From an uncultured Candidatus Saccharibacteria bacterium (GTDB lineage Bacteria > Patescibacteriota > Minisyncoccia > UBA6257 > GWB1-50-10): 64,000 nucleotides of DNA. The first letter of the stretch is position 1; the number at the start of each line of letters is the position of its first letter. Location of the stretch: the NCBI GenBank assembly GCA_964365955.1, contig CAYISA010000001.1, positions 18,607 through 82,606 of the forward strand. Reading direction: 5' to 3'. Position numbers and translations under genes: made by a program. The notes under the pieces were generated by a model. That model saw nothing but the letters and a program-made list of their open reading frames with translations, was not told the DNA's origin and did no database searches. This document shows positions 1 through 64,000 of this stretch, piece by piece.

Positions 1-1533
1 TGAATCTAAATCGGAAATCGCGGAAAATTCCACAAGCGTCCCTTCCGCAAATCGCGCGCCGCATACCGCACCGCACTCAATGCCCGTAGGACCCGAGATA
101 ATTTTCCCGGAACCCGTTCCAGTTTTAGAAACGGAAACAGAAAACATTTTTCCCGTTGTCGAGGCGACAACGGTCGAAGTTGCAACAAAAGAATTCTCTC
201 TTCTCGGCGTCCCCATGATCCCACTCGTGCCACTCCCTACATGCGTGTGCCAACTAAAATCCGTGCCCCGCTCCATCGTGCGGTAATCGGGAGATGCATT
301 TCCGGCGGGCCACGTTTTCCCACTCCCCCCATCCGCACTTACCACGTCTACCAACCGACACGTGGAATCAAAAAGTCTTAAAATTTCGTCACTATTTTTC
401 AATCCTCCCATGTAAATAAAATCGGCTGGGATGGTCGGAACCGTTTCATCGTCCGTTCGTTCCAATAGATAGAATCCGTTTGCGGAAAGAACGGAACCCT
501 CCGGAAACACCGTGCGTAAATTTCCGCTTTTGTTCACTGCCTGCCAACCGGCTAATGCTACGGCAGTCCCGCCGGGATTTTTAAGCTCAAACCATTCGTG
601 CGATGTTTTGTCGTTTGCAGTTCCCGCCCACGCCACTTCATTGATCAAAACAGAACGCGTGGGAATCCCTGTGGCATCAGCAGGGCAAAAAGCGACGTTT
701 TCAATAAGGGCAACCGCAGGCGCGAGAGAAGAAGATGTCGATATCGCCATTCTATTCGTGCTCGTGCGCGGGGTGGCATCTGCCACAACCGTATTTTCTC
801 TTCGCGGCGTTCCTCCTTCCACACGCGACGTATGCCACATAAGCATCGTGAGATTTCTTTCCATGGTCTGCTTGGTATCGTTTTCTCCCGCCGACCATGA
901 CGGATCCGCCGCAATTGCATCTTCCACCCCACAGTCTGCGTTCAAAAGGCGGAGTGTTTGATCACTATTTCTGATCGCGCCTGAAAATTCAGCGTCCACG
1001 GACATTCCCGGAAACATTGTTCCTTTTCGCGCAAGAAGAAAAAACGCGCCGGGGAGAATGCGTGTGCCACGCGGAATTGTTAAATTCAATTTTCCGTCCT
1101 CGTCCAAAACACTCCAGCCGGAAATATCGACCGGAACACCGGAACGATTCGCAAGTTCAATCCACTCGTGCCGCGCAGACGTGCGCGTACCCATCCAAGC
1201 AATTTCGCTAAAAATAACGGAATGGTTTTTCACAATATCTCCGGCTTCTGTGTCACACGAACGGTTCTGCGGTTGCGCAGAAAATGTCGGCGCGCTATTT
1301 GTTTGCCCGACAGGTTCGGTTTCTCTAAGTGCAATTTCTTCCTGCGTGCTTTTCGGGTAAAATGTTTCCTTTGCAACACGCCCAAGTGTTGCAAACGGTT
1401 CTGCAATAGACGCAAGCAATGAGGAATCAGGATTACTTCGCGCCAAACTCCCCATGCCCATACCCGCAACAAACACTAGTCCTATCCCAAGCGCAATTAC
1501 AGCCACTTTGTATTTTACAAAAAAACCGCCCAT
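1..1533 (-). CDS. secreted/membrane-anchored protein with two lamin-tail-domain (LTD)-like repeats; N-terminal part only, C-terminus runs off the window start
   Basis: Hand translation of the minus strand from ATG (complement of 1531-1533) to position 1 shows no stop. It is absent from the ORF track because there is no in-window stop. N-terminus MGGFFVKYKVAVIALGIGLVFVAG is TM/signal-like. Two LTD-like signatures are present: SVIFSEIAWMGT...HEWIELAN...LRLFNADCG and VLINEVAWAGT...HEWFELKN...LRLFDSTC. Confidence 0.6.
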   Translation of the reverse strand, partial: MGGFFVKYKVAVIALGIGLVFVAGMGMGSLARSNPDSSLLASIAEPFATLGRVAKETFYPKSTQEEIALRETEPVGQTNSAPTFSAQPQNRSCDTEAGDIVKNHSVIFSEIAWMGTRTSARHEWIELANRSGVPVDISGWSVLDEDGKLNLTIPRGTRILPGAFFLLARKGTMFPGMSVDAEFSGAIRNSDQTLRLLNADCGVEDAIAADPSWSAGENDTKQTMERNLTMLMWHTSRVEGGTPRRENTVVADATPRTSTNRMAISTSSSLAPAVALIENVAFCPADATGIPTRSVLINEVAWAGTANDKTSHEWFELKNPGGTAVALAGWQAVNKSGNLRTVFPEGSVLSANGFYLLERTDDETVPTIPADFIYMGGLKNSDEILRLFDSTCRLVDVVSADGGSGKTWPAGNASPDYRTMERGTDFSWHTHVGSGTSGIMGTPRRENSFVATSTVVASTTGKMFSVSVSKTGTGSGKIISGPTGIECGAVCGARFAEGTLVEFSAISDLDS

Positions 1534-1604
1534 TGTTTTAGGAATAGTGTAGCAACTAAAATATATTCGTCAAATAAAAAACTTCCTGGCAAAACAATAT
1601 CCTC

Positions 1605-3188
1605 TTACCTGCAAAGAACGTAAACAGTCGGAGCGTAACAAAAATAACGGATTGAGGTTAAAGTCTGTGCTGTGCAATCGAACAAGGGGGCGGTAGTCGC
1701 AAACCAACCTTCCGAATATCCAGTGTGCGACGCGAGAGTTTGATTAAAGACAGTCGCAAGACCCTGCTTCAAAAGTGACGGCTTCTCGGTAACCCATCCC
1801 GTGCAAGTCGATAAACCAACCGTATGCGACGTGCCGCAGGTCGCGAACGTGTCCGTATCGGCAGTAATAATATGACAACCACCTCCCACCGGGATAGTCG
1901 GATTCCAAGCTATAATAGTCGGCTTAATCGTGGCCGGGTTAAACATGCTCGAACTGTTGTATACTTTTGTTTCTAGACCGCTACAATCATAATCAAACGA
2001 TCCGTCACCGCGCTGGGTATAAAAATAACTTGTTTGTCCTGGTTTTGCGTTATAGTTTGAGTCATAACAATCCATAACGGGCTGGCGCGTATCAAGGGTA
2101 GCCCCGACAGGCGCGGCCGACATACGAACATGCCCTACCCATATTGGAGAAGAACTAGTATATCGCGCCAATAATGTGGAAGCGGGAGGATACCTATCAT
2201 TATCTATGTCGTCATAATAAACATACTTTTTCACGATGTTCCCCCCGCCGGAACTTTTAAGGATCGTGATAGCACTTCCTGCCTGTTTAGCCCCCGTTCC
2301 TCCCGCAAGGAGTGTGATGTTATTTCCCGGGGCATAAGCAAAAGTGGCGCCCCCCGATATGGTAATGGACTTGGCATTTAAATCCAGATCAAATCCATCA
2401 ATGCCATCAACATCAGAAACACTAGAAAGAAAACACGGTCCTGTTAGACTTCGTGGTGTTGTTGTTGTTGCGATCGTACAAACCGGGTCTGACCATGCAA
2501 GTTCCAAGTGATTCTTCCGCGCAAGCGCGTCTATCGCAAAAAATGTCGTGCGGTAGGTGGTTTTATGCGTATCATGCGCGACCCAGGATCCCTCATACAC
2601 ATACTGGCGCAAGGACTGCGCTTTTGCGGTTTCAAAAAGCGACGTCCGCTCCTCACTCGTATGTTTTGCCATCCATTCTTCTTTCGCCACCAACACGCCT
2701 TTTTCGTCAAAAAAGACGGGTTGGTCAAACTGATCCGTAACACTAACCGCTCCGGCAGATGCTAATACAAGCGGAACTTTATCTTTTCCTTTGTCGTGCC
2801 CCACTTCTGCATAGACTTCCGTAAGCGCGGCGGTGTCATTTATCACGATTCGCATCCTCTGCGTGTCGCCCGGATGAACATCTAAAGGATCTAACACGCC
2901 CGACACAAACTGCGGGTACACGTCCGCGCTGGTGATGGAGTCAAACTCCGCCTTTCCCTTCGGAATCCGCCAGCGTTCCCCTTTTATATTTACAAATTCA
3001 GCCAAAGCCACCGATGCGATGGGAGAAGATACTTCGCTCGTAGCAACGGGGGGGAGTACGGACATGGCAACTTCCCCGACGTTAAACTGGGCCTTAATAA
3101 GAAATAGAATCCCCAAAAATAGGCCGAGTAACAGACCTAAAAAAACGAGGTTCTTTTTGTTATCCATCATGGATTCATTATACACCAC
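1605..3188 (-). CDS. hypothetical secreted/membrane-anchored protein (527 aa)
   Basis: Long ORF with N-terminal hydrophobic segment LVFLGLLLGLFLGILFLI. Ser/Thr/Gly-rich and Cys-containing, no recognisable catalytic motif. Confidence 0.5.
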   Translation of the reverse strand: MVYNESMMDNKKNLVFLGLLLGLFLGILFLIKAQFNVGEVAMSVLPPVATSEVSSPIASVALAEFVNIKGERWRIPKGKAEFDSITSADVYPQFVSGVLDPLDVHPGDTQRMRIVINDTAALTEVYAEVGHDKGKDKVPLVLASAGAVSVTDQFDQPVFFDEKGVLVAKEEWMAKHTSEERTSLFETAKAQSLRQYVYEGSWVAHDTHKTTYRTTFFAIDALARKNHLELAWSDPVCTIATTTTPRSLTGPCFLSSVSDVDGIDGFDLDLNAKSITISGGATFAYAPGNNITLLAGGTGAKQAGSAITILKSSGGGNIVKKYVYYDDIDNDRYPPASTLLARYTSSSPIWVGHVRMSAAPVGATLDTRQPVMDCYDSNYNAKPGQTSYFYTQRGDGSFDYDCSGLETKVYNSSSMFNPATIKPTIIAWNPTIPVGGGCHIITADTDTFATCGTSHTVGLSTCTGWVTEKPSLLKQGLATVFNQTLASHTGYSEGWFATTAPLFDCTAQTLTSIRYFCYAPTVYVLCR

Positions 3189-3275
3189 GCGGATTTACGC
3201 GGTATGGAGAAACTTGCATTTTAAGAATAGGCGTGATATAATACAAACAGTAAACTAAACAACTGAATAATTGGA

Positions 3276-4724
3276 ATGAAAGGACTTGTTATGAAAAATC
3301 TATTGGTGGTATTGCTTATACTCTTCATCGCTGTCTCTATCGGCTTTTCCCAGTCCGTTACAAAAATCTGGGAGAAAAAACTGGAAGGGGACCCTAGTTC
3401 ACAGCCACGTGCAATTGTGGCGGACACAAATAACTGTGTCTATCTCGCGGATGAGTACTACAAAGATCAAAAATATTTGCGTATTCGCAAATTTTCACCC
3501 GCGGGTGCGAAACTCTGGGAATGGATTGACACAGCATCACCGGGCGCTAGAATCTACCCAAAATCCATTGCTTACTCCGTCAAAGATAACTCTATTATTG
3601 CCCCCACGACTACCGCGCTCAATAAATTAAGCGCGGATGGAGTACTGTTGTGGAAAATGCCTTATGCGGGAGGGGTTGCTTCCGTCTTCGGGGACACCAT
3701 CGTTACGCTTACACCAGGGAATATAAGCGGAACGGTTTCGTTTTTTGATCTGAATGGAAACTTTGTCCGAAGCTTTCAAACAGGAATGCTCACACTTGGA
3801 TTTATTGGAATTTCCTTCAGAGACAATTTCATTTGGGTCTCTGCAAATAGTCCGGACGGGATTATCTCAAACACAGCGGCGTATCTTGCTAAATTCACAA
3901 CCAGTGGAATATTGCTCTGGAGGTGGAACGCACCGGACGTAAGCATGTCATTCTCTGATGTAGATCAAGATGGGAACGCATACTTCGCACTTACACAATT
4001 TCGCATACTTCCGGAGCCCTTATGGGTGGAACTGGCGTACCGCCTTGTCGCATTGAATGCGGTAGGAGATGTTGTATGGGATCGCGAGTGGATTGAACAT
4101 CCGCGAGGGTTTGCGAATCAGTATAATTATACGCAAAGTATTGCCGTATCCAGCCATGATATTATCAACCGCCAAGTAGTTCTTTTAGGAATTACGGAGC
4201 GGAGTGATAGTTTGGCCGATGGTAACGCGCAATACTACGCGCGATGTTTCAAAGCAACAAACGGAGATTCGCTCTGGAAGTTACGCGGAGATTATGATCC
4301 TGCGTATAAAGTGTCCCAGTATGAAGCTGGCACATTCACTCCCGACGGAGATCTGGTAATCGCAGGCGATGGATTTCCTCCATCACTTGCAGTCACGTCT
4401 TACCTCCAGAAGTTCCATTCAACGACAACAGAGGTTCGTGAATTTCCAAATCTTCTTCCTATTGGGTTTTCCATTTCCCAAAACTATCCGAATCCCTTTA
4501 ACCCGACGACACACATAAGATTCGCGGTTCCGCGCGCAACACACGTGAAACTCGCGGTCTATGATATCTTGGGTCGAGAGGTAGAAATTTTGTGGGATGG
4601 AGAAAAATCTCCCGCAGTCTACGAGGCGGATTGGGACGCGACAAATTCTTCGAGCGGAATCTATTTTGCGCGGTTTACTACCCCTTCGGGAATAGAAACG
4701 CGCAAAATGATGCTACTGAAATAA
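3276..4724 (+). CDS. secreted beta-propeller-like protein with T9SS-type C-terminal sorting domain (Por_Secre_tail-like)
   Basis: Signal peptide MKNLLVVLLILFIAVSIGFSQ. C-terminus QNYPNPFNPTTHIRFAVPRATHVKLAVYDILGREVEILWDGEKSPAVYEADWDATNSSSGIYFARFTTPSGIETRKMMLLK matches the T9SS type-A CTD consensus. Strong hairpin/T-tract terminator follows. Confidence 0.7.
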   Translation: MKGLVMKNLLVVLLILFIAVSIGFSQSVTKIWEKKLEGDPSSQPRAIVADTNNCVYLADEYYKDQKYLRIRKFSPAGAKLWEWIDTASPGARIYPKSIAYSVKDNSIIAPTTTALNKLSADGVLLWKMPYAGGVASVFGDTIVTLTPGNISGTVSFFDLNGNFVRSFQTGMLTLGFIGISFRDNFIWVSANSPDGIISNTAAYLAKFTTSGILLWRWNAPDVSMSFSDVDQDGNAYFALTQFRILPEPLWVELAYRLVALNAVGDVVWDREWIEHPRGFANQYNYTQSIAVSSHDIINRQVVLLGITERSDSLADGNAQYYARCFKATNGDSLWKLRGDYDPAYKVSQYEAGTFTPDGDLVIAGDGFPPSLAVTSYLQKFHSTTTEVREFPNLLPIGFSISQNYPNPFNPTTHIRFAVPRATHVKLAVYDILGREVEILWDGEKSPAVYEADWDATNSSSGIYFARFTTPSGIETRKMMLLK

Positions 4725-4735
4725 AGTGGAAACAC

Positions 4736-4766
4736 AAACCCCTGCGGTATGCGGGGGTTTTTATTT
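4736..4766. terminator. rho-independent terminator hairpin (cccctgcggtatgcgggg + T-tract), serves convergent genes
   Basis: GC hairpin with T-run on + strand and A-run on the other side, between converging CDS 3276..4724(+) and 4765..8553(-). Confidence 0.6.
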
Positions 4767-7700
4767 ATCGTATAAGTTTATCGAGATTAAACCCTTCCAC
4801 GTCGTCGTTGCGCCGATTCCCGAGCGTTTCCGAATCAAACCGCGGAGCGGTCAGGCGATAACTTACTTCCCCTTCGGAAGAACCGTAGATTATGACGCGC
4901 ATCGTTACCGCATCTTTTTCGTACCATACGTTGCCGTCAAACGCGGGCGTTAAAAGGACCGTCATGCCATCAAAATGATTCGCCAAGTTTGTAACTTTCG
5001 AAAAGAGCCATAAATCCGACGCCTCTTCCGCATTTTTAAAATCCACGCTCGCGCTATAACGCCCGTCTTGTTTGGCCAAGCGCGCAACGCCCGACGTTTC
5101 TTCTTTCTGGCCCGTCATTGCGGCGCCATAGGTGGCGTAACGCTTTCCGCCGATCGTGTAAACCGGGTCCCATGTTCCGACGCTGATTTTGCCGGTACCG
5201 CCACCAAATACCGCTACCAACCCGGTGGTGGTTGTGCCAACACTAAGCAGAGCGGAAGGAGTAGTGGTTCCTATGCCAACCTTCCCGGCAAAATAAGACG
5301 CTGCGGTTGCAAGAGAATAGATTGCATAATTTCCGGCACCTGCACTAGGAGATCCTATTCGAATTCCTTGGTTAGATGTGTTGCCAAACGCGGAAAAAAT
5401 ACCTCCCACATTCGTTCCGCCAGCCCCCGTCCATGTGGATTCCCCCGAAAGACCCACCGCAAGACGCCCAGCGGCTGCTCCTCCACTATGAACCGCGCGA
5501 ACAGCGTACGTTTCCGCCGTGGACGCTTGGGTTCCTTCACTAAAATATGCCATAGCGAATCCTTGTGTTGAGTTTGTGCTCCCTACGGTAAACCGATAGC
5601 TGGAGGGTGATACTCCAATGCCGACATTCGCCCCGCGCACAAAAATAGCATCGGATGCCAGGTTTTGAATCACCAATGTTCCATCCAACCCCACACGGAA
5701 TTTTGTGGAGGTGGCGGTAGCCGTTCGGGAAAGACGCAGAACTTCATCGGTCGGAGAGGTACTCAAAACTTCCAACTTGGAACTGGGAGCTGCCACACCG
5801 ATACCCATATTACCGCTCGTATCAAAAATGGCGCGCAGGGTGGAGCTTGTATAAAACGCGATAGGAACGGTGATGCCGCCGCCTCGGATCTGCAGTTGCC
5901 CGGCCTGTCCATCCATACTTCCGCTACCCCCCATGGTTAGATGAGTTTGCCCCGAGCTATCCGATCCAATTGAAACTATGCCGCCGGTTACATTGTCGTC
6001 TACCGTAAAAATCCCCGTTCCGGGATTCCCCACAACCGCCAACTTCGCGGTTCCAGGAGTTGTTGCGCCCACAGCAACATTGTAAGAAGCAGATGTCGGA
6101 TTAAGATTATTCCCTGAAAGTGACCAAAAATTGGTCCCCCCAGTAGGAGCCGTCCATGTTGCAAGACCATTTGCGTCGGATGTTAATACCTTCCCCGACC
6201 CTTGCGTACCATCTACAATTTGAATCGCGTCGCCAAAAAATGCGGAACGCACCAAACCGCCGATCGGTACGGTGGTTGTGACATAAATCCCGTAGGATGT
6301 TGCCCCCGCGTTTGTTGCACGTCCTGGAGTTATAAAAAGCCCGTAAGAAACGGGAGTGCCGCTTCCCGAAAAAATTGCTTCTCCGCCCGCTACTTTCAGC
6401 CCATAGGAGTTTAGTCCTGTCGCACTATTTGAATTTGTTACGCCCAGTACTCCAGAGGTTCCGGTAATGTTGGAACTGATGGATGATGCGCCGCTTAAAA
6501 TTGTAATAGCGCCTGAAGAAATTGTTCCGATGTTTGAAAGATTGCGGCTGGTATCCATAAACTGCGTGCCGCTCATCTGAAGCGGTCCCGTAGCATTTAC
6601 GTTTCCTCCGTTTATTTGAAGTAAAGCGGTGCCCGTTACATTAGTTGCGTTTTGCCAAAAAGTAAAATAATTCGCTATTCCGGAACCTCCGATTCCGCTC
6701 GGCCACGAGTTCCGACATACTTCCCCGATACAGACGTTTGCCGCAAACGTGGAAGTGGCGCTCACGGTTAAATCTCCGGTCACATCAAGCGCCGTTGCGG
6801 GAGCGACCGCCGAGCCAATACGAACATCAGATGCAAAACGAACATCGGCGGGATAGAAAAGCACCGTGGGACCGCTTGCGGTTCCATTCGGATAAAACTG
6901 GATTGAACCGCTCTGTGTGGCGCCTCCGCTGAAACCCATGTAGAAGCGATCGCCTGCCACATCATGTTTCTGCACCCATTGTCCCAATGTCGGACTTGAG
7001 GTCGCAATCCAAAACGCACCGGTCACCCGCGCGTTTCCCGCTACATCAAGCGGATAAGCGGGATTTGTGTTCCCGTTGCCTGCCCCTATAAAACCATTTT
7101 TTAGCGTGAGGAGATCCGCACCCGCTACATTTACAACAAACGCGCTATCCGTTCCCTCTTTAAAAACCACAGGATTTGCCGCTGTGGAACGAAAAAGTCC
7201 GAACAGTGGATCAGCCCCACCCGCAACGGAAAACGGATAGAGCGGTGTTGTGGTTCCGAGTCCAATATTACTTCCACTGACTGCAAGCGGGGACGTTCCA
7301 GAAAGCGCTGTTGCACTTGTCCAGTATGGAATATAATTTGCGGTTCCGGCACCTGTCACCGTGCCATTGCCTTTATTGTTAAACGTTGTCCAATCCGTGA
7401 AAGAAAGATAACCATTCGTCGTTCCATTTGCTTGGCTGATGGAAATATTCGGAGTGGCGCCTCCGCTACTGGTGAGCGGGAGCGAAGCGGTCACACTTGT
7501 GACGCCTACTGTATCAATATCATTCGAACACACAATCGTTCCGGTAGAACTAAGAGAAGAAATTTTTTGTGTTCCGCCGCAGGTGCCGCCCAACATATTC
7601 AGCATAAGCGTACCCGAGGTCGTAATCGGTCCTCCACTCAAACCCGAACCGCTTCCAACACTTGTCACTGACCCGGCAGGCCACGAGTTCCGACATACTT

Positions 7701-8553
7701 CCCCGATACAGACGTTTGCCGCAAACGTGGAAGTGGCGCTCACGGTTAAATCTCCGGTCACATCAAGCGCCGTTGCGGGAGCGACCGCCGAGCCAATACG
7801 AACATCAGATGCAAAACGAACATCGGCGGGATAGAAAAGCACCGTGGGACCGCTTGCGGTTCCATTCGGATAAAACTGGATTGAACCGCTCTGTGTGGCG
7901 CCTCCGCTGAAACCCATGTAGAAGCGATCGCCTGCCACATCATGTTTCTGCACCCATTGTCCCAATGTCGGACTTGAGGTCGCAATCCAAAACGCACCGG
8001 TCACCCGCGCGTTTCCCGCTACATCAAGCGGATAAGCGGGAGCAACTGTGCCAATGCCGACATTATCCCGCACATAAGCACTTCCATAAACTGAAAATGG
8101 CTGTGGCAAACCCGTTTTAGAAGACGTCGCGACACCAAGCGACGCGGGAAATGCAAAATTGCCTCCACCTTGCAAAGATCCGAATACACCGGAGCTGACA
8201 TTATCGGCAGAAAGCGCGCCGGAGAACGCACCTAAAAATGAGTTTGCTTGTACGTTCCCGTTCACTTGTAATGCCTGCGCGGGAGCCACGGTACCAATGC
8301 CAACATTTCCATTCGGGAAGAAAAGAATATGCTGGTTGGATCCTCCGGAAGTTTGGAACAGGAGCTGGGATTGAGAAGAATACACCGTGCTCGTCCCAAT
8401 CTGTAACGCGCGCGTAGACGATGCAAAAAGAATTCCGCAGTTGCCAGTAGGCGGATTCCCACATGGGCCTTGGAACGTTTGTGCGTCTGCAACACCCACA
8501 AATAGTGCGATGGCGGCGATAGAAAAAAGAATGAGGGTTGGAAATTTATTCAT
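4765..8553 (-). CDS. giant secreted repeat protein (1262 aa), Gly/Thr/Ser-rich with repeated NVGIGT.AP..LDV.GN motifs (tail-fibre / beta-helix-like)
   Basis: Signal peptide MNKFPTLILFSIAAIALFVGVADAQ. Many degenerate repeats VGIGTxxPxxxLxVxG. Contains a perfect 362-bp internal duplication. Confidence 0.7.
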   Translation of the reverse strand: MNKFPTLILFSIAAIALFVGVADAQTFQGPCGNPPTGNCGILFASSTRALQIGTSTVYSSQSQLLFQTSGGSNQHILFFPNGNVGIGTVAPAQALQVNGNVQANSFLGAFSGALSADNVSSGVFGSLQGGGNFAFPASLGVATSSKTGLPQPFSVYGSAYVRDNVGIGTVAPAYPLDVAGNARVTGAFWIATSSPTLGQWVQKHDVAGDRFYMGFSGGATQSGSIQFYPNGTASGPTVLFYPADVRFASDVRIGSAVAPATALDVTGDLTVSATSTFAANVCIGEVCRNSWPAGSVTSVGSGSGLSGGPITTSGTLMLNMLGGTCGGTQKISSLSSTGTIVCSNDIDTVGVTSVTASLPLTSSGGATPNISISQANGTTNGYLSFTDWTTFNNKGNGTVTGAGTANYIPYWTSATALSGTSPLAVSGSNIGLGTTTPLYPFSVAGGADPLFGLFRSTAANPVVFKEGTDSAFVVNVAGADLLTLKNGFIGAGNGNTNPAYPLDVAGNARVTGAFWIATSSPTLGQWVQKHDVAGDRFYMGFSGGATQSGSIQFYPNGTASGPTVLFYPADVRFASDVRIGSAVAPATALDVTGDLTVSATSTFAANVCIGEVCRNSWPSGIGGSGIANYFTFWQNATNVTGTALLQINGGNVNATGPLQMSGTQFMDTSRNLSNIGTISSGAITILSGASSISSNITGTSGVLGVTNSNSATGLNSYGLKVAGGEAIFSGSGTPVSYGLFITPGRATNAGATSYGIYVTTTVPIGGLVRSAFFGDAIQIVDGTQGSGKVLTSDANGLATWTAPTGGTNFWSLSGNNLNPTSASYNVAVGATTPGTAKLAVVGNPGTGIFTVDDNVTGGIVSIGSDSSGQTHLTMGGSGSMDGQAGQLQIRGGGITVPIAFYTSSTLRAIFDTSGNMGIGVAAPSSKLEVLSTSPTDEVLRLSRTATATSTKFRVGLDGTLVIQNLASDAIFVRGANVGIGVSPSSYRFTVGSTNSTQGFAMAYFSEGTQASTAETYAVRAVHSGGAAAGRLAVGLSGESTWTGAGGTNVGGIFSAFGNTSNQGIRIGSPSAGAGNYAIYSLATAASYFAGKVGIGTTTPSALLSVGTTTTGLVAVFGGGTGKISVGTWDPVYTIGGKRYATYGAAMTGQKEETSGVARLAKQDGRYSASVDFKNAEEASDLWLFSKVTNLANHFDGMTVLLTPAFDGNVWYEKDAVTMRVIIYGSSEGEVSYRLTAPRFDSETLGNRRNDDVEGFNLDKLIR
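6701..7062. repeat. 362-bp perfect direct repeat, copy 1 (intragenic, inside CDS 4765..8553)
   Basis: Identical to 7679..8040. The six-frame track shows identical ORFs 6738..6932 / 7662..7910 and 6780..7019 / 7758..7997. Period 978 bp = 326 aa. Confidence 0.9.
7679..8040. repeat. 362-bp perfect direct repeat, copy 2
   Basis: Identical to 6701..7062. Encodes the ~120 aa segment NPAYPLDVAGNARVTGAFWIATSSPTLGQWVQKHDVAGDRFYMGFSGG...CIGEVCRNSWP twice in the protein. Confidence 0.9.
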
Positions 8554-8556
8554 GAT

Positions 8557-9102
8557 TTATGGCAACGCAACAAAAACTCCTTTTAATTGTTTCCCTGTGG
8601 GACAAAAATCGCGACACATAAAATCCGCTGTCCCCGTAAAATCAACCGTAAAACCGATAGGCTTTGTTTCGCCGGCACGCGCCGATTGATAGAGGCCAAG
8701 ATACGGCGCCGTGAAATCAAAGTCGCCACCCACCGCCGTCATGCGAATTTGCACTAAATCCCCTTTTTTTGCGGTAAGTGTTGCGGGCGCATATCCTGCG
8801 GCACTCACCGTTAAATCAAACATCTTGAGTTTTCGATCCGAATTCAGAGTAGCCGGAACTTCTACAGCCGCTTTTGAGGGTGATGCACCGAATGGAATTT
8901 CTGGTTTGAAATATTTTGGAGGCACTATGGAAACGGGCACGGGGTTAACATCGGGCACGGAAGGTACCGGCGACCTAACCATAGATTTTTGCGCGGTTAA
9001 AAACCAAATTCCCGCGACCACAATAATAACGGCGACTATTATAAGAACGATTTCTTTTTTTGACATGCGGCGATTTTTATCATTATAGCACAGGCGGAGC
9101 AT
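8557..9102 (-). CDS. membrane-anchored cupredoxin-like domain protein (putative; copper ligands not evident)
   Basis: N-terminal TM IVLIIVAVIIVVAGIWFL. C-terminal domain MFDLTVSAAGYAPATLTAKKGDLVQIRMTAVGGDFDFT...FTVDFTGTADFMCRDFCPTGK resembles a cupredoxin/EfeO-like beta-sandwich. Stop lies 4 bp from the start of the giant gene 4765..8553 (same strand, likely operon). True start may be MSKKEIV at 9066. Confidence 0.4.
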   Translation of the reverse strand: MLRLCYNDKNRRMSKKEIVLIIVAVIIVVAGIWFLTAQKSMVRSPVPSVPDVNPVPVSIVPPKYFKPEIPFGASPSKAAVEVPATLNSDRKLKMFDLTVSAAGYAPATLTAKKGDLVQIRMTAVGGDFDFTAPYLGLYQSARAGETKPIGFTVDFTGTADFMCRDFCPTGKQLKGVFVALP

Positions 9103-9115
9103 CTTAATTCCGCGG

Positions 9116-10117
9116 GTGGTATATAATAAATGTATGAAGTGGTTTCGCGTCCTATTTTGGATTTTTGTTGCCGTTGCGGTGCTACTGGCTCTTTTCCTTG
9201 CGTTTTATAAACCATCCGAAACCGCCCGTGCCGCCGGCACGAATATCAGCGCTTTTGATAGCGAACGTTTTGCATGGAACGACATGATTGGCTGGATCGA
9301 TTTTTACGGAACCAATGCCGTGATGGTGGGGACAAGTTCCATTACGGGTTACGCGAGTTCCGCGGCGGGAATTGTCGCGCTCGACTGTTCAACCGCGCCA
9401 GGCGGCTGTGGTGCGTGGAATTATGGCGTCTGCAACGGACGCGACTTAGCCCACCAAACCAATGGAACATGCACTACGGGAAGCGACGCGGGGAGCGGGT
9501 GGCTCTCCGGATACGCCTGGAACGATCTTGCGGGCTGGATTAGTTTTAGTTGCGCGAACCGTGGTGGATATCCTTGCACGGGTGAACAAGTGCGGATTCT
9601 CCCCGATGGGACCTTTGATGGATGGGCGTGGAGCGATTCGGTTGGCTGGATCAGTTTTAACTGCGCGAACACGGCGCAAGGATGCACCTCTCCCGGGCAC
9701 GACTATAAAGTAAAAAGCACATGGACCGCCTCGAATGCAGTCGGATATTTGGAATCTTCTGTATTTGACACGCAGATCCAAGGCGGCGCCATACTGAATA
9801 GTATCCTCTGGAAAGAAGGGGCACCGTCCGTGGGCACGTGCGTAAGTTTCCAAACCGCGGGATCGAATAACCCCGCAGGACCGTGGAACTTTTCGGGTCC
9901 CAGCGGAGACAGCAACGCGTACTATGGCGCCTCGTGCGATGCGGCAAGTGGAATTGCCGGAGGAACCGGGTGCGCCCCCAAAAACACATCCATCTGTGTG
10001 AATCCCCTCTATACGCAGAACTACAGATATGTAAAATATAAGGTAAGGCTCCAAAGCGATACCGCGCAGACAACTACGCCCGTCATTACCGATATCATTT
10101 TGAACTGGAGCCGCTAA
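9116..10117 (+). CDS. secreted repeat protein with AWND.xGWIxF repeats and a conserved C-terminal module shared with the giant protein 24085..29652
   Basis: TM/signal VLFWIFVAVAVLLALFLAF. Repeats FAWNDMIGWIDF, YAWNDLAGWISFSCAN, WAWSDSVGWISFNCAN. C-terminus NYRYVKYKVRLQSDTAQTTTPVITDIILNWSR. Confidence 0.6.
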   Translation: MVYNKCMKWFRVLFWIFVAVAVLLALFLAFYKPSETARAAGTNISAFDSERFAWNDMIGWIDFYGTNAVMVGTSSITGYASSAAGIVALDCSTAPGGCGAWNYGVCNGRDLAHQTNGTCTTGSDAGSGWLSGYAWNDLAGWISFSCANRGGYPCTGEQVRILPDGTFDGWAWSDSVGWISFNCANTAQGCTSPGHDYKVKSTWTASNAVGYLESSVFDTQIQGGAILNSILWKEGAPSVGTCVSFQTAGSNNPAGPWNFSGPSGDSNAYYGASCDAASGIAGGTGCAPKNTSICVNPLYTQNYRYVKYKVRLQSDTAQTTTPVITDIILNWSR

Positions 10118-10121
10118 CACC

Positions 10122-11033
10122 ATGGCAATCCGCGAAACACAGATCGACAACAAACTGACGTGGGTGCATCTTACGTACCCGTCCCAAGAAGATTTTTCGA
10201 AACTGAAGTCTTATATCAACGCGCACCCGATCGTCTTGGACGAACTCCTCTCCGCGTCCGATCGCACACGGGTGGACACATACCCCGAGTATATTTTCAT
10301 GGTGTATCATTTCCCGATCTACGACACAAAAGAACTTTCATCGCGCCGTGCGGAAATAGACATCATCGCCTCTAAAGAAACGCTGATCACGGTTTCTTAT
10401 GAAGAGCTGGAGCCAATCCAACAATTTGAGCGGGACCTCGAAACGCGCCTCAAAAAGAAAGAGATCTCCTCTGCGGCTCATCTTCTGTACCATCTGTTAA
10501 GCGGCGTAAACGATTATTCCGTCCGCCAGCTAAAACACGTCGAAAAAAAGGTGAATTATGTAGGGGAAAAATTATTTAAACGCCAAGATCGCAAACTGCT
10601 CGAGGAAATTTCTTACATCAAGCGCGATCTACTGGAATTCTCGATTGTCGCGGTGCCACAACGGTCTACGCTTGAATCCTTGCTCCAAGTAGCGAGTGAT
10701 TTTTGGGGGCCGAGATTCCGTCCGTATTTTTTGGATCTGGTCGGAGATTTTTCCAAGATCCACTACCTTCTTGAAAATCTGAAGACGACCATTGAGTCCT
10801 ACAGCGAGACGGTATCCCAGATTTTCGGATTTAAAACGTCCGAAATTATCCGCCGCTTTTCCATTTTGGGATTCCTTACGTTCCCCCTAATCCTCTATGC
10901 CACCATCGCCCTCCAGCCGAAAGTTGAGGCGGGGATCATCAACACCGCGAACGATTTTTGGATTCAATTCGGCGTTATCGCGGTTATCATCGTGACCGCC
11001 GCTTTCTTCTTTCGAAAAAAGGGGTGGCTCTAA
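10122..11033 (+). CDS. CorA-like divalent cation transporter family protein lacking the canonical GMN motif
   Basis: N-terminal cytoplasmic pattern (WVHLTYPSQEDFSKLKSYINAHPIVLDELL..DRTRVDTYPEYIFMVYHFP) and two C-terminal TM helices ending FFFRKKGWL, typical of CorA. YATIALQPK replaces GxYGMNF. Confidence 0.55.
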   Translation: MAIRETQIDNKLTWVHLTYPSQEDFSKLKSYINAHPIVLDELLSASDRTRVDTYPEYIFMVYHFPIYDTKELSSRRAEIDIIASKETLITVSYEELEPIQQFERDLETRLKKKEISSAAHLLYHLLSGVNDYSVRQLKHVEKKVNYVGEKLFKRQDRKLLEEISYIKRDLLEFSIVAVPQRSTLESLLQVASDFWGPRFRPYFLDLVGDFSKIHYLLENLKTTIESYSETVSQIFGFKTSEIIRRFSILGFLTFPLILYATIALQPKVEAGIINTANDFWIQFGVIAVIIVTAAFFFRKKGWL

Positions 11034-11036
11034 TCT

Positions 11037-12431
11037 ATGCGGATCTATAACACGCTTTCGGGAGAAAAGGACGAACTTGAGCGGCCGAAAGGTGCGCTCA
11101 AGCTTTTTGTCTGCGGTCCTACCGTCTATGACTATATCCACCTAGGGAACGCGCTCACCTATGTTTCCTTTGATCTTTTTGCTCGCTATCTGAAATCCCA
11201 GGGATTCAGGGTTTTTTTTCTCGAAAACATAACCGATATCGATGATAAAATAATCCAAAAAGCCGAAGAAGAAAAGAAAACTCCAAGTGCAATCGCCGAT
11301 TTTTACCGTAGAGAATTTCTAAAAGACGTGAAAGCGTTGGGCATCGACACCGTGACTCGTTATGCGTCTGCAACGGATTTTATTCCGGAAATCGTAAAAC
11401 AAGTAAACGTTCTTTTAAAAAAGGGTTTTTCCTATAAAATCGAAGGCGACGGATACTATTTCGATATCTCGAAATTCTCTGACTACGGAAAACTTTCCAA
11501 GCGAACGGTTGCCCAAGCGGAGGATGGAGTTTCGCGCATTGACGAGAGTGTTCGAAAAAAAAATAAGGGTGATTTTTGCGTCTGGAAATTTTATTCTGAA
11601 GATCCCGCGGAACCGTATTGGGAAACAGAGATCGGGCGTGGCCGGCCGGGCTGGCACATTGAAGACACTGCAATCACCGAGAAATTCTTCGGCCCCCAAT
11701 ATGACATCCACGGCGGCGGAATTGATCTAAAGTTTCCGCATCATGAGGCGGAAATCGCCCAGCAGGAAGCTGCTTCGGGGAAAATTCCTTTTGTAAAGAT
11801 CTGGATGCATGGGGGGCTTCTAAACGTGGAGGGGAAAAAAATGTCAAAAAGTCTAGGCAATTTTATAACCGCTCGGGATTTTCTGAAAAAATATCCTCCG
11901 CAGCTTTTCCGCTGGATGGTTTTGAACCACCACTACCGGTCGCCACTGAACTACACGCTGGAGCTGGTTGAACAGGCAAAACAAAACATTGAAACCATAA
12001 AAACATTTTTGGAAAAACTGGTCTTTGTAGAAAAAAAATCCCGCGCTTCTAAAATCTCGGAAGTCGCGAAACTCACAAAAAAAGCGCAGACGGAAATAGA
12101 CGGCGCGCTGGACGACGACTTCAATACTCCGGTAGCGATTGCGGCATTTTTTGAATTTATGGGAGAAATCGAGAAGCGCATTTGGAATCTTTCCTCTTCC
12201 GACGCCAAACTAGCGGTTTCTTTTTCCTTACAAAACTTCGAGAATCTTGGATTTTCTTTCTCCGGCTCAAAAATTCCCCTCAAAATACGTCTTCTTACAC
12301 AGAAACGCGAGTTATCAAGAGCCCGTAAACAGTTTGTTCAATCTGATGACTTGAGAAAAGAAATCCATCGTTTAGGATACATTCTAGAAGACACGCCCTA
12401 CGGACCTTTCGTGCGGAAAGAAATAAAATAA
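11037..12431 (+). CDS. cysS: cysteine--tRNA ligase
   Basis: HIGH-type motif ([15 protein letters not shown]), KMSKS motif (KMSKSLGNF), 464 aa. Confidence 0.9.
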
Positions 12432-12454
12432 ACGGCGCGCGCTTCCTGGAATCT

Positions 12455-13813
12455 ATGCCGAAATTATCACTTAAAGTCCCTCCTCATGATTTGGAGGCAG
12501 AGCGTTCCGTGTTGGGCGCTTTGATGCTCGACAAAAACGCCGTCGTCCGCGTGGCGGATATTCTGCATCCCACGGATTTTTATCATCCCCAGCATCAGAT
12601 TATCTACGAAGCAATTTTGGATCTTTTCGAGCGCAGTGAACCCATCGATGTACTAACGGTCACACAAAAACTGAAGGGGGGTAAGAAACTAAAAGAGATC
12701 GGCGGCGGAGATTATTTGGCAGAAATTATTTCCAGCGTTCCGACGTCTGCACACGTGGAACATTATGCGACGATTGTGAAAGAAAAGCGCGTACGCCGAG
12801 AATTATTGCACGCAGCGTCCGAAATTAACGAAGACGCTTTTGACGCGGACGACTTCGAAGAATTGTTGGACGGAGTAGAACATAAAATTTTCACTATTTC
12901 CCAACGCTCGCGCCCGCAACGGTTCACCGCCATCAAACAAGAACTCGGCGCCGCCTATGAGCGCTTCGAAAAACTCCACCACGGAGAAAAAAATGTCTTG
13001 CGCGGCGTTCCCACCTATTTTACAAAACTCGACCAGATGCTCTCGGGTCTGCAACACTCCGATATGATCATCGTGGGCGCGCGCCCCTCGGTAGGAAAAA
13101 CTTCGCTGGTTCTTGATATCGCCCGCGAAGTGGGACTCCACGGAAAAACAGTCGGGTTTTTTTCGCTCGAAATGTCCAAAGATCAGGTGGTGGATCGTTT
13201 GATCGCCGGACAAGCCCAAGTGTCCCTGTGGCGCATGCGTTCCGGACAGCTCCGTGATGAGTTGGAATTCCAGCTAGTACAGCAAGCACTGGACCAGCTT
13301 TCGAAGGCCTCAATTTTCATCGACGATACGCCCTCTATGAACATCCTTCAGATCCGTTCCATGGCGCGGCGCCTTCAAATGGAACACGGACTTGATCTCT
13401 TGATTATCGACTATCTGCAGCTCATCCAACCGCGAACCTCAAGCGACAACGTGGTTCAGCAAATCACGGAAATATCGCGCGGCATCAAAACGATTGCCCG
13501 TGAGCTTGCCGTGCCGGTTTTGATTGTGTCCCAGCTCTCGCGCGAAATGGAACGCCGCGAAGTAAAAATACCAAAGCTTTCCGACCTGCGGGATAGCGGA
13601 TCGTTGGAACAAGATGCGGATGTAGTAATCTTCATCGCGCGCAAAGATAACCCGGAAGGGCTCCCTGAAAACAATATTATGAACATTATCATCGCGAAAC
13701 ACCGCAACGGTCCCGTGGGATCCATTGAACTCCGTTTTGACAGCGATAAAACCAGTTTCAAAAATATCGACACCCTGCACTCGGCTCCCGAAGCAGAAAT
13801 CGGAATGTCATGA
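12455..13813 (+). CDS. dnaB: replicative DNA helicase DnaB
   Basis: N-terminal DnaB domain (ERSVLGALMLD), Walker A GARPSVGKTSLVLDIA, 452 aa. Stop overlaps the recR start (ATGA). Confidence 0.9.
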   Translation: MPKLSLKVPPHDLEAERSVLGALMLDKNAVVRVADILHPTDFYHPQHQIIYEAILDLFERSEPIDVLTVTQKLKGGKKLKEIGGGDYLAEIISSVPTSAHVEHYATIVKEKRVRRELLHAASEINEDAFDADDFEELLDGVEHKIFTISQRSRPQRFTAIKQELGAAYERFEKLHHGEKNVLRGVPTYFTKLDQMLSGLQHSDMIIVGARPSVGKTSLVLDIAREVGLHGKTVGFFSLEMSKDQVVDRLIAGQAQVSLWRMRSGQLRDELEFQLVQQALDQLSKASIFIDDTPSMNILQIRSMARRLQMEHGLDLLIIDYLQLIQPRTSSDNVVQQITEISRGIKTIARELAVPVLIVSQLSREMERREVKIPKLSDLRDSGSLEQDADVVIFIARKDNPEGLPENNIMNIIIAKHRNGPVGSIELRFDSDKTSFKNIDTLHSAPEAEIGMS

Positions 13814-14409
13814 CACCGGACCCCATCAAAAAATTTATTGAAGTATTTTCCCGCCTGCCCGCGATCGGACCCCGGCTTGCAACCCGCCTTGCGTTCCATC
13901 TGACAACACTTGATCGCCAGGAACTCCACGCACTCGCGGTTGCTGTGAATAATCTGAAGGGTCTCACGCGGTGTGAGCGCTGTTTTTTTCTGAAAAGCGG
14001 AACGCAGAAACCATGTTCGTTTTGCGCCGACACGACGCGCGACGCAATGCTTATCGCCATCGTGGAAAAAGATACGGATATACTCGCACTTGAAACTACC
14101 GGCCGCTTTAAGGGTCAGTATTTGGTACTCGGAGAGCTTCCGGAACGAGGCGTGCTTGAGAGTTCCCATAAACTCCGTTTGCGGGCGCTGAAAGATCGAA
14201 TTCAAAAAGAATTAAAGGGGAAGGCAAAAGAAATCATTGTGGCGGTAAATCCGACAACCTTTGGTGATTTTGTCGTAGACACCGTCGGCCAGGAATTTAA
14301 AACTCTTGCGGAGCGTGTAACCAGACTCGGACGTGGTATCCCCACGGGTGGAGAAATCGAATTTGCAGACGAAGAAACTCTGCGATCCGCATTAGAACGA
14401 AGAAACTAA
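13810..14409 (+). CDS. recR: recombination protein RecR
   Basis: HhH region, C4 zinc finger (CERCFF...CSFC), Toprim domain, 199 aa. Confidence 0.9.
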   Translation: MTPDPIKKFIEVFSRLPAIGPRLATRLAFHLTTLDRQELHALAVAVNNLKGLTRCERCFFLKSGTQKPCSFCADTTRDAMLIAIVEKDTDILALETTGRFKGQYLVLGELPERGVLESSHKLRLRALKDRIQKELKGKAKEIIVAVNPTTFGDFVVDTVGQEFKTLAERVTRLGRGIPTGGEIEFADEETLRSALERRN

Positions 14410-14457
14410 GTGATTGACACTAGAAAATAAAATAAGCGACTCCTTGGGGGTCGCTTA

Positions 14458-14781
14458 TTAAATTTTTGTAATCTCAACTTCGGAAAAATCCTGGCGGTGG
14501 GTATTGAATTTGCGATAGCGGGTTTTGGGGTGATAGCGAAACACGATTTTTTTGGGCGTGCGTGCATTTTTCAAAATCTTTGCTTCAACTTTTGCACCTG
14601 CAACATATGGCGTTCCCACGGTCACTTTTTCCCCGTCCGCAACCAACAGCACCTTATCGAAAACAACGGAAGAGCCCTCCGCTACCGGGAGTCTCTCTGC
14701 TAAAATCCGTTCCACCGGAAGTTTGGTTCCTTTTGAAACCTTATATTGTTTTCCGCCCGTCTCAATAACTGCAAATTGCAT
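14458..14781 (-). CDS. rplU: 50S ribosomal protein L21
   Basis: MQFAVIETGGKQYKVSKGTKL N-terminus typical of bL21. Start taken at the internal ATG at 14781; the track ORF runs to 14886 and carries a spurious 35-aa extension. Confidence 0.85.
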   Translation of the reverse strand: MQFAVIETGGKQYKVSKGTKLPVERILAERLPVAEGSSVVFDKVLLVADGEKVTVGTPYVAGAKVEAKILKNARTPKKIVFRYHPKTRYRKFNTHRQDFSEVEITKI

Positions 14782-14896
14782 AACAAAATAGAGTGTATCA
14801 GGGAAAATCTTTTTTGCAAGCCAAACAAAAACCGCCCCTTTGCCCTTCGCCAACCGGCGAAAAAGAGGAGCGGTTTTTTGCTTCAAATCTAAAAGT

Positions 14897-15580
14897 TTAG
14901 TGTTGTTCCATTCTGTCTTTCATGCGACCGATAAGCGTGCCGGCGTAATCCTTGCCGCCCAAACCAAACGCAATACCGCCCGCAATCGCGAACATCGCGA
15001 CAAACCCCGTCACTAAGGACTGGATAATCGCCACCGCAACGCCGAGCTGCGTAAGCATCGCAAGGAAACCAAAGACCACCACTGACCACCACGTGACCGA
15101 TCCCAAGAAATGCGCTCCGTGAAACTTTGTGCTTTTAACCGACGCCTGAACCAGGCGCTTCAAAAAGTTCGCGAATACGAATGCCGCGAGCATAATGAGC
15201 ACCGCTACAATCACATTCGGGATATAGATAAGCACTTCTTTAAGGAATGTTGAAAGCGAGTAGAACCCTAAAATGTCCGTCGCCGCAAGAAGGAAGACTA
15301 CCACCAGAAACCAATAAACAATTCTTCCAAAAAACTTGCCGCTGTTCAGATTCAGGCCCGCGCGATCAAAATATTCCTTTAGCCCTAAACTCATAAGCCC
15401 CTTGTCGAGTTTGATCAACGTGATCACTTTCTCTACAAGCGTCGCAAGCCCGCTCGCTACGATAAGACCCACAATAAGGACAATGAGCGCCCCAATAATG
15501 TTCCCGAGCGTCATAAAAAACCCTGTCCAGAGATTCTGGAGTGATGAAACCACTACCTGTGTCCAATCTTGAATAAGCAT
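14897..15580 (-). CDS. polytopic membrane protein (conserved-TM-helix repeat / MscS-N-terminal-like)
   Basis: Six or more hydrophobic helices, no soluble domain. 227 aa. Confidence 0.45.
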   Translation of the reverse strand: MLIQDWTQVVVSSLQNLWTGFFMTLGNIIGALIVLIVGLIVASGLATLVEKVITLIKLDKGLMSLGLKEYFDRAGLNLNSGKFFGRIVYWFLVVVFLLAATDILGFYSLSTFLKEVLIYIPNVIVAVLIMLAAFVFANFLKRLVQASVKSTKFHGAHFLGSVTWWSVVVFGFLAMLTQLGVAVAIIQSLVTGFVAMFAIAGGIAFGLGGKDYAGTLIGRMKDRMEQH

Positions 15581-15619
15581 GTTGAAATGATAAGCTGATT
15601 GAATTCTCGACCTTTTTAG

Positions 15620-16084
15620 GTGATTCCATTATACCACACGCTTTTCATGAAACCAAAAAACAACCTCCCTCTGTACACCAGCACCTTTGTTTTGCTGTTT
15701 TTGCACTTTGGTGGAGTCATTTTTCACTGGTATAACACTTTTTATTCCTTTGATAAAATTGTCCACGTGGCCGGTGGATTCTGGATAGCTCAAATTATCC
15801 TTTTATTGTCCACAAAACACCAAACCGTTGCCTTCCCGAAAGATAAATTTATGAGGGCGTGTATCCTACTTATCAGTATGGCGGTGCTGGTGGGAGTTTT
15901 TTGGGAATTTTTTGAAGTCTTCGTTGGTAAAATAAGCATACTCCGGTACGGTACGGGCATAGAAAATCACCTCGCGCCCACCGATACCGCTTTTGATCTT
16001 TTTTTTGATTTTCTAGGGGCCACGCTTGCCGCCATCATCTTTCTTCCAAAAAAGAACGGCTCAACTAGTTCGTCTGGAGAATAA
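15620..16084 (+). CDS. hypothetical membrane protein
   Basis: 4-5 predicted TM helices. Start may be the internal MKPKNN at 15647. Confidence 0.4.
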   Translation: MIPLYHTLFMKPKNNLPLYTSTFVLLFLHFGGVIFHWYNTFYSFDKIVHVAGGFWIAQIILLLSTKHQTVAFPKDKFMRACILLISMAVLVGVFWEFFEVFVGKISILRYGTGIENHLAPTDTAFDLFFDFLGATLAAIIFLPKKNGSTSSSGE

Positions 16085-16694
16085 TCGCGCCTGTGGACGA
16101 GGTGTAATCAATACTCGAGGAGGTAGCGAATGTGCTGGTCGTACCCGTTACCACCTGTTCCCCCACTGGACCGGTGGACCAATCCGTCTGTGTATACACA
16201 TTGTTCAGAAAACGGGAAAGATAGATCGTCTGCGAAGACGAGTCCGAGGTCCCTTCAAGATCCGTCCAACTCACCGTGATAATTGCTTTAAGTGTTGAGG
16301 GATCATAATATCCGCCGCTTGTCACAATATCTCCCGTTGAAGTTGAGCGATAAATGGGGCTAAGAGAAAACGAATGGGTGTAGGTGATGTTATTTAAAGG
16401 TGTTGTCGCGGTTCCCGCCGAACCATACACAATCCACTTCCCCGCGCTCGTTGTCGTAAAATACGCCGTGCTTGTCGCAAGGCCGCTAATATTATGCCAA
16501 TCCTCGCGCGCGATAGCGCGGAGCGCTTCAAGTTCTTCTTTCGCCAAAAATGCTCCCGCCCCTGCAGCACGCGTCTGGGGTACCGCCCGCAAAGATATCG
16601 AGGAAATGGAAGCTACGGATAGGCTGACGAGCACTAAAATAAGTGATGCGATAAGGATTTCCACAAGCACTTGACCGTTTTTTTTGTTTCCCAT
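16065..16694 (-). CDS. pseudopilin (type IV pilin-like, non-canonical GQVLVE N-terminus)
   Basis: N-terminus KKNGQVLVEILIASLILVLVSL has Gly and Glu+5 spacing of a class III signal. Thr/Ser-rich C-terminal part. Confidence 0.55.
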   Translation of the reverse strand: MGNKKNGQVLVEILIASLILVLVSLSVASISSISLRAVPQTRAAGAGAFLAKEELEALRAIAREDWHNISGLATSTAYFTTTSAGKWIVYGSAGTATTPLNNITYTHSFSLSPIYRSTSTGDIVTSGGYYDPSTLKAIITVSWTDLEGTSDSSSQTIYLSRFLNNVYTQTDWSTGPVGEQVVTGTTSTFATSSSIDYTSSTGAIILQTN

Positions 16695-16773
16695 ACCCTT
16701 TTCAATCTATACTACCACACATAGAATTATCCACACATTCCTTTTCTATTCTCAAAGAATGGAGCTATACTAA

Positions 16774-17439
16774 ATGCATCATTACAAGGTCGATTTAACT
16801 TTTCCTTTATTGATCATGTTAAAAACACAAGAAAAGAGGGGGTTTACGCTTATTGAGCTGATTATTTCCATCGCGATTTTGGCAATTTTAGTCGCGGTTC
16901 TGGTAGTCGCAATCAACCCCGCTGAACAGCTGGCACGCTCCCGAGACGCAAAACGCGTTGCAGACCTTGATGCATTGAAATCTGCTTTAAACTTGTATCT
17001 TGCGACCGCCACGACAACCGTAAACTTGGATGGACAGGGAACCGCGAATACGCTCTGTTCCGGTGGAGGCGGGGCCGACACTATTTTCTTTAATAGCACA
17101 GCCGGAGCGACAACCAGCGGTGCATATGACGTGGGTCATACGTGGGTTGCGAAATCAGCAAGCTCGGGCCAGGCTATCGGAGCGTCGGGCTGGTTACCGG
17201 CACGTTTTGATTGGACGCCCGGAGGTTCTCCGATCTCCAACCTTCCGCTTGATCCAACAACTCCGGGAGGAGATTCCACCTATTTCTATTCCTATGCGTG
17301 TGAATCAACCAACAAACAATTTAAGTTGACCGCAAGACTCGAAAGCACTTATTTTGCGAGCGATCTGAACCTTGATGGAAATGACGGCGGAGCAACCTCC
17401 TCACTTTACGAAGTGGGAAGCAATCTTACGACGCTCTAA
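16774..17439 (+). CDS. type IV pilin (candidate major pilin of cluster 1)
   Basis: KRGFTLIELIISIAILAILVAVLV class III prepilin signal. Probable start MLKTQEKRGF at 16819. Strong terminator follows. Confidence 0.8.
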   Translation: MHHYKVDLTFPLLIMLKTQEKRGFTLIELIISIAILAILVAVLVVAINPAEQLARSRDAKRVADLDALKSALNLYLATATTTVNLDGQGTANTLCSGGGGADTIFFNSTAGATTSGAYDVGHTWVAKSASSGQAIGASGWLPARFDWTPGGSPISNLPLDPTTPGGDSTYFYSYACESTNKQFKLTARLESTYFASDLNLDGNDGGATSSLYEVGSNLTTL

Positions 17440-17464
17440 CCATTTGGACGGCGTGTTTGTTCTG

Positions 17465-17497
17465 AAAAACCCCCACCTGTGGGGGTTTTTGTTTTCG
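17465..17497 (+). terminator. rho-independent terminator (aaaaacccccacctgtgggggttttt)
   Basis: Perfect GC hairpin plus T-tract directly after the pilin gene. Confidence 0.75.
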
Positions 17498-17519
17498 TAA
17501 AATGCTAAAATAAACACAT

Positions 17520-19229
17520 ATGGCAATCACGCTCGGAAAGATAACAGATCTACTTGTAAAAGAGGGGGTGGTAAAAAAGGAAGAGGTTGCGACATTAGAA
17601 GAAGAAGCGAAACAGTTGGGCGCGACATTTTCGCGGTACTTAATCTCGCAGGGACGGCTTACCGAAAAACGGCTGAATGAAATCATCAGTACGTTTTTGA
17701 ATGTCCCTATTTTTGACATTAAGGAGCGAGCACTGAAGCCGGAATTTGTGGAACTGCTTCCGGAAGCGATCGCGCGCCAGCGTCAACTGCTTATTGTAGA
17801 CGCCGATCAGAAGAAAAAAACGTACTCGGTCGCGATGACGGACCCCACGGACATCGACACTCTTACCTTTCTTGCAGAATACCTGAACGGAACGATTGAC
17901 CCTTACCTCATTTCGTCCGAGGATCTGCGATTCGGGTTTCGTATTTACAAAAAAAAGTCCTCCGCCGAATTCCAAAAAATCATCAATGAGCGCATCAAAG
18001 AGCTCCGCACAACACTGAAGCGCGGTGCGGAAGGGAACATCCTCGAAAATGTTCCGCTGGTTCAACTTTTTGACGCGGTCATGGATTATGCGGCTATTTT
18101 GGATGCCTCGGATATTTATTTTCAGCCCGAAGAAGAACTCTTAAGAATCCGCTTCCGTGTGGATGGACTCTTGCGGGATATTTTTATAACGGATAAGGCG
18201 ATTAACGACGGAATTATTGCGCGCGCCAAGACACTTTCGGCACTGCGTATTGACGAACACGTGAAACCCCAGGACGGACGCTTCCGGTTCCGAACGAGCG
18301 ATACCGATCTGGATATCCGCGTTGCCATCATGCCGACATTTTTTGGCGAGAAACTGACACTCCGCCTTTTGGCGGGATCGCAATCGTTCCTCACCTTTGA
18401 AGAATTGGGTGTGAGCGATGTGATGGCTCAAAAACTCTATCAGACCGTCAAGCGCCCCTACGGAATGCTCTTGAGCGCCGGTCCTACCGGCTCCGGAAAG
18501 ACGACAACTATTTACAGTATTCTGACTCTTCTGAACCGACCCGAGGTTCATATCGCAACCATCGAAGATCCTATTGAATACATGATTCCGAACGTAAGCC
18601 AAACACAGGTGAATGTACAGGCAAATATTACGTTTGCGTCCGGGCTCCGCGCGCTCCTACGCCACAGTCCCGACGTTATTTTGATCGGTGAAACGCGCGA
18701 CGCGGAAACGGCCTCTATTTCAATTAATGCGGCGCTGACCGGCCATCTTTTGATTTCGAGCATCCACACCAATAATGCCCCGAGCGCGGTGGTGCGACTC
18801 CTGGACCTTGGCATTCCGTCTTTCCTTATAGCATCTACTTTGAACGCGGTGGTGGCACAACGCCTGGGAAGAAAAATCTGCCAGAACTGCATTGAGTCGT
18901 ATCCCACGCCTCCCAGCATCGCGAAACAGATACAAGAAGAGTTTGCGCGAGCGGGTAAAAAGAATCCGCCTCCCAAAAAACTCTACCGCGGAAAAGGATG
19001 CACAATCTGCGATAACACGGGGTACAAGGGTCGCACTGGTATTTTCGAAATTTTGGTCGTGAGCGAGAAAATTCGCGACATCATCGCAGGAACCCATTTC
19101 ACGCTCGACTCGCTTTCGGAAATGGCACGCGCGGAAGGAATGACCACGATGTTTGAAGACGGACTCGAAAAAGTGGAGCGCGGCGTTACCACTATTGAAG
19201 AACTATTCCGCATCATGAGCGCGGAATAA
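17520..19229 (+). CDS. pilB: type IV pilus assembly ATPase PilB/GspE (copy 1)
   Basis: N-terminal GspII-like domain, Walker A LSAGPTGSGKTTT, Asp/His boxes, tetra-Cys (CQNC...CTIC). 569 aa. Confidence 0.9.
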   Translation: MAITLGKITDLLVKEGVVKKEEVATLEEEAKQLGATFSRYLISQGRLTEKRLNEIISTFLNVPIFDIKERALKPEFVELLPEAIARQRQLLIVDADQKKKTYSVAMTDPTDIDTLTFLAEYLNGTIDPYLISSEDLRFGFRIYKKKSSAEFQKIINERIKELRTTLKRGAEGNILENVPLVQLFDAVMDYAAILDASDIYFQPEEELLRIRFRVDGLLRDIFITDKAINDGIIARAKTLSALRIDEHVKPQDGRFRFRTSDTDLDIRVAIMPTFFGEKLTLRLLAGSQSFLTFEELGVSDVMAQKLYQTVKRPYGMLLSAGPTGSGKTTTIYSILTLLNRPEVHIATIEDPIEYMIPNVSQTQVNVQANITFASGLRALLRHSPDVILIGETRDAETASISINAALTGHLLISSIHTNNAPSAVVRLLDLGIPSFLIASTLNAVVAQRLGRKICQNCIESYPTPPSIAKQIQEEFARAGKKNPPPKKLYRGKGCTICDNTGYKGRTGIFEILVVSEKIRDIIAGTHFTLDSLSEMARAEGMTTMFEDGLEKVERGVTTIEELFRIMSAE

Positions 19230-19235
19230 TAACTC

Positions 19236-20459
19236 ATGGCACGCTTTTCTTACGTCGCTCAAAATTCTGAAAATGAAATTAGCAAGGGAGTGATTGAGGC
19301 TCCCACGCACAGTGAAGCTGTACGTGTTTTGGTACGCAAGGGCCTTTCCCCTATTAAACTGGAGGTGTTTAAGGACGCGGGTGAAAAAAATAAAACGCTC
19401 CCCATTACTATTTCATTCCGGAAAAATCTGACGCTCTTTGACCAAATCAATATCCTGCGCCACCTAGGAACAATCCTGAACACCGGCACTGATCTTCTCT
19501 CGGGTCTCGATATCATCGCGAAAGACGCTATCAACCCATTGGTACAGAAAATACTTTACGATGTAAAAGAGCGCGTGGGACGCGGTGAGCGTTTTTCTGA
19601 CGCGATCGAAAAATGGAAGAGCCAGTTCAGCCCCATTTTTGTAAGTCTTGTACGCGCCGGAGAATCATCTGGAACGCTTCCAAAAACGCTGATTAGCTAC
19701 GCGCAAGAACTCCGAAAAGACTATTCGTTTTTCAGAAAACTTCGGAGCGCGGTAACTTATCCGGTTATTCTGGTGGTCGCGGTTGTTGCAATGATTCTTA
19801 TTCTTATCTCTATTGTTGTGCCGCGTTTAAAACAGCTTTTTTCCACTACGCGCGCCGCACCTCCCTTTTATACGAAATTTTTTATCGCTGTATCGGATTT
19901 TTGGCTCGCTCATCTATGGACGATCCTGGGAATTTTGGCAATTTGCGCGGTCGCGTTGATGATTGCGTTTCGTAAAAAAACGCTTCGTGAGAAATTAATG
20001 GAAATTCTTTGGTATTTCCCGGTCCTAAAAAAAATAAACAGGAATCTTATTCTTTCCCGATTCACTAAAACGATTGCGAACCTGATTGATGCGGGATTTT
20101 CTCTAAAAGAAGCTCTCCACACAACCGAAGAAGTAGTGGGACCGAAACACAGAAAAGCGCTCAAAGAAATTGCGGAAGCAAAACTAGCAAAAGGTGTGGA
20201 ATTTTCTGAGGCACTAAAATCCTACGAAGATCTTTTTCCGCGTATTTTAGTGAGCGTGATAGCAACCGGCGAAAAAAGTGGACAGCTTTCTTCCGTGCTT
20301 CTCCAGATGGGCGAGTTCTATGAGGAAGAAGTTTTGTATTCATTAGAACTCTTCTTGACGCTCATTGAACCATTGCTTCTTGTCTTTGTGGGTCTGGTTG
20401 TGGGGCTAATGGCTGCATCTATTATTTCTCCGATTTACAGCTTAATCGGCCACTTCTAA
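19236..20459 (+). CDS. pilC: type IV pilus platform protein PilC/GspF (copy 1)
   Basis: Two GspF repeats, 3 TM helices, 407 aa, immediately downstream of pilB. Confidence 0.85.
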   Translation: MARFSYVAQNSENEISKGVIEAPTHSEAVRVLVRKGLSPIKLEVFKDAGEKNKTLPITISFRKNLTLFDQINILRHLGTILNTGTDLLSGLDIIAKDAINPLVQKILYDVKERVGRGERFSDAIEKWKSQFSPIFVSLVRAGESSGTLPKTLISYAQELRKDYSFFRKLRSAVTYPVILVVAVVAMILILISIVVPRLKQLFSTTRAAPPFYTKFFIAVSDFWLAHLWTILGILAICAVALMIAFRKKTLREKLMEILWYFPVLKKINRNLILSRFTKTIANLIDAGFSLKEALHTTEEVVGPKHRKALKEIAEAKLAKGVEFSEALKSYEDLFPRILVSVIATGEKSGQLSSVLLQMGEFYEEEVLYSLELFLTLIEPLLLVFVGLVVGLMAASIISPIYSLIGHF

Positions 20460-20461
20460 CG

Positions 20462-20932
20462 TTACTCCACTGAAACTTTCCCTTCTGCCGAGACGGAAAC
20501 GGTTTTTGTTTTAGAGGCATCCGTGGCAAGTTTAAACTGCACCGATGTGCCGGTTGCAATCGTTCCGCTCAATTTTGTAAATAGGATCTCCGTGCTGCTC
20601 CCCTGCGAGAGCGTCGCGTAACGCACCAACGTTCCAAGATTAAAAACGGTGCTTGATGCACTTACATAAGTGGATCCTGGGAAAATCGCATAAAAAGGTG
20701 TTGTAGTGGCATTCTCAAAATGAACACCCCAAGCCAAACCGTCGACGCCAGCAAAGGCGCGACCGCGTGCTTCTCGCACTCTGGTTGCCACTCCCTGCGC
20801 TTCCGACTCAAGAGAACCGATTTCCTGATTTTTGAACATCAGAAGAGCAGCACTCCCCGCAATGCCGAGAAACAGCACAACAATAATAAGCTCGATGAGC
20901 GAAAAACCCGCTTTCTGATTGCGCGTGTGCAT
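20462..20932 (-). CDS. pseudopilin (GspH/FimT-like)
   Basis: QKAGFSLIELIIVVLFLGIAG class III signal. Start taken at MHTRNQ (20932); the track ORF extends to 21055 with an unlikely extension. Confidence 0.7.
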   Translation of the reverse strand: MHTRNQKAGFSLIELIIVVLFLGIAGSAALLMFKNQEIGSLESEAQGVATRVREARGRAFAGVDGLAWGVHFENATTTPFYAIFPGSTYVSASSTVFNLGTLVRYATLSQGSSTEILFTKLSGTIATGTSVQFKLATDASKTKTVSVSAEGKVSVE

Positions 20933-21136
20933 ATTAATCCTGAACTTTTTCAATTTGGAAGGCGGGGAGCTGATGTGCGGGCGCTTTCGGCACCCGAAAC
21001 GCCATGAGTCCCTCCCGCACGACAAACTGCACAAGGAACGCCGCACATACCACAAGAATAATCACGTACACAAGTGCCGCGGCTCCTAAATAAGATTCGA
21101 AATTTTTTGATTTATAAAAACGTTGCAACATAACCA

Positions 21137-21724
21137 TTATTCTCCCCGCGTAAAGATAGTACCTGAAAATGCCATCCGAAAATTTCCTCCCGATGGGGCA
21201 AACGACCATTGCCGAATCTGGATCGTGGTCTCCAATCCTTCCACCGCAATAAGAAAATTACTAAGCGCAGTGATGTTTCCTTCCGCTTTGGCGGAAAATT
21301 CGAATCCCCCACCTCCGGGGACAACCCCCGGGAGTTCAACACCCAGAGAAATTTCAAGCGGAAACCCGTACTGGAGCGCCAACGCCCGCACTAAAGGAAA
21401 AATCTTCGTGGGCACGTCAATGGAAAGAGGGAGGGATTTTTCGAGCTCGCCGCGCAGAGCGTTCGCAATCGGACGTTTTTTATTCAACTCCGCAATCTCG
21501 TCGAATTGTTCTAAAACGCGGGCGAATTCACCTTTCGCATTATCCGCCTGTGCCACTTCTTTTTTGATCAGCAAAGAAAGCACAACAAGCGCGACCGCAG
21601 AGAGCGTCAGAATCATTCCGAAGATCACCAGCGTAAATCCAACGCCTTGTCCGAATTTTTGTGTTCCTGGCTGTTCCGGCTTCGGTATGGTTTCTGTTTT
21701 TTTTATATTTTTTTCGTTTTCCAT
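21137..21724 (-). CDS. PilO-like pilus assembly protein
   Basis: Single N-terminal TM (FTLVIFGMILTLSAVALVVLSLLI), then a coiled-coil and a C-terminal domain. Directly downstream of the pilM-pilN fusion. Confidence 0.55.
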   Translation of the reverse strand: MENEKNIKKTETIPKPEQPGTQKFGQGVGFTLVIFGMILTLSAVALVVLSLLIKKEVAQADNAKGEFARVLEQFDEIAELNKKRPIANALRGELEKSLPLSIDVPTKIFPLVRALALQYGFPLEISLGVELPGVVPGGGGFEFSAKAEGNITALSNFLIAVEGLETTIQIRQWSFAPSGGNFRMAFSGTIFTRGE

Positions 21725-21730
21725 AGGCGA

Positions 21731-23206
21731 TTAAAGGCGTAATAATGCATTAAGAGTAAGGTTTTTTTCGGGTGCCAAGTCTGTGAGCGGGATAGAGACC
21801 TCCGTGACAATCTTTTGTGATTCCATGCGCCGCTTGAACTCCAAGATAGAATCGCGCGAAGCGGCGGTAAACACGCCTGCGATACCCTCATTCGCGGAAG
21901 AAAGACTGGTTATTCCCACTCCCGTTTCGGCGGCAATCTTAGCAATCGCTCCGATCCGCTTCCCCGCGACGGTCTGAAGATTTTTTGCTGCTCGAAACGC
22001 ATCCACTAGCGCGTTAAATTTTTGCGCCTCATCGATCACTGGTTGGGACTGTGGAACCAATCGTTCAAAAATAGCACTTTGATTTCGAATATCGCGATTT
22101 AATGTGGCATTTTGATATTTTAAAAACGCAAACATGCCCGCAAATGCCAGCAAAAAGGAAAATGTATAGACAAAGAGAATTTTTATCCAGAGATTCAGCG
22201 TACGCAGAGAAAGGTTTTCCTGATATCGCCCTCCGAACTCCGACGGAATGAGATTAATCGAAATGTCCGCCGCCGCATAAGGCCGGAATGCGGCGCCATG
22301 GGCGATTAAAAGACGAGGATCGGAATACGCGGGCCGCGAATCCGGAAGAAACGGTTGTGTCGGAATACCGGTAATGGTACGAATAGAAGAGATAACACCC
22401 TCGCGGTTCACGCGGTCAAAAACAAAAATGCGCTCGATAGAAAATTTCAGGTTCGACTCAACAAAACTGGTGAGCTGGCGAATTTTTCCTTCCAACACTT
22501 TAGTGGCTTCTTCTTCGCCCGCGACCGGATGCAAAAAATGTGCCACAACCACACCCTTAAAAAACACAGCGAACTCGATTCCGTCTTCGTCAATTAAGGC
22601 GAAAATAAACGATGGCACACTTGCCTGATCCACAAACTTCGCAAGACTCAAAATGTGGAACTCTATTGCCCCCACTCTCCATCGCTCACCGGAAGTAATC
22701 TGTAGGTAATTCCGGATGGTTTTCTTGTTCACCGCTACGATAAAAACAATATGTTCCTCTTTCTCCGGAATATAAGTTGATGTCCAATCGATATGGGCGT
22801 CTTCGATCGGCCACGGAAGAGAAGCTTCGGCTTTTAGCATGACGGCATTTTTAAGTTCTTCCGCATCCATTTCCGGGAACACTACCGTTTCGGTGTACAT
22901 CTTGTGGGAAGGAATCGAAAGAACGAATACCGGCTCCACGGTAAATTTAAAATGTCGGGCGGGAACGGTTCCTAAGAGCGCTTTAATACCCGTCCGTACC
23001 GGAACAGGGTCCGAAATTTCTCCGTGCTCGATGGATGCCTCCGGGACGTCGTAGATACCCGAAGAGAGGACGGAAATTTTATCGCCGTGCCGAAGCGTTG
23101 CAACACCCGCAATGTGCTTGTCCTGAATATCCAACCCCACCAACACAAATTTGGGAAACACCAACCGTGAAATTTTTCTTAGTATTTTTTCAAGCGCTTC
23201 TTTCAT
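21731..23206 (-). CDS. PilM-PilN fusion protein
   Basis: N-terminal actin-like ATPase fold (VGLDIQDKHIAGV...) of ~330 aa, then a TM helix (LWIKILFVYTFSFLLAFAGMFAFL) and a PilN-like periplasmic tail. 491 aa. Confidence 0.7.
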   Translation of the reverse strand: MKEALEKILRKISRLVFPKFVLVGLDIQDKHIAGVATLRHGDKISVLSSGIYDVPEASIEHGEISDPVPVRTGIKALLGTVPARHFKFTVEPVFVLSIPSHKMYTETVVFPEMDAEELKNAVMLKAEASLPWPIEDAHIDWTSTYIPEKEEHIVFIVAVNKKTIRNYLQITSGERWRVGAIEFHILSLAKFVDQASVPSFIFALIDEDGIEFAVFFKGVVVAHFLHPVAGEEEATKVLEGKIRQLTSFVESNLKFSIERIFVFDRVNREGVISSIRTITGIPTQPFLPDSRPAYSDPRLLIAHGAAFRPYAAADISINLIPSEFGGRYQENLSLRTLNLWIKILFVYTFSFLLAFAGMFAFLKYQNATLNRDIRNQSAIFERLVPQSQPVIDEAQKFNALVDAFRAAKNLQTVAGKRIGAIAKIAAETGVGITSLSSANEGIAGVFTAASRDSILEFKRRMESQKIVTEVSIPLTDLAPEKNLTLNALLRL

Positions 23207-23208
23207 GT

Positions 23209-23601
23209 CTACTGGTTGTTTTTTGAAATAGTTGTGATGACCCCATTGCTATCGATTGTTATGGACGCACGCAACGAACGTTTAATCGTCCCCAAGGGTT
23301 TCGCTACGGTAGAGGTTGCCACCACAACAACCGGGTTTCCCTGCGTTACCGAGATATCGGTCGTGGAACCGTCCGACTCTGTAAGCGTATAACTTCCAGC
23401 GTAATCTTTATTACGCGCGAGCTTCAGTGTTGCGTCTTGTATACCCGTTTCCGCAAGCGCCTGTGCTACTTCTGCCGTTCGTTCTGAAAATCCTGTAAAT
23501 ACCGAGGTGCCGCTTTGGATGCCCATTAAGATGCTTACGCTCAAAAGAAAAAGCGTGATAACAAGAACGGTGGCAAGCGATACGATGCCGCGATTCTTCA
23601 T
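23209..23601 (-). CDS. pilus-associated minor pilin-like protein (PilX/GspK-like, tentative)
   Basis: N-terminal hydrophobic anchor GIVSLATVLVITLFLLSVSILMGI, small Thr-rich body. Start overlaps the stop of the upstream pseudopilin by 4 nt. Confidence 0.45.
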   Translation of the reverse strand: MKNRGIVSLATVLVITLFLLSVSILMGIQSGTSVFTGFSERTAEVAQALAETGIQDATLKLARNKDYAGSYTLTESDGSTTDISVTQGNPVVVVATSTVAKPLGTIKRSLRASITIDSNGVITTISKNNQ

Positions 23602-24095
23602 AGGGAAAGCGCTGCTGTCTCCAATGTGTAGAGCGATTTTGTATCAGCGGCGCTCCCTTCATTATACCCTCCCGTGATGCGGATTTGAACGGATGAGGTC
23701 GCAGTTCCTTGGGAACTGGTGTTGTTAAGTTTTGTAAAAGAAAGTGCGGTTACATAAATTGTGGAAGGAGTGACGGCGACAGCTGTACCGGTCCCTTCCT
23801 GCATCATCAGAGCTCCGCTTGCAAGCGAAAACACCGTGGGATTTTTGGTACTGTCGGACATCTTAAGATTCAGCGTCGTCGAGGCACCGTTGATATCCGT
23901 CGCCGTATAAACCTTATCAACCATCTGTTGTAATGCCTGCTGCACTCCGCTTTGCGCTTCCGTTAACCGATTGGTGGTGTCTTTGGTGCGAAGCGCAAAA
24001 TCGAACACGGTGGCGCCGAGGGTCGCGACAATCGCAAAGATGACGATATAAATCATCATTTCAATCAGCGTAAATCCCGATCGCTTATTTTGCAT
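23598..24095 (-). CDS. pseudopilin (PilW/GspJ-like)
   Basis: KRSGFTLIEMMIYIVIFAIVATLG class III signal. 165 aa. Confidence 0.75.
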   Translation of the reverse strand: MQNKRSGFTLIEMMIYIVIFAIVATLGATVFDFALRTKDTTNRLTEAQSGVQQALQQMVDKVYTATDINGASTTLNLKMSDSTKNPTVFSLASGALMMQEGTGTAVAVTPSTIYVTALSFTKLNNTSSQGTATSSVQIRITGGYNEGSAADTKSLYTLETAALSL

Positions 24096-27000
24096 AATTT
24101 AAAATAATATCCGTGACCGTGGGTGTTGTGGAACTGCTTGTGGTCTCTAAAAACACCTTGTACCGAATATACCGCTTGTTCTGCTGACACACTGCTTTTA
24201 GTTCCACCGCGGTGTTGGGTTCGCTGGTGCCGGTCGGCGGATAATAGGAATTCGAATCGCAGGCGACGGATGGGTTATTCGAACCTGATCCATTCCATGC
24301 GGTATAGGTCCACGGACTCGATGTGGTATCCGACCCCGCAAACTGGAATTTTACCGTTGTGTTGGTTGGGCGCGTCCCCTGCCAGGTAATGGAGTTCGGC
24401 GCCGTGCCGCTTGCCACCGCCGTATCGTAAATAACGGAGGTGAGTGATGAAGAAGTGGCGTACCCCTGCGAAACCGTTAATGTCGTCACGCTTGCCGCGG
24501 TGCTGGTGGGACCATTTCCGTAACTATTCACTCCCATCACTTTATACCAGTAGGTTGTGCTTTGGGTAAGCCCCGTATCGGTGGAAGATGTAATCGTGGT
24601 CGAGGCCACTAGAACATAGATTCCTCCGGAGCTTGTTGAACGGAAAAGATTGTACGAAGTCGTGCTGGATGCCGCGGTCCAGTTTACCACCACGGAAACG
24701 CCCGTTACATACGGAAATGTTGGCGTTCCCGGAGTTCCCGGAAGCGGCCAGATCCAACAACTATTCCCTCCGCTATCCAAAGAATCATCTGTCACGGAGA
24801 TACTTCCGCTTCCGCACGCGTCTGAATCTTTAACGTCCGTCGACGAAACAATTTTGGCGCCCGCAACCGTTAACAACCACGGTGATCCCGCAGAAGAACT
24901 CCTTACCCCAACCCGCGATGTGGTCGCCTGTCCGTTCCAATTTAAGCTATTAAAAGTGTACGTACTACCCGCGTTGAAACGCACGGTGGTAGATGCGGTC
25001 ACAATCGTGGATGTCGCAACGGTCGTTGCGTCAGCCGTCAAGCGGATTGCCGGAGCCGCAAGTGTTCCGGAATTGTTCGAAAATGCAAGATGATTGAACG
25101 CGGAAGTTCCTACCTCCATCGGTCCCATGCTCCCTGTAAGCGTTTGTGCGGACGTTCCGTTGAATGTCACCTGCCCGCTATTGTGCGTAAAGGTGCCATT
25201 ATTCGTGTAATTACCTCCTATTGAAATAGTCCTGACAGCGTTCGCCTTGAATGTGGAACTTGTGGCGATAAGCATCGCGCCCGTCACACTGATCGTTGTA
25301 TTATTCGGACTTGCGTCTACTACTCCCGTATGCGTTCCGTCTCCTGCCGTAAGTTGCCCCCCGACAATAAAAGTACCAGCCGCAAATTGATGCGCGGAAG
25401 TACTGCTCGGCATAACATCTAGATTGTAATAGGTAGCGACGGTAATCGTTGTGACAGCAGCGCCGTTATATTTTACCTTTCCTGTACCTGCGGAAAACGC
25501 CAAACTCACGGGCGATTCGTTGATCACAAAAGGTGTGCCGCTTGAAGCAAAGGTAATAGTGTAGCTCGATCCAGCAAGCGTATTAGTGCCGTTTGAAGAA
25601 TCATTGATAGTGAGAATGTTGTTGACCGTCGTGTCGCCGGAAAATGTATATGTGGTCGTGGCGGTCGACGTTCCGACCTGTAAATTGTAGTAGGGGTTTG
25701 CTGTAACCATCGTGCTTGTCGTTTGGCCTGCATATACAACCGTGCTCGTGCCCGCTTGGAACGTGATTGTGTCCGATACAACCATCGGCGTCCCCGTACC
25801 AGAAAATTGTATTGTGCGGCCGCGTGCGTAAATATCGGCGCTCGGATTCATCGTCCATACTTTTTTCACGACAAGATTTCCAGTCCCGCCGCTTCCAAGA
25901 TATAACCTACTCCCTGCTTCATGATTGCCTCCGCAACTGGCACACGTGGTAGTTAAATTATTGAACGTCCAATCATTCGAGCCGCTTGTGGTGCCGAGTG
26001 TTCCACCCGTGGTATAAAACGTTACCGTGTGATCTACATTGGTTAAATTCACCGTACCACAGGTAGCTCCACAGGTGATAGAACTGGTTGTGGCATTCCC
26101 TATTAATTGAATATTCGCGCTTCCGTTTGAATTATCCAGCGTCCCATTCGCGACCAGAAGCGAATCAATCACTGCGGTCGAAGTTGCAAAGCTCCATCCG
26201 CCCCCCGACCCGTTGAACACCACGGTTGGAAGACTTACTTGAAAGCCCGCCGCAAGCGCTCCCGCGTTGATCATGTGCCCTGTTGAGGTGGCACCAAACG
26301 TCACGGTGCCGGTGCTCGCGCCTCCCTGTCCGTTGTTCAAATAATCGCTATTGAACGCAAAGGTTCCTCCTCCCGCAAAGGTAGCGGTTCCGGTTGCCAC
26401 TGTAAAAAGATTATTGACGGTGGAAGGACTTTGAAGCGCGAATACTTCGCTTGCATTATTCAGCGTCAGTTTATAATAGGTGGTTGAAGCCACTAATGTA
26501 TTCCCCACAGTATAATTTCCGGTAAATTGTACGGTGGAGGTCACAGCATTAAAAGTTCCGGAGAGTAAAAATGGCGTGGCTACATTCCCGACATTCGAGA
26601 GCGTCCATGTCTTTCCGCCCGCCGAAAACGTATGCCCCGCAGAAACAGTAAGCACACCGCTCACTGTCATCGCGCCCGCGCCTGTTGATGTGGTCGTCTG
26701 CGAGGAACCGTTTACGGTAAGGCTGGAAAAAGTCCAGTTGGTTGCACCACCTAAACTTCCGGCGCCGCTGATCGTTGCTGTCCCCCCCGTAAGTGTGACA
26801 GTTCCTGCACCGGTGATATCGCCTCCATTCACGGTAAAATTTGAGGTCCCCGCAAGCGTTCCGGCCGTCACGGTAACATCATTTGAAACCGTTGCGGCAC
26901 CTCCCAGCGTGTACGTTGCGGTACCGTTGGTGTCCAAATTCCAATAGGTTGCGGCAGTGATCGTTGTTGCGGAAGATCCACGATAACTGAACGTAGAACT

Positions 27001-29652
27001 TCCGGGAGTTGACGTCGCTCCGGTCGGGGCAATCACAAACGGCGTTCCTGACCCCAATAAATAAATTGATCCCGTTCCGCCATTTAACGTATTGGTGCCG
27101 GTCGTGGAGCTTGCAACGGTTATCGTGTTTTGGATGGTAGAATATCCGCCGGTTCCAACTCGCAACGTATAGGTAGTACTTCCGGTAGATGTTCCTACAA
27201 AAAGATCCCAATAGGTTGCGGCACCGATATTCGTACTGGTAGTGATTCCGATGTAGCGGACGGTGCTGCTTGCCGCATTAAAGACTCCGGGGTTTGGAAT
27301 CTCTCCACCCGGATATCCCTGGACCACGAAGGGAGACCCCGTGCCGGTTACGGTAATCGTCTTCGTAGAAGTCGCACTTAACGTTGCGCTTCCGCCGCCT
27401 CCGCTTGTCATGGTGATACTCGTCGCTACGATATCGCTATTCAATTGAACCGTATAGGGAGTGGATCCGTTTGTATTAATACTGATAATCCCTAAATCTT
27501 GGAGCGCCGGATTGCTGTCTTGTAATGTTTTGGTACCGCCTGGACTTAAGGTGATCGTCCCGGTTCCTTTTGTGTAGGTGAGTTGGTTGGTTCCACAAAC
27601 ACTCGTACAATCTCCGACGATAAAATTCCCCTTCACCGTGATGCTCGGATTATACGATGATGCGTCTACAGTTGCCGCGGCATCACGAAATAATCTAAAA
27701 TCACCGTTCACTGTAATTGTCTGGCCCGTTGTTGTAGCTAAATAATAAATATTTGTACTCTGGGGTTTTAAAGACAAATTAAAATAACTTGTCGCGGGGA
27801 TATCCGTAGAACCATTTCCGCTAAAAGCAACGGTGCCTGTTGTTGATGGAAGAGCCCCATAGCTTGTGATCTGAAGGGGCGTACTAATAATTCTTCCAAT
27901 CCCCGAAATCGTAAGTGTATAAGGCCCGGGTGAAAATGTATCAGTCGCACTTGAACCGGAGTTCCCAATTGTGACTCGATTTGTAACCGTTGTATCGCCT
28001 CCCAAGGTATATGTAACCGCTGAAGCATCTGCGCTTACACCAACTTGGAGGCCGTAATAAGCATCCGAAACAGCGATTGTGGTGGCGGTTGTCGCTGTAT
28101 AACTGACAGTCCCTGTTCCTCCACTTAGTGTTCCCTTGCTTGTAATTACAAAAGGCGTCCCCGAACTCGAAAGTGTAAGCGTGGCAATACTTAAGGCAAG
28201 CGTATCGGAGTTTCCCGAACCGGCATTCCCAACCGTCACGACACCTGCGGCAGTTGCGTTCCCGCCTAACGTAAAAGTGACCGCCGACGAGTCAGCTGTC
28301 GTCCCAACTCCAAAATTATAGTACGCGACCGCGGCAAGCGTGACAGAAGACGTGGCGGTGTAGTTAATCGTACTGGTACCGATTGTGAACGTGCCCGAAA
28401 CACAAAATGGTATCACGGTGTTCAATGCGCCCGTGCACGTGGCGGATGTCCCCGGGCGATTGAGTGTTATAGTATTCCCGTCGGGGGTAAACGTTCCAAT
28501 GACATACAGGGCACCCACGTTCACCGCTCCGCCGGGTTGGAATGTTTTCCCAGAAGCCACAATCACTTTCGCGGATGTTGCATTCAACACCCCTCCTGAA
28601 ACCGTAAAGGGAATATCCGTATCACTCACACTGTCATACGTTCCGACATTCGCATTAGTGATAGGTCCGGAGTCCTCATGCCGCAAAATCACGCGCCCCC
28701 TATAGACATCAATTCCGCTTAAATTCGTTCCTGAATAACGCGTTACGGTCGCGCCCACCCGCGTGGCACTTCCGTTGTCCATATAGACAGTGATCACGGT
28801 GCTTGTCGAGGGCTGTGTCATAGTAACGGTGTAGGTTCCTGGTGCTCCCGCGCTTGTAGAAGACGCCACACTCCCCCCTACTACCACTTTAACCGTGGAA
28901 GATGTCGCTGTAACCCCTTCGTCTTGATAAATCGTACCCGCAATTGTGATCGAAATCGCCGGTGGCGTGTAGGTAATTGTTGCATACACTTTAGAGAGTT
29001 GGACGTAAATTGAGTTCGAGTAAGAGCCACCGTCTCCATCATCGCAGGTTCCGTCGTCCGGGATCGTAAGCCCCACCTCAAGCGTTGAGGTGGTTCCTTT
29101 TACATAACTAATGGAGTGCGACTGGGTACTTGATGTAAATGTATCCGTCATCGTGATCGCGCTTCCGAAATCTGTCGAGGCGCCGTCCAAAACCCGGACG
29201 GATTTTGCAGTCGGATAAACGCTAATGGTCGGAGCGCTTCCCCCCGCACAAACGGAGTACTCATCAATTGCCGCATTTGCCGAAAACGTAATATCGATCG
29301 CGGTAATTGTGGAACCGACCGGAATATTGGTCCAGTCCGTTGTTGATGTAGAGAGTTTAAATGTCTGCCGCGTATTAATGATCTTACTAAAAACCGTAGT
29401 CGTATCATTGTTGTCGTTCACTTTTATATAGCAAACATTCGCGCTGCAATCCTTCAGTGGGAGTATCTGGTATGCCCACGATGCCGAGTCGTTGGTACCA
29501 TCCGCTACAGGATGGATCGCACCCGTTGTTGTTCCGTGCGCAATATACGGAATACCGCCCAAAAAAAGAAAAATGGCGGCGACAAAAAAAAATGTTCTCC
29601 GCGTTGAAGTTGCAAGCATTTTAAAGATTATAGCACACTTTTTATCCTTCAT
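24085..29652 (-). CDS. giant surface protein (1855 aa) encoded in the pilus operon; putative pilus-associated adhesin with FN3-like domain and conserved C-terminal module
   Basis: N-terminal signal/TM (FFFVAAIFLFLGGIPYIAHG). Extreme Thr/Ser/Gly content. FN3-like segment (PGTPGTPTFPYVTGVSVVVNWTAAS...YWYKVMGVNSYGNGP). C-terminus NKRYIRYKVFLETTSSSTTPTVTDIILNYAK is homologous to the C-terminus of CDS 9116..10117. The gene start overlaps the stop of pseudopilin 23598..24095 by 11 nt (24085-24095). Confidence 0.75.
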   Translation of the reverse strand: MKDKKCAIIFKMLATSTRRTFFFVAAIFLFLGGIPYIAHGTTTGAIHPVADGTNDSASWAYQILPLKDCSANVCYIKVNDNNDTTTVFSKIINTRQTFKLSTSTTDWTNIPVGSTITAIDITFSANAAIDEYSVCAGGSAPTISVYPTAKSVRVLDGASTDFGSAITMTDTFTSSTQSHSISYVKGTTSTLEVGLTIPDDGTCDDGDGGSYSNSIYVQLSKVYATITYTPPAISITIAGTIYQDEGVTATSSTVKVVVGGSVASSTSAGAPGTYTVTMTQPSTSTVITVYMDNGSATRVGATVTRYSGTNLSGIDVYRGRVILRHEDSGPITNANVGTYDSVSDTDIPFTVSGGVLNATSAKVIVASGKTFQPGGAVNVGALYVIGTFTPDGNTITLNRPGTSATCTGALNTVIPFCVSGTFTIGTSTINYTATSSVTLAAVAYYNFGVGTTADSSAVTFTLGGNATAAGVVTVGNAGSGNSDTLALSIATLTLSSSGTPFVITSKGTLSGGTGTVSYTATTATTIAVSDAYYGLQVGVSADASAVTYTLGGDTTVTNRVTIGNSGSSATDTFSPGPYTLTISGIGRIISTPLQITSYGALPSTTGTVAFSGNGSTDIPATSYFNLSLKPQSTNIYYLATTTGQTITVNGDFRLFRDAAATVDASSYNPSITVKGNFIVGDCTSVCGTNQLTYTKGTGTITLSPGGTKTLQDSNPALQDLGIISINTNGSTPYTVQLNSDIVATSITMTSGGGGSATLSATSTKTITVTGTGSPFVVQGYPGGEIPNPGVFNAASSTVRYIGITTSTNIGAATYWDLFVGTSTGSTTYTLRVGTGGYSTIQNTITVASSTTGTNTLNGGTGSIYLLGSGTPFVIAPTGATSTPGSSTFSYRGSSATTITAATYWNLDTNGTATYTLGGAATVSNDVTVTAGTLAGTSNFTVNGGDITGAGTVTLTGGTATISGAGSLGGATNWTFSSLTVNGSSQTTTSTGAGAMTVSGVLTVSAGHTFSAGGKTWTLSNVGNVATPFLLSGTFNAVTSTVQFTGNYTVGNTLVASTTYYKLTLNNASEVFALQSPSTVNNLFTVATGTATFAGGGTFAFNSDYLNNGQGGASTGTVTFGATSTGHMINAGALAAGFQVSLPTVVFNGSGGGWSFATSTAVIDSLLVANGTLDNSNGSANIQLIGNATTSSITCGATCGTVNLTNVDHTVTFYTTGGTLGTTSGSNDWTFNNLTTTCASCGGNHEAGSRLYLGSGGTGNLVVKKVWTMNPSADIYARGRTIQFSGTGTPMVVSDTITFQAGTSTVVYAGQTTSTMVTANPYYNLQVGTSTATTTYTFSGDTTVNNILTINDSSNGTNTLAGSSYTITFASSGTPFVINESPVSLAFSAGTGKVKYNGAAVTTITVATYYNLDVMPSSTSAHQFAAGTFIVGGQLTAGDGTHTGVVDASPNNTTISVTGAMLIATSSTFKANAVRTISIGGNYTNNGTFTHNSGQVTFNGTSAQTLTGSMGPMEVGTSAFNHLAFSNNSGTLAAPAIRLTADATTVATSTIVTASTTVRFNAGSTYTFNSLNWNGQATTSRVGVRSSSAGSPWLLTVAGAKIVSSTDVKDSDACGSGSISVTDDSLDSGGNSCWIWPLPGTPGTPTFPYVTGVSVVVNWTAASSTTSYNLFRSTSSGGIYVLVASTTITSSTDTGLTQSTTYWYKVMGVNSYGNGPTSTAASVTTLTVSQGYATSSSLTSVIYDTAVASGTAPNSITWQGTRPTNTTVKFQFAGSDTTSSPWTYTAWNGSGSNNPSVACDSNSYYPPTGTSEPNTAVELKAVCQQNKRYIRYKVFLETTSSSTTPTVTDIILNYAK

Positions 29653-29664
29653 TTTTAATGATTT

Positions 29665-29693
29665 TTGACATTTTGCCAGTGATAGTGGATAAT
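29665..29693 (+). promoter_or_regulatory. sigma70-like promoter candidate (TTGACA-17 nt-GATAAT) upstream of the BNR/T9SS-CTD gene
   Basis: TTGACA at 29665-29670, 17-nt spacer, GATAAT at 29688-29693. GAAAGGGG Shine-Dalgarno-like sequence before the ATG at 29757. Confidence 0.5.
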
Positions 29694-29756
29694 CTCATCA
29701 GCTAATTTCAAACTAAATAACTGATGTACCACTAATTAAAGAAAGGGGCGTTTAAT

Positions 29757-32516
29757 ATGAAACGCTTTGTTGTTTTTCTTGCTGGTTTGTTTTTCCTTAC
29801 ATCCCTTGTCGCAACCGGCCAATCGTTTGTTCCGACGCAAGGACCGTACGGAAAAGATGTGTTTTCGATTGCTCGCGGAACTGGCGGCCGCATATTTGCA
29901 GGAGCGGAAGATAATCTGTACCGTTTCCGCGATACCGCATGGGCCAATGTTCTTGTTTACAATGACCTCCCGGTTATCTCCAACACCAAACCGATGGCAA
30001 GTTTGAACGGAGAAGTTATTGTTTATGCAAGTTCTCGGTTCATGTCGTATCGAACTTTATATGTGTCAAAAGATGGCGGTGCCACATGGAATACAGAATT
30101 CGCGAGCGGATTCCCGGACGGTCCCCCCCCTTTGACGTGCCTTGCGTTTAACATAGAAGGGCAACTATTTACAGGGACACTAAGACGAGCATTTGCCGAT
30201 ACTGCCGTTGGTGGCGGCATCTGGCGATCACTTGATACTGCGAAGACATGGGAACGAGTCCGTGATACTACAAGCGGTCTAGGGCTTGATACTATTTCCG
30301 TCTATTCACTTACGGTTCGTGGAAACACGATCTTTGTGGGTGCGCAAAGCGGGATCTTTCTCTCAACCGATGCCGGCGCTACCTGGACGCATCATTTTTC
30401 TGATGTGTTTCCGGGGCATATTTATTCCGTTGCGATTGATAGTTCCGGGGACCTCTTCTTGAGCACGGATTATAATTACGGCAACGGAGAAGATATCTAC
30501 CGTTCCACCGACAACGGGACAACCTGGACGGGAATGGGACTAGGCGCTCACACGACCGTGCTTGCCGTGCATCCAAATGGCACTGTTTTTGGCGGTTCGC
30601 GTGAAAACCTCGGCGTTCTTCGATCCACAAACAATGGCATCACATGGGACGCCTCAAATCCGGCTATCGGGAACACCGCCGCAGGTGTACCAAAAATTGC
30701 ATCCATCGAATTCGGCGAGGACGGCAGTGTCTATGTAGGCGCTTTGCTCGATGGAGTATTCCGCTCAACGGATAATGGAACGACATGGAAACAGATAGGA
30801 ATTCCGGCGCAAACCTCTATGGTGGCGATTCCGGACACAGTTGCTCCGCCTCCTCTGATAAGCAAGCTTTTTACGGAATCGGTCTATCTTGATTCCGTTC
30901 CAAGCGCACTTCTTGCAGTCGCAAAAGGGTATCCCTATCAATCTGTCGATGGTGTTCGCTGGGAACGGTTTGAACTTCCTGGTTTCTCTGGATTTGTACA
31001 AACCGCAATCGTTTCACCAGGAAATTCATTTATGGCAACTCTTGGTGGAGGCATTTTCCGGTCACTGGATGGCGGATACACATGGGAACGATTAATATCT
31101 TTCCCAGCGCCAACTCAAAGAATTTATGCCATGGCAATGAGTCATGGGAATAAATTATTTGCAAGCGGTGATTTTGCTGAAGGATTGTATCGTTCTAGTG
31201 ATTTTGGAAATACGTGGGAACAGGTTTATCCATTAGTTGGATTAATTACTTCACTTGCTACGTCCCCACTCAATGATTCTTTAATCTTCGCTGGGGCGGA
31301 TGGAGTTCATCGAAGTACCGATGGTGGAACTTCGTGGGAACTGACTGGCCTTTCGGGCATCGGAATCACATCGCTCTCGGTTGACGCGGGTGGCATGGTC
31401 TACGCCGGAAATCAGGATGGCATCTATCGCTCAACCAACAACGGTACTACCTGGGAACCCCCAAGTGCGGAGTCGAGAGCACTGCGCGGAGTTCAAGGTG
31501 TAGGACCGACGAACGTGCTCTCGATTGCAAGCAAACACGTAAGTGTCTTTGCGGGAACCGAAACGTCGGGACTATATCTTTCCACGGATCAGGGAACTGG
31601 ATGGGAACCGATTAATGCGGGGCTCACCAGTTCCAAAATCCCTTCCGTTACGATCACGCGACGCGGTTATGTTTTTGCCGCAACTGACAAAGGCGTTTTC
31701 CGTTCTCTGTCACCGATTGCGGTAGCAGAGTACACATACGCGCTAACGGACGGATGGAATATGGTTTCACTTCCCGTGCGTCCAGACGATTCCCGGAAGA
31801 CATCGGTCTTCCCGTCGGCACAGTCCAAAGCGTTTGCCTATGACGGCGGTTATAACACCGAAGACGTTATGCAACGTGGCTCCGGCTATTGGGTAAAACA
31901 TCCAAGCGCAGGCATTGCTATATTAGGCACTCCGGTGGAACGTGAAACGGTGAGCGTAAGACAGGGCTGGAACATGATCGGCTCAATTACATCGCCTGTT
32001 CCCGTTGCAACCATCGGAAGCATCCCCGGTGGACTCGTCGTCTCGAATTTCTATGGGTGGAAGGGTGTCTCTCAAGTCTACGACACAGCAGACACCATCG
32101 GCCCCGGAAAAGCGTACTGGGTTAGAGCGTCGGCAAACGGCAAGTTGATACTTGCAAAAACGCCAGCAGCACAACCCTTCGCAATCGTGATTGTGCCCAC
32201 AGACGAAGCTCCGCCGCCACCTCCGGGATATAACGGAAAAGATATTCCAAAGAGCTTCATGCTTTATGGAAACTATCCAAATCCTTGGAACCCAACAACG
32301 GTGATCAAATTTGATCTCCCAGAAAATGCATCCGTGACTTTAAAAGTCTGGAATGTGTTGGGACAGGAAGTTCTGAAGGTGATGGACCATGTTCCGTATG
32401 AAGCGGGTCGCTATGAAATCACACTTCATTCCGACGAGCTGCCGAGTGGCATCTATTTCTACACGCTTCAGGCGGGAAATCATCTTGCAACCAAAAAGAT
32501 GATCCTTCTGAAGTAA
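29757..32516 (+). CDS. secreted BNR/Asp-box repeat (sialidase/Ycf48-like beta-propeller) protein with T9SS-type C-terminal sorting domain
   Basis: Signal peptide MKRFVVFLAGLFFLTSLVATGQS. At least eight S-x-D-x-G-x-T-W Asp-box motifs (STDAGATW, STDNGTTW, SLDGGYTW, STDGGTSW...). C-terminus NYPNPWNPTTVIKFDLPENASVTLKVWNVLGQEVLKV...SGIYFYTLQAGNHLATKKMILLK is a T9SS CTD. Confidence 0.8.
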   Translation: MKRFVVFLAGLFFLTSLVATGQSFVPTQGPYGKDVFSIARGTGGRIFAGAEDNLYRFRDTAWANVLVYNDLPVISNTKPMASLNGEVIVYASSRFMSYRTLYVSKDGGATWNTEFASGFPDGPPPLTCLAFNIEGQLFTGTLRRAFADTAVGGGIWRSLDTAKTWERVRDTTSGLGLDTISVYSLTVRGNTIFVGAQSGIFLSTDAGATWTHHFSDVFPGHIYSVAIDSSGDLFLSTDYNYGNGEDIYRSTDNGTTWTGMGLGAHTTVLAVHPNGTVFGGSRENLGVLRSTNNGITWDASNPAIGNTAAGVPKIASIEFGEDGSVYVGALLDGVFRSTDNGTTWKQIGIPAQTSMVAIPDTVAPPPLISKLFTESVYLDSVPSALLAVAKGYPYQSVDGVRWERFELPGFSGFVQTAIVSPGNSFMATLGGGIFRSLDGGYTWERLISFPAPTQRIYAMAMSHGNKLFASGDFAEGLYRSSDFGNTWEQVYPLVGLITSLATSPLNDSLIFAGADGVHRSTDGGTSWELTGLSGIGITSLSVDAGGMVYAGNQDGIYRSTNNGTTWEPPSAESRALRGVQGVGPTNVLSIASKHVSVFAGTETSGLYLSTDQGTGWEPINAGLTSSKIPSVTITRRGYVFAATDKGVFRSLSPIAVAEYTYALTDGWNMVSLPVRPDDSRKTSVFPSAQSKAFAYDGGYNTEDVMQRGSGYWVKHPSAGIAILGTPVERETVSVRQGWNMIGSITSPVPVATIGSIPGGLVVSNFYGWKGVSQVYDTADTIGPGKAYWVRASANGKLILAKTPAAQPFAIVIVPTDEAPPPPPGYNGKDIPKSFMLYGNYPNPWNPTTVIKFDLPENASVTLKVWNVLGQEVLKVMDHVPYEAGRYEITLHSDELPSGIYFYTLQAGNHLATKKMILLK

Positions 32517-32529
32517 GTGTTCGGATTCA

Positions 32530-32565
32530 AAACCCCCGCGCTTTTTGCGGGGGTTTTTATTTTTG
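32530..32565 (+). terminator. rho-independent terminator (aacccccgcgctttttgcgggggttttt)
   Basis: Perfect hairpin and T-tract immediately after the 29757..32516 stop. Confidence 0.75.
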
Positions 32566-32622
32566 GTGGACCCATGGAGAATCGAGCTCCAGCCTCGGCA
32601 ACTTGCCCGCCCACCATTCTTG

Positions 32623-32693
32623 TGGACCTAGCGAGAATCGAACTCGCGTCTCCACAATGCGAATGTGGCGTCTTGCCACTGGACCATAGGCCC
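32623..32693 (-). tRNA. tRNA-Ala (anticodon CGC), CCA not encoded
   Basis: Manual fold of GGGCCUA acceptor with G3:U70, A73, anticodon stem CCACA/UGUGG with loop UUCGCAU, T-arm GCGAG-UUCGAUU-CUCGC. Flanked by a ~20-bp inverted repeat (32594-32617 / 32716-32739). Confidence 0.75.
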
Positions 32694-32782
32694 GATAAAC
32701 AAGCTTATGGTGGGCGGGTAAAAATGCCGCGTAATACCACTTTACTATGGGCCCCAAAATCAATTTTCAAAATGTCTGAATT

Positions 32783-32897
32783 GGTCGGGCTGCTGGGAAT
32801 CTTTCTCCCCCGTCACTATCGCTCCTCTTCCGAAACCCGCCACACCCGCTTTCTTCGTGCCCCGCACGCGCGGCCGTCGGCTTCGATTTCCATCTCC
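32783..32897 (-). repeat. tRNA-trailer element E3 (~115 nt) ending in a copy of the tRNA-Pro 3' end
   Basis: Minus-strand reading: ggagatggaaatcgaag (inverted T-arm copy)...gcgggtttcggaagaggag...cgggggagaaaga + attcccagcagcccgacc (17/18 identical to the tRNA-Pro 3' end). The core aligns with E1 (42296..42428) and E2 (43960..44072). Confidence 0.7.
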
Positions 32898-32955
32898 CAA
32901 ACAAAAGTATACCTTCTAATGGAATTTATTTGCAAACAACAAGCGCTTAAACCGG

Positions 32956-33026
32956 TCGGGCTGCCGGGAATCGAACCCGGTCTACACGCACCCGAAGCGT
33001 GCGTACTACCGGCATACTCCAGCCCG
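32956..33026 (-). tRNA. tRNA-Pro (anticodon CGG), CCA not encoded
   Basis: C1:G72 acceptor (CGGGCUG/CAGCCCG), A73, anticodon stem CACGC/GCGUG with loop UUCGGGU, T-arm CCGGG-UUCGAUU-CCCGG. Confidence 0.75.
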
Positions 33027-33072
33027 AAACGTTCTTCACTATACCCGAAGTCATTCTACTCGTAAAGAGAAT

Positions 33073-34563
33073 TTACTGCACGTGGTGCTTTGCCTTCATT
33101 TTTTCTTCAATACCGGTTTCAAATTCTTCTTTCGTCCCGCGCGCTTTTTTTGATAAGTCGTGAAGCCTGCTTTCGGTCATCTCCCCCAGTTCCTTCGATC
33201 GCGTACTCAAATATGCCTCCGCATTCCGTTCGGGATCTTCCAAAACCTCTTCGAGTAAAATCGAGAGGATCTGACCGATTTTCGGTCCCGCGGGAATTTT
33301 CAAAAGTTCCATCAATCCATCCCCCTTCAGTCTTAACATCTTCGGATGAATCGGATCGCGACGCACCTTATCGATCATGAACTGCAGGTGGCGCAGTTTA
33401 TATGGAAATGCCTTAGGAACACCCGAACCGATCCGGTCCGCTTCGCGCACCTTCAGCAAATCATCCACATTTTCCATTCCCACGCGGCTTAAAAATCGTC
33501 GCACGCCGGTTTCCGTAACTTCACCCACGTTGTAATAAAAAAGATGACAGCGTACCAAATGTGCAACGCGTTCAATAATGTCCTTCGAAAATCGTAGACG
33601 ATCTAGAATTTTCAGAGTCATTTTTGCCCCCACAACTTCATGATTATAAAATGTGGAATCATGGCCATCCCCTGCCTTTGTGCGCGGTTTTCCCACGTCA
33701 TGTAAAAGCGAAGCGAGACGCACTTCCAGCGAATACCCCTTTTCAACCGCGTAATTCAGCGCCCGCACATTGTGATCAAAAACGGTAAAGATGTGATGTT
33801 TGTTTTGCCCGCACCCAATTCCTTCGCGAAGTTCGGGAATGATGAATTTCAGAAGCCCTGTATCTTCTAGCATCACAATTCCGTCCGCCGCGCGATCCGT
33901 CATCAATAGTTTTGTTAATTCATCGCGGATACGTTCTTGCGAAATAAGTCCCAGCGCGCCGGAACGCTCCCGGATCGCTTTATAAGTTTCCGGCTCAACC
34001 ACAAACCCCAGATCTGACGAAAATCGCACTGCCCGCAAAAGACGCAGAGCGTCTTCCTCAAAGCGCCGGTGCGGTTCACCCACCGCGCGGATAATTTTAT
34101 TTCCGATATCCGCGACCCCTCCATACGGATCGATGAGTGCAGAGGCGTCTTTTTGAAACGAGAGCGCCAGCGCGTTCACGGTAAAATCGCGGCGCGCCAG
34201 ATCGTCTTCTACGGTTGCGGCAAATTTTACTTCGTCGGGGTGTCGCTTGTCCGAATAGGTTCCTTCAATCCGATACGTCGTGACTTCTACTACTTTCAGT
34301 CGCGGATCCTCGGATTCGGTTTTTACACCCACCGTTCCGAAGATATTTTCATAGACGCTCTCCGGAAAGAGTTTTTGAATCTCATCGGGCTTTGCGTTCG
34401 TCGTGATATCCCAGTCCTTCGGTTCCCGTTTCAGAATAAGATCACGAACACACCCGCCAACCAAAAACGCCTCAAACCCCGCCTGGATAAGCGTCTCGGC
34501 AACATGAACAACCCCTTTGGGAATGGATCCATACGTCATAGGTTGTTTTAATTGTAATTTCAT
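33073..34563 (-). CDS. cca: CCA-adding tRNA nucleotidyltransferase with HD domain
   Basis: PolyA-polymerase head motif GGCVRDLIL, HD motif LLHDVGKP, 496 aa. Probable start MTYGSIPKG at 34539. Confidence 0.85.
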   Translation of the reverse strand: MKLQLKQPMTYGSIPKGVVHVAETLIQAGFEAFLVGGCVRDLILKREPKDWDITTNAKPDEIQKLFPESVYENIFGTVGVKTESEDPRLKVVEVTTYRIEGTYSDKRHPDEVKFAATVEDDLARRDFTVNALALSFQKDASALIDPYGGVADIGNKIIRAVGEPHRRFEEDALRLLRAVRFSSDLGFVVEPETYKAIRERSGALGLISQERIRDELTKLLMTDRAADGIVMLEDTGLLKFIIPELREGIGCGQNKHHIFTVFDHNVRALNYAVEKGYSLEVRLASLLHDVGKPRTKAGDGHDSTFYNHEVVGAKMTLKILDRLRFSKDIIERVAHLVRCHLFYYNVGEVTETGVRRFLSRVGMENVDDLLKVREADRIGSGVPKAFPYKLRHLQFMIDKVRRDPIHPKMLRLKGDGLMELLKIPAGPKIGQILSILLEEVLEDPERNAEAYLSTRSKELGEMTESRLHDLSKKARGTKEEFETGIEEKMKAKHHVQ

Positions 34564-34633
34564 TTGACACGATTTTCAACGCGATGTAGACTTTTTCTAG
34601 TACTTTAATCAACTAGAAAAGGGGTATTTTACT

Positions 34634-35017
34634 ATGGCATTTCCCTCTAAAGAGACGGGCGCGTTGCTCACGAAAATCATCGAGTTCCAAGAAACGACCC
34701 TGCCCCAAAGCGAAAAACTTGCGGAAGACCTGGGGTCTTTGCTCCAAGAAATTTTGAAAAGCGCTGATGAATCTAACAAACAGATGGAAAATCTGGAAAA
34801 AGTAAACGGGGACTTAGAGAAAAAAGTCCAAGAATTACAAAATACATTGGTGGATCCGAAAGAGATCCAGAACGAAGCGATTCAGATCATTCTGCGGCGC
34901 ATTCTCGATAGCGAACCTGACGCAACACTGCGCCCGAAACTTGAGCGACTGATTGAAATCACACTGCACGAACGTATCTACCTCACTCCCGACCAGATCG
35001 CGCTCAAGATTTCTTAA
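34634..35017 (+). CDS. hypothetical coiled-coil protein (127 aa)
   Basis: Acidic, Lys/Glu-rich helical sequence followed by a terminator. No recognisable motif. Confidence 0.4.
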   Translation: MAFPSKETGALLTKIIEFQETTLPQSEKLAEDLGSLLQEILKSADESNKQMENLEKVNGDLEKKVQELQNTLVDPKEIQNEAIQIILRRILDSEPDATLRPKLERLIEITLHERIYLTPDQIALKIS

Positions 35018-35025
35018 GCTCATAT

Positions 35026-35056
35026 GCCGTCTTTATAAAAGGCGGCTTTTTATTTT
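35026..35056 (+). terminator. rho-independent terminator (gccgtctttataaaaggcggc + T-tract)
   Basis: Hairpin plus TTTTTATTTT after the 34634..35017 stop. Confidence 0.6.
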
Positions 35057-35083
35057 GAAATGTCTGCGGTACACTAAAATTAT

Positions 35084-35158
35084 GCCCCTGTGGTGAAAAG
35101 GATATCACGACTGGCTTCGAACCAGTTGTTGGGGGTTCGAATCCCTCCGGGGGCACCA
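35084..35158 (+). tRNA. tRNA-Arg (anticodon TCG), CCA encoded
   Basis: Acceptor GCCCCUG/CGGGGGC, D-arm GUGA...UCAC, anticodon stem ACUGG/CCAGU with loop CUUCGAA, T-arm GGGGG-UUCGAAU-CCCUC, A73-CCA. Confidence 0.75.
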
Positions 35159-35165
35159 CGACATT

Positions 35166-35489
35166 ATGCAGTGGATTTTACCTCTTTTAATTCTTATCAT
35201 CTTTGAAGCCATCGCGGATGTACTGGCGAAAGAATGGTCGCTACACGGTCTTTGGATCCGCGCAACGGGCGCCCTTCTTGCTTATCTTTTAGCAAACACT
35301 TTCTGGCTCTTTGCGCTCAAGAACGGATCCGGGCTCGGACGAGGCGTGATCATTTTTTCCGTAGTTTCTGCGATTCTTGCGGTCTTCATCGGTTTCGTAT
35401 TTTATAAGGAAAATCTTACCACGCTTCAGATTGTCGGCGTTCTCGTCGGCATCATCTCTATTGTGCTTATTTTTTGGGACTCATCGTAG
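35166..35489 (+). CDS. small 4-TM membrane protein (SMR/EamA-like)
   Basis: 107 aa, four hydrophobic helices. Resembles a small-multidrug-resistance / DMT-superfamily half-transporter. Confidence 0.5.
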   Translation: MQWILPLLILIIFEAIADVLAKEWSLHGLWIRATGALLAYLLANTFWLFALKNGSGLGRGVIIFSVVSAILAVFIGFVFYKENLTTLQIVGVLVGIISIVLIFWDSS

Positions 35490-35537
35490 GTTCTTCCCAA
35501 AAATTCGGAAGTGCGGTATATATGTATAGATCAACGT

Positions 35538-35610
35538 ACCGCCTGTAGCTCAATTGGCAGAGCAGCTCCCTCTTAAGGAGACGGTTGAAGGTTCAAGTCC
35601 TTCCAGGCGG
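35538..35610 (+). tRNA. tRNA-Lys (anticodon CTT), CCA not encoded
   Basis: Acceptor CCGCCUG/CAGGCGG, D-arm GCUC...GAGC, anticodon loop CUCUUAA (the 27:43 pair is G:A), T-arm GAAGG-UUCAAGU-CCUUC, A73. Confidence 0.7.
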
Positions 35611-35825
35611 ACAAAAAAATAGCGCCGTGACGGGCGCTATAAGCGTAGATTCGGAAAGAAATGAAGCTACCCACCAAACTAAGATTTTTTTGACTTCAAC
35701 AGTTTCTGTTCCATCTTTTGAAGCTCGGCAAGCTGACGTTTTTTCTTGGGCGTAAGAATCACTCCTTTGATGGGGCTGATAAGAATCCCGTCAAAAAATT
35801 CAGTCAGTTTTTGAAGCACTTCGCC

Positions 35826-36041
35826 CTAGAAATCGAGTCTTTTTTTCTGCGATTGAATTCTTTTTTCGATTTTTGATGCCTTTAATTTATTTCCCCGAAC
35901 TCCCACGATATGACATGACTTCCCGCACTTAGCACAAGAAAAGTTAAAAGTGCAGATCTCTTTGCTACCAGGAAAATCAGGTATGCCATGCGTTTTTACC
36001 TTAGCATGACAACATTTCGATCTGTAATTCTGCTCGAACAT
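35826..36041 (-). CDS. small Cys-rich zinc-ribbon-like ORF (tentative)
   Basis: 71 aa, KCCHAK...CTFNFSCAKCGKSCH. The ORF stops at TAG and continues in frame for another 46 codons (GEVLQKLTEFFDGILISPIKGVILTPKKKRQLAELQKMEQKLLKSKKS). Confidence 0.25.
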   Translation of the reverse strand: MFEQNYRSKCCHAKVKTHGIPDFPGSKEICTFNFSCAKCGKSCHIVGVRGNKLKASKIEKRIQSQKKRLDF

Positions 36042-36146
36042 TTCATCTTCTCCATTTTTTTGAAAAGGCTAACTCCAGTATCACTCTTTTGCGGGTCATG
36101 TCAAACGGTCGAAAAATACCGAAAAATCTGGTATACTGGTGCGCGC

Positions 36147-38336
36147 ATGAAGGGAAATCACGAACTCTTGACGCCTCTTTCGGAAATCCATGGAATCGGC
36201 GCGCGGTTTCTTGAGAAACTCGCACGCTTGCATATCTATACCGTGAAAGATCTTCTGTGGCACTTCCCCACCCGCTACGAAGATTTCAGAACAATTTATA
36301 AAATTGCGGATCTTATTCCAAATCAGGAGGCAACCATTCAAGGAGTTGTGGAAAAGATAAAAAGCCGGCATACCTGGCGCCGGAATCTATTCCTAATGGA
36401 AGCGGACATTTCGGATGATACTGGCACCATCCGCGCCCTATGGTTTAACCAACCCTATATCCAAAATGTTCTTCAGCCGGGAAAACAGGCTAATTTTTCC
36501 GGGAAAGTGGTTCTTTCGCGAAAAGAGAGTGATCTGTATCTTTCAAACCCAACCTATGAAGTGTTGCGCTCCGGACATTCCTCTTTCGACGAAACAGGAG
36601 CACCCATTGAGACACCCACGGAAACACGTCACACCGCGCGCATTGTGCCAATCTACCCCGAAACACGCGGGTTCACTTCCAAAGGACTACGGTACCTTAT
36701 CAAACCGATTTTAGATAATCTTCCTGAGATTCCCGAAACCATTCCGGAAGAAGTACTTAAAGGAGAAAACTTTCCAACTGTCTCGAACGCTCTCCAAAAT
36801 GTCCATTTCCCCGAAACTCTCGAGGATGCGATTGCCGCAAAACGCCGCTTTGCGTTTGAAGATCTTTTTCTTTTGCAGCTGTGGAGTGTCCGCGAGCGGC
36901 TAAAATTCGCTAAAGAACGTGCGCCGCAAATTCATGTCGATATTGCCGTTATTAAAAACTATATCGCCGCGCTTCCGTTTGCACTGACCAAGTCCCAAAA
37001 AAAAACGTTGTGGGAAATTATGCAGGATTTAGGGCGCCCCCACCCCATGAACCGGCTTCTCCAGGGCGATGTGGGATCCGGAAAAACCATCGTAGCGGCG
37101 ATCGCGGCGCTTGAAACTGCCCACACGGAGTACCAGACGGCGTTTATGGCGCCTACCGAACTCTTGGCTCGCCAGCACTATAAAACGTTTCAGAAATTTT
37201 TCCGCGATTTTGACGGCGGCATCGCACTCCTGACCTCCAGCGAAGCTAAGATGCAGTACGGTCATCAACTGGAGAGCGAGATGCGGAAAGCGGCGCTACT
37301 TGACCATATCGAACAGAATAAAATTAAAATTGTGATTGGAACTCACGCGTTGATTCAAAAAACAGTCACATTTCCGAAACTTGGGTTGGTAGTGGTAGAC
37401 GAACAGCACCGCTTCGGAGTCCGCCAACGGGATGTGCTTTTAAAGCATAACCTCGGGAACAAAAAAGAACATCCTCCCATCCCGCATTTTCTTAGTATGA
37501 GCGCGACGCCGATCCCCCGAACACTCAACCTTACGCTTTTCGGCGATCTGGATCTTTCGCTGATTACGGAACTTCCAAAAGACCGGAAGCCGATTCTTAC
37601 CAAAGTGGTTCCTCCCAAAGACCGAACCAAAGCATATGCGTTTATCCGCAGTGAGATCAAAAAGAGCCGGCAGGTATTCGTCATCTGTCCCAGAATTGAA
37701 GTAGCCGCAGAGAATCCGTCCGCTTTCGGGAACGTAAATCCATTGCAAGAAATAAGAGCCGTGAAAGAAGAGTATAAGAAATTATCAGAAAAGATATTCC
37801 CCGATCTCCGCGTCGCCATGCTCCACGGTAGAATGAGACCGAAAGAAAAAGAGAAAACAATGCGGGAATTTTCCGAAGGGAAAAAAGATATCTTGGTTGC
37901 GACGTCAGTCATTGAAGTCGGCATCGATATTCCAAATGCCACCATCATGATAATCGAGGGCTCCGAACGATTCGGCCTAGCACAACTGTATCAGTTCCGC
38001 GGGCGCGTGGGACGGGGAGAACATCAGTCCTACTGCCTGCTTTTTACCGATGCATCGGGCACCCAAATAAAAGCGCGCCTCAAGGCGATCGTGGAGGCAA
38101 AAAACGGATTCGAGCTTGCGGAATATGACCTGAAAATGCGCGGACCCGGCGAGTTTTTGGGAGAGTCGCAAACCGGGATGCCGGACTTGGCAATGAAAGC
38201 CATACAGAATCCCGATCTGGTACAACATGCCCGCGAAGCCGCTACCAAACTTCTTGCAAAAGACCCGAACTTGAAAATATATCCGCTGCTTGCCGAACGC
38301 CTTGCAGAGTTTCAAAAAAATATGCACGGGGAATGA
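36147..38336 (+). CDS. recG: ATP-dependent DNA helicase RecG
   Basis: Wedge/OB N-terminus, helicase motif I GDVGSGKT, motif II VVDEQHRFG, C-terminal helicase domain. Start chosen at MKGNHELLTPLSEIHGIG (36147). The track ORF start at 35988 has a hydrophobic, unlikely extension. Confidence 0.9.
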   Translation: MKGNHELLTPLSEIHGIGARFLEKLARLHIYTVKDLLWHFPTRYEDFRTIYKIADLIPNQEATIQGVVEKIKSRHTWRRNLFLMEADISDDTGTIRALWFNQPYIQNVLQPGKQANFSGKVVLSRKESDLYLSNPTYEVLRSGHSSFDETGAPIETPTETRHTARIVPIYPETRGFTSKGLRYLIKPILDNLPEIPETIPEEVLKGENFPTVSNALQNVHFPETLEDAIAAKRRFAFEDLFLLQLWSVRERLKFAKERAPQIHVDIAVIKNYIAALPFALTKSQKKTLWEIMQDLGRPHPMNRLLQGDVGSGKTIVAAIAALETAHTEYQTAFMAPTELLARQHYKTFQKFFRDFDGGIALLTSSEAKMQYGHQLESEMRKAALLDHIEQNKIKIVIGTHALIQKTVTFPKLGLVVVDEQHRFGVRQRDVLLKHNLGNKKEHPPIPHFLSMSATPIPRTLNLTLFGDLDLSLITELPKDRKPILTKVVPPKDRTKAYAFIRSEIKKSRQVFVICPRIEVAAENPSAFGNVNPLQEIRAVKEEYKKLSEKIFPDLRVAMLHGRMRPKEKEKTMREFSEGKKDILVATSVIEVGIDIPNATIMIIEGSERFGLAQLYQFRGRVGRGEHQSYCLLFTDASGTQIKARLKAIVEAKNGFELAEYDLKMRGPGEFLGESQTGMPDLAMKAIQNPDLVQHAREAATKLLAKDPNLKIYPLLAERLAEFQKNMHGE

Positions 38337-38408
38337 AGCGGTTTGCGTGCGAAAAACATATTGATATATAATCCGATTAGCACATTCCAAGAACTATAAG
38401 GAGTTTTT

Positions 38409-39089
38409 GTGAAATATCTTGTTTGGATGTCGATATTTTTTGTATTTTCCCCTTCGGTTGCTTCTGCACAGTCACCTACAATCATCGCAAAAAGCTTCTA
38501 CGCAATCGAGATTAATTATTCCGATCCCGTCTCATGGTTCGGGGGATCGGTTCTGGGATTTGCACCTAAACAAGCGCTCTATCATGAAACATGGAAACCG
38601 GGTAAAGCGCCGGGTTATGCCTTTCGAGTGGAGTTGATTGCGGACGGAAAAGAACGATGGTTCCTGGTAGATCAGGATTCCTCCGTTCAATCTTTTGTCC
38701 ACCTGCCACGCGCCGACCTGAAAAATCTTGGAAAAGACGCGATATTGCTGGTGGGGCAAATCCTTCACTTTCTGAACTGTACAGACGCCTGCTCTACAAC
38801 ACTTCAGGGGATCCTCCATATCGATACATCGGAAATTGTTTCAAAATTCCGCGATCGTAAACCATTCGAAATTCCCGATTCCGAAAAAATTCAACTCCGC
38901 GGGACGCACTCACGATTTGTGACTGTAACCACGCGAAACGTAAACACTAGAGATCCCTATATCGCGGGAGATATCTTGATTGAGCGCGTGAATGGTTACA
39001 CTATCTACCCATATGTTTCGGTTTATCTTTTTGACCAAAAAATATGGATAACACTCTACCTAAGAAAATTTTTGGTAGAATATCAGTAA
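38409..39089 (+). CDS. hypothetical secreted protein (226 aa)
   Basis: GTG start, signal peptide KYLVWMSIFFVFSPSVASAQS, followed by a strong terminator. Confidence 0.45.
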   Translation: MKYLVWMSIFFVFSPSVASAQSPTIIAKSFYAIEINYSDPVSWFGGSVLGFAPKQALYHETWKPGKAPGYAFRVELIADGKERWFLVDQDSSVQSFVHLPRADLKNLGKDAILLVGQILHFLNCTDACSTTLQGILHIDTSEIVSKFRDRKPFEIPDSEKIQLRGTHSRFVTVTTRNVNTRDPYIAGDILIERVNGYTIYPYVSVYLFDQKIWITLYLRKFLVEYQ

Positions 39090-39121
39090 AACCCCCCGAA
39101 TAATCCGAGGGGTTTTTATTT
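39089..39121 (+). terminator. rho-independent terminator (aaaaccccccgaataatccgaggggttttt)
   Basis: GC hairpin plus T-tract. Also lies just downstream of the convergent pheT. Confidence 0.7.
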
Positions 39122-39131
39122 CTTTTTCGAT

Positions 39132-41138
39132 TTATCGGAACTCTACCTTGAACTCCGTTTTTAATAGTTTCTTTATTTTTTCTATTTGTTTATCCACTTC
39201 TTCTGCAGTCAACGTCCGATTGTCTTGTTGGAACACGATTCGGAACGTAAGACTTTCTTTATCCGTCCATTTGGGATCGCTGTACTCATCCACAAGATCC
39301 ACGTCGCGGATCATGCGCATATTGGCAAGCTGGATCGCCTGCATCACGTCTCCTACCGAATACATAGTGTTTAGAAGGATAGAAATATCGCGCATCACCG
39401 CCGGATAACGGGAAGGCGGCAGATACTCCATTTCCTCGGCTACCGCTTCTTTCAATACATCGAGTTGGATTTCCACGATCGCCGTATGCCAGCCTTTCGC
39501 CGTTGTCAAAGCAGTCCCCATAACACCGATTTCTTTTGCACCCAAACGAAGTGTGACAACAGAAGATTTGTCCATCCAGTATTTTCCGACATGGGCCGGC
39601 TTTCCTTTCTTGTCGAAAAGAACGGAGTCGGTAATGCCCGTACTTTTCAAAAAACTTTGAAGAACGCCTTTTAAGTTGAAAAATGATTCCTTGCCTTTGG
39701 TTGCAAACACCATGCCCAGCATCCATTGCTCCACAATACCTTTTGTATTTCGCAAAAAGGTCTTCCCAACCTCGAAAATAGTCACCGTATCCCCAAACTT
39801 TGCATTCGATTCGGCACTTGCAAGCAGATTTGGCGCGAGTGCAGGGCGAAGATAATAAAATTCTTTACTGATCGGATTTTCCAAAGACACTAAAATCGCT
39901 TTTTCCACCATTATCTCGGCCTCTTTCGCAATAAAGGAATTGCCGTATATCTCGTTCAAACCCAATTCCGAAAGAATTTTTCGCGTTTTTTCTTTAAGAA
40001 CAATAGTTTCATCTTGTGCTGCCGCGCCCAAATGAATACGGGGCGGAACGGATTTTAAATTCCCCAATCCGTAAAGCCGCACCACTTCTTCTGCTATGTC
40101 TTCGTGGGTTTCAATGTCAGTTCGATAAAGTGGAACTTTCCACACATCCTTCCCTTTGTTTATAAATCCAAGACGCCGTAGATATCCTGCCGCCACCTCA
40201 TTAGAAAGAGAGGTCCCGATAAATGCGTTGAATTTAAGAATATCGAACCTAAGCTCGTGCTTGGGGGCCGGTTTCTTTTGCGAATCATATACTTCAAGAA
40301 TCTTTGCGCCTGTGATTTCTTGGATCACGTAAGCGGCACGCGAAAGTCCTAATTCTGCAAGGTTTTCGCTTAACCGATGTGAAAACCTCTGTGACGCATC
40401 AGTTACCAACTTCAACATTTTTGACGTTCTATAAATACTCACGGGATCAAATGTGGCGGACTCAATAACAATGCGCTTTGTGGCTGCAGTCACCTCCGGG
40501 CCATGTCCCCCTTTGATTCCAGCAATTGCGATCGAATGCTTGGCATCCGCAATCACCACCGTCTCGGGCGCAAGATCATATTTCACCCCATCAATCGTAA
40601 TTATGGATTCTCCCTTCTTCTTCGCGCGCCGCACAATAATTTTTGCGCCCTCTAATTTATCCGCATCAAACGCATGAAGCGGCTGGCCCATCTCGAGCAT
40701 TACATAATTCATTGCATCAACGATGTTATTAATGGGACGAAGCCCGCACTCTTTGAGTGTTTCCTGCATCCACCGCGGAGATGATTTTACAGTGACCTCA
40801 TCCATCACACACGCGGTGTATCGAGTACAAAGTTGTGGCTCATCTATATTTATGTTCAATTGTGGTTTACAATTTCTAGAGGGTTTTGCAAAATCCACAA
40901 CCGGCAATTTCTTCATTCCGCCCCAGTCGACAATCCAGTCAAAAATCACCGCGACTTCTTTGGCAATGCCCCAATGTGATGAGGCATCGGCATATCGATT
41001 CGGGGGAAGATTCACCTCGAATGTGTTCCCGGAAGCATCTTCCGCTTCAAACGCGTGTAAGGACAGCGCCTCGACGACCTGCGCTTTGGATTTCAGCTTG
41101 GGAACGAATTGTTTCACAAGGGAGTACGAAAATTTCAT
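39132..41138 (-). CDS. pheT: phenylalanine--tRNA ligase beta subunit
   Basis: MKFSYSLVKQFV N-terminus typical of PheT, B3/4 and B5 domains, 668 aa, immediately downstream of pheS. Confidence 0.85.
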   Translation of the reverse strand: MKFSYSLVKQFVPKLKSKAQVVEALSLHAFEAEDASGNTFEVNLPPNRYADASSHWGIAKEVAVIFDWIVDWGGMKKLPVVDFAKPSRNCKPQLNINIDEPQLCTRYTACVMDEVTVKSSPRWMQETLKECGLRPINNIVDAMNYVMLEMGQPLHAFDADKLEGAKIIVRRAKKKGESIITIDGVKYDLAPETVVIADAKHSIAIAGIKGGHGPEVTAATKRIVIESATFDPVSIYRTSKMLKLVTDASQRFSHRLSENLAELGLSRAAYVIQEITGAKILEVYDSQKKPAPKHELRFDILKFNAFIGTSLSNEVAAGYLRRLGFINKGKDVWKVPLYRTDIETHEDIAEEVVRLYGLGNLKSVPPRIHLGAAAQDETIVLKEKTRKILSELGLNEIYGNSFIAKEAEIMVEKAILVSLENPISKEFYYLRPALAPNLLASAESNAKFGDTVTIFEVGKTFLRNTKGIVEQWMLGMVFATKGKESFFNLKGVLQSFLKSTGITDSVLFDKKGKPAHVGKYWMDKSSVVTLRLGAKEIGVMGTALTTAKGWHTAIVEIQLDVLKEAVAEEMEYLPPSRYPAVMRDISILLNTMYSVGDVMQAIQLANMRMIRDVDLVDEYSDPKWTDKESLTFRIVFQQDNRTLTAEEVDKQIEKIKKLLKTEFKVEFR

Positions 41139-41141
41139 AAA

Positions 41142-42140
41142 TCAGAATTGTTCGATAAACCTTATGTCACCCGAATAAAACAGCCGAATGTCGGGGATGT
41201 TATATTTGATCATCGCGAGTCGATCGAGCCCCATACCGAACGCGAACCCTTGCACTCCACCGGCTGACGAATCGGGGTTATAACGCACCGCATCAAAAAC
41301 ATTTCGATGTACCATCCCCGCGCCCATGACTTCCAGCCATTTTCCACCTTTCAACCGAATATCAACTTCCAATCCCGGCTCGACGAAGGGAAAATAACTT
41401 GGTCGGAAACGAAAATCGATTTGAGTACGGAAAAACTTTTTGAAAAATTCCTCGATAATGAATTTAAAATTGGCGAGCGTCACATCCGGTCCCACCATCA
41501 GCCCTTCGACCTGATAAAAATTGAACGCGTGGGAAGCATCGGTTGCTTCATAACGGAATACCCGTCCCGGAACAATAATCTGAAACGGGGGGTTGTGCGC
41601 CTGCATATAACGAATCTGCATGGGCGACGTGTGCGTGCGTAACAACAAACTTTCCTCGCCGCGTTTTTCCTTTTTTATCCAGAACGTATCCCACAGGTCC
41701 CGCGCGGGATGATCGCCCGGAATATTCAGCGCATCAAAATTATAGAATTCCGATTCGATTTCCGGTCCTTCCACAACGGAAAAGTTCATCGAGGAAAAAA
41801 TGCGACGCACTTCGGCGTCCACCAGCGTAAGAGGATGGAGATGCCCCCGGGAAATTCGCTTCCCCGGTTTTGTGACGTCGATTCTTTTTTTACTTTTTAT
41901 CTCCGAAAGATGCGTAAGCGCAACAGCGATTTTCTTTTCCAGTTCTTGACGCAGGGCATTTGCGCGCGGACCCAATTTCCGCCGCCCTTCCACCGGAAGG
42001 CCCTTGAGAGATTTGAGTATTTCCGTAAGTTCTCCTTTGCGGCCGATGTATTTTATGCGCGCAAGTTCGAGCGCCACCGCGTCCCGTGCTTTTTCTATAT
42101 CGCCCCAGGCACGTTTTTTAATATCCTCAAGCGGTTCCAT
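41142..42140 (-). CDS. pheS: phenylalanine--tRNA ligase alpha subunit
   Basis: Class II aaRS motifs (FRPSYFPFVEPGLEVDI, GAGMVHRNV), 332 aa. Confidence 0.9.
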   Translation of the reverse strand: MEPLEDIKKRAWGDIEKARDAVALELARIKYIGRKGELTEILKSLKGLPVEGRRKLGPRANALRQELEKKIAVALTHLSEIKSKKRIDVTKPGKRISRGHLHPLTLVDAEVRRIFSSMNFSVVEGPEIESEFYNFDALNIPGDHPARDLWDTFWIKKEKRGEESLLLRTHTSPMQIRYMQAHNPPFQIIVPGRVFRYEATDASHAFNFYQVEGLMVGPDVTLANFKFIIEEFFKKFFRTQIDFRFRPSYFPFVEPGLEVDIRLKGGKWLEVMGAGMVHRNVFDAVRYNPDSSAGGVQGFAFGMGLDRLAMIKYNIPDIRLFYSGDIRFIEQF

Positions 42141-42223
42141 GGTTTATATATCTATTATATCCGAATTTTCTCCGAGAGAAAAACGGATTTGAATTTCAAG
42201 GTATTCTTAGTATATGATGGTTC

Positions 42224-42295
42224 TGCGGGGAAGAGTAACGGTTGCTCGTCAGGCTCATAACCTGAAGGTAGTGGGTTCAATTCCCACCCCCGCAA
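42224..42295 (+). tRNA. tRNA with CAT anticodon (Met / Ile2 / initiator not resolved), CCA not encoded
   Basis: Acceptor UGCGGGG/CCCCGCA (U1:A72), anticodon stem UCAGG/CCUGA with loop CUCAUAA, T-arm GUGGG-UUCAAUU-CCCAC, A73. Confidence 0.65.
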
Positions 42296-42428
42296 CACAG
42301 GTGGGAATTGAAGTCGACCCGAGCGCTTGCGGGGCAAGAAAAAGTGAGGGCGACGGGTTTCGAAGGAGTCCCGCCGAAGCGGACGGGGGAGAAAAATTCC
42401 CACCCCCGCGACACAGGTGGGAATTGAA
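42296..42428 (+). repeat. tRNA-trailer element E1 (~117-nt unit) ending in a 32-nt copy of the tRNA-Met 3' end
   Basis: cacaggtgggaattgaag (inverted copy of the T-arm, starts 1 nt after the tRNA) + core ...gggtttcgaaggagtcccgccgaagcggacgggggagaaaaa + ttcccacccccgcgacacaggtgggaattgaa (31/32 identical to 42281-42312). Confidence 0.75.
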
Positions 42429-42433
42429 ATATT

Positions 42434-42506
42434 GCCGGCGTAGCTCAGTGGTTAGAGCGAGCGCTTCATAAGCGTTAGGTCGGAGGTTCGATCCCTCCCG
42501 TCGGCA
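42434..42506 (+). tRNA. tRNA with CAT anticodon (second copy; Met or Ile2), CCA not encoded
   Basis: Acceptor GCCGGCG/CGUCGGC, D-arm GCUC-AGUGGUUA-GAGC, anticodon stem AGCGC/GCGUU with loop UUCAUAA, T-arm GGAGG-UUCGAUC-CCUCC, A73. Terminator follows. Confidence 0.75.
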
Positions 42507-42510
42507 CTAA

Positions 42511-42540
42511 AAGCCCCGCCAATTGGCGGGGTTTGGGTTT
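42511..42540 (+). terminator. rho-independent terminator (aagccccgccaattggcggggttt)
   Basis: Hairpin plus T/G-rich tract after the tRNA. Confidence 0.6.
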
Positions 42541-42838
42541 CACATATAGATAACATCACCGCAGGAAATAACGCGTCCTTTTTTTGATCCCGATACAACA
42601 CGCCAAATCGGACACCGTGACGGGCAGTTATCGCGTCCAATCATTTCTACTTCATACTTACCTTCATTTCGGACAAAAATCTTTATGGCCTCTCCTATGA
42701 CAAATTTGGAAGTGTCCACCCTACATTGCCTCTGTCCCATGAATCTCTCCTTTCTTAATAATGAATTGATGCTGTAGCTAAGTATCCTCTATTCGTGTTT
42801 TTCGGTCAAGAACCTGTCGCGTTTACCGCGCTTTTGAT

Positions 42839-43297
42839 ATGCTTATTCCCATGACTACGGAACAAAAGAAAAAAATCGTATCCGTTGCTCGCGCGCTTGT
42901 CGGTAAGTCATACGTGTACGGCGCCGCGCCGGAAAATGTTCCAAACGCATTCGATTGCTCATCGTTTACGCAATATGTTTTCGGGCAGATAGGAATCCAA
43001 CTTCCACGCAGTGCTATCCTGCAAGCCGCCGACCCTAACGGAAAAGAAGTCGAAATTTTTCCGGACTTCCAGAATCTTGAAATCGGCGATCTACTTTTCA
43101 TGCGTAGCGACCGCGGACATTACCACGACCAGTTATTCAACGGAAAAACAATGGATATCGGACATGTCGTTCTTTATCTGGGGGGCGGAGCAATCATCCA
43201 TTCACAAAGCAAAAAAGGTGGGGTCGTCGAAGAACCCTTGAAAGAGTTCGCGCTGCAGCCGCACTATTCGGTTGTTTATATCAAGCGTTTTGAATGA
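42839..43297 (+). CDS. NlpC/P60 family (C40) peptidoglycan peptidase
   Basis: YVYGAAPENVPNAFDCSSFTQYVFGQIGIQLPRSAILQ...GDLLFM...GHVVLYLGGGAIIHS gives the Cys-His catalytic arrangement of NlpC/P60. Confidence 0.75.
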   Translation: MLIPMTTEQKKKIVSVARALVGKSYVYGAAPENVPNAFDCSSFTQYVFGQIGIQLPRSAILQAADPNGKEVEIFPDFQNLEIGDLLFMRSDRGHYHDQLFNGKTMDIGHVVLYLGGGAIIHSQSKKGGVVEEPLKEFALQPHYSVVYIKRFE

Positions 43298-43815
43298 CCT
43301 ACTCGATTCCCGCTTACTCCCAACACCTGGATATTAAAGACAAAAAGTGGCGCCGCCGCTCCTGCGGAGTTGTCGCTTTCAAAATGGTACTGGATTTCTG
43401 GGAAAAACAAACATCCCCAACATTCCCAGAACTCTTGAAAAACGGACAGAAGATGAAAGCATACATTCGGGGCGTCGGGTGGAGCCATGCTGGTATTGCC
43501 AAACTTGCAAAAAAATACGGTTTTGCAGGAAAAAATTTTGATTGGTTCCTGAAAAAATCCGAATGGGCGTTCAAAAAAACCCGAATTTTTCTAAAAACCG
43601 GCCCCGTGATTGTATCGATCCATAAAGATCTGAATCCAAAGAAATCGGGGCATCTGGTGGTGGTTACTCGTATCACCGCGAGCCGCGTTTACTACCTGGA
43701 TCCCGACGCTTACGCGCGCGACAACATACGGCGCGTGGCTTCAAAAAAACGTTTTCTCGCGGGATGGAAGCGGCGCATGATCATTGTCCGCCCCCGCGGG
43801 TTGCATAGAAAATAA
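43294..43815 (+). CDS. C39-like (papain-fold) peptidase domain protein
   Basis: RRRSCGVVAFKMVLDFW (Cys motif) and later GHLVVV (His motif) resemble the Peptidase_C39-like family. Start overlaps the upstream stop (ATGA). Confidence 0.55.
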   Translation: MTYSIPAYSQHLDIKDKKWRRRSCGVVAFKMVLDFWEKQTSPTFPELLKNGQKMKAYIRGVGWSHAGIAKLAKKYGFAGKNFDWFLKKSEWAFKKTRIFLKTGPVIVSIHKDLNPKKSGHLVVVTRITASRVYYLDPDAYARDNIRRVASKKRFLAGWKRRMIIVRPRGLHRK

Positions 43816-43841
43816 GGAATTGTTAAAGTGTAGTTGCTGTT

Positions 43842-43917
43842 GCGGGCGTGGTGTAGCCTGGTTTAACACGCCTCCCTGTCACGGAGGAGACCGTGGGTTC
43901 AAATCCCATCGCCCGCG
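43842..43917 (+). tRNA. tRNA-Asp (anticodon GTC), CCA not encoded
   Basis: Acceptor GCGGGCG/CGCCCGC, G73, D-arm GUGU...ACAC, anticodon stem CCUCC/GGAGG with loop CUGUCAC, T-arm GUGGG-UUCAAAU-CCCAU. Confidence 0.75.
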
Positions 43918-43930
43918 CACGTGAAAAGAA

Positions 43931-43958
43931 GTTACCCCTTGTGGGTAATTTCTTTTTA
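43931..43958 (+). terminator. rho-independent terminator (ttacccCTTGTgggtaa + tttctttttat)
   Basis: Hairpin plus T-tract between tRNA-Asp and element E2. Confidence 0.6.
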
Positions 43959-43959
43959 T

Positions 43960-44072
43960 CCACAATGGGATTTGAAGGGAACTCGCGCGCTCGCGAGCGA
44001 GATAAAACGCGAGTCCCTGGTTTCGGAGGAGGCGCAAATGCGGCGGGGGAGAAAAAATCCCATCGCCTGCGC
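43960..44072 (+). repeat. tRNA-trailer element E2 (~113 nt) ending in an 18-nt copy of the tRNA-Asp 3' end
   Basis: ccacaatgggatttgaaggg (inverted copy of T-arm ttcaaatcccat) + core ...ctggtttcggaggaggcgcaaatgcggcgggggagaaaaa + aatcccatcgcctgcgc (17/18 identical to 43901-43918). Confidence 0.75.
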
Positions 44073-44079
44073 TGACAAA

Positions 44080-45129
44080 TTAGAAAATTACTTCTTTAAG
44101 TTTGTGCGTATCCCCGTGCTGCAATAACCCACGATAGGAGTTGATCGTCTCACGGCGCGGATATCCTTTCAGATTTCGCACTATCCTCCGTTTCGTGATG
44201 GTGCGAATCTGCCGATGATGCGGGAAATGAATCCATCCGAGAAAATCGACCCCGGAGGCATAAGACTCAATGGAAACTTTCTTCTCGTGTAACGAGAGGC
44301 GAAGGTGATCATGGAGGAATGCCCGAATCTTGAGTAATAACACCACGAGATAATCCTTGTTATCCGATAGGATCAGAAAATCATCGGCATAGCGAATATA
44401 ATATTTCCCCTTCAATTCCTGTTTTATAAACATATCAAATTCATGCATATAAATGTTTGCGAGGAGCTGGGATGTGAGATTCCCCAAGGGAAGTCCAAGG
44501 CCAGACCGCACCATATGAAAGCTTGAAATGACTTGTCCTAAGAGCCAAAGAATATCTCGATCTCCTATATTTCGTTCAATGATACGGGTCAAAATTTTTT
44601 GATCCACGCTTGCAAAGAATCTCTTAATATCACACTTTAGGACGTAGCAGGTGCGCGTATTATTCTTTGATACTTTGCGGGCAAATGAGTCGAAGCGTTC
44701 CAGAGCCTTATGAATCCCCTTGTCTTCTCGGCAGGCACAGGAATCGTAGATGAATCGCTCTTCAAAATAAGGATAGAGAGCCCGATAAAGTACGTGATGG
44801 AGAAAGCGGTCCCGCACAGAAGCCTTATGAATAGTCCGTCGTTTCGGGTCCGAGACGTGGAATTCGGAATAGGGTCCATGAACATATGTTTTGTAAAGAA
44901 GGTCTCGGTGAAGCGACACAAGATTGTCTGAGAGGCATGCCTCGAATCCCGCCACATCCTTTTTGTGTCGTTTACCGCAGAGAAACCGTTCCCACGTTGC
45001 AAGGAGATTTTCTATGGTTATGATATCTTGGTAAGTATGAATAATCGTAGTAATAGTGCTGTACCCCCCCGCACAAGGGAAACTCCGCTTGTACTTTTGA
45101 AGGTAAAAGAAACATACCGAACGTGGCAT
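44080..45129 (-). CDS. diversity-generating retroelement reverse transcriptase
   Basis: RT motifs incl. YADDFLIL (RT5) and GLPLGNLTSQLLANIYM (RT4 with the DGR-type [ILV]GxxxSQ signature). N-terminus IITIENLLATWERF...GKRHKKD is like DGR RTs. ~349 aa; start chosen at MPRSV (45129), which has a GAGGTG Shine-Dalgarno sequence; the track ORF runs to 45144. Confidence 0.85.
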   Translation of the reverse strand: MPRSVCFFYLQKYKRSFPCAGGYSTITTIIHTYQDIITIENLLATWERFLCGKRHKKDVAGFEACLSDNLVSLHRDLLYKTYVHGPYSEFHVSDPKRRTIHKASVRDRFLHHVLYRALYPYFEERFIYDSCACREDKGIHKALERFDSFARKVSKNNTRTCYVLKCDIKRFFASVDQKILTRIIERNIGDRDILWLLGQVISSFHMVRSGLGLPLGNLTSQLLANIYMHEFDMFIKQELKGKYYIRYADDFLILSDNKDYLVVLLLKIRAFLHDHLRLSLHEKKVSIESYASGVDFLGWIHFPHHRQIRTITKRRIVRNLKGYPRRETINSYRGLLQHGDTHKLKEVIF

Positions 45130-45435
45130 ACCCACCTCGCGCATATTTCTCGCATTGATCGGAATACGATAGGAATTCGTATTGACGAGACGTTCCTTTC
45201 TCTCTTGGAGCTTACGTTCCGAGCGTGTTTTGCGGCGGATAAATTTGAGAAGCTATCCATGGTGTCAAATGCTATTGCGAAATCTGACATCCTCAAATTC
45301 TTCCTGCAACTTGCATGGGAGGGAAAGACACTGGATCACGCGCTCTACGGAAAACTGCTTCTCGATTTAGATGAAATCGGCCGGATGCTCGGAGGGTGGA
45401 AACGAACCTTGTCTAGCAAAACTCCCGCGAAATAG
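45037..45435 (+). CDS. Avd-like accessory variability determinant (four-helix-bundle, basic C-terminus), encoded antisense to the RT 5' end
   Basis: C-terminus LLLDLDEIGRMLGGWKRTLSSKTPAK plus predicted helices (ETYRTWHTHLAHI / IRIDETFLSLLELTFRA / LSMVSNAIAKSDILKFFLQLAWE), as far as I recall Avd proteins. Start uncertain: the track ORF begins at 44965; 45037 is the first ATG compatible with a four-helix length. Overlaps the RT start on the opposite strand by ~90 nt. Confidence 0.5.
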   Translation: MNNRSNSAVPPRTRETPLVLLKVKETYRTWHTHLAHISRIDRNTIGIRIDETFLSLLELTFRACFAADKFEKLSMVSNAIAKSDILKFFLQLAWEGKTLDHALYGKLLLDLDEIGRMLGGWKRTLSSKTPAK

Positions 45436-45452
45436 CGGGAGAAATCATATGC

Positions 45453-45574
45453 GTAGCAGAAACAGAGCACGCAGTTGTCAGAATTCCAGTCATTCTCGAA
45501 GTTGCCGAGGTTGAACTTGTAGTCACCGTCCGAGTTGCGGTTCACGTTCGGCACCCTGTGGTTACCGTCGGCGT
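45453..45574 (-). repeat. DGR template repeat (TR), sense strand = minus
   Basis: ~122-bp non-coding copy of the 3' ends of the two target genes. In the coding orientation it is AAC-rich (encodes NHRVPNVNRNSDGDYKFNLGNFENDWNSDNCVLCFCY). Every internal mismatch to VR1/VR2 is at a TR adenine. Followed on the minus strand by the hairpin ctcccgctatttcgcgggag. Confidence 0.85.
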
Positions 45575-45814
45575 GTCGTCATGGTATATACGACGCATCA
45601 TCCAGTCCACCGGAGAGAACGCCTGTCCTCCCCTGCATTTCATTCGGAGTCTTTGAATACTCCCGAATGCATCGTACCGACGGATATGATTTTTTCATGA
45701 GGGATGGCGCGCGCGCATAAGGCGTACCCGATGCGTTCCTGGCCTATTTTCGCTCACGGGAATTCGATGACATGAAGCCGTAACCGCATGTTCGAATCCA
45801 ATTCCGTCGTTAGT

Positions 45815-45847
45815 ATATATAAAAACCCCCTCGTTTGCACGAGAGGG
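45815..45847 (-). terminator. rho-independent terminator downstream of DGR target gene 1
   Basis: Minus-strand ccctctcgtgcaaacgagggg hairpin followed by tttttatatata. Confidence 0.55.
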
Positions 45848-45904
45848 TCGAATCTAAGGAACTAATCGGACAAGAACTTATCCAATCGTCCGAGTGTCTG
45901 AGTA

Positions 45905-46573
45905 CTACTCACCGTCGCAGAAACAGAGCACGCAGTAGTCAGAACCCCAGTCACGCTCGAAGTCGCCGAGGCTGAACTCGCAGTCACCGACCGAGTAGCG
46001 GAACACGCGCGGCACCCTGTGGTCACCGCCGGCGTCAACCCAGAGAGCGTTCTTCTCGTCGAAGGAGACGTAGAATTTTCCTTTCGGAAGTTCATCTTTC
46101 TTCTCCTGATAGACGAGGGAGGCACCCTGAGCACCGACGAGAATCGCGTTCTGAGACCGCAAAAGGTTCATGTGATCTTCGGAGGTCACGCTACCCTTCT
46201 TGATTCCGAAGACTTTGACCTTGTAGGTCTTCCCGGGAACCAGTTGGGTGGTCGCCTTGGCGAAGTGTGAGTCCGTGATGTCGGTGTTGTAATAGTAGAA
46301 GCCCTTGCGGTACTTCTGTTCGAAGGTCGCAAGCTGGGTTCCATGGACATAGTCCTTGGGAACCGTAAGCGCGAACTCTTTGAGGTGCTCGTAGCGCGGA
46401 TCGATGAGGTTGGCCCCGTCAAACTTTCCCTCAATCGCATTTTGAAGATGCAGTTTGAGGAGATGCGGATTGAAGGGGTACCCACTCGGTTGGCGGAGTT
46501 GACGGGCGATTTTAAAAATCTGCCCGGTAATCGACTCGTATAAGTCGCCTGCGACAATCGGTTTCGTTGCCAT
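45905..46573 (-). CDS. DGR target protein 1 (VR at C-terminus)
   Basis: 222 aa from MATKPIV (AAAGGAA Shine-Dalgarno sequence). Paralogue of target 2. C-terminal 38 aa (GDHRVPRVFRYSVGDCEFSLGDFERDWGSDYCVLCFCDGE) is encoded by VR1. Confidence 0.75.
   Translation of the reverse strand: MATKPIVAGDLYESITGQIFKIARQLRQPSGYPFNPHLLKLHLQNAIEGKFDGANLIDPRYEHLKEFALTVPKDYVHGTQLATFEQKYRKGFYYYNTDITDSHFAKATTQLVPGKTYKVKVFGIKKGSVTSEDHMNLLRSQNAILVGAQGASLVYQEKKDELPKGKFYVSFDEKNALWVDAGGDHRVPRVFRYSVGDCEFSLGDFERDWGSDYCVLCFCDGE
45912..46035 (-). repeat. DGR variable repeat VR1
   Basis: Aligns with the TR over ~122 bp. ~23 differences, all at TR T (plus strand) = A (coding strand) except the boundary position. Confidence 0.85.
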
Positions 46574-46738
46574 GACGATATTCCTTTCTGTTAATGAACG
46601 CTTGGAGACTGCCAAGTCAGGTGTAAGGGTATCTTACGGTCTAAAGAGTAGTATAGTAATTATATATTGTCAAGCATAAAGATTCGAATCAACGGGCCTA
46701 TCCCCTACCAAAACCCCTACAAATGGAGGGTAAATCGA

Positions 46739-46772
46739 TGTATAAAAAATGCCTCTCGTTTGCACGAGAGGC
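46739..46772 (-). terminator. rho-independent terminator downstream of DGR target gene 2
   Basis: Minus-strand gcctctcgtgcaaacgagaggc perfect hairpin followed by attttttata. Confidence 0.6.
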
Positions 46773-46831
46773 ATGAATCTAAGGGTCGAAAAACCCTAAG
46801 GGCATACATAATGGACGTAAGCGCCAAAGAA

Positions 46832-47683
46832 TTATTCGCCGTCGCAGAAACAGAGCACGCAGTCGGCAGAATTCCAGCCACCCTCGAAGTAGCCGAGGTT
46901 GAACTCGTAGTCACCGACCGAGAGGCGGTACACGTGCGGCACCCTGTGGTCACCGTCGGGGTCTTTCCAGAGCGCTTCCTTCTTATCAAAGGAGAGGGTC
47001 CACTTGCCGACCGGAAACTCGTCTTTCTTGAGTTGCCAGGCAAGCGAGAGACCATGGGCTCCGACAAAGATCGCTTTCTCGCGGGCATACACTCCCATCA
47101 ATTCCTCCGAGGTGGATCGAGAACCGATGTTCACGATCTTGACCTTGTAAGTTTTGCCGGGGACAAGCTTCTGCGTCGCGTTCCGGAAATTCTTGTCGGT
47201 CACGTCATCGTTGAAGGAGTAGAAATCTCTGAGCTTCAACGAGTCGAGCTGTCTCTCGTGCCGATAGTTCTTCGGAACCGTGAGAGAGAAGGTCTTCAAG
47301 ACCATGAATCTCTGGAGGAGAAGCTGCTTTCGCGCTTTCTCCTGCCAGTCCTTCGGACCGTTCTTCACAATATACTCGAGATCATCCGTCTGAAATGCGC
47401 CGGAGGCAAACATCTTGCCCCAATGCGCGTCGAAATTCTGAAGCTTCTTTGCGATCTCTTCGGGAACCTTGTGGAGATTCCAGAAATCCCGGACTTCGTG
47501 CTCGCGGCCTTTGCCGTCCAGTTCGAAGAATAGATCGATGGCACCATGACCCAAGACATCGTTATCACGACACTCCGTGAATTTCTTTTTCCCCTCTTCG
47601 GAGAAAACCTCTTTGTCGGTGAGATAGAAAAGCACGGAGGTACCATTCTTCTCTACCTTTTTCCATGATATGAAATCGCACAT
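46832..47683 (-). CDS. DGR target protein 2 (VR at C-terminus)
   Basis: 283 aa from MCDFISW (GGAAGGAG Shine-Dalgarno sequence 7 nt upstream). C-terminus GDHRVPHVYRLSVGDYEFNLGYFEGGWNSADCVLCFCDGE is encoded by VR2. The central region is paralogous to target 1 (FSLTVPKNY...LVPGKTYKVK). Confidence 0.75.
   Translation of the reverse strand: MCDFISWKKVEKNGTSVLFYLTDKEVFSEEGKKKFTECRDNDVLGHGAIDLFFELDGKGREHEVRDFWNLHKVPEEIAKKLQNFDAHWGKMFASGAFQTDDLEYIVKNGPKDWQEKARKQLLLQRFMVLKTFSLTVPKNYRHERQLDSLKLRDFYSFNDDVTDKNFRNATQKLVPGKTYKVKIVNIGSRSTSEELMGVYAREKAIFVGAHGLSLAWQLKKDEFPVGKWTLSFDKKEALWKDPDGDHRVPHVYRLSVGDYEFNLGYFEGGWNSADCVLCFCDGE
46839..46962 (-). repeat. DGR variable repeat VR2
   Basis: Aligns with the TR. 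~19 differences, all at TR adenine positions (coding strand) except one boundary position. Confidence 0.85.
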
Positions 47684-48023
47684 ATGTGACTCCTTCCTAG
47701 GAATTGTGAGGGAAACAGTGTATTTAGTTCGTAAGGTTTCTGACACCAGGTTAGCATATTGTTTCTATTTTGTCAAATCTATGTAGCAAAAGCATATAGA
47801 ACAGAGGTATTTAGCTGCTCTAGTATTCCTTACTATCTCTGTAAAATCTTTGGAAATAACGGAAAATGTGGTAGGAATAATCAAGTTAATACAATCGCTC
47901 GTAGGTCTGGAATATAAATTGATGTATCATTTCTCCTCTCAAATGCGGTTTTAACATCGTCCACTAGCCCGCGCAAGTGAAAAGAAATAAAAATCCCCGC
48001 GTAAAACGCGGAGATTATTTCCG

Positions 48024-48194
48024 TTTGGGACAGTTTTTCTTATGGATTTTTTCGAATTCAAAACGGATATGTTTATTGCAGTAAACACAGTAGGAACAGG
48101 GACAGCTATGCTTGGCGCCTCCTAAATGACACCGGCATCTGCATTCTTCAGAGGAATGCGGAGGTATCACCTTCATTCTTTTCATGCGGTTTTT
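48024..48194 (-). CDS. small Cys/His-rich protein (56 aa; not in the ORF track because it is under 60 aa)
   Basis: Hand translation gives MKRMKVIPPHSSEECRCRCHLGGAKHSCPCSYCVYCNKHIRFEFEKIHKKNCPKRK. AGGAA Shine-Dalgarno-like sequence upstream. A ccgcgttttacgcgg hairpin plus U-tract terminator lies immediately downstream. Starts 55 nt after the gatA stop. Confidence 0.35.
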
Positions 48195-48248
48195 CCTGTC
48201 TGAAATTTTGAATAACGCTATCTAGATAATAGCACGTCAGAGAAAAAT

Positions 48249-49670
48249 TTACCGATTCTTTTCGTAATACATTCCCAAGCTTAAAATATCCGCCTCGTGA
48301 AAATGCTTTCCGATCAGTTGAAATCCTACGGGCAATTTCTTGTCTTCTATTTTGTAGTCGCGTACGGGAATCGAAATCGCGGGAACGCCTGCAAGGTTAG
48401 CGGGGATCGTAAAAACATCGGAAAGATACATTGCCATAGGATCATCTATTTTTTCGCCGATTTTAAATGCGGTCGTGGGGGTTGTGGGAGCAAATAAAAT
48501 GTCCACCTCCTTAAACGCTCTATCAAAATCTTCCTTAATCAGGTGGCGCACTTTTTGTGCCTTAGCATAATACGCATCATAATACCCCGATGAAAGAACA
48601 AACGTCCCCAGTAAAATCCTGCGCCGAGCCTCCGTGCCGAATCCAAGCCCTCGATTTTTGAAATAAAGATCGCGGAGCGATGGAGAAGATTCCGGCGTCT
48701 CTTTGATGCGCGCGTAACGAATTCCATCAAATCGCGCTAGATTGGCGCTCACCTCCGCCGGCATAATAATGTAATAGACCGAAAGCGCGTATTTGGTGTT
48801 CGGCAAACTTATTTCTTTCATTTTGAATCCCTTGCGCTCAAATACCTTGCGAGCTACTTCAATCTCTTTTTCCACGCGGCTTTCCAAACCGCCTGTAAAA
48901 TATTCTTTCGGAATTCCGATCGTGAGTTGTTTGGGATCTTTTTTCTCTATGTCAGAAAGTGAAAAATCGAAATCCACGCTGGTGGAATCGTACTCATCTT
49001 TCCCGCGTATTGCGTCAAAAAGAATCGCGGCGTCTTCCACGGTTTTGGTGAAAGGACCGATCTGGTCAAGACTGGACGCCATTGCGATAAGCCCAAAACG
49101 TGAAACGGCACCATAGGTAGGTTTGAGTCCTACTACGCCGCAAAAGGCGGCCGGCTGGCGAATGGACCCGCCCGTATCGGAGCCGAAAGCCCCGAGTGCC
49201 ATACCAGCCGCGACAGCTACCGCCGAACCTCCGGAAGAACCACCGGGCGTGCGTTTCAAATCGTACGGATTTTTTGTTACCTGAAATGCCGAGTTTTCGG
49301 TAGAGGACCCCATTGCGAATTCATCCAAATTGGTTTTCCCCAAAATCACCGCGCCCGCATGATTCAATTTCTGTACCACAGTTGCGTCATAACTCGCTTC
49401 ATAAGACTCTAAAATCTTGGAGGCCGCTGTTGTGCGCATTCCCAAAAAAAGCATGTTGTCTTTGATCGCGAGCGGCACTCCTGCGAGCGTGCCCGATGGA
49501 GCTTCCGCCTTCTTCGGCGTCTCACTTTCAAAAACAGTTAGATACGCTTGTAAATCCACATCTTTTGTCCGGATGGCATTCAAAAACTCTTCGGTAATTT
49601 CTTGTGCCGAGAATGTTTTTGCTTTCAATCCTTCCAGGAAACTTTTGATCGTGAGGGTAGAAATATCCAT
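48249..49670 (-). CDS. gatA: Glu-tRNA(Gln)/Asp-tRNA(Asn) amidotransferase subunit A
   Basis: Amidase signature GGSSGGSAVAVAAG...GSDTGGSIRQPA, 473 aa, downstream of gatC. Confidence 0.9.
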   Translation of the reverse strand: MDISTLTIKSFLEGLKAKTFSAQEITEEFLNAIRTKDVDLQAYLTVFESETPKKAEAPSGTLAGVPLAIKDNMLFLGMRTTAASKILESYEASYDATVVQKLNHAGAVILGKTNLDEFAMGSSTENSAFQVTKNPYDLKRTPGGSSGGSAVAVAAGMALGAFGSDTGGSIRQPAAFCGVVGLKPTYGAVSRFGLIAMASSLDQIGPFTKTVEDAAILFDAIRGKDEYDSTSVDFDFSLSDIEKKDPKQLTIGIPKEYFTGGLESRVEKEIEVARKVFERKGFKMKEISLPNTKYALSVYYIIMPAEVSANLARFDGIRYARIKETPESSPSLRDLYFKNRGLGFGTEARRRILLGTFVLSSGYYDAYYAKAQKVRHLIKEDFDRAFKEVDILFAPTTPTTAFKIGEKIDDPMAMYLSDVFTIPANLAGVPAISIPVRDYKIEDKKLPVGFQLIGKHFHEADILSLGMYYEKNR

Positions 49671-49675
49671 ACGCG

Positions 49676-49957
49676 CTATTCGAAAACCGGAGGCGTTTTT
49701 AGGAAACCTTCCGCCCGCTCGGAAAAATCTTCAGTTGCCTTTTCGCCTTCGATTTGTTCGCCATTATCGGCACGAAATACATTCTCATTCAATGTGCCGC
49801 CCACCATTGGCTCAATGCCGGCTGTATCGACTTCCTTCAATTCTTCAAAATGCTCCAAAATTTTCTCGAGGTCGCCGCGCAAGCGCCCTTCTTCCTCTTT
49901 AGAAAGTTCGATGCGCGCCAACTCTGCCAAATTATGGATCTCTTTTTCTGAAATCAT
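49676..49957 (-). CDS. gatC: Glu-tRNA(Gln)/Asp-tRNA(Asn) amidotransferase subunit C
   Basis: 93 aa, MISEKEIHNLAELARIELSKEEEGRLRGDLEKILEHFEELKEVD is typical of GatC. Confidence 0.8.
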   Translation of the reverse strand: MISEKEIHNLAELARIELSKEEEGRLRGDLEKILEHFEELKEVDTAGIEPMVGGTLNENVFRADNGEQIEGEKATEDFSERAEGFLKTPPVFE

Positions 49958-50583
49958 GGCTTTGCATCAAGTAGCGGACCGCTGACACTCGGAGGTAATA
50001 AATCTATCTTCTTAAGAAAATTACTTTGGATTTCTTCGGGAGTTAGACCGGGAGGGAAATCCAGTTCTTGTAACGCCTCTTCGGGTTTTCTGCCTTGATA
50101 ATCAATAAGTTCGCGATACTTTCTCAACCGCGAAAACGCGTATTCCATTGCCGCAACATCAATGCGATTCAAGAGTTTTCTTGTGACATTCCCCCTTTTC
50201 AGCTCTTCCTTGGTAAACTGCGGAGCCTCAATGTCCAAGCGCGCGTTTAAATTGCCCCCCAACATAAGATTTAGTGTAGAAAAAACATTCGCTAACTGAT
50301 GTTGATCGGATATTTGAGGAGCGTGATCGGTATCTTCTTCTTTTTTAATTTCCAACTTCTCCTTTTTCTCTAATAAATAATCGAGCGTTGTGCTCGCATA
50401 GTTCAAGGAGTAGGTTTTTGCCCTAAGGAGCTGCTCTCCGAATATTTGTCGCTTCTCTGGGTCAGAAATCTCATCCCGCAATAGAGAAAGGTTATCAAAA
50501 AGACTTCCATCCATTGGAATAATCCTCGGCTCATCTTTTTTCGCTTCCGGTGAAAATCCCGCGTCCTGCATTTCTTTCGACAT
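49954..50583 (-). CDS. hypothetical protein (209 aa), co-oriented between ligA and gatC
   Basis: Acidic/helical, no recognisable motif. Start overlaps the gatC start region (ATGA-type overlap). Confidence 0.4.
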   Translation of the reverse strand: MSKEMQDAGFSPEAKKDEPRIIPMDGSLFDNLSLLRDEISDPEKRQIFGEQLLRAKTYSLNYASTTLDYLLEKKEKLEIKKEEDTDHAPQISDQHQLANVFSTLNLMLGGNLNARLDIEAPQFTKEELKRGNVTRKLLNRIDVAAMEYAFSRLRKYRELIDYQGRKPEEALQELDFPPGLTPEEIQSNFLKKIDLLPPSVSGPLLDAKP

Positions 50584-50604
50584 CCCTAATACAATAGAGC
50601 CGTG

Positions 50605-52653
50605 CTATTCTTTCGTCAACCTGAGCAGCGCCAGAAAATCTTTTTCGCTAAGGATGCGCACGCCGAGCGTTTTTGCCTTCTCGTATTTTGAACCCGGATC
50701 GGTGCCCGCAATCACAAAATCCGTTTTGCGGGAAACGCTTTCCGACAGTCTTCCTCCCTCTGCTTGGATTTTTTCTTTTGCCAGCTCCCGTGACATGGAC
50801 GCAAGCGATCCCGTAAGAACGAAGGTTCTTTCCGACCACTTCCCCTCCGACGCGAGTCGCGCATCTTCCTTGAACACAACGCCAACTTTTTCCAACCGCT
50901 CAAGAAACTTCTGATTTTTCTTATCCAAAAACCACGCCTGAATACTTTCCGCTACTTTCGGTCCAATATCTTTTACGTTCTCCAGCCGGCCTAGAGAAAG
51001 CGCGGAATACGTTTTTTGCAATTCTTTGATTGACTGCGCGGAAAATTCTTTTGCAAGCAAACGCGCGGTTTCTTCTCCAACATGAAGAATCCCTAAACTG
51101 AAAAGGAAACGTGAGAGCGTAATTTTTTTATGCTTTGTAATCTCTTCAACGATATTTTTTGCGGATTTTTCTCCAAAACGCTCCAACATCATAATGTCTC
51201 CTTCTTTGAGAACGAAAATGTCCGCGGCATCGACAATCAAGCCCTCGTCCAGAAACCGATCCACGATATTCGGACCCAAGCCATCTATATTAAAGACAGA
51301 ACGCCCCACAAAATGATAGAGGTGTTCGCGAAATCGCGCCCCGCAATGCGAATTCGAACAATGATACAGCACGCCCTCGCGTACCACAGGCGAGCCGTCA
51401 ACCGGGCATTTGTCCGGCATCCGGAACTTCTTTTCTTTTCCCGTCCGCAGTTCCGGGAGCACCCGCATCACTTGGGGAATGACGTCTCCCGCCCGGCTCA
51501 CAATCACCGTGTCTCCCACTCGTACATCCAATCTCTCAATCTCATCGGCGTTATGCAAAGTCGCGTGCGTAATCGTGACGCCCCCCACTTCCACGGGCTG
51601 GAGTACTGCCACCGGAGTCAACACACCCGTTCGCCCCACCTGCACTTTAATTTCTTCTACCATGGTCGTCGCTTCTTTCGGCGAAAATTTATACGCGGCC
51701 GCGGCGCGTGGCGCTTTCCCGATAACTCCTCCGCGCCTGAAAATTTCGTTGTCGTTTATAATCACGACCGTACCGTCAATCTCGTATGGCAATGAATCCC
51801 TCTTTTTTCCCCATAGATTGCGAAAAGAAAACACATCTTTCAATGTTCCAACTTTCCTATTATGGGGATTTATCGCGAACCCCCACGAAGCAAGAACTTT
51901 GTGATACTCTTCGTGCGTTTTCACGGAAAAGGAAAGGGGGCTCACAATGTCATATTGGAAAGAACTCATCCGACGCGACGCGGCTACGCCTGGATCCAGC
52001 TGTCGAATAGACCCCGCAACAAGATTTCTGGGGTTCGCATACGGCTTTAGATCTTTTTTGAGTTGTTCGCGGTTAATCCACTCGAATTCTTTTGTCGTGA
52101 TATAAATTTCCCCACGCACAACAAGATGTTCGGGAATAGGATAGTTCCCCAGCGCCTCCAATTGGTGGGGTAATGTGCTGACTGTATGTACATTTTGTGT
52201 TACATCTTCTCCGATCCGTCCATCGCCGCGCGTGGACGCTTGCACCAACATGCCTTTTTCGTAAATACATTCAATGGCGAGTCCATCAATTTTAAGTTCG
52301 CAATAATAGCCGTTTTTCTCTATTGCACCCGCGGAAACGTCAAGGTAATTTAGAAGCCGCTCGCGCCATTTCTGCATTTCAGTTTCCGAAAATGCATCAT
52401 TTAACGACAACATCGGCGCTTCATGAGAAACTTTTTTGAACGCGTCGAGCGGTTTGCCGCCCACGGTCTGGGTGGGGGATCCAAATTCCGCGAACTCCGG
52501 ATAATTTCGCTCCAGTTCAAGAAGCTCATTTTTTAGGGCATCAAGCGCAGAATCCGAAATCTCCGGCGCGTCAAACACATGATAGAGCGTCCGATGATAT
52601 TCAATCAATTTCCGCAGTTTTTGAATGCGTTCTTTGGCTGTTTTCTTATCCAT
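50605..52653 (-). CDS. ligA: NAD-dependent DNA ligase
   Basis: Adenylation motif ELKIDGLAIECIYEKG (KxDG), Zn-finger Cys cluster (CPVDGSPV...CSNSHCGA), HhH and C-terminal BRCT domains, 682 aa. Confidence 0.9.
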   Translation of the reverse strand: MDKKTAKERIQKLRKLIEYHRTLYHVFDAPEISDSALDALKNELLELERNYPEFAEFGSPTQTVGGKPLDAFKKVSHEAPMLSLNDAFSETEMQKWRERLLNYLDVSAGAIEKNGYYCELKIDGLAIECIYEKGMLVQASTRGDGRIGEDVTQNVHTVSTLPHQLEALGNYPIPEHLVVRGEIYITTKEFEWINREQLKKDLKPYANPRNLVAGSIRQLDPGVAASRRMSSFQYDIVSPLSFSVKTHEEYHKVLASWGFAINPHNRKVGTLKDVFSFRNLWGKKRDSLPYEIDGTVVIINDNEIFRRGGVIGKAPRAAAAYKFSPKEATTMVEEIKVQVGRTGVLTPVAVLQPVEVGGVTITHATLHNADEIERLDVRVGDTVIVSRAGDVIPQVMRVLPELRTGKEKKFRMPDKCPVDGSPVVREGVLYHCSNSHCGARFREHLYHFVGRSVFNIDGLGPNIVDRFLDEGLIVDAADIFVLKEGDIMMLERFGEKSAKNIVEEITKHKKITLSRFLFSLGILHVGEETARLLAKEFSAQSIKELQKTYSALSLGRLENVKDIGPKVAESIQAWFLDKKNQKFLERLEKVGVVFKEDARLASEGKWSERTFVLTGSLASMSRELAKEKIQAEGGRLSESVSRKTDFVIAGTDPGSKYEKAKTLGVRILSEKDFLALLRLTKE

Positions 52654-52659
52654 AACGTT

Positions 52660-53079
52660 TTATAGTTGGAGGGGAAGAATGGTTTCCACCGAACGTATGG
52701 CGTTCGTAGAATCCGCTTCCGCGCTGATACGCGCTTCTTTTTTTCCTGTTACAGGATTATCGGAAACCTCTGCCACTTTTACGAACAAGTGTATTCCCGG
52801 ATCATCAAATGTGGTAGACGCATACGAACTACAATTAGGCTGCGAAGTGGGATTACTGACAAGAAAATCTTTTTGCTGAATTACACAGTAGCTTTCTGAC
52901 TCGAGTCCCGCGTCCGCTGCAAAAAGCGCCTTCGCGGAATTTGCCGCGTCGTTTGTCTGGCGAATCTGATACTTCATCAGAAGCCCCGCGATCGCCGTGG
53001 CACTTAACAAAATCCCCCCGAGCATCATAACGCTCATGAGTAAAATCTGTCCGGACTTTTTATTGGTGTTATACGTCAT
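52660..53079 (-). CDS. PilX-like minor pilin / pilus assembly protein
   Basis: N-terminus KKSGQILLMSVMMLGGILLSATAIAGL (pilin-like hydrophobic anchor), 139 aa. First gene after ligA in pilus cluster 2. Confidence 0.5.
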   Translation of the reverse strand: MTYNTNKKSGQILLMSVMMLGGILLSATAIAGLLMKYQIRQTNDAANSAKALFAADAGLESESYCVIQQKDFLVSNPTSQPNCSSYASTTFDDPGIHLFVKVAEVSDNPVTGKKEARISAEADSTNAIRSVETILPLQL

Positions 53080-53082
53080 GAA

Positions 53083-53697
53083 TTAGTTCGAACCCGCCTC
53101 TGCCTCGAATGGCAGAAAACGCGCGCTCACGGTCGTCTGAATATTTTCAACCATAGTCGGGGAAGTGATATTTATGGGTGAAACCGTCATGCGAATCGTA
53201 ACTCGCCACGGTAATTCAAATGCAGGCGCTCTTTGGTCTTGCATGGAAAAATCGAAATGTTGCACATTAACATTCGGCGCCGTAATGGCTTTGAACTCCC
53301 CGCCTCCTTCTTTTCTCTCAATGCTTGTACTTGCGATATTGTATCGATACGCCACCGTCACAAGCTCGTTTCCCCGCATGCGTTGGAACTCAATATTATC
53401 GTCACCTATCGCAGGGAAACGAGTGGTACAGGTTGGGTGAGGTAACGCATTAGGATCAACGGTATGGCAAAAATTCCGTCCTGCCCGAATCTCCCGGGCA
53501 ATCTGCTCTAGTACCAAACTCATATTGTTGTTCACGGCAATCATAGCCGCTACCGAACGCTGGGTTCTAATACTCTGCATAAACCCACCCGTCACAAGTC
53601 CCAAAACTGCCACAAAAACAGAAAGTGCCACAAGCAATTCCACGATTGTAAATCCATTTTTTTTGTTACGGTATTTCATATTAAAATTTATCTCCAA
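53083..53697 (-). CDS. pseudopilin (PilW/GspJ-like)
   Basis: KKNGFTIVELLVALSVFVAVLGLV class III signal. 204 aa. Confidence 0.75.
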   Translation of the reverse strand: MEINFNMKYRNKKNGFTIVELLVALSVFVAVLGLVTGGFMQSIRTQRSVAAMIAVNNNMSLVLEQIAREIRAGRNFCHTVDPNALPHPTCTTRFPAIGDDNIEFQRMRGNELVTVAYRYNIASTSIERKEGGGEFKAITAPNVNVQHFDFSMQDQRAPAFELPWRVTIRMTVSPINITSPTMVENIQTTVSARFLPFEAEAGSN

Positions 53698-54320
53698 TCA
53701 TAGGCGTAATCTTCCATAGTAATCTCTCGCGGTCCGCTTTGTGAATTCCAAAACACCTTGGAATTAAACTTTATTCTTTTAGTGGGTTCTCCAGAAACAA
53801 AAATGGTGGTAATGACACGTTTAAAAGGAGTTGGCGTGCCTCCCGCCGCATAGCTGTATGTTTTACTAGCGGGGTCAAAAAGAATGGGGGTACTATCCGC
53901 AGGAGTAAGCAAAGTTTTTATTTTTTCGGAGTCAACCGAAGCAACACACGTGCTTCCATCGGAAGCGAAAGAGGTGCCGACACTGCGACACGTAAAATCT
54001 CTTAGCGACGTGTCATACTGCATCTGATAATCATTCCTTCCTTCCGAAAATAAACCATTCCATGGTGTGTGAGGATCAGTCCCATTCGTATAATTTTCAT
54101 CCACCAGACCGCGTACAATCTCAATTCCCTCGCTTGCCAAAAACGTTGCGATAAAACGCTCGCTTACTTCCCTGCTTTTTGCCATCGAGTTGGTTAAAAG
54201 CGCCAGAACGCCAAGAATGCCCACCACTCCAACAACGGAGGCAACCATCGCCTCTACCATAATCTGTCCGTTTCTTTTCATAAAATTATTCAGTAATTTG
54301 ACCGCTTTCCGTGATACCAA
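53688..54320 (-). CDS. pseudopilin (PilV/GspI-like)
   Basis: KRNGQIMVEAMVASVVGVVGILGVLAL class III-like signal. Probable start MKRNGQ at 54281. Confidence 0.65.
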   Translation of the reverse strand: MVSRKAVKLLNNFMKRNGQIMVEAMVASVVGVVGILGVLALLTNSMAKSREVSERFIATFLASEGIEIVRGLVDENYTNGTDPHTPWNGLFSEGRNDYQMQYDTSLRDFTCRSVGTSFASDGSTCVASVDSEKIKTLLTPADSTPILFDPASKTYSYAAGGTPTPFKRVITTIFVSGEPTKRIKFNSKVFWNSQSGPREITMEDYAYDWR

Positions 54321-54888
54321 TCTTCGAAATAAGCGTTCCCTGCTTCAGCGAAAGCTGGATCTCAAGCGGAAACAGAAACGCCGTGCCAACACTATCGGTT
54401 GACGTAGGAATAGGGTCCGGAGGAATAAACAGAACATCGAATTCATTTGGAGAAGAGGTATCGCCATCTTTTAACGAAAATTGGATTCGCGGGTCCGGGA
54501 CATAACTGCCGTCATCCGGAAACGCGATATCTTCGGCCGAATCGTAATAACGGTTCCCTTGATACACGCCCCGTACCTTACATAGGCCGTTCAAACCCGC
54601 CACATCGCCGAATAAAAGTGCTTGTTGACTTGCCGCATCAAAGTGAACCCCGAACGCGCATACCTCGCGCTCCGAAACCGCATTGGTCGCGGAAAAACGC
54701 TGGAGGGTCATGGATTTTGCGCGGTAGAGAAGCCCGCTTACGATCGCGCTGTCATGAATCATGGCAAGTTGATCGCGTGCTACGCTTTGCGACGTGACTA
54801 AAATTCCGGAAAGAATTATGAGAACCGCAAGCACCACCCCGATTTCCACAAGCGTCATACCGCGTCGTCGCGCGTTCATATCCTCCAT
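54286..54888 (-). CDS. pseudopilin (GspH/FimT-like)
   Basis: RRRGMTLVEIGVVLAVLIILSGIL class III signal. 200 aa. Confidence 0.7.
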   Translation of the reverse strand: MEDMNARRRGMTLVEIGVVLAVLIILSGILVTSQSVARDQLAMIHDSAIVSGLLYRAKSMTLQRFSATNAVSEREVCAFGVHFDAASQQALLFGDVAGLNGLCKVRGVYQGNRYYDSAEDIAFPDDGSYVPDPRIQFSLKDGDTSSPNEFDVLFIPPDPIPTSTDSVGTAFLFPLEIQLSLKQGTLISKIGITESGQITE

Positions 54889-54918
54889 ATACGTTATTAT
54901 ACTAAAAAATCGGGGTGA

Positions 54919-55902
54919 TTACCCTCCAAAGACGGAGAAATAGAATTGGACGATGGGAACGCCCCCAAAAACAGTAAGGGCGCTACCCGCCACAAAAAAC
55001 GGCGCAAATGGTAGCATGTCTTTCATGGTCTTTTTTTTCTGTACCATGCAATAGAGTCCCACTAAGCCCCCCACCATAAACGAAAGGGCGATCACCACCG
55101 TAATATCCGGCCATCCGAAAAGAATTCCTGCCGCGAGTGCCAATTTTACGTCTCCGAACCCCATCGCGCGTCCGCTACTAAAAGCATAAAGCGCGTAAAA
55201 AAGCAGGCCCGCGATGCCTGCGGCAAGCAGACGATTTACCATCACATTCAAAACTTGCGGGAAAAGCATCGCGTAATGCCCTAAGAATGAATGGCTGAAG
55301 GCAAAAAGAAAGTCAGTGTGAGTGCCAACAAGAAAAGCAATGAGCACCCCCAGAATCCCCAAACCCCAGGAAAGCTCGTTCGGGATGATGTAGTGTTTCA
55401 AATCAACCGCCGCCATCACAAGCCAGATTAAAAAAACCAACACCCACGATACAACAAGACCGTAATACCAAAGCGGTGACGCGCCACCCAAAAATACCGC
55501 GTTCGGAATTTTCCAAAACCCGTTCAGAAAAAACGGGACAAACGCAAAAATACATCCCGTGAGGATCTCGACGAGCGGATACTGAAATGAAATCCGCGCT
55601 TTACAGCCACGGCACCGGGCGCCCTGCACAATAAAACTAAAAACAGGGATGAGTTCGAGGGGGCCGAGCGTTCTCCCGCAGGCGGGACAGTGTGACCGAC
55701 CTCTAAGTTTTTGAAAAGAAAAAAGCGATCCGTTTTTAGGATCGTTGGGATCGTATCGTACTATAAGCACATTGATAAAACTTCCAAAAAACAAACCCAG
55801 TCCTAAAAGCAGTATCCACCCCCACTCCGTCATAGATTTGATTAACGCCCGAACTGGCTCCCTAACGCGACACAGTAGGCATTCTGATCCGCACACGTAC
55901 AC
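54919..55902 (-). CDS. pilD: prepilin peptidase (A24 family)
   Basis: N-terminal tetra-Cys zinc motif (HCPACGRT...CRGCKARI), polytopic membrane body with conserved Asp residues. The start may be MTEWGW at 55833; the track ORF extends to 55902 and overlaps the upstream pilin. Confidence 0.8.
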   Translation of the reverse strand: MYVCGSECLLCRVREPVRALIKSMTEWGWILLLGLGLFFGSFINVLIVRYDPNDPKNGSLFSFQKLRGRSHCPACGRTLGPLELIPVFSFIVQGARCRGCKARISFQYPLVEILTGCIFAFVPFFLNGFWKIPNAVFLGGASPLWYYGLVVSWVLVFLIWLVMAAVDLKHYIIPNELSWGLGILGVLIAFLVGTHTDFLFAFSHSFLGHYAMLFPQVLNVMVNRLLAAGIAGLLFYALYAFSSGRAMGFGDVKLALAAGILFGWPDITVVIALSFMVGGLVGLYCMVQKKKTMKDMLPFAPFFVAGSALTVFGGVPIVQFYFSVFGG

Positions 55903-56327
55903 GAAGGAATGGAATCCCGAACGCCGTCCGGGACATTACGTGGACTTGCGTTATAAGACGCGGCATTTGTAGGCATAAAACTCGGCGTTTCCGTACCGCG
56001 GTTATTTTCAAGGCAGATCCCTACCACGTATCCCTCGGGTGGCGCGGGAATATACGCATACTCGCCGCCCTGCGGATCGGTGGGAAGCCCCGGAATCACA
56101 CGCGCGACACCGGTTCCGTAAAATTGGTTCGCTGTAGGATACCGATTGGATGAGGAGTGATAGGCCTCAAGTCCATTCTGGATCTGCCGGATATCGGCGA
56201 TTCTACGGGCATCCCGTGCTCGGCTACGCGCAGGACCAATTCCCACAAGCACAACCGAAGAAAGGAGGCCGATAATCGCGACCACCACAAGCATCTCAAT
56301 TAATGTAAACCCACTGTTTTTTTTCAT
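55842..56327 (-). CDS. GspG-like type IV (pseudo)pilin, candidate major pilin A of cluster 2
   Basis: KKNSGFTLIEMLVVVAIIGLLSSVVLVGIGPARSRARDARRIADIRQIQNGLEAY, a classic GspG/PilA-type N-terminus. Confidence 0.8.
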   Translation of the reverse strand: MKKNSGFTLIEMLVVVAIIGLLSSVVLVGIGPARSRARDARRIADIRQIQNGLEAYHSSSNRYPTANQFYGTGVARVIPGLPTDPQGGEYAYIPAPPEGYVVGICLENNRGTETPSFMPTNAASYNASPRNVPDGVRDSIPSCTCADQNAYCVALGSQFGR

Positions 56328-56397
56328 AATTATATAACCGTCTTACAAATCCTGACCGGAGAAGAAAAAATCTCCGGTCGGGACTTTTAAAAAACAA

Positions 56398-56802
56398 TTA
56401 CTGACCTGCCGCCGCACAAATTTCCTGCCCAACGGTACACGATAACGCCGTAGGACACAGTCCAGTGCCTGCTGTAAAAGCCGTTGTTTCTCCGCAAGCG
56501 CCGAGTTTGTACCCCGTATTTACCCCATTCGCATCTGTAAGTACTTCATAAACATAAGCATCTCCCGAAGGACCTTGCATGGTAACCCCTGCGATTGCCG
56601 ACGAATCCGTTGGATACCCAGCCGGATTGATATACGCCGCCTCCAAACCGTTTTGGATCTGCTTTATATCGGCAGCTCTTTTTGCGTCTCGAGAACGTTC
56701 ACGCGCGCCGCCAAGCCCCAACACGACAACGGATGCCAAAAGACCGATAATGGCGACCACAATCAACATTTCGATAAGCGTAAACCCTTTATTTTGTTTC
56801 AT
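56398..56802 (-). CDS. GspG-like type IV (pseudo)pilin, paralogue B
   Basis: KQNKGFTLIEMLIVVAIIGLLASVVVLGLGGARERSRDAKRAADIKQIQNGLEAAY. 134 aa. Confidence 0.8.
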   Translation of the reverse strand: MKQNKGFTLIEMLIVVAIIGLLASVVVLGLGGARERSRDAKRAADIKQIQNGLEAAYINPAGYPTDSSAIAGVTMQGPSGDAYVYEVLTDANGVNTGYKLGACGETTAFTAGTGLCPTALSCTVGQEICAAAGQ

Positions 56803-56907
56803 TTGTTCTTATATAACCTGAAAGCGACCTTTTTGAATAGCGGTTTCATTATACACTATTGCGGCCCCCTGATACACGATATTGTCCACATGCTTTGCAT
56901 CATATCA

Positions 56908-58113
56908 CTAAAATCCTTTTGTCAGGTTGTATAAGGGGAGTAAAATAGAGGCAAAAAGACCCCCTACCATGACGCCGATAACTACAAGCAAAATAGGCTG
57001 AATCAGCTCCACCAAACTTCCGACCAAATCTTCCACCTCCCGCGTATAAAAAGAGCTGATCTTTGAAAGCAACTGTTCCAGACGCCCGGTGGTCTCTCCT
57101 ACGGAGATAAGCTGGGATACAAGCGGGGGAAAATAAGGGGAATCTTTGAGTGCCTGCGAAAGTAAAATACCTTTTCGCACGTTTTCCGCCGCCGTGTGAA
57201 GCACTTCCTGATAGATCGAGCTTCCGATGGTGTGGGACGAAATTTCAACCGCTTGCGGGATGGTAAGACCGCCCTGGATCAGCACTTTTGATGACTCGGC
57301 GAAGCGCGCGATATACAGTTTCTGAAACATTTTTCCGAAAATCGGCAACCGCAGGATAATTTCGTCTTTCACCGCTTTTCCTTCCTCGGTTTGGACGTAA
57401 TTGATTGCGACCATCAGAAAGCCGATAAAAATGATTAAGAGCGCCCACCACCAATTCCCGAAAAATGTCCCCGTCGCAAGCAACACTTTTGTGATAAACG
57501 GCAACTCAACTTTTGATTCCGCGAAAATGGGCATCATCTGCGGCAAGACCATGGTGAGCATGACGATCACCACCGCGACAAAAAGCAAAATCACGAAAAT
57601 CGGATAGATGAGCGCGTTCCGCACTTTTCCGAGCAATCGCGCCTGGCTTTCCAGATAATCTGCCAAAAAATCGAGCACCTCGCCCAAGCGTCCTGTGACC
57701 TCCGCGGACTTTACCATGTTCACATAAAACTCGGAAAATACGCTCGGATGCCGCCCCAGCGCCTGCGAAAGCGAAAAACCGGATTGGATGTCGCGGCTTA
57801 ATTCCGCGATGACCTGTTTTAGCGTGGGACGCGTCGTCTGCTGGTATAGGTTCCGTAATGTATCCCCCAACGGAACCTGGGACGCGAGAAGTGTCGCAAA
57901 TTGCCGCGTAAAAATCATCAAATCCGCCGTGCGGACACGTTCAAAAAAACTGGAAATGTTCTCCCACCAATTCGCGCTCTTGATCGCTTCGACGCTCAAG
58001 ATAAAAAGCCCGTGGCTCAACAAAATGTTCGCCGCCGCATCGCGGCTGGTGGCTTCTACATTACCGATTTGGAGCTCCCCCTCTTTTGTGCGTGCTTTAT
58101 AATTGAACTTCAT
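56908..58113 (-). CDS. pilC: type IV pilus platform protein PilC/GspF (copy 2)
   Basis: Two GspF repeats and 3 TM helices. 401 aa. Confidence 0.85.
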   Translation of the reverse strand: MKFNYKARTKEGELQIGNVEATSRDAAANILLSHGLFILSVEAIKSANWWENISSFFERVRTADLMIFTRQFATLLASQVPLGDTLRNLYQQTTRPTLKQVIAELSRDIQSGFSLSQALGRHPSVFSEFYVNMVKSAEVTGRLGEVLDFLADYLESQARLLGKVRNALIYPIFVILLFVAVVIVMLTMVLPQMMPIFAESKVELPFITKVLLATGTFFGNWWWALLIIFIGFLMVAINYVQTEEGKAVKDEIILRLPIFGKMFQKLYIARFAESSKVLIQGGLTIPQAVEISSHTIGSSIYQEVLHTAAENVRKGILLSQALKDSPYFPPLVSQLISVGETTGRLEQLLSKISSFYTREVEDLVGSLVELIQPILLVVIGVMVGGLFASILLPLYNLTKGF

Positions 58114-58126
58114 TGGTGATGTGGTT

Positions 58127-59200
58127 TTAACTGCGCTCGAGCAAAATGCGCAGTTCCGCAGGGTTTAGTGAGAATCCTTCAGCCTGTTCCAACGACACTT
58201 CTTTATTGCGCACCAAGTTCACCAGCGAACGGTTCAGCGAGATCATGCCTTCTTGCACGCTGGTCTCGATCACAAGATCGATCTGGTAAATTTTCCGCTC
58301 ACGAATAAGATTCCGCACCGCGGAATTCGAAAGCATGATTTCCATTGCCGGCACGCGTCCGCCGCCCACCCGCGGCACCAGCCGTTCCGACACGATGGCC
58401 ACGAGCGTCGATGCGAGCTGAGACACCACCTGCCCCTGTTGTTCCGGCGGAAAACTGTCGATAATGCGGTCAATCGTCTGGGAAGCCGAATTGGTGTGGA
58501 GCGTGGAGAATACCAAATGTCCGGTCTCCGCCGCCGTCATGGACGTTGCGATCGTTTCGGGATCGCGCATTTCACCGATCATGATCACATCCGGGTCCTG
58601 TCGCAATACCGCGCGAAGCGCCTCGTGAAACGAGATGGCGTCTTGCCCCACTTCGCGTTGGGAGATAATACACCGGTCCTGTGAAAAAATATACTCGATG
58701 GGGTCTTCGACGGTAATGATGTGTTCTGTATATTTATGATTCACCTCGTCCAAAACCGCCGCAAGCGTAGTGGATTTTCCGTGTCCGGCCGGGCCCACCA
58801 CCAGAATGAAACCTTGGTTCAGTTTTGCAAAATCATGCAGGATGGGCGGCAATCCCAACTCTTCGATGGTCCGAATGCGCGCGGGAATAAGCCGCAGTGC
58901 GGCCGCCATGAATCCGCGCTGATAAAATACGTTCACGCGAAATCGCGCTTTGTCTTCGTAGTTATACGAAAAGTCCACCTGCTTCAAAGCCCCAAAGCGG
59001 CTTTTCTGTTCTTCGTTTAAAAGAGCCATCACTAACCCCTCCGCGTCTTCTTTTGTTAGAATTGGTTCTTTCGCAAGCGGGATCAAAACACTGTCCACGC
59101 GAATCGTGGGGCGGCGTCCCACTGCGATATGAAGGTCCGACGCATTCTGGCGCGCTGTAGTAAGGAGAAGTTCATTCAGCTTTTCCTTGAAATTCATCAT
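58127..59200 (-). CDS. pilT: twitching-motility/retraction ATPase PilT
   Basis: Short N-terminus (PilT-type), Walker A VVGPAGHGKSTT, Asp/His boxes. 357 aa. Confidence 0.85.
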   Translation of the reverse strand: MMNFKEKLNELLLTTARQNASDLHIAVGRRPTIRVDSVLIPLAKEPILTKEDAEGLVMALLNEEQKSRFGALKQVDFSYNYEDKARFRVNVFYQRGFMAAALRLIPARIRTIEELGLPPILHDFAKLNQGFILVVGPAGHGKSTTLAAVLDEVNHKYTEHIITVEDPIEYIFSQDRCIISQREVGQDAISFHEALRAVLRQDPDVIMIGEMRDPETIATSMTAAETGHLVFSTLHTNSASQTIDRIIDSFPPEQQGQVVSQLASTLVAIVSERLVPRVGGGRVPAMEIMLSNSAVRNLIRERKIYQIDLVIETSVQEGMISLNRSLVNLVRNKEVSLEQAEGFSLNPAELRILLERS

Positions 59201-59234
59201 GCGTAGTTAATTGTAGCGAATTTTCCTTAGTCCG

Positions 59235-60980
59235 TCACGCTTCTCCACGAAACGTTTCGGTAGTTTCGGTTATAACCTCTTCAATCAATACTTTTCCTTC
59301 AAGCGCTTTCAATATGCCATCCTGCCGGAGAGATATAAATCCCTGCCGATGAGCCTCATCAAGAATCGTTCCTTCGGTGAACCCTTTCGTAATCGCGTCA
59401 CCTAATTCTCGCGTCATCCGGAACATTTCGAATAGTGCGAGACGCCCCACGCTTCCCTTTCCTTTACAGATTTTGCACGTCGGTTTCGGCTCCGCTTTAT
59501 AGATTGTGTACGGCGATCGATACGACACTATTTTTTGCACATCCGCAGGAAGCGCATGAAGCGCCGCGTCAATGCTTTTAGAAATTTCTTGGGATGCCGG
59601 ACGCGGAACTTTGCATTCGGGACAAAGGTGGAGCACTAGCCGCTGGGAAAGCATGAGATTCAAGGCGGATGAAAGCAAAAAAGGTTCCACCTTCAAGTCC
59701 ACAAGGCGCGGGACAACTCCGATCGCATTATTTGTGTGGATCGTTGAAAGCACGATGTGGCCGGTCAGAGCGGCGTTCACCGCAAGATCCGCCGTTTCCG
59801 AATCGCGGACCTCACCCACCATAATCACATCCGGATCTTGACGCAAAATCTGCCGCAGTCCGGAGGCAAAGGTGTAACCGATTTCCGGCCGCACCTGCGA
59901 CTGATTCACGCCGTCCATAAAATACTCAACCGGATCTTCGAGCGTCACCACATTATATGCGTCGCTGTTGAACCGCTGAAGAATTGCGTAAAGTGTTGTG
60001 GATTTTCCAGAGCCGGTGGGACCGCTGATCAAAACCATCCCATACGGCCGCGTAACGGCTTCTGTGACAATCGCGGAATGCCACGCACTAAGTCCAAGTT
60101 GATCGAGCCCCTTCAAACCCGTCGCGCTGTCCAAAACACGGATCGCGGTTTTTTCTCCCGAAGGAGTGGGAAATGTCGCCACGCGGTAATCAACATCTCT
60201 ACCAAAAATAAACGTGCGGAATCGTCCGTCTTGCGGAATGCGGGATTCGTCGAGTTTCATGCGCGCCAAAACCTTCACGCGCGACAAAACCGGCTGGGAA
60301 AGCGACGGCGGGAGCGAAGATATTTCCTTCAGTTTCCCGTCTACGCGGAATCGTATTCGCAGACGATTTTTCTGCGGCTCGATATGAATGTCCGATGCGT
60401 TCGATTCAACGGCCTCGCGGAGCGTCGATGCCACAATCTTGATGATCGGCGCGTCGTCGCGTGATCCTCCGCTTTCCAATTCCACCTGCTCGTCTTCCTC
60501 CACAACTTTTCCGATCTCCCGCACCGCCGCCTGCAATTCGGATTCAAATGGAGCGTATTTTCGAAGAACGGCATTTAAATCGGAGAAGGTGATCAAATAG
60601 ATCCCCAAGCTCACTCCTTCTTTTTTTGCAATAAACTTAAGCGCCTCCTGCGCGCGCAAATCATCGGGATGAAACATTCCCACCACGAGAAGTTTTTTCT
60701 GTTTTTCAATCGGAACCACACGATAGGTCACGGCCGTTTCCTGCGGAATAATTTTTAAAAGCTCCTCCCCGATGGATTCGGGATTAACTTTTTTGTACGG
60801 AATTCCAAGCAACTCGCTTTTTACACCCGCCACCACGCTTTCCTCCACGGTTTTCCGTTCATAGAGAATTTCTTCCGCCGAACGATTTACAAACGCTCCG
60901 TCTCGGAGCGCTCGATCGGCAACATCCTCCCCCACCAGCTGCCTTTTTACCAATTCTTTGATGAGTTCCTGATCGGTCAT
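59235..60980 (-). CDS. pilB: type IV pilus assembly ATPase PilB/GspE (copy 2)
   Basis: GspII-like N-terminal domain, Walker A LISGPTGSGKSTT, tetra-Cys (CPEC...CKIC). 581 aa. Confidence 0.9.
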   Translation of the reverse strand: MTDQELIKELVKRQLVGEDVADRALRDGAFVNRSAEEILYERKTVEESVVAGVKSELLGIPYKKVNPESIGEELLKIIPQETAVTYRVVPIEKQKKLLVVGMFHPDDLRAQEALKFIAKKEGVSLGIYLITFSDLNAVLRKYAPFESELQAAVREIGKVVEEDEQVELESGGSRDDAPIIKIVASTLREAVESNASDIHIEPQKNRLRIRFRVDGKLKEISSLPPSLSQPVLSRVKVLARMKLDESRIPQDGRFRTFIFGRDVDYRVATFPTPSGEKTAIRVLDSATGLKGLDQLGLSAWHSAIVTEAVTRPYGMVLISGPTGSGKSTTLYAILQRFNSDAYNVVTLEDPVEYFMDGVNQSQVRPEIGYTFASGLRQILRQDPDVIMVGEVRDSETADLAVNAALTGHIVLSTIHTNNAIGVVPRLVDLKVEPFLLSSALNLMLSQRLVLHLCPECKVPRPASQEISKSIDAALHALPADVQKIVSYRSPYTIYKAEPKPTCKICKGKGSVGRLALFEMFRMTRELGDAITKGFTEGTILDEAHRQGFISLRQDGILKALEGKVLIEEVITETTETFRGEA

Positions 60981-60989
60981 GCGAAAAAA

Positions 60990-61304
60990 TTATGGCTTGA
61001 AGGGATTGCTTTTCCCGGTCGCCGGCAACACAAGCGCGGAAGCAAAATTTTGGAGCAGGGCAAACACCTTCGCTTCTCGTTCCTGGGACGTGGGATCAAG
61101 AACCGAGGTGGGATCGAAATTTTTTGTTGAGCTCGAGATGGTCGAAATTTCTTTGAAGGTTCCGGGGAGTACGACTTCGATTTTTTCCGGCTGTTTGAAA
61201 AAGAGATAATATCCGCCGCCAAAAACACCGACGATGACCACGGCAAAGGTCAGGATAGTGATCCAATTTACTGGTTTTTTCTCTTCTTCTACAAGGATTG
61301 CCAT
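60990..61304 (-). CDS. small membrane protein (104 aa), pilus-cluster associated
   Basis: Single TM WITILTFAVVIVGVFGGGYYLFF. Position matches PilP/inner-membrane accessory proteins, but no diagnostic motif. Confidence 0.35.
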   Translation of the reverse strand: MAILVEEEKKPVNWITILTFAVVIVGVFGGGYYLFFKQPEKIEVVLPGTFKEISTISSSTKNFDPTSVLDPTSQEREAKVFALLQNFASALVLPATGKSNPFKP

Positions 61305-61313
61305 ATTTTTAAT

Positions 61314-61898
61314 TTATTGCACGGGGTTTTGATAAAACATATCGATGGACAAATCGAGTGCGTCTCCTACGCCTGCTTCCTTGCCTATCCCGGGTGTGAA
61401 CTTGAACGTTCGTACGTTCGCTACACGGATATTCTTTTCCACGAGCTCAAGAAATTTTTTAAGATTTTCATAGACGCCGCGCGCGGACACCGTAACGTTC
61501 ACGGCCCCCATTGGTTTCACAATGGTAATTTTTGCTTTCGAAGCGGAAAGAAAGGGGGGGGTGATTTTAAATCCCAAGGACGTAACGGTGGCATTCGTCG
61601 TTTTGGCAACCGCATTAATCTGTCGTAAGGCTCCGATCGTATCCGAACCTGCGGGCATCGCGAGGGAAACCGAAGCTTGTAGCTGGGGAAGATTACGAAA
61701 CTGCGCGATCAATTTTTGGACTTCGTCCACCGCCTGTTTCTGAACGTTAAAAAGGGATTGCTTCGATGCGATCTCTCCTCGCTCTTTTGAGATATTTTTT
61801 GCCTCGGGAACGATTAAATTAAAATAGATGATCGCCACGCCGATAAAAAGGGCAACCGAGAGCCCGATACTTAAAATTCTTTTTGTGGAAATTCTCAT
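61314..61898 (-). CDS. PilO-like pilus assembly protein
   Basis: N-terminal TM ILSIGLSVALFIGVAIIYFNLI, coiled coil, C-terminal ferredoxin-like region. Downstream of pilN. Confidence 0.6.
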   Translation of the reverse strand: MRISTKRILSIGLSVALFIGVAIIYFNLIVPEAKNISKERGEIASKQSLFNVQKQAVDEVQKLIAQFRNLPQLQASVSLAMPAGSDTIGALRQINAVAKTTNATVTSLGFKITPPFLSASKAKITIVKPMGAVNVTVSARGVYENLKKFLELVEKNIRVANVRTFKFTPGIGKEAGVGDALDLSIDMFYQNPVQ

Positions 61899-61903
61899 GA
61901 AAA

Positions 61904-62479
61904 TTAAAATGCCGGCTTGGTAAGGAAGTCATCCTTGAACGTAATTTTGATGGTGAACACCGTGTTGCCGCTTGCGAGCGATACCTTATCGAGTGCGATC
62001 ACAGCAACCTCGGGCTGACGCTCAAAAACCGTAACTTGTCCGGCGACCGCATCAAACTCGGGAGTCGTTCCATCAAGCGTCAATGTCTGCGAGTCCCCCT
62101 CCATACTCGCGTTTGTATAGGCAACGGAAGGAACGGTATTTTTTTCGAGAAAAGAAAAGATATTATAAGAGAAAAGGTGATCGCCAAGCGCTTTTTTTAA
62201 ATTGACGATCTGCGAATAAAAACTCACAAATTTTTCTTTGTCTTCGCTGGTAACTTGTTTTGCCAACTGATCAATCGAGGCATCCACCCGTTTTCTTTCG
62301 CCCGCCAAATACGACGTGTACCCGAACTTCAGTCCGACAAAAACAAAGATAGAAAATAGAAAAAGAAACGCCGCCGAAATAAGCAACCGCCACGGCCACC
62401 CCACGGGCAGTTTCTCGGTTAAAAATTCCTCCGAAAATTGTGAAGTTCTAGCTACTGGCTGAACTCCCGTTTGATCCAT
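61904..62479 (-). CDS. PilN-like pilus assembly protein
   Basis: Cytoplasmic N-terminal stretch, TM WRLLISAAFLFLFSIFVFVGL, periplasmic domain. Start overlaps pilM. Confidence 0.6.
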   Translation of the reverse strand: MDQTGVQPVARTSQFSEEFLTEKLPVGWPWRLLISAAFLFLFSIFVFVGLKFGYTSYLAGERKRVDASIDQLAKQVTSEDKEKFVSFYSQIVNLKKALGDHLFSYNIFSFLEKNTVPSVAYTNASMEGDSQTLTLDGTTPEFDAVAGQVTVFERQPEVAVIALDKVSLASGNTVFTIKITFKDDFLTKPAF

Positions 62480-63572
62480 AAAATAGTTTCATCGCAAGAC
62501 CCGTGGAGAGCGCGAACGTATTGCTCAATTCCTTCATGAGTGGCTCCATCCCCTGGGGGTACTGTATCTTTGAAAACGGCCGAAGCCCTCCTACCATAAT
62601 CCCCATCTGTTCTTCGACGTGTTCCCGGATGCCCGGAAGATTTGCCCCCCCGCCCGTAAGCAACACTTTTTCGATCGTGCGTCCCGTCGCTTGCTCAAAA
62701 ATTCCCCGCACGCGGCTTGCTTCCTGTATTATAACATCTAAAAAGGGCGCAAGCGATGTTGATAATTCGGTTTCTCCTCCAAATCCTTCAAGCCCGCGTC
62801 GTTTTTTAAGCTCCTCCGCGCGCCACGGGCTGATCTCCAAACTGCGCGCGAGCGCTTGCGTGAGCGATGCTCCTCCGTAATCCGACTGCCCTACTTGCTT
62901 AACATGGCGTCCTTCAATTACGGCAAACTGGGTGGATTCCGCACCTAGGTCAATAAGTAGCGCCGGCGCGTTTTCGCCCTCATAGAGCGTCCGCACTAAT
63001 GCGTAGCTTTCAATCTCCACGGCGGCCAGATGCACACCCGCGCCTCTAAAAATGGCTTTGTAAGTTTCGATCAAATCATTCGGAACCGCGGTGAGTAGAA
63101 TATGCTGAAAAGGCTGGCCCTGTGCATTCGTAAAATCTTCCATCTTCACCCAATCGAGTGTCGTCGTGTTCAGCGCAACCGGAATATACTGCCGGGCCTG
63201 AAACAATACCGCATTCTGCGTCTCTTTGAGCGGCATAGCAGGCAGTTCGATAGGAACGATAAAAACCCGAAAGAGCGGAACGGAAGCCACGGCACGATCC
63301 GTCTGCACCTTCATTTCCCGCAGGAGTGTTTTTAGAAGAGCGGAAGTCCGTTTTACATCAAGACGTAGCGATGTGGTCTGTACCGCCTCATTCGGCCGAT
63401 CCAAATAATCCTTCTTCTCAAGGATTCCGTAATTCGTGAGCGCGACACCGTCCGCAAGACGCTCCAACTCCACGGCCTTAAGCGCCACCGTGCCGATATC
63501 CACCCCAAGCGCTCGTTTCACTTTAAGAAATTGGGTGACATCCGTAAAAAAATCTTTAATGCCAAAATTCAT
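62448..63572 (-). CDS. pilM: type IV pilus assembly ATPase-fold protein PilM
   Basis: LGVDIGTVALKAVEL actin-like phosphate-1 motif, 374 aa, immediately upstream of pilN/pilO. Confidence 0.8.
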   Translation of the reverse strand: MNFGIKDFFTDVTQFLKVKRALGVDIGTVALKAVELERLADGVALTNYGILEKKDYLDRPNEAVQTTSLRLDVKRTSALLKTLLREMKVQTDRAVASVPLFRVFIVPIELPAMPLKETQNAVLFQARQYIPVALNTTTLDWVKMEDFTNAQGQPFQHILLTAVPNDLIETYKAIFRGAGVHLAAVEIESYALVRTLYEGENAPALLIDLGAESTQFAVIEGRHVKQVGQSDYGGASLTQALARSLEISPWRAEELKKRRGLEGFGGETELSTSLAPFLDVIIQEASRVRGIFEQATGRTIEKVLLTGGGANLPGIREHVEEQMGIMVGGLRPFSKIQYPQGMEPLMKELSNTFALSTGLAMKLFYGSNGSSASS

Positions 63573-63610
63573 TTCCTATTCATTGTAACACAGATTTGCG
63601 GGATCCTTTT

Positions 63611-64000
63611 ATGTTTTCTAAAATAGCAGTTATGAAGCTTCGCAATATTATTTTTTCGCTCGGGACACTGCTCTTCCCTATGCGGTGCCCGGGCTGTAAC
63701 ACCGTCATGCCGGGATCCGATCCGTCCACGCGCCTCTGCGAAACCTGCCAAAATTCCATCGCACTTTTAAGCGGAGTGTACTGCTCTGTCTGCGGGAGAC
63801 GCCTATCCGAAACAGTTCGCCACCCGCACTCCAACCATATTCTTTTCCCCGCAACGGATTTTAAAACCACCGCCATACGAAATTGCATCCATGCACTAAA
63901 ATACCGCCGTGAACGCCTGGTAGCACGCATCTGTGCAGAACTTCTTTTTTTGTATCTCAAAAAAATAGAGCGCTCATATGATCTTTCTTTCGGAAAATGG
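63611..64000 (+). CDS. ComF-family (phosphoribosyltransferase-like competence protein); N-terminal part only, runs off the window end
   Basis: Hand translation gives MFSKIAVMKLRNIIFSLGTLLFPMRCPGCNTVMPGSDPSTRLCETCQNSIALLSGVYCSVCGRRLSE... with the double zinc-ribbon typical of ComFC. No stop before the window end, so it is absent from the ORF track. Confidence 0.5.
   Translation, partial: MFSKIAVMKLRNIIFSLGTLLFPMRCPGCNTVMPGSDPSTRLCETCQNSIALLSGVYCSVCGRRLSETVRHPHSNHILFPATDFKTTAIRNCIHALKYRRERLVARICAELLFLYLKKIERSYDLSFGKW

Follow-up and report, generated by a model that had tools for sequence, protein, structure and literature searches.

Two proteins with type-A T9SS C-terminal domains encoded on a contig placed in the CPR

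The two CTD genes and their surroundings

We analysed a 64-kb stretch of DNA (the window), in which a combined six-frame HMM and regex scan found only two copies of the type-A T9SS C-terminal domain (CTD). CTD gene 1 (3276..4724, plus strand; NCBI MEK7465491.1) encodes a protein of 482 aa consisting of a signal-like N-terminus, a seven-bladed beta-propeller (approximately aa 28-382), a disordered linker (aa 386-405) and the CTD (aa 396-482). The AF2 model of this protein has a pLDDT of 87.3, and Foldseek matched the full-length model to CylK/WD40 propellers and to PorZ. Since its orthologues begin at Met6 in the alignment, the true start of the gene is probably at position 3291. CTD gene 2 (29757..32516, plus strand; NCBI MEK7465188.1) encodes 919 aa, with a signal-like N-terminus and a tandem BNR/Sortilin-Vps10 (Ycf48/GH74-like) propeller region, followed by a further conserved domain (approximately aa 655-815), a Pro-rich linker and the CTD. 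PGAP annotation already labels both proteins, and our search of the literature found no paper discussing T9SS CTDs in a CPR bacterium.

An earlier note on this DNA had listed both ORFs, with coordinates that we confirmed exactly, and had assigned Sec signal peptides to both proteins. A hydropathy check, which is the only basis for this assignment, showed that both N-termini are signal-like: in each, a K/R n-region precedes a hydrophobic segment of about 19 residues. The strong terminators reported in the same note were recovered as intrinsic-terminator-like hairpins with T-tracts on the plus strand, 3' of gene 1 at 4736-4760 (11 pairs, 6 GC) and 3' of gene 2 at 32529-32557 (12 pairs, 7 GC), as was the consensus-like promoter of gene 2, a sigma-70-like match (TTGACA-17-GATAAT, 11/12) at 29665..29693 on the plus strand. 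Two tRNA genes sit directly downstream of gene 2; an ORF called there (32517-33065) overlaps these minus-strand tRNA-Ala and tRNA-Pro genes and was rejected as spurious.

Gene 1 has a conserved partner gene, hyp527 (1605..3188, minus strand), which is divergently oriented and encodes an uncharacterised exported or membrane-anchored protein. A homologue of hyp527 (31-52% identity) lies directly upstream of the gene 1 orthologue in four related genomes (L080, L090, L091 and L093). The hyp527 family comprises 343 representative clusters at E<=1e-10, and hyp527 had no match in Pfam, NCBIfam, PHROG or PDB. The conserved downstream neighbour of gene 1 encodes a giant exported protein of 1262 aa (4765..8553, minus strand), for which no family match was found, and which has orthologues at the same position in L080 and L090 (48-77% identity).

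Gene 2 is the divergent neighbour of a gene for a giant protein of 1855 aa (24085..29652, minus strand), which stands at the end of type IV pilus cluster A (16774..24095; pilin-like genes, PilB, PilC and PilM-like) and overlaps its pilin-like gene at 23598-24095. Cluster B (52660..63572, minus strand) contains PilM, PilB, PilT, PilC, two pilins, PilD and minor pilin-like genes. Together the clusters hold two copies each of PilB, PilC and PilM, one each of PilT and PilD, and several N_methyl pilins. Neither contains a secretin, and the gene after cluster B is LigA. Two type IV pilus systems lacking secretins, as the earlier note described, are thus present, at approximately 16774-29652 (cluster A with the adjoining giant gene) and at 52660-63572. 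An orthologue of the 1855-aa protein (35-41% identity) adjoins the gene 2 orthologue (P0138) in the same orientation in L092, a genome whose assignment to the CPR, like that of L093, comes only from synteny and homology to this contig; linkage of gene 2 to a pilus cluster is seen in two genomes. A further full-length relative is encoded on L082, a Patescibacteria contig from NCBI.

Both C-terminal domains are homologues of the type-A T9SS CTD

The C-terminus of protein 1 (...NYPNPFNPTTHIRF...SGIYFARF...TRKMMLLK; CTD at 4461..4721, plus strand) scored 43.9 bits against TIGR04183 (E 1.7e-11) and 34.2 bits against PF18962 (Por_Secre_tail), and that of protein 2 (...NYPNPWNPTTVIKF...SGIYFYTL...TKKMILLK; CTD at 32247..32513, plus strand) scored 39.8 bits (E 3.4e-10) and 36.8 bits, respectively. 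The cut-off of TIGR04183 is 23 bits and the gathering cut-off of PF18962 is 27 bits, so the identification of a type-A CTD in both proteins, made previously from the sequence, holds at curated thresholds. The matches span residues 404-479 of 482 and 840-916 of 919, at the extreme C-terminus. A CTD-only AF2 model of protein 1 is a confident seven-strand beta-sandwich (pLDDT 88.5), whose fold matches the T9SS CTDs 8glk_D, 5m11 (PorZ), 8gl6_D and 8gl8_D among generic Ig-like domains. Its best Foldseek matches are macroglobulin and GbpA domains, the beta-sandwich fold being generic. A profile built only from CPR CTDs finds 8glj_D (E 6.5e-5), the CTD in the structure of the F. johnsoniae translocon complex. 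Both domains are true homologues of the type-A T9SS CTD.

The domain is also well conserved. It is full-length in every orthologue and is conserved at least as much as the propeller, with identities to protein 1 of 0.48-0.58 for the CTD where the passenger falls to 0.25-0.29. TIGR04183 scores are 29-50 bits for CPR CTDs and 27-47 bits for FCB CTDs, and per-column entropies in CPR CTDs and in 219 other CTDs correlate with rho = 0.85. The CPR CTDs have not drifted from the FCB consensus, with best non-CPR identities of 56-71% compared to 37-61% between CPR paralogues, and the near-invariant C-terminal Lys is kept in 8/9 of them. This Lys is thought to be important for T9SS transport and not for folding. 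Its retention and the lack of drift hint at more than a constraint on the fold. What the conserved type-A motifs determine is reported to be the fold, not contacts with the translocon (Lauber et al. 2024).

The host organism and the age of the genes

RpoD shares 77-87% identity with named CPR sequences, and all its named top matches are from Paceibacterota, Jorgensenbacteria, Brennerbacteria or Parcubacteria. For DnaB, identity is 50-55% with CPR genomes and does not exceed 43% with other phyla. The MAG is labelled 'Patescibacteria group bacterium' at NCBI and comes from the 0.1 µm fraction of Hainich groundwater; the contig names give a coverage of 21 in this fraction versus 8 in the 0.2 µm fraction, and the study of the source aquifer reported Paceibacteria to be enriched in the 0.1 µm fraction. 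By these sequence comparisons, placement of the ultra-small host as a Paceibacteria/Parcubacteria-type CPR bacterium is robust. Patescibacteria/CPR are described as monoderm, without an outer membrane (PMC11665869; bioRxiv 10.1101/2025.01.22.634366), so an outer membrane in this host is very unlikely given its placement. In the window we found no T9SS core gene, in agreement with the earlier note, and no outer-membrane gene; about 95 kb of the contig (window and flanks) contained no T9SS, outer-membrane or secretin gene, including BAM, Lpt, Lpx and Tol. Phylum-level knowledge suggests that T9SS and outer membrane are missing from the rest of the genome as well. The paradox of CTDs in a monoderm-looking host is real, and now sets a CPR placement against canonical CTDs.

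Both genes were found 100% identical and with the same junctions in several independent assemblies, which excludes a chimeric assembly and with it the mis-joined contig raised in the earlier note. Their composition, also proposed for comparison, is ordinary against their neighbours, with GC of 0.463 (gene 1) and 0.501 (gene 2), where the window averages 0.484 +/- 0.026, and with GC3 and RSCU distance in the neighbours' range. In 4-mer composition both genes resemble the window somewhat less (0.69-0.70), a low correlation that they share with other surface-protein genes. Gene order is conserved with orthologues in four related genomes for gene 1 and in one for gene 2. The gene 1 orthologue lies within an AlaRS-RpoD-DnaG-...-LTD-hyp527-CTD-giant block in L080 and L090, and is paired with hyp527 in L091 and L093. 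These syntenic relatives are diverged, with RpoD 91%, DnaG 71% and the CTD protein only 31-47% identical. Both genes are thus syntenic and vertically inherited.

Thousands of proteins in Ignavibacteria, KSB1 and Bacteroidota, where the architecture of propeller passenger and CTD is abundant, have the same architectures and CTDs with 50-60% identity. The FCB origin proposed earlier is therefore supported, as an ultimate and old one: the families most likely entered the CPR lineage long ago, by horizontal transfer from Ignavibacteria-like FCB bacteria.

A probable T9SS-independent role for the CTD, and rival readings

Of the three options raised in the earlier note, different use of the CTD is the best supported, because recent import is unsupported and an outer membrane is very unlikely. 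We consider it moderately probable that both are beta-propeller proteins exported by Sec to the cell surface or the extracellular space, in which an ancient FCB-derived CTD now serves as a T9SS-independent folded surface module. Whole propeller and CTD genes would have been transferred, and then inherited vertically within conserved surface-protein loci, gene 1 paired with hyp527 and a giant protein and gene 2 abutting the giant protein of the pilus cluster. As CPR are described as monoderm, both proteins should reach the cell exterior by Sec export alone, where the CTD cannot function in cis as a signal for translocation across an outer membrane. Because the conserved motifs are those that specify the beta-sandwich, the CTD was most likely kept as a folded Ig-like module, which on its flexible linker may retain the protein at the surface of the cell or interact there. 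Such a binding or anchoring role could involve the cell's own envelope, neighbouring proteins or a host surface. The outer-membrane tag of the T9SS thus probably does a different job in this CPR bacterium from the known one.

A host-directed alternative would make the organism an epibiont of an FCB host (Ignavibacteria or Bacteroidota), whose PorV shuttle and PorU/PorZ attachment complex would recognise the CTD-tagged propellers at the host surface, leading to docking or even covalent attachment. The near-consensus sequences, the FCB-like constraint profile and cargo-like scores, the retained Lys and the pilus linkage of gene 2 are consistent with such mimicry, as are the description of CPR in the cited literature as obligately episymbiotic, with adhesins and pili that are essential, and the co-occurrence of Patescibacteria and Bacteroidota in the source aquifer. 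However, the source study reported co-occurrence in well H43 mostly with Verrucomicrobiota, fold constraints account for the conserved motifs, and the solved complexes show the CTD engaged while it is being exported from the periplasm, and not from the outside. Other CPR loci, about 1.1 Mb of sequence, contained no CTD, so mimicry would not be a general CPR strategy. We regard it as unlikely.

It is similarly improbable that the CTD is a functionless, undecayed leftover of the transferred genes. By description, this organism has no machinery for the known function of the domain, and a small, stable fold might persist, but the CTD has stayed full-length in orthologues whose passengers have fallen to 25-30% identity, with undiminished HMM scores. 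CPR genomes are streamlined and should lose useless domains. That the organism, or its clade, possesses an outer membrane and encodes elsewhere a T9SS for which these proteins are ordinary cargo seems very improbable: the CTDs are fully canonical and about 95 kb is a minor part of the genome, but this stretch and its secretin-less pilus clusters fit the monoderm placement, whereas a genuine FCB locus (L081) carries, within 25 kb, Omp85 together with six CTD genes. Recent arrival or mis-joining of foreign DNA, to which the two tRNA genes (tRNA genes being classic integration sites) and the lower 4-mer similarity might point, is effectively refuted by the recurring junctions, ordinary composition and conserved synteny.

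Among the closest known systems to which we can compare the favoured T9SS-independent module is FCB type-A CTD cargo (PF18962/TIGR04183), such as the F. johnsoniae RemZ/NucA CTDs (PDB 8GLJ/8GLK/8GL8) and the 'YCF48-related'/SBBP propeller proteins of Ignavibacteria. Shared features are a Sec-type N-terminus, a BNR/Sortilin and SBBP-like propeller passenger, a linker and, at the C-terminus, a CTD of about 80 aa that forms a seven-strand sandwich, has the motifs YPNPFNP..T.I.F, LG.EV, SGIYFY and T-K-K-M-x-L-x-K, and has HMM scores indistinguishable from those of FCB members. Unlike FCB cargo, the CPR proteins are encoded in a genome of a phylum described as monoderm, without a T9SS, outer-membrane or secretin gene nearby, and in loci specific to CPR (hyp527 partner, giant proteins, pilus cluster without a secretin). 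FCB cargo is translocated across the outer membrane, cleaved by PorU and attached to A-LPS, which cannot operate in cis in CPR.

PorZ of Porphyromonas gingivalis (PDB 5M11), a structural match at rank 7 for the full-length model and rank 12 for the CTD-only model, also joins a beta-propeller passenger to a C-terminal T9SS CTD. The CTD of PorZ is uncleaved, and PorZ acts as a surface-located binding component. In contrast to the CPR proteins, PorZ has two propellers and belongs to the T9SS attachment complex of a diderm; it shares 11-18% identity with the CPR protein, and orthology is unsupported. The FlgD Ig-like domain (PF13860) and Ig-like/macroglobulin beta-sandwich modules, structural or binding domains with no T9SS involved, have a related fold. 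There are weak sequence signals to FlgD (3osv, E 0.69; NF005176 in an FCB relative), and many homologues carry PF13860 annotations, but for the CPR domains the T9SS type-A model is by far the better fit, and they are strictly C-terminal with a T9SS-type terminal motif. The surface-retention modules of monoderms (LPXTG/sortase signals, SLH and cell-wall-binding domains) have no sequence or structural relation to the CTD; both proteins lack an LPXTG-type motif and a C-terminal TM helix, and the 64-kb window contains no sortase gene. The likeness may instead be one of function, in that the CTD, through its linker, may keep a Sec-exported protein at the cell surface as those modules do.

The two CTD genes and their products

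The two open reading frames described in an earlier note as ending in T9SS sorting domains were both present in the window: gene 1 at 3276-4724 (+), encoding 482 aa, and gene 2 at 29757-32516 (+), encoding 919 aa. The C-terminus of protein 1 reads ...NYPNPFNPTTHIRF...SGIYFARF...TRKMMLLK, and that of protein 2 ...NYPNPWNPTTVIKF...SGIYFYTL...TKKMILLK. Both matched PF18962 (34.2 bits for protein 1 and 36.8 bits for protein 2; gathering threshold 27) and TIGR04183 (43.9 and 39.8 bits; cut-off 23), with the match stopping 3 residues short of the stop codon. The motifs YPNP.NP..T.I.F, LG.E, SG.YF and K-M-x-L-x-[KR] were kept in these type-A C-terminal domains (CTDs), and the PGAP/NCBI name for both proteins is already 'T9SS type A sorting domain-containing protein'. 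Six-frame scanning of the window with HMMs and regular expressions found no CTD copy besides those of genes 1 and 2.

The strong terminators proposed for both genes were located as hairpins at 4736-4760 (gene 1) and 32529-32557 (gene 2), and the consensus-like promoter of gene 2 was confirmed at 29665-29693 with an 11/12 match. Sec signal peptides had also been proposed, and by inspection of the N-terminal sequences both proteins have a basic K/R n-region and a hydrophobic stretch of ~19 residues consistent with such signals. The N-terminal helix of protein 1 stood apart from the fold in an AF2 model, and orthologue alignment suggests that the real start of this protein is Met6, at position 3291. 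An ORF following gene 2 (32517-33065, 182 aa) was rejected as spurious because tRNA-Ala(cgc) (32622-32693, -) and tRNA-Pro(cgg) (32954-33026, -) occupy the same site on the opposite strand; gene 2 therefore lies between these tRNA genes and a pilus-cluster giant gene. Separately, the 90%-identity cluster containing protein 1 has a 56-aa representative, with 56-aa members on up to 33 contigs. These members were discarded as relatives, as they have no sequence relationship with protein 1 and their grouping looks like a clustering artefact.

The AF2 model of protein 1 (pLDDT 87.3) showed a seven-bladed propeller, a disordered linker (aa 386-405) and a seven-strand sandwich, and PorZ, which also combines a propeller with a CTD, was among the best PDB structural matches of the full-length model. 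The CTD modelled alone again gave seven strands (pLDDT 88.5), and Foldseek matched this model to 8glk_D, 5m11 (PorZ), 8gl6_D and 8gl8_D, but also to generic Ig-like domains. Since a PDB search with a single CTD sequence returned no match, a profile built only from CTDs of Patescibacteria (CPR) was needed; this profile found 8glj_D (E 6.5e-5), a type-A CTD solved within the F. johnsoniae translocon, and 8glk_D. The passenger of protein 2 matched PF15902 (84.7 bits; GA 33) and PF02012 (59.2 bits), indicating a BNR/Sortilin-Vps10 (Ycf48-/GH74-like) beta-propeller, and its PDB sequence matches were Ycf48-like proteins and a GH74 xyloglucanase. Its score against the equivalog NF045728 (165.2) was below the cut-off of 175, and we therefore assigned protein 2 no specific enzymatic function. 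The propellers (SBBP-like and Ycf48/GH74-like BNR) could plausibly serve as glycan- or protein-binding heads, in keeping with the life of CPR as epibionts rich in adhesins.

The source organism and its envelope

The window belongs to a 98,429-bp contig assembled from Hainich groundwater (well H43, 0.1 µm filter fraction). Judged by contig names, the coverage of this contig was 21 in the assembly of that fraction and 8 in the one of the 0.2 µm fraction; in the source study (PMC8672522), Paceibacteria were more abundant in the 0.1 µm fraction. DnaB had matches at 50-55% identity only in Patescibacteria genomes, with the best non-CPR match at ≤43%, and RpoD, encoded on the same contig just outside the window, was 77-87% identical to proteins named Paceibacterota, Jorgensenbacteria, Brennerbacteria, Parcubacteria or Patescibacteria. 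The NCBI entry of the MAG is labelled 'Patescibacteria group bacterium'. By these housekeeping proteins, which are closest to CPR genomes, the source organism is a Paceibacteria-type CPR bacterium.

Patescibacteria have been described as monoderm (PMC11665869; bioRxiv 10.1101/2025.01.22.634366). The earlier note had read the window as encoding two type IV pilus systems without secretins, and this reading held: we found PilB x2, PilT, PilC x2, PilD, PilM x2 and several N-methyl pilins, and no secretin in either cluster. Its observation that the window lacks T9SS core genes was likewise upheld, and no outer-membrane biogenesis gene was found there. Extending the search to the ~31 kb of flanking sequence gave no T9SS core gene (SprA/Sov, PorV, PorU, PorZ, GldK/L/M/N or PorK/L/M/N), and no outer-membrane biogenesis gene (BAM, LPS) or secretin was detected in these ~95 kb of one genome. 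The flanks encode DnaG, RpoD, AlaRS, TyrRS, ClpP, a VirD4-like coupling protein, two further large proteins and ComF, with no envelope or T9SS marker among them.

Gene content typical of CPR was present, comprising the two secretin-less pilus clusters, the VirD4/TraG-like coupling protein, a diversity-generating retroelement (DGR) and unannotated giant proteins. The coupling protein gene (TrwB_AAD_bind, T4SS-DNA_transf) lies ~16.6 kb beyond window position 1, at 19755-21584 of the source-contig locus L085, where it adjoins AlaRS; it fits the monoderm-type T4SS reported to be widespread in CPR. The DGR (44080-47746) consists of a reverse transcriptase gene (RVT_1, 354 aa; 44080-45144, -), a template repeat (45452-45574) and two variable repeats, at 45913-46035 within the ORF at 45905-46615 (-) and at 46840-46962 within the ORF at 46832-47746 (-). 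These two ORFs are paralogous, and 17/18 and 13/15 of the repeat mismatches fall at template adenines. Adjoining the DGR is tRNA-Asp (43842-43918), and genes for an NlpC/P60 protein (152 aa) and a Peptidase_C39-like protein (173 aa) lie side by side between tRNA genes at 42839-43815. Their products may hydrolyse the cell wall or a host envelope, or act in processing. The alignment of PheT (39132-41138, -; 668 aa) to TIGR00472 begins at position 159, so that the N-terminal domain is missing, and AlaRS (L085 17580-19367) is only 595 aa long; both shortened proteins are consistent with CPR-style gene reduction.

Constraint on the CTD and its possible roles

Judged from their sequences, the CPR CTDs are not decaying. 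They scored 29-50 bits against TIGR04183, compared with 27-47 bits for CTDs of Bacteroidota/Ignavibacteria/KSB1-type (FCB) comparators, and at deep divergence they were still 48-58% identical, while propeller identity fell to 25-29%. Column-wise entropy of nine CPR CTDs followed that of 219 other CTDs (Spearman rho 0.85). Conserved motifs of type-A CTDs set the fold and not the SprA/PorV contacts (Lauber et al. 2024, PMC10994853), with the possible exception of a single near-invariant Lys, of functional importance, in the C-terminal part. This Lys was present in 8/9 CPR CTDs and in 91% of the 219 others.

In a monoderm cell, Sec export by itself would deliver proteins 1 and 2 to the outside, and a T9SS signal would have no task in cis. 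Constraint on the fold would largely account for the conservation pattern. Because Sec would suffice and conservation is largely fold-like, we favour, with modest confidence, a T9SS-independent role, in which the CTD would work as an Ig-like module, folded at the C-terminus and joined through a flexible or Pro-rich linker, that retains the protein at the cell surface or interacts there.

Candidate partners for such a module would be its conserved neighbours: hyp527, the giant proteins and the pilus cluster. Hyp527, an uncharacterised 527-aa protein (1605-3188, -), is divergently paired with a propeller-CTD gene in five organisms (the window and the related loci L080, L090, L091 and L093), including those with a different wider context. 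The hyp527 family is large and comprised 990 representative clusters at E≤0.001, 343 at E≤1e-10 and 107 at E≤1e-30; hyp527 had no Pfam, NCBIfam, PHROG or PDB match, and its C-terminal part is Cys-rich. The giant proteins of 1262 aa (4765-8553, -) and 1855 aa (24085-29652, -) and the products of the ORFs at 8557-9102 and 9116-10117 had no match in Pfam, NCBIfam or PHROGs. The 1855-aa giant and a 333-aa exported protein (9116-10117, +) have near-identical C-termini (...RY[IV][RK]YKV.L......TTP.[IV]TDIILN[YW]..), a second shared C-terminal module of the window that differs from the T9SS CTD and was not found in the other loci examined.

Alternatively, the CTDs could mimic T9SS cargo for a host, being read by CTD-binding surface components of the T9SS of an FCB host cell. 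This would explain why the CPR CTDs stay so canonical, and we nevertheless regard it as unlikely. Slightly more doubtful is its specific form, in which an episymbiotic CPR clade would keep its CTDs because the machinery of another cell reads the tag, with the PorV shuttle and PorU/PorZ attachment complex of the FCB host capturing, and possibly ligating to the host surface, CTD-tagged propellers released through Sec. If true, this would be a host-specific, host-catalysed mechanism of anchoring or recognition for an epibiont, and the CTD would predict the host phylum of otherwise host-less CPR genomes; tools already available for F. johnsoniae or P. gingivalis make the hypothesis directly testable. 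A vestigial CTD, also unlikely, is contradicted by its retention and conservation through deep divergence in streamlined genomes. An outer membrane and T9SS of the organism's own is highly improbable, as it conflicts with the CPR placement.

Adhesin display and host recognition by these episymbionts are a central question for CPR, for which the CTD proteins, hyp527 and the link to the pilus cluster are concrete candidates. For T9SS biology, these proteins offer a natural experiment separating CTD features that serve the fold from those that serve recognition.

Inheritance and origin of the CTD genes

The earlier note had left room for a mis-joined contig and for recent horizontal acquisition. 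Chimeric assembly or contamination was rejected, as independent assemblies from different samples, in ENA and Logan, agreed at 100% identity on genes 1 and 2 and their junctions. Composition of the two genes was ordinary: GC was 0.463 and 0.501 (window mean 0.484 +/- 0.026), GC3 was about 1 SD low, and the RSCU distance was 0.082-0.083, within the span of 0.048-0.090 for genes ≥400 aa. Their lower 4-mer correlation was common to other surface-protein genes.

The strongest argument against recent import is synteny. Protein 1 has its closest full-length relatives in corresponding positions: related loci L080 and L090, whose CTD proteins are 47% and 32-35% identical to protein 1, keep the gene order AlaRS-RpoD-DnaG-acyltransferase-LTD protein-hyp527-CTD gene-giant protein, with identities of 91% for RpoD and 71-72% for DnaG. 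In L091, a Rifle aquifer scaffold that also encodes a second CTD protein, the hyp527 homologue and CTD gene adjoin ClpP (82%) and TyrRS (56%), and L093 has the hyp527-CTD pair again, in a further context. For gene 2, L092 encodes a full-length orthologue (38.5%) beside an orthologue of the 1855-aa giant in unchanged divergent orientation, and an NCBI Patescibacteria contig (L082) encodes a 31% relative along with a two-gene split transketolase and pentose-phosphate and GAPDH genes. L092 and L093 are assigned to CPR by their homology and synteny to the contig of the window. This conserved synteny indicates that genes 1 and 2 have long been inherited vertically in a CPR clade; together with the identical assemblies and ordinary composition, it effectively refutes an artefact or recent import, the least probable explanation of all.

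The CTD itself occurs at 50-60% identity in thousands of Ignavibacteria, KSB1, Bacteroidota and related MAG proteins, a minority of the database homologues carrying taxonomy, and many FCB homologues have the same architecture of an SBBP-like or BNR/Sortilin propeller with a CTD. Three loci carrying several CTD genes each (L081, L083 and L094) showed zero synteny with the window and were therefore counted as FCB-type comparators and not as CPR; one of these, L081, on a 1.41-Mb contig, has six CTD genes and an Omp85-like gene inside 25 kb. No CTD was found in 75 other CPR loci (~1.1 Mb, retrieved via DnaB), so the trait is not CPR-wide. The simplest history would be that one CPR lineage received entire cargo genes from FCB bacteria in an old transfer. 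On the question of CTD phylogeny raised by the earlier note, CPR CTDs were equally near to FCB CTDs and to one another: they are mutually 37-61% identical (outside close orthologues), and their best matches among other CTDs are at 56-71%. These CTD-only identities do not separate one acquisition from several, and a reliable tree would need more than the 80-90 residues of the domain.

The domain and its cargo architecture are well known, and the PGAP label pre-exists. What appears to be new is that a monoderm CPR clade has inherited type-A CTD cargo genes stably and under constraint, in CPR-specific loci; in the literature library searched, no paper was found that discusses CTD cargo in CPR/Patescibacteria. 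Annotation labels and secretome predictors based on the CTD mislead outside T9SS-bearing genomes. In diderm FCB bacteria, the type-A CTD counts as a hallmark of T9SS secretion and is used to predict it, whereas here it is stably inherited and constrained in a lineage that has been described as lacking both an outer membrane and a T9SS.

Follow-up and report, generated by a model that had tools for sequence, protein, structure and literature searches.

Two genes in the 64-kb window (the whole stretch of DNA that was analysed) encode proteins that end in the same domain. Protein A, on the plus strand (9134..10117), has 327 aa when read from the ATG at 9134, the start used in public gene calls, as opposed to the GTG at 9116 to which the open reading frame reaches back. 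Its hydrophobic N-terminus (MKWFRVLFWIFVAVAVLLALFLAFYKPSETARA, 9134..9232), as read from the translation, appears to be a Sec signal peptide or else a signal anchor, and a regular expression for prepilin signals finds no match in it. Three W-x-D-x-x-G-W-I-x-F repeats follow (9275..9658; FAWNDMIGWIDF, YAWNDLAGWISF and WAWSDSVGWISF), each with a Cys-containing spacer behind it, and the protein closes with the C-terminal domain (copy A, 9731..10114), which is 128 aa long, contains four Cys, ends in DIILNWSR directly before the stop and scores 143 bits against a 46-sequence profile of the domain. About 30 database representatives with lengths of 300-330 aa are built in the same way, and the repeat is present in 32 of the 152 best-scoring carriers of the domain, pilin-headed ones included. 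The repeat matches no Pfam model, and protein A as a whole belongs to no Pfam or NCBIfam family. Neither protein A nor its syntenic homologue is encoded in a pilus operon.

Protein B (24085..29652) is a giant of 1855 aa that is rich in Thr (19%), Ser (12%) and Gly (12%); it is encoded on the minus strand, an orientation that the first-pass annotation left unstated. Its hydrophobic N-terminus (29533..29652 on the minus strand; …RRTFFFVAAIFLFLGGIPYIAHG/TTT) has a Sec-type look in the translation and does not match the prepilin expression either. The domain (copy B, 24088..24462, minus strand) comprises 125 aa with two Cys, one on either side of a variable loop, ends in DIILNYAK before the stop and scores 130 bits against the same profile. 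Immediately upstream lies a weak fibronectin-III-like segment (24487..24732, minus strand), which is suggestive only, as its Pfam fn3 match (E 0.16) falls below the curated cut-off; in other carriers, fn3 is confirmed as a partner of the domain. Full-length homologues of protein B (P0006, P0008, P0036, P0077 and P0083) are conserved along the whole protein, the N-terminal region included, and the nearest relatives of copy B are the domains of these giant orthologues, with 76-80% identity.

The gene of protein B is the first of a minus-strand minor-pilin/PilM operon. The ATG of the following gene, which encodes a 165-aa minor pilin (23598..24095; MQNKRSG/FTLIEMM, N_methyl E 1.8e-9, with TIGR02532 and GspJ/H-like matches), sits within the last codons of protein B, and this 11-nt overlap suggests that the two are translationally coupled. 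Downstream on the same strand are genes for a 130-aa protein with a hydrophobic N-terminus (23209..23601), a 491-aa PilM-like protein (21731..23206; TIGR01175 at 9.5e-11, PF11104) and a 195-aa protein with a single transmembrane segment (21137..21724), and the operon is closed by a second prepilin-type protein (G/FSLIE, ORF 20462..21055). The neighbouring type IV pilus cluster comprises the PilC platform (19236..20459), the PilB ATPase (17520..19229) and a pilin (16774..17439) on the plus strand, as well as a prepilin-like ORF (G/QVLVE, 16065..16694) on the minus strand. The order of giant, overlapping pilin, 130-aa protein and PilM-like protein is found both in the window and in two further contigs (L010 and L011), one of which belongs to a named Patescibacteria metagenome-assembled genome, and a pilin-headed carrier of the domain adjoins PilC. 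The suspected link of the module to type IV pili is thus borne out by the pilin-headed carriers and by conserved pilus-operon synteny.

The two proteins share residues 212-333 of the 9116..10117 reading frame of A and 1737-1855 of B, a stretch of roughly 122-128 aa (BLASTP, 43/122 identities or 35%, 58% positives, E 3e-14 with composition adjustment on). The first-pass annotation had described a C-terminal module of about 32 aa; the shared module is real and far beyond chance, although its size has to be corrected, as the shared unit is an entire folded domain of about 120 aa, with a length of some 115-128 residues across the family. The C-termini quoted for A and B are accurate, each being followed directly by a stop codon, and they form the final two beta-strands, the best-conserved portion of the domain (about 56% identity by manual count of the two tails). 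The original observation was therefore real but too narrow, in that these tails are the end of a widespread domain. The Cys-containing stretches that had been taken for linkers preceding the module lie, according to the alignments, in the variable loop within the domain, between a GPW motif and the RYxRYK strand. The Cys pairs in this loop are subfamily-specific, which fits an extracytoplasmic location. A six-frame profile scan of the window recovers two copies only, those of A and B.

The description of the two proteins as otherwise unrelated holds, since the similarity covers only the last 122 aa or so and BLASTP finds nothing significant between the remaining parts. Whole-protein paralogy was rejected on this ground. 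Thr, Ser and Gly are abundant in both proteins, which might raise the suspicion of a low-complexity or chance resemblance; however, the E-value was obtained despite composition adjustment, the family has 1746 independent members and its predicted fold is confident. Chance, low complexity and simple paralogy are thus refuted by the BLASTP comparison, the family search and the fold prediction, and the odds we leave to them are negligible.

No Pfam-A or NCBIfam model matches the domain in proteins A and B or in 46 domain members, and it therefore constitutes an unnamed family. Stray Pfam matches among the 46 members are inconsistent (CBM_2 once, E 0.059; LtfC twice, E 0.01), and a sequence search of the PDB with the domain returns nothing below E 0.1. 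An exhaustive profile search recovers 1746 cluster representatives at E<=1e-3 and 747 at E<=1e-10, so further instances, which the first-pass annotation proposed to look for, do exist in number. Among the best 152 of these 1746 representatives, the domain ends within three residues of the C-terminus in 141 (93%). Internal copies alone, mostly several per protein, occur in 11; these reach up to 96 bits and have more protein downstream. Two further representatives combine a terminal copy with others in tandem. More than one copy is present in 13 of the 152. The ending is stereotyped, with N-[WYF]-[STAN]-x in 123 of 140 cases and NWSP in 63 of 140.

An export-type N-terminus is present in at least 86% of the 114 N-terminally complete carriers within this set, where 31 (27%) have a prepilin signal, 67 (59%) a hydrophobic Sec-type segment and 16 neither. 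Together with the terminal position, this substantiates the anticipated enrichment at the C-termini of exported proteins. The prepilin class, with N-termini of the type G/QSLIE plus a hydrophobic helix, was recognised by regular expression, and N_methyl is significant in 7 of the 102 carriers scanned against Pfam. The same scan identifies Laminin_G_3 in 23 of 102, as well as Kelch propellers, DUF2341, fn3, F5/8-C and TIG, and these partner domains are all of extracellular adhesin or lectin types. At the other extreme, P0003 is a short membrane-anchored protein of 153 aa that consists of an anchor and the domain alone. Those carriers that can be placed, by a taxon name or by a legible gene context, belong mostly to the Patescibacteria (CPR; tiny groundwater bacteria), and one internal-copy protein is found in a diderm-looking gene context with no pilus genes nearby.

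An AlphaFold2 model of copy A (pLDDT 92.1, pTM 0.85) is all-beta and has five long strands, and the domain is accordingly predicted to be an autonomous, jelly-roll-like sandwich. The model is complete by itself, which speaks against the beta-strand-addition element that had been considered. All Foldseek neighbours are weak (E 5e-4 to 0.1, TM 0.4-0.59, 5-17% identity), and for this reason 'lectin-like' denotes a resemblance of fold class only. They include the lectin-like domain of Cwp84, CBMs of the galactose-binding-domain-like type, the sugar-binding domain of Fbs1 and the furin P domain, in addition to jelly-rolls of phage tail proteins and phage proteins of BFVD. The RYxRYK ... DIxxNW strands may be akin to the way in which F5/8-C-type domains end ('RYVRL ... 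I.E.EV.G').

We consider that the domain acts as a distal ligand-binding or adhesion module on surface and pilus proteins whose anchor is N-terminal, rather than as a sorting tag, and give this reading a probability of roughly 55%. It would be a mobile module that, mainly in Patescibacteria, takes the final position in exported surface proteins with an N-terminal anchor, behind one of three types of N-terminus: a Sec-type signal or anchor (A and B), a class III prepilin signal or a bare membrane anchor. Carriers with a prepilin signal would be modular type IV pilins, and protein B would represent a giant non-pilin in a PilY1-like arrangement with the pilus operon. If the anchor is N-terminal in every architecture, the C-terminal domain would be the most distal part, held farthest from the cell or the pilus, and from such a position a ligand-binding head, adhesin- or lectin-like, is the most likely role. 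Shown on pili or on stalk-like surface proteins, it may contact other cells or surfaces. Some points weigh against this reading. The extremely biased terminal placement and the stereotyped ending exceed what is usual for ordinary binding modules and recall the T9SS CTD; furthermore, the anchor of protein B is uncertain, and if its N-terminal signal is cleaved, the C-terminal domain would be one candidate for what holds the protein on the pilus.

One alternative is that the domain docks non-pilin cargo such as protein B to a minor-pilin tip complex, in the manner proposed for the conserved C-terminal domain of PilY1/PilC, with the variable N-terminal regions serving as adhesins. This is suggested by the Sec-type non-pilin nature of the giant and by its overlap with the first minor pilin, kept in both L010 and L011, and a conserved C-terminal domain behind variable upstream regions mirrors the logic of PilY1 (PMC8179133). 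However, docking is unneeded in the 31 of 152 carriers that are pilins, and because these can already be incorporated into pili, a role as a pilus-incorporation signal is less supported. In addition, protein A and its syntenic homologue lie outside pilus operons, the internal-copy protein in the diderm-looking context has no pilus genes nearby, anchor-only proteins and tandem and internal copies occur, and the N-terminal domain of the giants, which are conserved throughout, is an equally good docking candidate. Docking therefore appears unlikely. We are a little more doubtful still that the domain is a structural cap, a C-terminal jelly-roll of the kind known from phage tail fibres, the adenovirus fibre knob and C1q heads, which would nucleate the folding or trimerisation of long stalk proteins, with binding secondary or absent. 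Phage tail proteins are among the best structural neighbours, strict C-terminal placement is typical of such registration knobs and protein B is long and repetitive as well as Thr/Ser/Gly-rich, but stalkless carriers of only 150-330 aa are numerous, and the pilin-headed ones are incorporated as monomers.

The first-pass annotation favoured a sorting, anchoring or pilus-incorporation signal, which is weakened, though not disproved, by the present results. A signal recognised by an export or attachment pathway could be the CPR equivalent of the T9SS CTD, a fold recognised in T2SS-like export through the pilus machinery, or an anchor to the cell wall or S-layer. The extreme C-terminal position, the stereotyped ending, the prevalence of export-type N-termini and the very diverse cargo would all suit such a signal, and the size and beta-sandwich nature of the domain are comparable to those of the T9SS CTD. 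On the other hand, the domain has no sequence relationship to Por_Secre_tail, A and B lack a hydrophobic tail and a sortase-type motif, and candidate processing machinery was not identified. A fold that is complete alone, its presence on prepilins and on cargo-less proteins such as P0003, and its internal and tandem copies would be uncommon in a terminal tag and are what an autonomous binding or structural domain typically shows. The domain is thus probably not a sorting or secretion tag, and the signal reading is improbable, slightly more so than the knob.

With respect to known systems, the T9SS CTD (Por_Secre_tail, PF18962/TIGR04183) is likewise a small beta-sandwich found at the very end of exported proteins of many kinds. 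The present domain differs in being longer, in the absence of profile similarity, in its pilin-headed carriers and in its copy number, as it is not restricted to a single terminal copy. PF18962, PF13585 and TIGR04183 match neither A and B nor the 46 domain members. In the window, Por_Secre_tail occurs only on a 919-aa protein (29757..32516), and hhalign gives a probability of 2.1% for a relationship between the domain and this copy, in agreement with the view that the two are distinct. No T9SS component (PorU/PorV/SprA) was matched among the scanned ORFs of the window, and Patescibacteria are not known to have an outer membrane or a T9SS. Unlike proteins with sortase/LPXTG, PEP-CTERM or PGF-CTERM signals, A and B lack a terminal hydrophobic segment, their last residues following straight on from a beta-strand, and no NCBIfam sorting-domain model matches them or the domain members.

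CBM and lectin-like jelly-rolls and those of phage tails are all-beta sandwiches of similar size and are the sole structural neighbours found. Such modules often occur at protein ends, often in tandem, and alongside LamG and fn3. On the other side, the fold matches are weak and no relationship was found at the sequence level. Protein B resembles PilY1/PilC as a large non-pilin with a Sec-type N-terminus, an expandable upstream region and a conserved C-terminal domain, whose gene shares an operon with minor pilins. The defining feature of PilY1 is its C-terminal beta-propeller of about 500 aa (PF05567/IPR008707). Protein B has a beta-sandwich of about 120 aa in its place, and no Pfam match to the propeller.

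The grafting of binding modules onto pilins is well established as a strategy, and databases lack signatures for many of these modules (PMC8179133). In the modular type IV pilins of S. sanguinis, PilB has a vWA module and PilC a ConA-like lectin module (Raynaud et al. 2021, PMC8179133). The domain shares with these a place C-terminal to an N-terminal anchor and putative presentation at a type IV pilus or close to it, and LamG and Kelch modules are found alongside it. It differs in belonging to another fold family, one without a name, in being nearly always last and in being found on non-pilins too: A and B have no class III prepilin signal (no N_methyl match or motif, IPR012902/PF07963), and its presence on Sec-type proteins outside pilus loci (A, the syntenic homologue and P0003) indicates a module whose use is not limited to pilus biology. 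A further parallel, compared by description only, is the minor pilin PilX1 of the cultivated Patescibacterium TM7x (Nanosynbacter lyticus), which has a C-terminal beta-jelly-roll 'absent from NCBI CD-Search' that was likened to L-type (ConA-like) lectins and proposed to bind glycans (PMC11623550). The jelly-roll of PilX1 may be of the LamG type instead of the present domain.

Protein A (9134..10117, + strand) and the 1855-aa giant protein B (24085..29652, − strand) share a C-terminal module, as the first-pass annotation had proposed, although its size is ~122–128 residues and not 32. Both proteins and both tails were confirmed in the ORF list and translations; plus-strand translation of the giant's interval yields only stops, and in the public gene calls protein A begins at ATG 9134 (327 aa) instead of GTG 9116. 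The sole significant BLASTP alignment joins residues 212–333 of A to residues 1737–1855 of B (35% identity, 58% positives, E 3e-14) and the rest of the two proteins gives only noise, which defines the shared unit as a C-terminal stretch (9731..10114, +, and 24088..24462, −) whose best-conserved end is the 32-residue tail. The alignments also place the Cys residues, previously assigned to linkers preceding the module, inside the unit in a loop of variable length. Whole-protein paralogy, one of the circumstances that would have undone the earlier claim, is ruled out by the same BLASTP comparison. A six-frame HMM scan found only these two copies in the 64-kb window.

Further instances are numerous outside the window. 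An exhaustive search of 1.84 billion cluster representatives with a five-sequence profile retrieved 1746 proteins at E<=1e-3 (a lower bound, counted as clusters at 50% identity), 747 at E<=1e-10 and 28 at E<=1e-30. The family was seen only with this approach, because word-indexed homologue searches gave few matches, mostly short fragments, including one from Saccharimonadales and one from Dehalococcoidia. A related-locus search with one domain alignment returned a single Patescibacteria MAG locus. Pfam-A and NCBIfam contain no model for the domain region of proteins A and B, nor for the domain in 46 diverse family members scanned singly, and profile searches of PDB sequences gave nothing below E 0.1. 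The family appears to be undescribed in Pfam 2025, NCBIfam 2026, the PDB and the literature searched.

AlphaFold2, run with a 46-sequence alignment, predicts with confidence an all-beta domain that is complete (pLDDT 92.1, pTM 0.85); its long strands span residues 4–8, 20–29, 37–45, 100–108 and 119–127. The completeness of the predicted fold speaks against the suggested beta-strand addition domain, an incomplete fold in need of strand donation, and a linear sorting motif of 32 residues is similarly replaced by a folded 120-aa domain. Foldseek found no close structural relative in the PDB or BFVD. The PDB neighbours, which include lectin-like and CBM jelly-rolls, the Fbs1 sugar-binding domain, the furin P domain and phage tail proteins, are weak (E >= 0.02, TM 0.4–0.58), and those in BFVD are uncharacterised phage and tail proteins (best E 4.8e-4, TM 0.56–0.59). 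The model is that of a jelly-roll-like beta-sandwich without placement in a named superfamily. It is close to certain that the tail is an autonomous domain, and chance similarity or paralogy has practically no likelihood as its origin given the A–B alignment, the 1746-member family and the confident predicted fold.

The enrichment at the C-termini of exported proteins, which the first-pass annotation had proposed as a check, is borne out among the 152 best-scoring representatives. The domain ends within 3 residues of the C-terminus in 141 of them, and the terminal copies finish on N-[WYF]-[STAN]-x in 123 of 140 cases and on exactly NWSP in 63. Eleven of the 152 have internal copies only, and 13 carry 2–6 copies; the internal ones reach scores of 96 bits and have more protein after them, which indicates that the fold needs no free C-terminus. 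Among 114 N-complete carriers with a length of 250 aa or more, 31 begin with a prepilin-type signal (G/QSLIE followed by a hydrophobic helix) and 67 with a Sec-type hydrophobic segment, and most of the remaining 16, with neither signal, look like truncated gene calls. The partner domains are of extracellular adhesin types (Laminin_G_3 in 23/102, Kelch propellers, DUF2341, fn3, F5/8-C and TIG), and some proteins consist of a membrane anchor and the domain alone, such as the 153-aa P0003 on a CPR-like contig. In addition, protein A carries three W-x-D-x-x-G-W-I-x-F repeats with Cys-rich spacers (9275..9658, +) and no Pfam match; the repeat recurs in 32/152 carriers, pilin-headed ones included, and therefore looks like a second uncatalogued module.

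Copies A and B are old, separate lineages and not a recent duplication, since the protein-A-type and giant-type domains each group with relatives of the same architecture and the Cys patterns are subfamily-specific (four in copy A and the relatives nearest to it, two in giant-type domains). Protein A lies outside the pilus operon; paired with it divergently are the genes of a membrane-anchored cupredoxin-like protein of 181 aa and of a 1262-aa protein (together 4765..9102, −), and for the latter no family was found beyond a sub-threshold match to the YdcK beta-solenoid repeat. This pairing (L014 1..2543) and the CorA-CysS-DnaB-RecR order 3' of protein A are kept in GCA_016234345.1 around the homologue P0019; the domain of P0019 and copy A are 50% identical. 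Contigs from Hainich groundwater metagenomes match the window, the gene content is consistent with Patescibacteria/CPR, and those database relatives that bear a taxon name are labelled 'Patescibacteria group bacterium'. Several internal copies occur in P0049 (L015 5001..18305), a 4434-aa FG-GAP/Calx-beta protein among TonB_C and GGDEF genes of what looks like a diderm bacterium, so the wider superfamily reaches beyond CPR/Patescibacteria and is used internally there.

Protein B heads a minus-strand operon that continues with a 165-aa prepilin (G/FTLIE), a 130-aa protein with a hydrophobic N-terminus, a 491-aa PilM-like protein, a 195-aa single-TM protein and a second prepilin, and is adjoined by PilB, PilC and two more pilin-like genes. 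The stop of the giant overlaps the ATG of the first pilin by 11 nt (AATTATGCAAAATAA, 24085..24095, −). Exactly this overlap and the gene order repeat at two full-length homologues, P0008 (L010, 8364..8374) and P0077 (L011, a Patescibacteria MAG, 7213..7223), which suggests conserved translational coupling, and the giant and the first minor pilin are probably coupled. Self-BLAST revealed no internal repeats in protein B, and a motif scan found a 'T-Y-Y/W-N-L' unit recurring loosely with irregular spacing. Pilin-headed carriers also occur beside PilC (P0100) and near a small N_methyl protein (P0139).

Some further features of this region deserve mention. PilM models match only the first ~170 residues of the PilM-like protein (21731..23206, −), the C-terminal ~320 residues of which have no assignment and may represent a PilN/O-like fusion or a novel segment; its size is kept in L010 (491 aa) and L011 (488 aa). 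A 209-aa ORF (16065..16694, −) has a prepilin-like start, MGNKKNG/QVLVEILIA..., which shares the G/Q-x-L-x-E pattern with the pilin-headed carriers and is not matched by the Pfam N_methyl model. The ORFs 21123..21734 (+) and 21137..21724 (−) share nearly the same interval, and the former is probably a shadow ORF, as both the public gene calls and the logic of the operon point to the 195-aa protein of the minus strand.

We propose, with a probability of roughly 55%, that the domain is a distally displayed ligand-binding (adhesin) module. All architectures have an N-terminal anchor or export signal and the domain placed last, and where the anchor is kept, no other part would lie so far from the membrane or pilus. 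The adhesin-type partners, the tandem copies, the conserved core with its variable loop braced by disulfides, and the weak fold matches to lectins, CBMs and phage tail proteins all argue for such a role, and the modular pilins (PMC8179133) and TM7x PilX1 (PMC11623550) are published precedents for it. PilY1-like docking, by which the domain would attach cargo to the pilus, is attractive for protein B because of its overlapping, probably coupled operon, but it is unlikely as a general explanation, as it leaves the pilin-headed, anchor-only, tandem and non-pilus-locus carriers unaccounted for, and the giants are conserved along their whole length, N-terminus included. A structural or oligomerisation knob would agree with the phage tail proteins among the fold neighbours and with protein B's long stalk, yet the many short carriers do not fit it, and it too is unlikely.

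The extreme C-terminal bias and the stereotyped ending are what a sorting, secretion or anchoring signal would produce; such a signal is nevertheless unlikely, because copies also occur internally, in proteins without cargo and in pilin fusions, and because there is neither a hydrophobic tail nor any relation to Por_Secre_tail, the T9SS C-terminal sorting domain. Equally doubtful is a dedicated recognition/attachment fold of the Patescibacterial type IV filament machinery, which would either attach cargo other than pilins to the tip complex of minor pilins or label proteins exported by Sec so that the pilus system expels them in T2SS-like fashion or displays them on the surface, with the stereotyped ...NWSP-COOH ending as part of the signal. 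Were this true, bacteria that, to our knowledge, have no outer membrane would possess a new sorting system based on a C-terminal domain, and docking and sorting alike would bring to light a surface-display pathway peculiar to them. Only then would the domain be categorically surprising, whereas small beta-sandwich modules that tip surface or pilus proteins are a well-known kind of element.

The host-recognising parts of Patescibacteria are mostly unannotated. As a distal binding module, the domain would form the outer tip of modular pilins, of the PilY1-like giants that pilus operons encode and of small surface proteins with an anchor, and defining it would allow candidate host-recognition proteins to be flagged across CPR genomes. 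Furthermore, a compact, confidently modelled domain of ~120 aa is experimentally tractable for glycan or cell-wall binding.

Among known systems, the domain is not a member of the T9SS CTDs, in agreement with the earlier claim, and kinship was rejected on comparison with the Por_Secre_tail in the window itself. That tail (~32274..32504; PF18962, 36.8 bits against a cut-off of 27) belongs to a 919-aa BNR/Sortilin-like protein (29757..32516, +) and, judged by its sequence, is a bona fide T9SS-type C-terminal domain, here in a Patescibacteria-like genome; we know of no T9SS in Patescibacteria. Protein B resembles the PilY1-type pilus-associated adhesins, but it lacks the PilY1 propeller and is therefore not of that family. 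Similarly, proteins A and B are not modular type IV pilins, since both lack a prepilin signal, although the accessory modules of these pilins are closest in working to the domain: they are grafted binding modules, many without a database signature (PMC8179133). Type IV pili are the best-supported host-contact device of Patescibacteria, which are believed to live attached to other microbial cells. PilX1, a minor pilin of TM7x, ends in an unannotated C-terminal jelly-roll with proposed host-glycan binding (PMC11623550), a possible parallel to the domain.

Follow-up and report, generated by a model that had tools for sequence, protein, structure and literature searches.

What is an 1855-residue, Thr/Ser/Gly-rich secreted protein doing at the head of a minor-pilin operon in an ultrasmall member of the Patescibacteria, and, if it is an adhesin, what carries it? 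The window analysed here, a stretch of 64,000 nucleotides from an uncultured Candidatus Saccharibacteria bacterium, encodes such a protein, referred to below as the giant, which is most likely a host-binding adhesin of a second type IV pilus, a reading that is plausible but unproven. The ORF singled out in the preliminary description is intact, and its composition (T 18.7%, S 12.0%, G 11.6%) agrees with the Thr/Ser/Gly richness noted there. Because the giant is 100% identical over 1775 aa to an NCBI Patescibacteria MAG protein (P0001) and its homologues in relatives are full length at 42-57% identity, it is not a frameshift artefact, and the fragmentation that had been raised as a possible objection is not seen.

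The gene order differs from that first proposed, in which the giant followed three pilin-like genes and its start overlapped a pilin stop. The minus-strand ORF starts at 29652 and stops at 24085; it is the first gene of its operon, precedes the pilin-like genes, and has a divergent gene (29757..32516, plus strand) as its sole upstream neighbour. The 11-nt overlap itself stands, with the stop of the giant lying over the start of the pilin gene. The claim of three pilin-like genes holds in part: the J-like and H-like proteins are prepilins, the second, K-like, protein lacks GFxxxE, and the H-like gene comes last in the operon, after the PilM/N, PilO-like and 65-aa genes (Table 1).

Table 1. Coordinates of the giant, its domains and the genes of cluster B in the window.
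Feature	Position	Strand	Remarks
Giant ORF	24085..29652	minus	1855 aa + stop, uninterrupted
Sec-type signal peptide, residues 1-40	29533..29652	minus	n-region RR, hydrophobic core, AHG/T; read from sequence
N1, residues ~41-235	28948..29532	minus	long-strand beta-sandwich, jelly-roll-like; BLAST domain mapping, AF2
N2, residues 236-410	28423..28947	minus	~145-175-aa module; AF2 pLDDT 80-97
Solenoid body, residues 411-1635	24748..28422	minus	predicted beta-solenoid, ~1,250 aa
Body repeats			residues 422-505, 510-597, 791-876, 882-968, 1298-1379, 1386-1472, plus degenerate copies
FN3 domain, residues 1636-1730 (about)	24463..24747	minus	PDB phmmer, Foldseek
C-terminal module, residues 1731-1855	24088..24462	minus	125 aa, ends …TDIILNYAK*
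Overlap of giant stop and pilin start, 11 nt	24085..24095	minus	ATGCAAAATAA
GspJ/ComGF/PilW-like prepilin, 165 aa (RSG/FTLIEM)	23598..24095	minus	N_methyl 1.8e-9; weak gspJ and ComGF matches
GspK/PilX/ComGG-like protein, 130 aa (putative)	23209..23601	minus	hydrophobic N-terminal helix without GFxxxE; AQALAETGIQDA helix
PilM-like N-terminal domain fused to membrane/PilN-like part, 491 aa	21731..23206	minus	in all related loci
PilO-like single-TM protein, 195 aa (putative)	21137..21724	minus	position, synteny
Single-TM protein, 65 aa	20934..21131	minus	conserved in relatives
GspH-like prepilin, 156 aa (KAG/FSLIEL)	20462..20932	minus	gspH 2.2e-8, below cutoff
Prepilin, 221 aa, candidate major pilin of cluster B	16774..17439	plus	upstream of PilB also in relatives
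PilB-type assembly ATPase (T2SSE + MshEN)	17520..19229	plus	34% identical to the other cluster's PilB
PilC platform protein (T2SSF)	19236..20459	plus	

In cluster B, the plus-strand genes for the major pilin, PilB and PilC converge on the minus-strand operon that runs from the giant to the H-like prepilin. The 130-aa protein is probably K-like, with a weak DUF2509 match and a position after J that is kept in all loci, and the 195-aa protein is provisionally named PilO-like from its position. Cluster B contains no PilT and no recognisable GspI-like pilin, which counts against the reading of the giant as a pilus-borne adhesin. A complete T4aP cluster, distinct from cluster B and comprising PilT, PilD and the minor pilins H/I/J/K, is also encoded in the window, which makes cluster B an extra, specialised system; the J-like prepilin of cluster B aligns over 140 aa with that of cluster A. 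The Pfam scan of roughly 50 window ORFs gave no Secretin match and the organism is a Patescibacterium, both consistent with the premise of a secretin-less system.

The giant itself is not a type IV pilin. Its N-terminus is a hydrophobic signal sequence (…RRTFFFVAAIFLFLGGIPYIAHG/TTTG), and those of its homologues end in AHA, ARA or VQA (AxA type), bearing out the N-terminal signal noted earlier. The signal has no class-III GFxxxE motif, the Pfam scan gave no N_methyl match, and a regex scan of the window placed the prepilin motif in eight other ORFs and not in the giant. The AF2 model shows residues 38-67 as disordered, which leaves no pilin alpha-1 helix after the signal. No other anchor was found, the protein carrying no LPXTG and no C-terminal TM.

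N1 is confined to the closest clade by BLAST domain mapping and may be adhesive; the Foldseek matches behind this suggestion, to domains of the phage receptor-binding, CBM4 and TNF/C1q-like kinds, are weak (E 3e-3 to 0.08). N2 occurs, often in several copies, in many other Patescibacteria giants. The body had been described as beta-rich and of low complexity; the beta-rich part holds, whereas the low complexity gives way to a predicted repeat-built solenoid that is modelled at pLDDT >90 and is not disordered. Its repeats of ~85-88 aa carry the motifs YYNL and GTPFVI, short strands recur at intervals of ~7-10 residues, or roughly three in ~25-29 residues, and the capping region at residues 1530-1635 is common to many giants. 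The FN3-like domain near the C-terminus is confirmed by PDB phmmer (3.3e-6) and by Foldseek matches to single FN3 domains (rmsd about 2 A, TM about 0.8), the Pfam fn3 match being below cutoff at E=0.16. Apart from this weak fn3 match and DUF6406, a Pfam/NCBIfam scan of the giant at E up to 10 returned nothing. The conserved C-terminal module is borne out by homologue comparison; AF2 models it at a pLDDT of only 50-77, with the last strand (residues 1845-1852) packed inside the module itself in the monomer, and both points count against the adhesin reading set out below.

This module defines a family of ~115-125-aa all-beta domains with the motifs RY[ILF]RYK and [IV][IVL]N[YW][AS]x, both present in the giant, and with …[IV][IL]LNY[AS]x conserved at the extreme C-terminus, together with a conserved Cys pair and conserved polar residues. 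A profile search at E<=1e-3 collected 953 representative clusters, the giant's own cluster scoring 6.5e-60. Among the top 148 of the 953 representatives, the module ends <=3 residues from the C-terminus in 139 (94%), and at least 29 of the 148 begin with G/QSL[IV]E. No Pfam model matched the module region in any member scanned, and the family appears to be previously undescribed. Many small Sec-type proteins also carry the module. One orphan copy lies in the window itself (9116..10117, 333 aa, E=1.7e-24), adjoining CorA and other unrelated genes, and weakens the exclusivity of the module to pilin operons.

The gene order is kept in relatives, as the preliminary description had proposed to verify. 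In 15 of 15 distinct trans-type loci (the window, L001-L008, L010, L012, L013, L014, L019 and L020), a secreted protein with a terminal …[IV][IL]LNYA/S module lies directly upstream of a J-like pilin, followed by a K-like gene and then PilM/N wherever the contig reaches far enough. The 11-nt stop/start overlap is retained in six of the 15, down to 42% identity, with the pattern AAyTATGCnnnnTrA conserved in five relatives; five other loci have a gap of 11-75 nt, and four carry a small mobile-looking gene inserted exactly at the junction between the giant-slot gene and the J-like pilin. The bodies in this slot are unrelated and range from 286 to 2660 aa; among them are a Cys-rich protein of 286 aa, a Gly-rich one of 817 aa, one of 1365 aa with a different repeat type, and Thr/Ser solenoids of 1494-2660 aa. 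The C-terminal end is constant. Modular surface systems usually attach to their machine by the constant part and leave ligand binding to the variable one.

The association was also examined from the pilin side, by inspecting the gene upstream of three J-like pilins of decreasing identity. At 44% it is again a module-bearing giant (L020), at 32% a modular pilin with FN3 (L021), and at 28% a protein of 1003 aa (L022) that starts as a class-III pilin and bears a weak module at its C-terminal end, all in H-I-J-K gene order. In more distant relatives, this operon slot (GspI/PilV position) is occupied by true class-III pilins that carry the module. In L016/L017 and L018, which have no J-like gene, the carrier of the module is a true prepilin (N_methyl 22.1 bits) flanked by the H-like and K-like genes; together with the pilin-like starts in the family, this indicates that module-bearing proteins are pilus subunits in relatives. 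Only the N-terminal helix is common to the J-like pilin and the cis-type pilin domains, so the cis and trans forms are not simply a split gene.

Strict synteny in 15 loci, the tight junction, a constant end on unrelated bodies, the outcome of the search from the pilin side, the module on true pilins and the lack of any other anchor all point to a tip adhesin. On this reading, held with middling confidence, the giant is a non-pilin adhesin carried on a second, PilT-less type IV pilus through its constant C-terminal module, in a role like that of PilY1 or MshQ yet outside that family. The protein would be exported by Sec and its signal peptide cleaved. The 125-aa module, with its FN3 neighbour, would dock on the minor-pilin initiation complex, the partner being the J-like and/or K-like subunit, whose output would be coupled to that of the giant via the overlap; the contact may be beta-sheet augmentation by the conserved terminal strand …DIILNYA. 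Pilus polymerisation would then carry the complex to the tip, from which the ~1,250-aa solenoid would project as a rigid rod of roughly 20-25 nm, a length estimated at 4.8 A per turn of about 27 residues, and the variable jelly-roll-like N-terminal domain at the far end would bind a ligand on the host-cell surface.

PilY1 and PilC of Pseudomonas, Neisseria and Myxococcus resemble the giant as large non-pilins with a Sec signal encoded with core minor pilins. It has been proposed that they occupy a place on the minor-pilin tip complex and depend on their extreme C-terminus (PMC13533445; PMC7541494), and the last ~10 residues of PilC, PilY1 and MshQ add a strand to PilK (PMC13533445); strict C-terminal placement of the module is expected if a free C-terminus matters in the same manner. 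The analogy drawn earlier is partly supported: synteny, overlap, constant module and module-bearing true pilins strengthen it, and fold and gene order depart from it. Membership of the PilY1/PilC family is rejected, as neither the Pfam/NCBIfam scan nor the AF2 model of residues 1238-1855, which consists of solenoid, FN3 and a small sandwich, shows a beta-propeller; no vWA domain is detected, and the body is a solenoid. The giant gene precedes the J-like pilin, whereas the PilY1 and MshQ genes follow the K gene, and the host is a monoderm-like Patescibacterium without secretin, its cluster B lacking its own PilT and any recognisable GspI-like pilin. In the Vibrio MSHA pilus, the non-PilY1 protein MshQ (roughly 1200 aa) shares synteny with the I/J/K minor pilins, and donation of its C-terminal strand to the PilK homologue is predicted (PMC13533445), showing that unrelated large proteins can fill a PilY1-like role; MshQ has no detectable sequence relationship to the giant, whose module belongs to a family of its own.

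Within the same superphylum, cultivated Saccharibacteria have two T4P systems, in which PilX1 and PilX2, lacking PilD signals, are candidate tip adhesins and PilX2 is required for host binding (PMC12206443). These TM7x proteins share with the giant the accessory C-terminal domains and the missing PilD signal but have been characterised as minor pilins of lollipop type, bearing a jelly-roll or propeller domain. The giant, about ten times the size of its own operon's minor pilins (130-165 aa), is built on a solenoid and lacks a pilin helix. The cis-type relatives L016, L018, L022 and P0103, class-III pilins with grafted domains and a terminal module, recall Streptococcus sanguinis PilB/PilC, and their pilin domain, large insertion and C-terminal strand recall CpaL/TadG of Tad pili as described for CpaL; the giant differs from all of these in having lost, or never had, the pilin part. 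Likenesses also extend to the Omnitrophota giant genes, which encode very large surface proteins beside pseudopilin systems (10.1101/2023.11.21.568195), and to the 'adaptable tips' of the Myxococcus Kil pilus, interchangeable variable tip complexes on one pilus (PMC12075869), although these belong to other phyla and other filament classes and no shared domain is shown.

The module might instead be a general Patescibacteria surface-anchoring or sorting domain and the giant an envelope fibril or secretion substrate, the module binding the wall or S-layer or being recognised by the PilT-less cluster B in the manner of a type II secretion pseudopilus. Its occurrence on many small Sec-type proteins, including an orphan far from pilin genes, its strict C-terminal placement, as in the T9SS CTD and other sorting domains, the lack of PilT, and the Omnitrophota giant genes, which also lie beside T2SS/T4P-like systems with pseudopilins (10.1101/2023.11.21.568195), fit this account. 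It is nevertheless considered unlikely, being hard to reconcile with true class-III pilins that occupy this operon slot and end in the module; moreover, T2SS substrates are not normally coupled 1:1 in translation to a minor pseudopilin, and T2SS cargo lacks strand addition and must be released (PMC13533445).

Less credible still is a reversed topology, in which the giant is held N-terminally, for example by an uncleaved signal anchor, and the solenoid presents the module outward as a conserved lectin-like end, the pilin linkage reflecting co-regulation only. Short cis-type proteins consisting of a pilin domain plus module (e.g. P0130, 335 aa) resemble the modular pilins of S. sanguinis (PMC8179133); TM7x PilX1 likewise has a jelly-roll C-domain (PMC12206443), and the conserved Cys pair and polar residues of the module would suit a lectin. 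Against this, the proteins that fill the slot have unrelated N-terminal regions, each with an AxA-type cleavage motif and none with a conserved anchor, a lectin domain has no reason to end so close to the C-terminus in 94% of cases, and specificity more likely resides at the variable end. The giant could also be an assembly factor only, priming or licensing cluster-B filament polymerisation in a PilY1-like initiation without adhesion, its long body being structural and, for instance, spanning the wall or S-layer. Such a role is favoured by its position at the head of the minor-pilin operon, its coupling to the J-like pilin, and the licensing of assembly by PilC/PilY1 through their C-terminus. 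It is rated very improbable, since the extreme variability of the body (286-2660 aa, unrelated folds) is typical of proteins whose ligand-facing parts are under diversifying selection rather than of core assembly factors.

The tip-adhesin reading can be extended, more tentatively and with clearly greater doubt, to a module that acts as a plug-in domain, through which the tip complex of a dedicated PilT-less type IV filament takes up interchangeable cargo, in cis when the module is fused to a PilV/GspI-type pilin and in trans when it is borne by a Sec-secreted protein. One pilus machine would then show many heads, including orphans such as 9116..10117, with the 1855-aa solenoid among the longest, and host recognition in these episymbionts would be modular and swappable.

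Three further classes of surface protein were considered and rejected. FHA/TpsA, autotransporter passengers and phage tailspikes share with the giant a repeat-built beta-solenoid rod with a terminal binding domain; no TPS, autotransporter or pectate-lyase-type Pfam match was found in the giant. An outer membrane is not expected in Patescibacteria, so export or anchoring of the giant cannot use one. As regards diversity-generating retroelement (DGR) variable proteins, no repeat family links the DGR repeats to 24-30 kb; the DGR repeats of the window are confined to 45.4-47.0 kb. The T9SS cargo domain Por_Secre_tail is absent from the giant by Pfam; within the window, the divergent neighbour 29757..32516 carries it, as does 3276..4724.

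The giant, the 1855-aa protein of ORF 24085..29652 and candidate pilus-linked adhesin, is encoded on the minus strand without interruption. It contains 18.7% T, 12.0% S and 11.6% G, and charged residues are very scarce. The giant matches a partial protein from an NCBI 'Patescibacteria group bacterium' MAG at 100% identity and has full-length relatives at 57% and 42% identity; fragmentation by frameshifts, raised as a concern in the preliminary description, is therefore not seen, and the gene is genuine and conserved rather than an assembly artefact. The reverse complement of its 3' end reads …AAT TAT GCA AAA TAA (N-Y-A-K-stop), and the prepilin gene opens at the same junction with ATG CAA AAT AAG (M-Q-N-K). 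Because both reading frames are seen there, the 11-nt overlap proposed at 24085-24095 is real: the 165-aa prepilin gene starts before the stop of the giant is reached. The polarity had been described the other way round, with the start of the giant over the stop of a pilin and three pilin genes preceding it; on the minus strand, the stop of the giant overlaps the pilin start, and the giant is gene 1 of the operon. Upstream lies only a BNR/sortilin gene that encodes a Por_Secre_tail domain and is transcribed divergently; L001 and L006, two related loci, keep it as a divergent neighbour of the giant. A promoter/terminator scan of 20.3-30.0 kb gave background level only.

The 165-aa prepilin aligns over 140 residues with the GspJ-like (J-like) pilin of the other pilus cluster of the window, a complete T4aP cluster, and the 130-aa protein is labelled GspK/PilX/ComGG-like from its architecture and position. 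The other cluster encodes PilM, PilB, PilT, PilC, two PilA-like pilins, the prepilin peptidase PilD, two small PilN/O-sized ORFs with no Pfam match, and four minor pilins in the order H-I-J-K. PilB and PilC of cluster B, the system beside the giant, share 34% and 27% identity with their counterparts there, and cluster B has neither its own PilT nor its own PilD. This low identity, together with the completeness of the other cluster, identifies cluster B as an additional, divergent system; the genome thus encodes two pilus systems, like that of TM7x. No Secretin domain was found in any window ORF scanned.

Positions of features in the window and of junction inserts in related loci
Feature	Position	Strand	Remarks
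Por_Secre_tail (T9SS C-terminal sorting) protein	3276-4724	+
1262-aa ORF	4765-8553	-	signal peptide; no Pfam match; direct repeat at 6701-7000 and 7679-7978
Second module protein, 333 aa	9116-10117	+	ends …ITDIILNWSR-stop; E=1.7e-24
Giant	24085-29652	-	gene 1 of operon
N2 domain of giant	28423-28947	-	giant residues 236-410
165-aa prepilin	directly after giant	-	N_methyl 1.8e-9; weak gspJ/ComGF matches
130-aa protein	after 165-aa prepilin	-	hydrophobic N-terminus, without GFxxxE
491-aa PilM-like protein	after 130-aa protein	-	membrane segment
195-aa protein	after PilM-like gene	-	single TM
65-aa protein	after 195-aa gene	-	single TM
156-aa GspH-like prepilin	last listed of operon	-
221-aa prepilin, PilB, PilC	converge on operon	+	cluster B
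Por_Secre_tail (T9SS C-terminal sorting) protein	29757-32516	+	BNR/sortilin protein
NlpC/P60 and Peptidase_C39-like genes, adjoining	42839-43815	+	just upstream of DGR region
DGR	44080-47746		reverse transcriptase 44080..45144 (-)
DGR template repeat	about 45452-45574
DGR variable repeat	45913-46035		3' end of ORF 45905..46615 (-)
DGR variable repeat	46840-46962		3' end of ORF 46832..47746 (-)
Complete T4aP cluster	52660-63572 (52.6-63.6 kb)	-
Junction insert, L004	7209-7484		module-protein stop to J-like start
Junction insert, L007	1056-1454		as above
Junction insert, L010	4192-~4600		as above
Junction insert, L013	~790-1230		as above

Residues 1-40 of the giant form a Sec-type signal peptide (…FFFVAAIFLFLGGIPYIAHG/T), and the signal peptides of its homologues end in AHA, ARA or VQA. 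AF2 models were made for residues 38-700 (mean pLDDT 84) and 1238-1855 (mean pLDDT 82). The ~30 residues after the signal peptide are modelled as disordered, so the giant lacks a pilin-type alpha-1 helix. N1 (about 41-235), present in the closest clade only, is modelled as a sandwich of long strands; its structural matches are all weak (E 3e-4 to 0.08) and comprise the phage lambda gpJ receptor-binding domain, CBM4, TNF/C1q-like and phage RBP domains, a hint of a possible jelly-roll or receptor-binding-like fold. N2 occurs, often in multiple copies, in dozens of other Patescibacteria proteins of 1,500-3,200 aa, and its recurrence suggests a super-repeat of N2 and solenoid segments. Up to three copies are seen within single other giants (P0011, P0014, P0023). 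Residues 411-1635 contain ~85-88-aa repeats with YYNL and GTPFVI motifs, and in the parts of this region covered by the two AF2 models short strands recur at intervals of ~7-10 residues, about three to each ~25-29 residues, at pLDDT above 90. From this DSSP pattern, rather than from coordinates, we read the body as a probable beta-solenoid; if each turn takes ~27 residues and 4.8 A, such a rod would measure an estimated 20-25 nm. A cap region common to many giants (1530-1635) and an FN3 domain (1636-1730) lead to the C-module, the constant C-terminal domain of residues 1731-1855. It is modelled as all-beta at pLDDT 50-77, with its last strand at residues 1845-1852 (TDIILNYA). The module has no Pfam or NCBIfam match, and its profile gave no match below E=0.27 against PDB sequences; a Foldseek search with the C-terminal model returned FN3 and tandem-FN3 matches only and did not identify the C-module fold.

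Five module-bearing relatives (57-42% identity) share the gene order of the window: giant, 162-177-aa J-like pilin, 130-147-aa K-like (GspK-like) protein, PilM/N and a gene of 189-196 aa; PilC, PilB and a major pilin are encoded nearby. The 11-nt overlap, AAyTATGCnnnnTrA, is kept in all of them (5/5). Genome and metagenome scans with the module alignment gave further loci of this trans type, in which the module sits on a Sec-secreted protein beside a J-like pilin. Their proteins include an 817-aa Gly-rich protein with FN3 domains (L008, Candidatus Brennerbacteria), a 1365-aa protein of a different repeat type (L012), a body different again (L014), a 286-aa Cys-rich protein (L019) and a 1494-aa solenoid (L020), all ending in the module with the J-like pilin 11-75 nt downstream. 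The module protein lies upstream of the J-like pilin in 15 of 15 distinct trans-type loci, the window included; this slot is thus occupied by a secreted, hypervariable protein whose length ranges from 286 to 2660 aa and whose end is constant. L004/L015, L007/L011, L010 and L013 have an additional small gene or an insert of ~440-500 nt precisely where the module gene meets the J-like gene, a junction that looks like a recurrent insertion hotspot. The insert types include a 23S_rRNA_IVP four-helix bundle and a 132-aa ORF without an assigned family. The J-like minor pilin can apparently be functionalised as well, judging from L012. At ~4430-5560 of that locus, the pilin carries an insertion with the motif LVGWWPFDEG…, reminiscent, by motif only, of LamG/ConA-like domains.

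The distribution of the module, like the anatomy and synteny of the giant, is shown by the data. A word-indexed protein search with the module alignment returned 4 fragments only, and an exhaustive HMM profile search was needed, which gave 953 representative clusters of carriers, 499 of them at E<=1e-10. In 139 of the 148 best representatives, no more than 3 residues follow the module. The proteins of this set have a median length of 336 aa; at least 29 open with G/QSL[IV]E, and a hydrophobic N-terminus of Sec type is present in about 70. Cis-type carriers, with the module on a class-III pilin, occur in L016/L017, where the order is PilB, PilC, H-like (GspH-like) pilin, 502-aa protein, 142-aa gene, K-like gene and PilM/N; L018 has the identical order. 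The 502-aa protein starts RRG/QSLVEILVAL (N_methyl 22.1 bits) and has the module at its end. In L022, reached from a J-like pilin of 28% identity, the protein encoded between H and J has 1003 aa, a class-III start (DG/FSLVEAL) and, at its C-terminus, a weak module (iE 1.6e-4); L021 has a 362-aa pilin with FN3 at the same position. This places the slot at the GspI/PilV position within the canonical H-I-J-K order. A split-gene origin, with the J-like pilin as the pilin domain of cis-type proteins, was rejected, hhalign similarity being confined to the generic N-terminal helix.

PilC/PilY1 stay on the tip complex through their last ~10 residues, which add a strand to a PilK-family minor pilin; the unrelated MshQ is predicted to do likewise, and the strand can come in cis from a minor pilin, sometimes past a large insertion, as in CpaL (Ellison et al., PMC13533445). 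A strictly C-terminal module, in cis on pilins in some lineages and in trans on Sec-secreted proteins coupled to a minor pilin in others, fits this cis/trans logic. Under the explanation we favour, the giant would be exported and its signal peptide cleaved, the J/K minor-pilin complex would capture it via the C-module, and it would end up at the tip of the cluster-B filament, where the solenoid rod would show the variable N-terminal domain to the host surface. Docking, tip location and adhesion are what we infer, and the explanation as a whole has, in our judgement, about an even chance of being right. In cultivated Saccharibacteria, a second T4P system binds the host via an accessory-domain protein without PilD signal (PMC12206443), a biological precedent for the role proposed here.

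Conservation of the arrangement excludes adjacency of giant and pilin by chance. The second module protein of the window, with a signal peptide and WNDxxGWIxF repeats before its module, has no adjoining pilin gene, a caveat to the pilus link. Together with the lack of PilT in cluster B, it speaks for the module as a general envelope-anchoring or sorting domain and the giant as a surface fibril or a substrate of a secretion-type pseudopilus; the presence of the module on true pilins argues against this reading, which we consider unlikely. A reversed topology, with the module as the ligand-binding end, seems quite improbable given that the N-termini are unrelated and cleavable and that module placement is strictly C-terminal. 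The extreme variability of the body leaves only a very slim chance that the giant is a pure assembly factor.

Patescibacteria account for a large part of bacterial diversity. Cultivated members live attached to host cells, and host recognition has been characterised mainly in a few cultivated Saccharibacteria. The giant resembles PilY1/PilC and MshQ in function. It was tested for membership of the PilY1/PilC family and lies outside it because the propeller is absent, and it is not a pilin. Its nearest neighbours in biology are PilX1/PilX2 of TM7x, while modular pilins and CpaL are near through its relatives. Giant genes also lie beside pseudopilin systems in Omnitrophota, and tip complexes are interchangeable in the Myxococcus Kil pilus. 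In literature of incomplete coverage, we found no account of the C-module or of the arrangement of giant and J-pilin in Patescibacteria, nor of any giant non-pilin protein whose gene is coupled to a minor pilin there. A pilus-tip adhesin as such is not surprising; concrete and testable for specialists are the module as a constant plug-in, the cis/trans series, and how large and variable the heads are. If the favoured explanation is right, a constant C-terminal module beside a J-like pilin would be a defined genetic signature, easy to search for, of host-recognition hardware in uncultivated Parcubacteria-type lineages, the variable bodies would be specificity determinants, and the rule of the C-terminus-held non-pilin adhesin would reach beyond proteobacterial T4aP and MSHA pili to take in secretin-less systems. 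The module and the J/K pilins provide a concrete small-protein pair for in-vitro work.

Among other features of the window, the DGR repeats differ nearly always at T on the plus strand, corresponding to A on the coding strand. A link between DGR and giant, suspected from a bAvd/23S_rRNA_IVP-like gene in L004, was rejected: that gene is a small giant/pilin insertion, and the DGR of the window targets two other genes. In the source organism of the two Por_Secre_tail proteins, neither an outer membrane nor a T9SS is expected. The 1262-aa ORF contains a perfect 300-nt direct repeat, the result of either a recent duplication within the ORF or a problem in the assembly.
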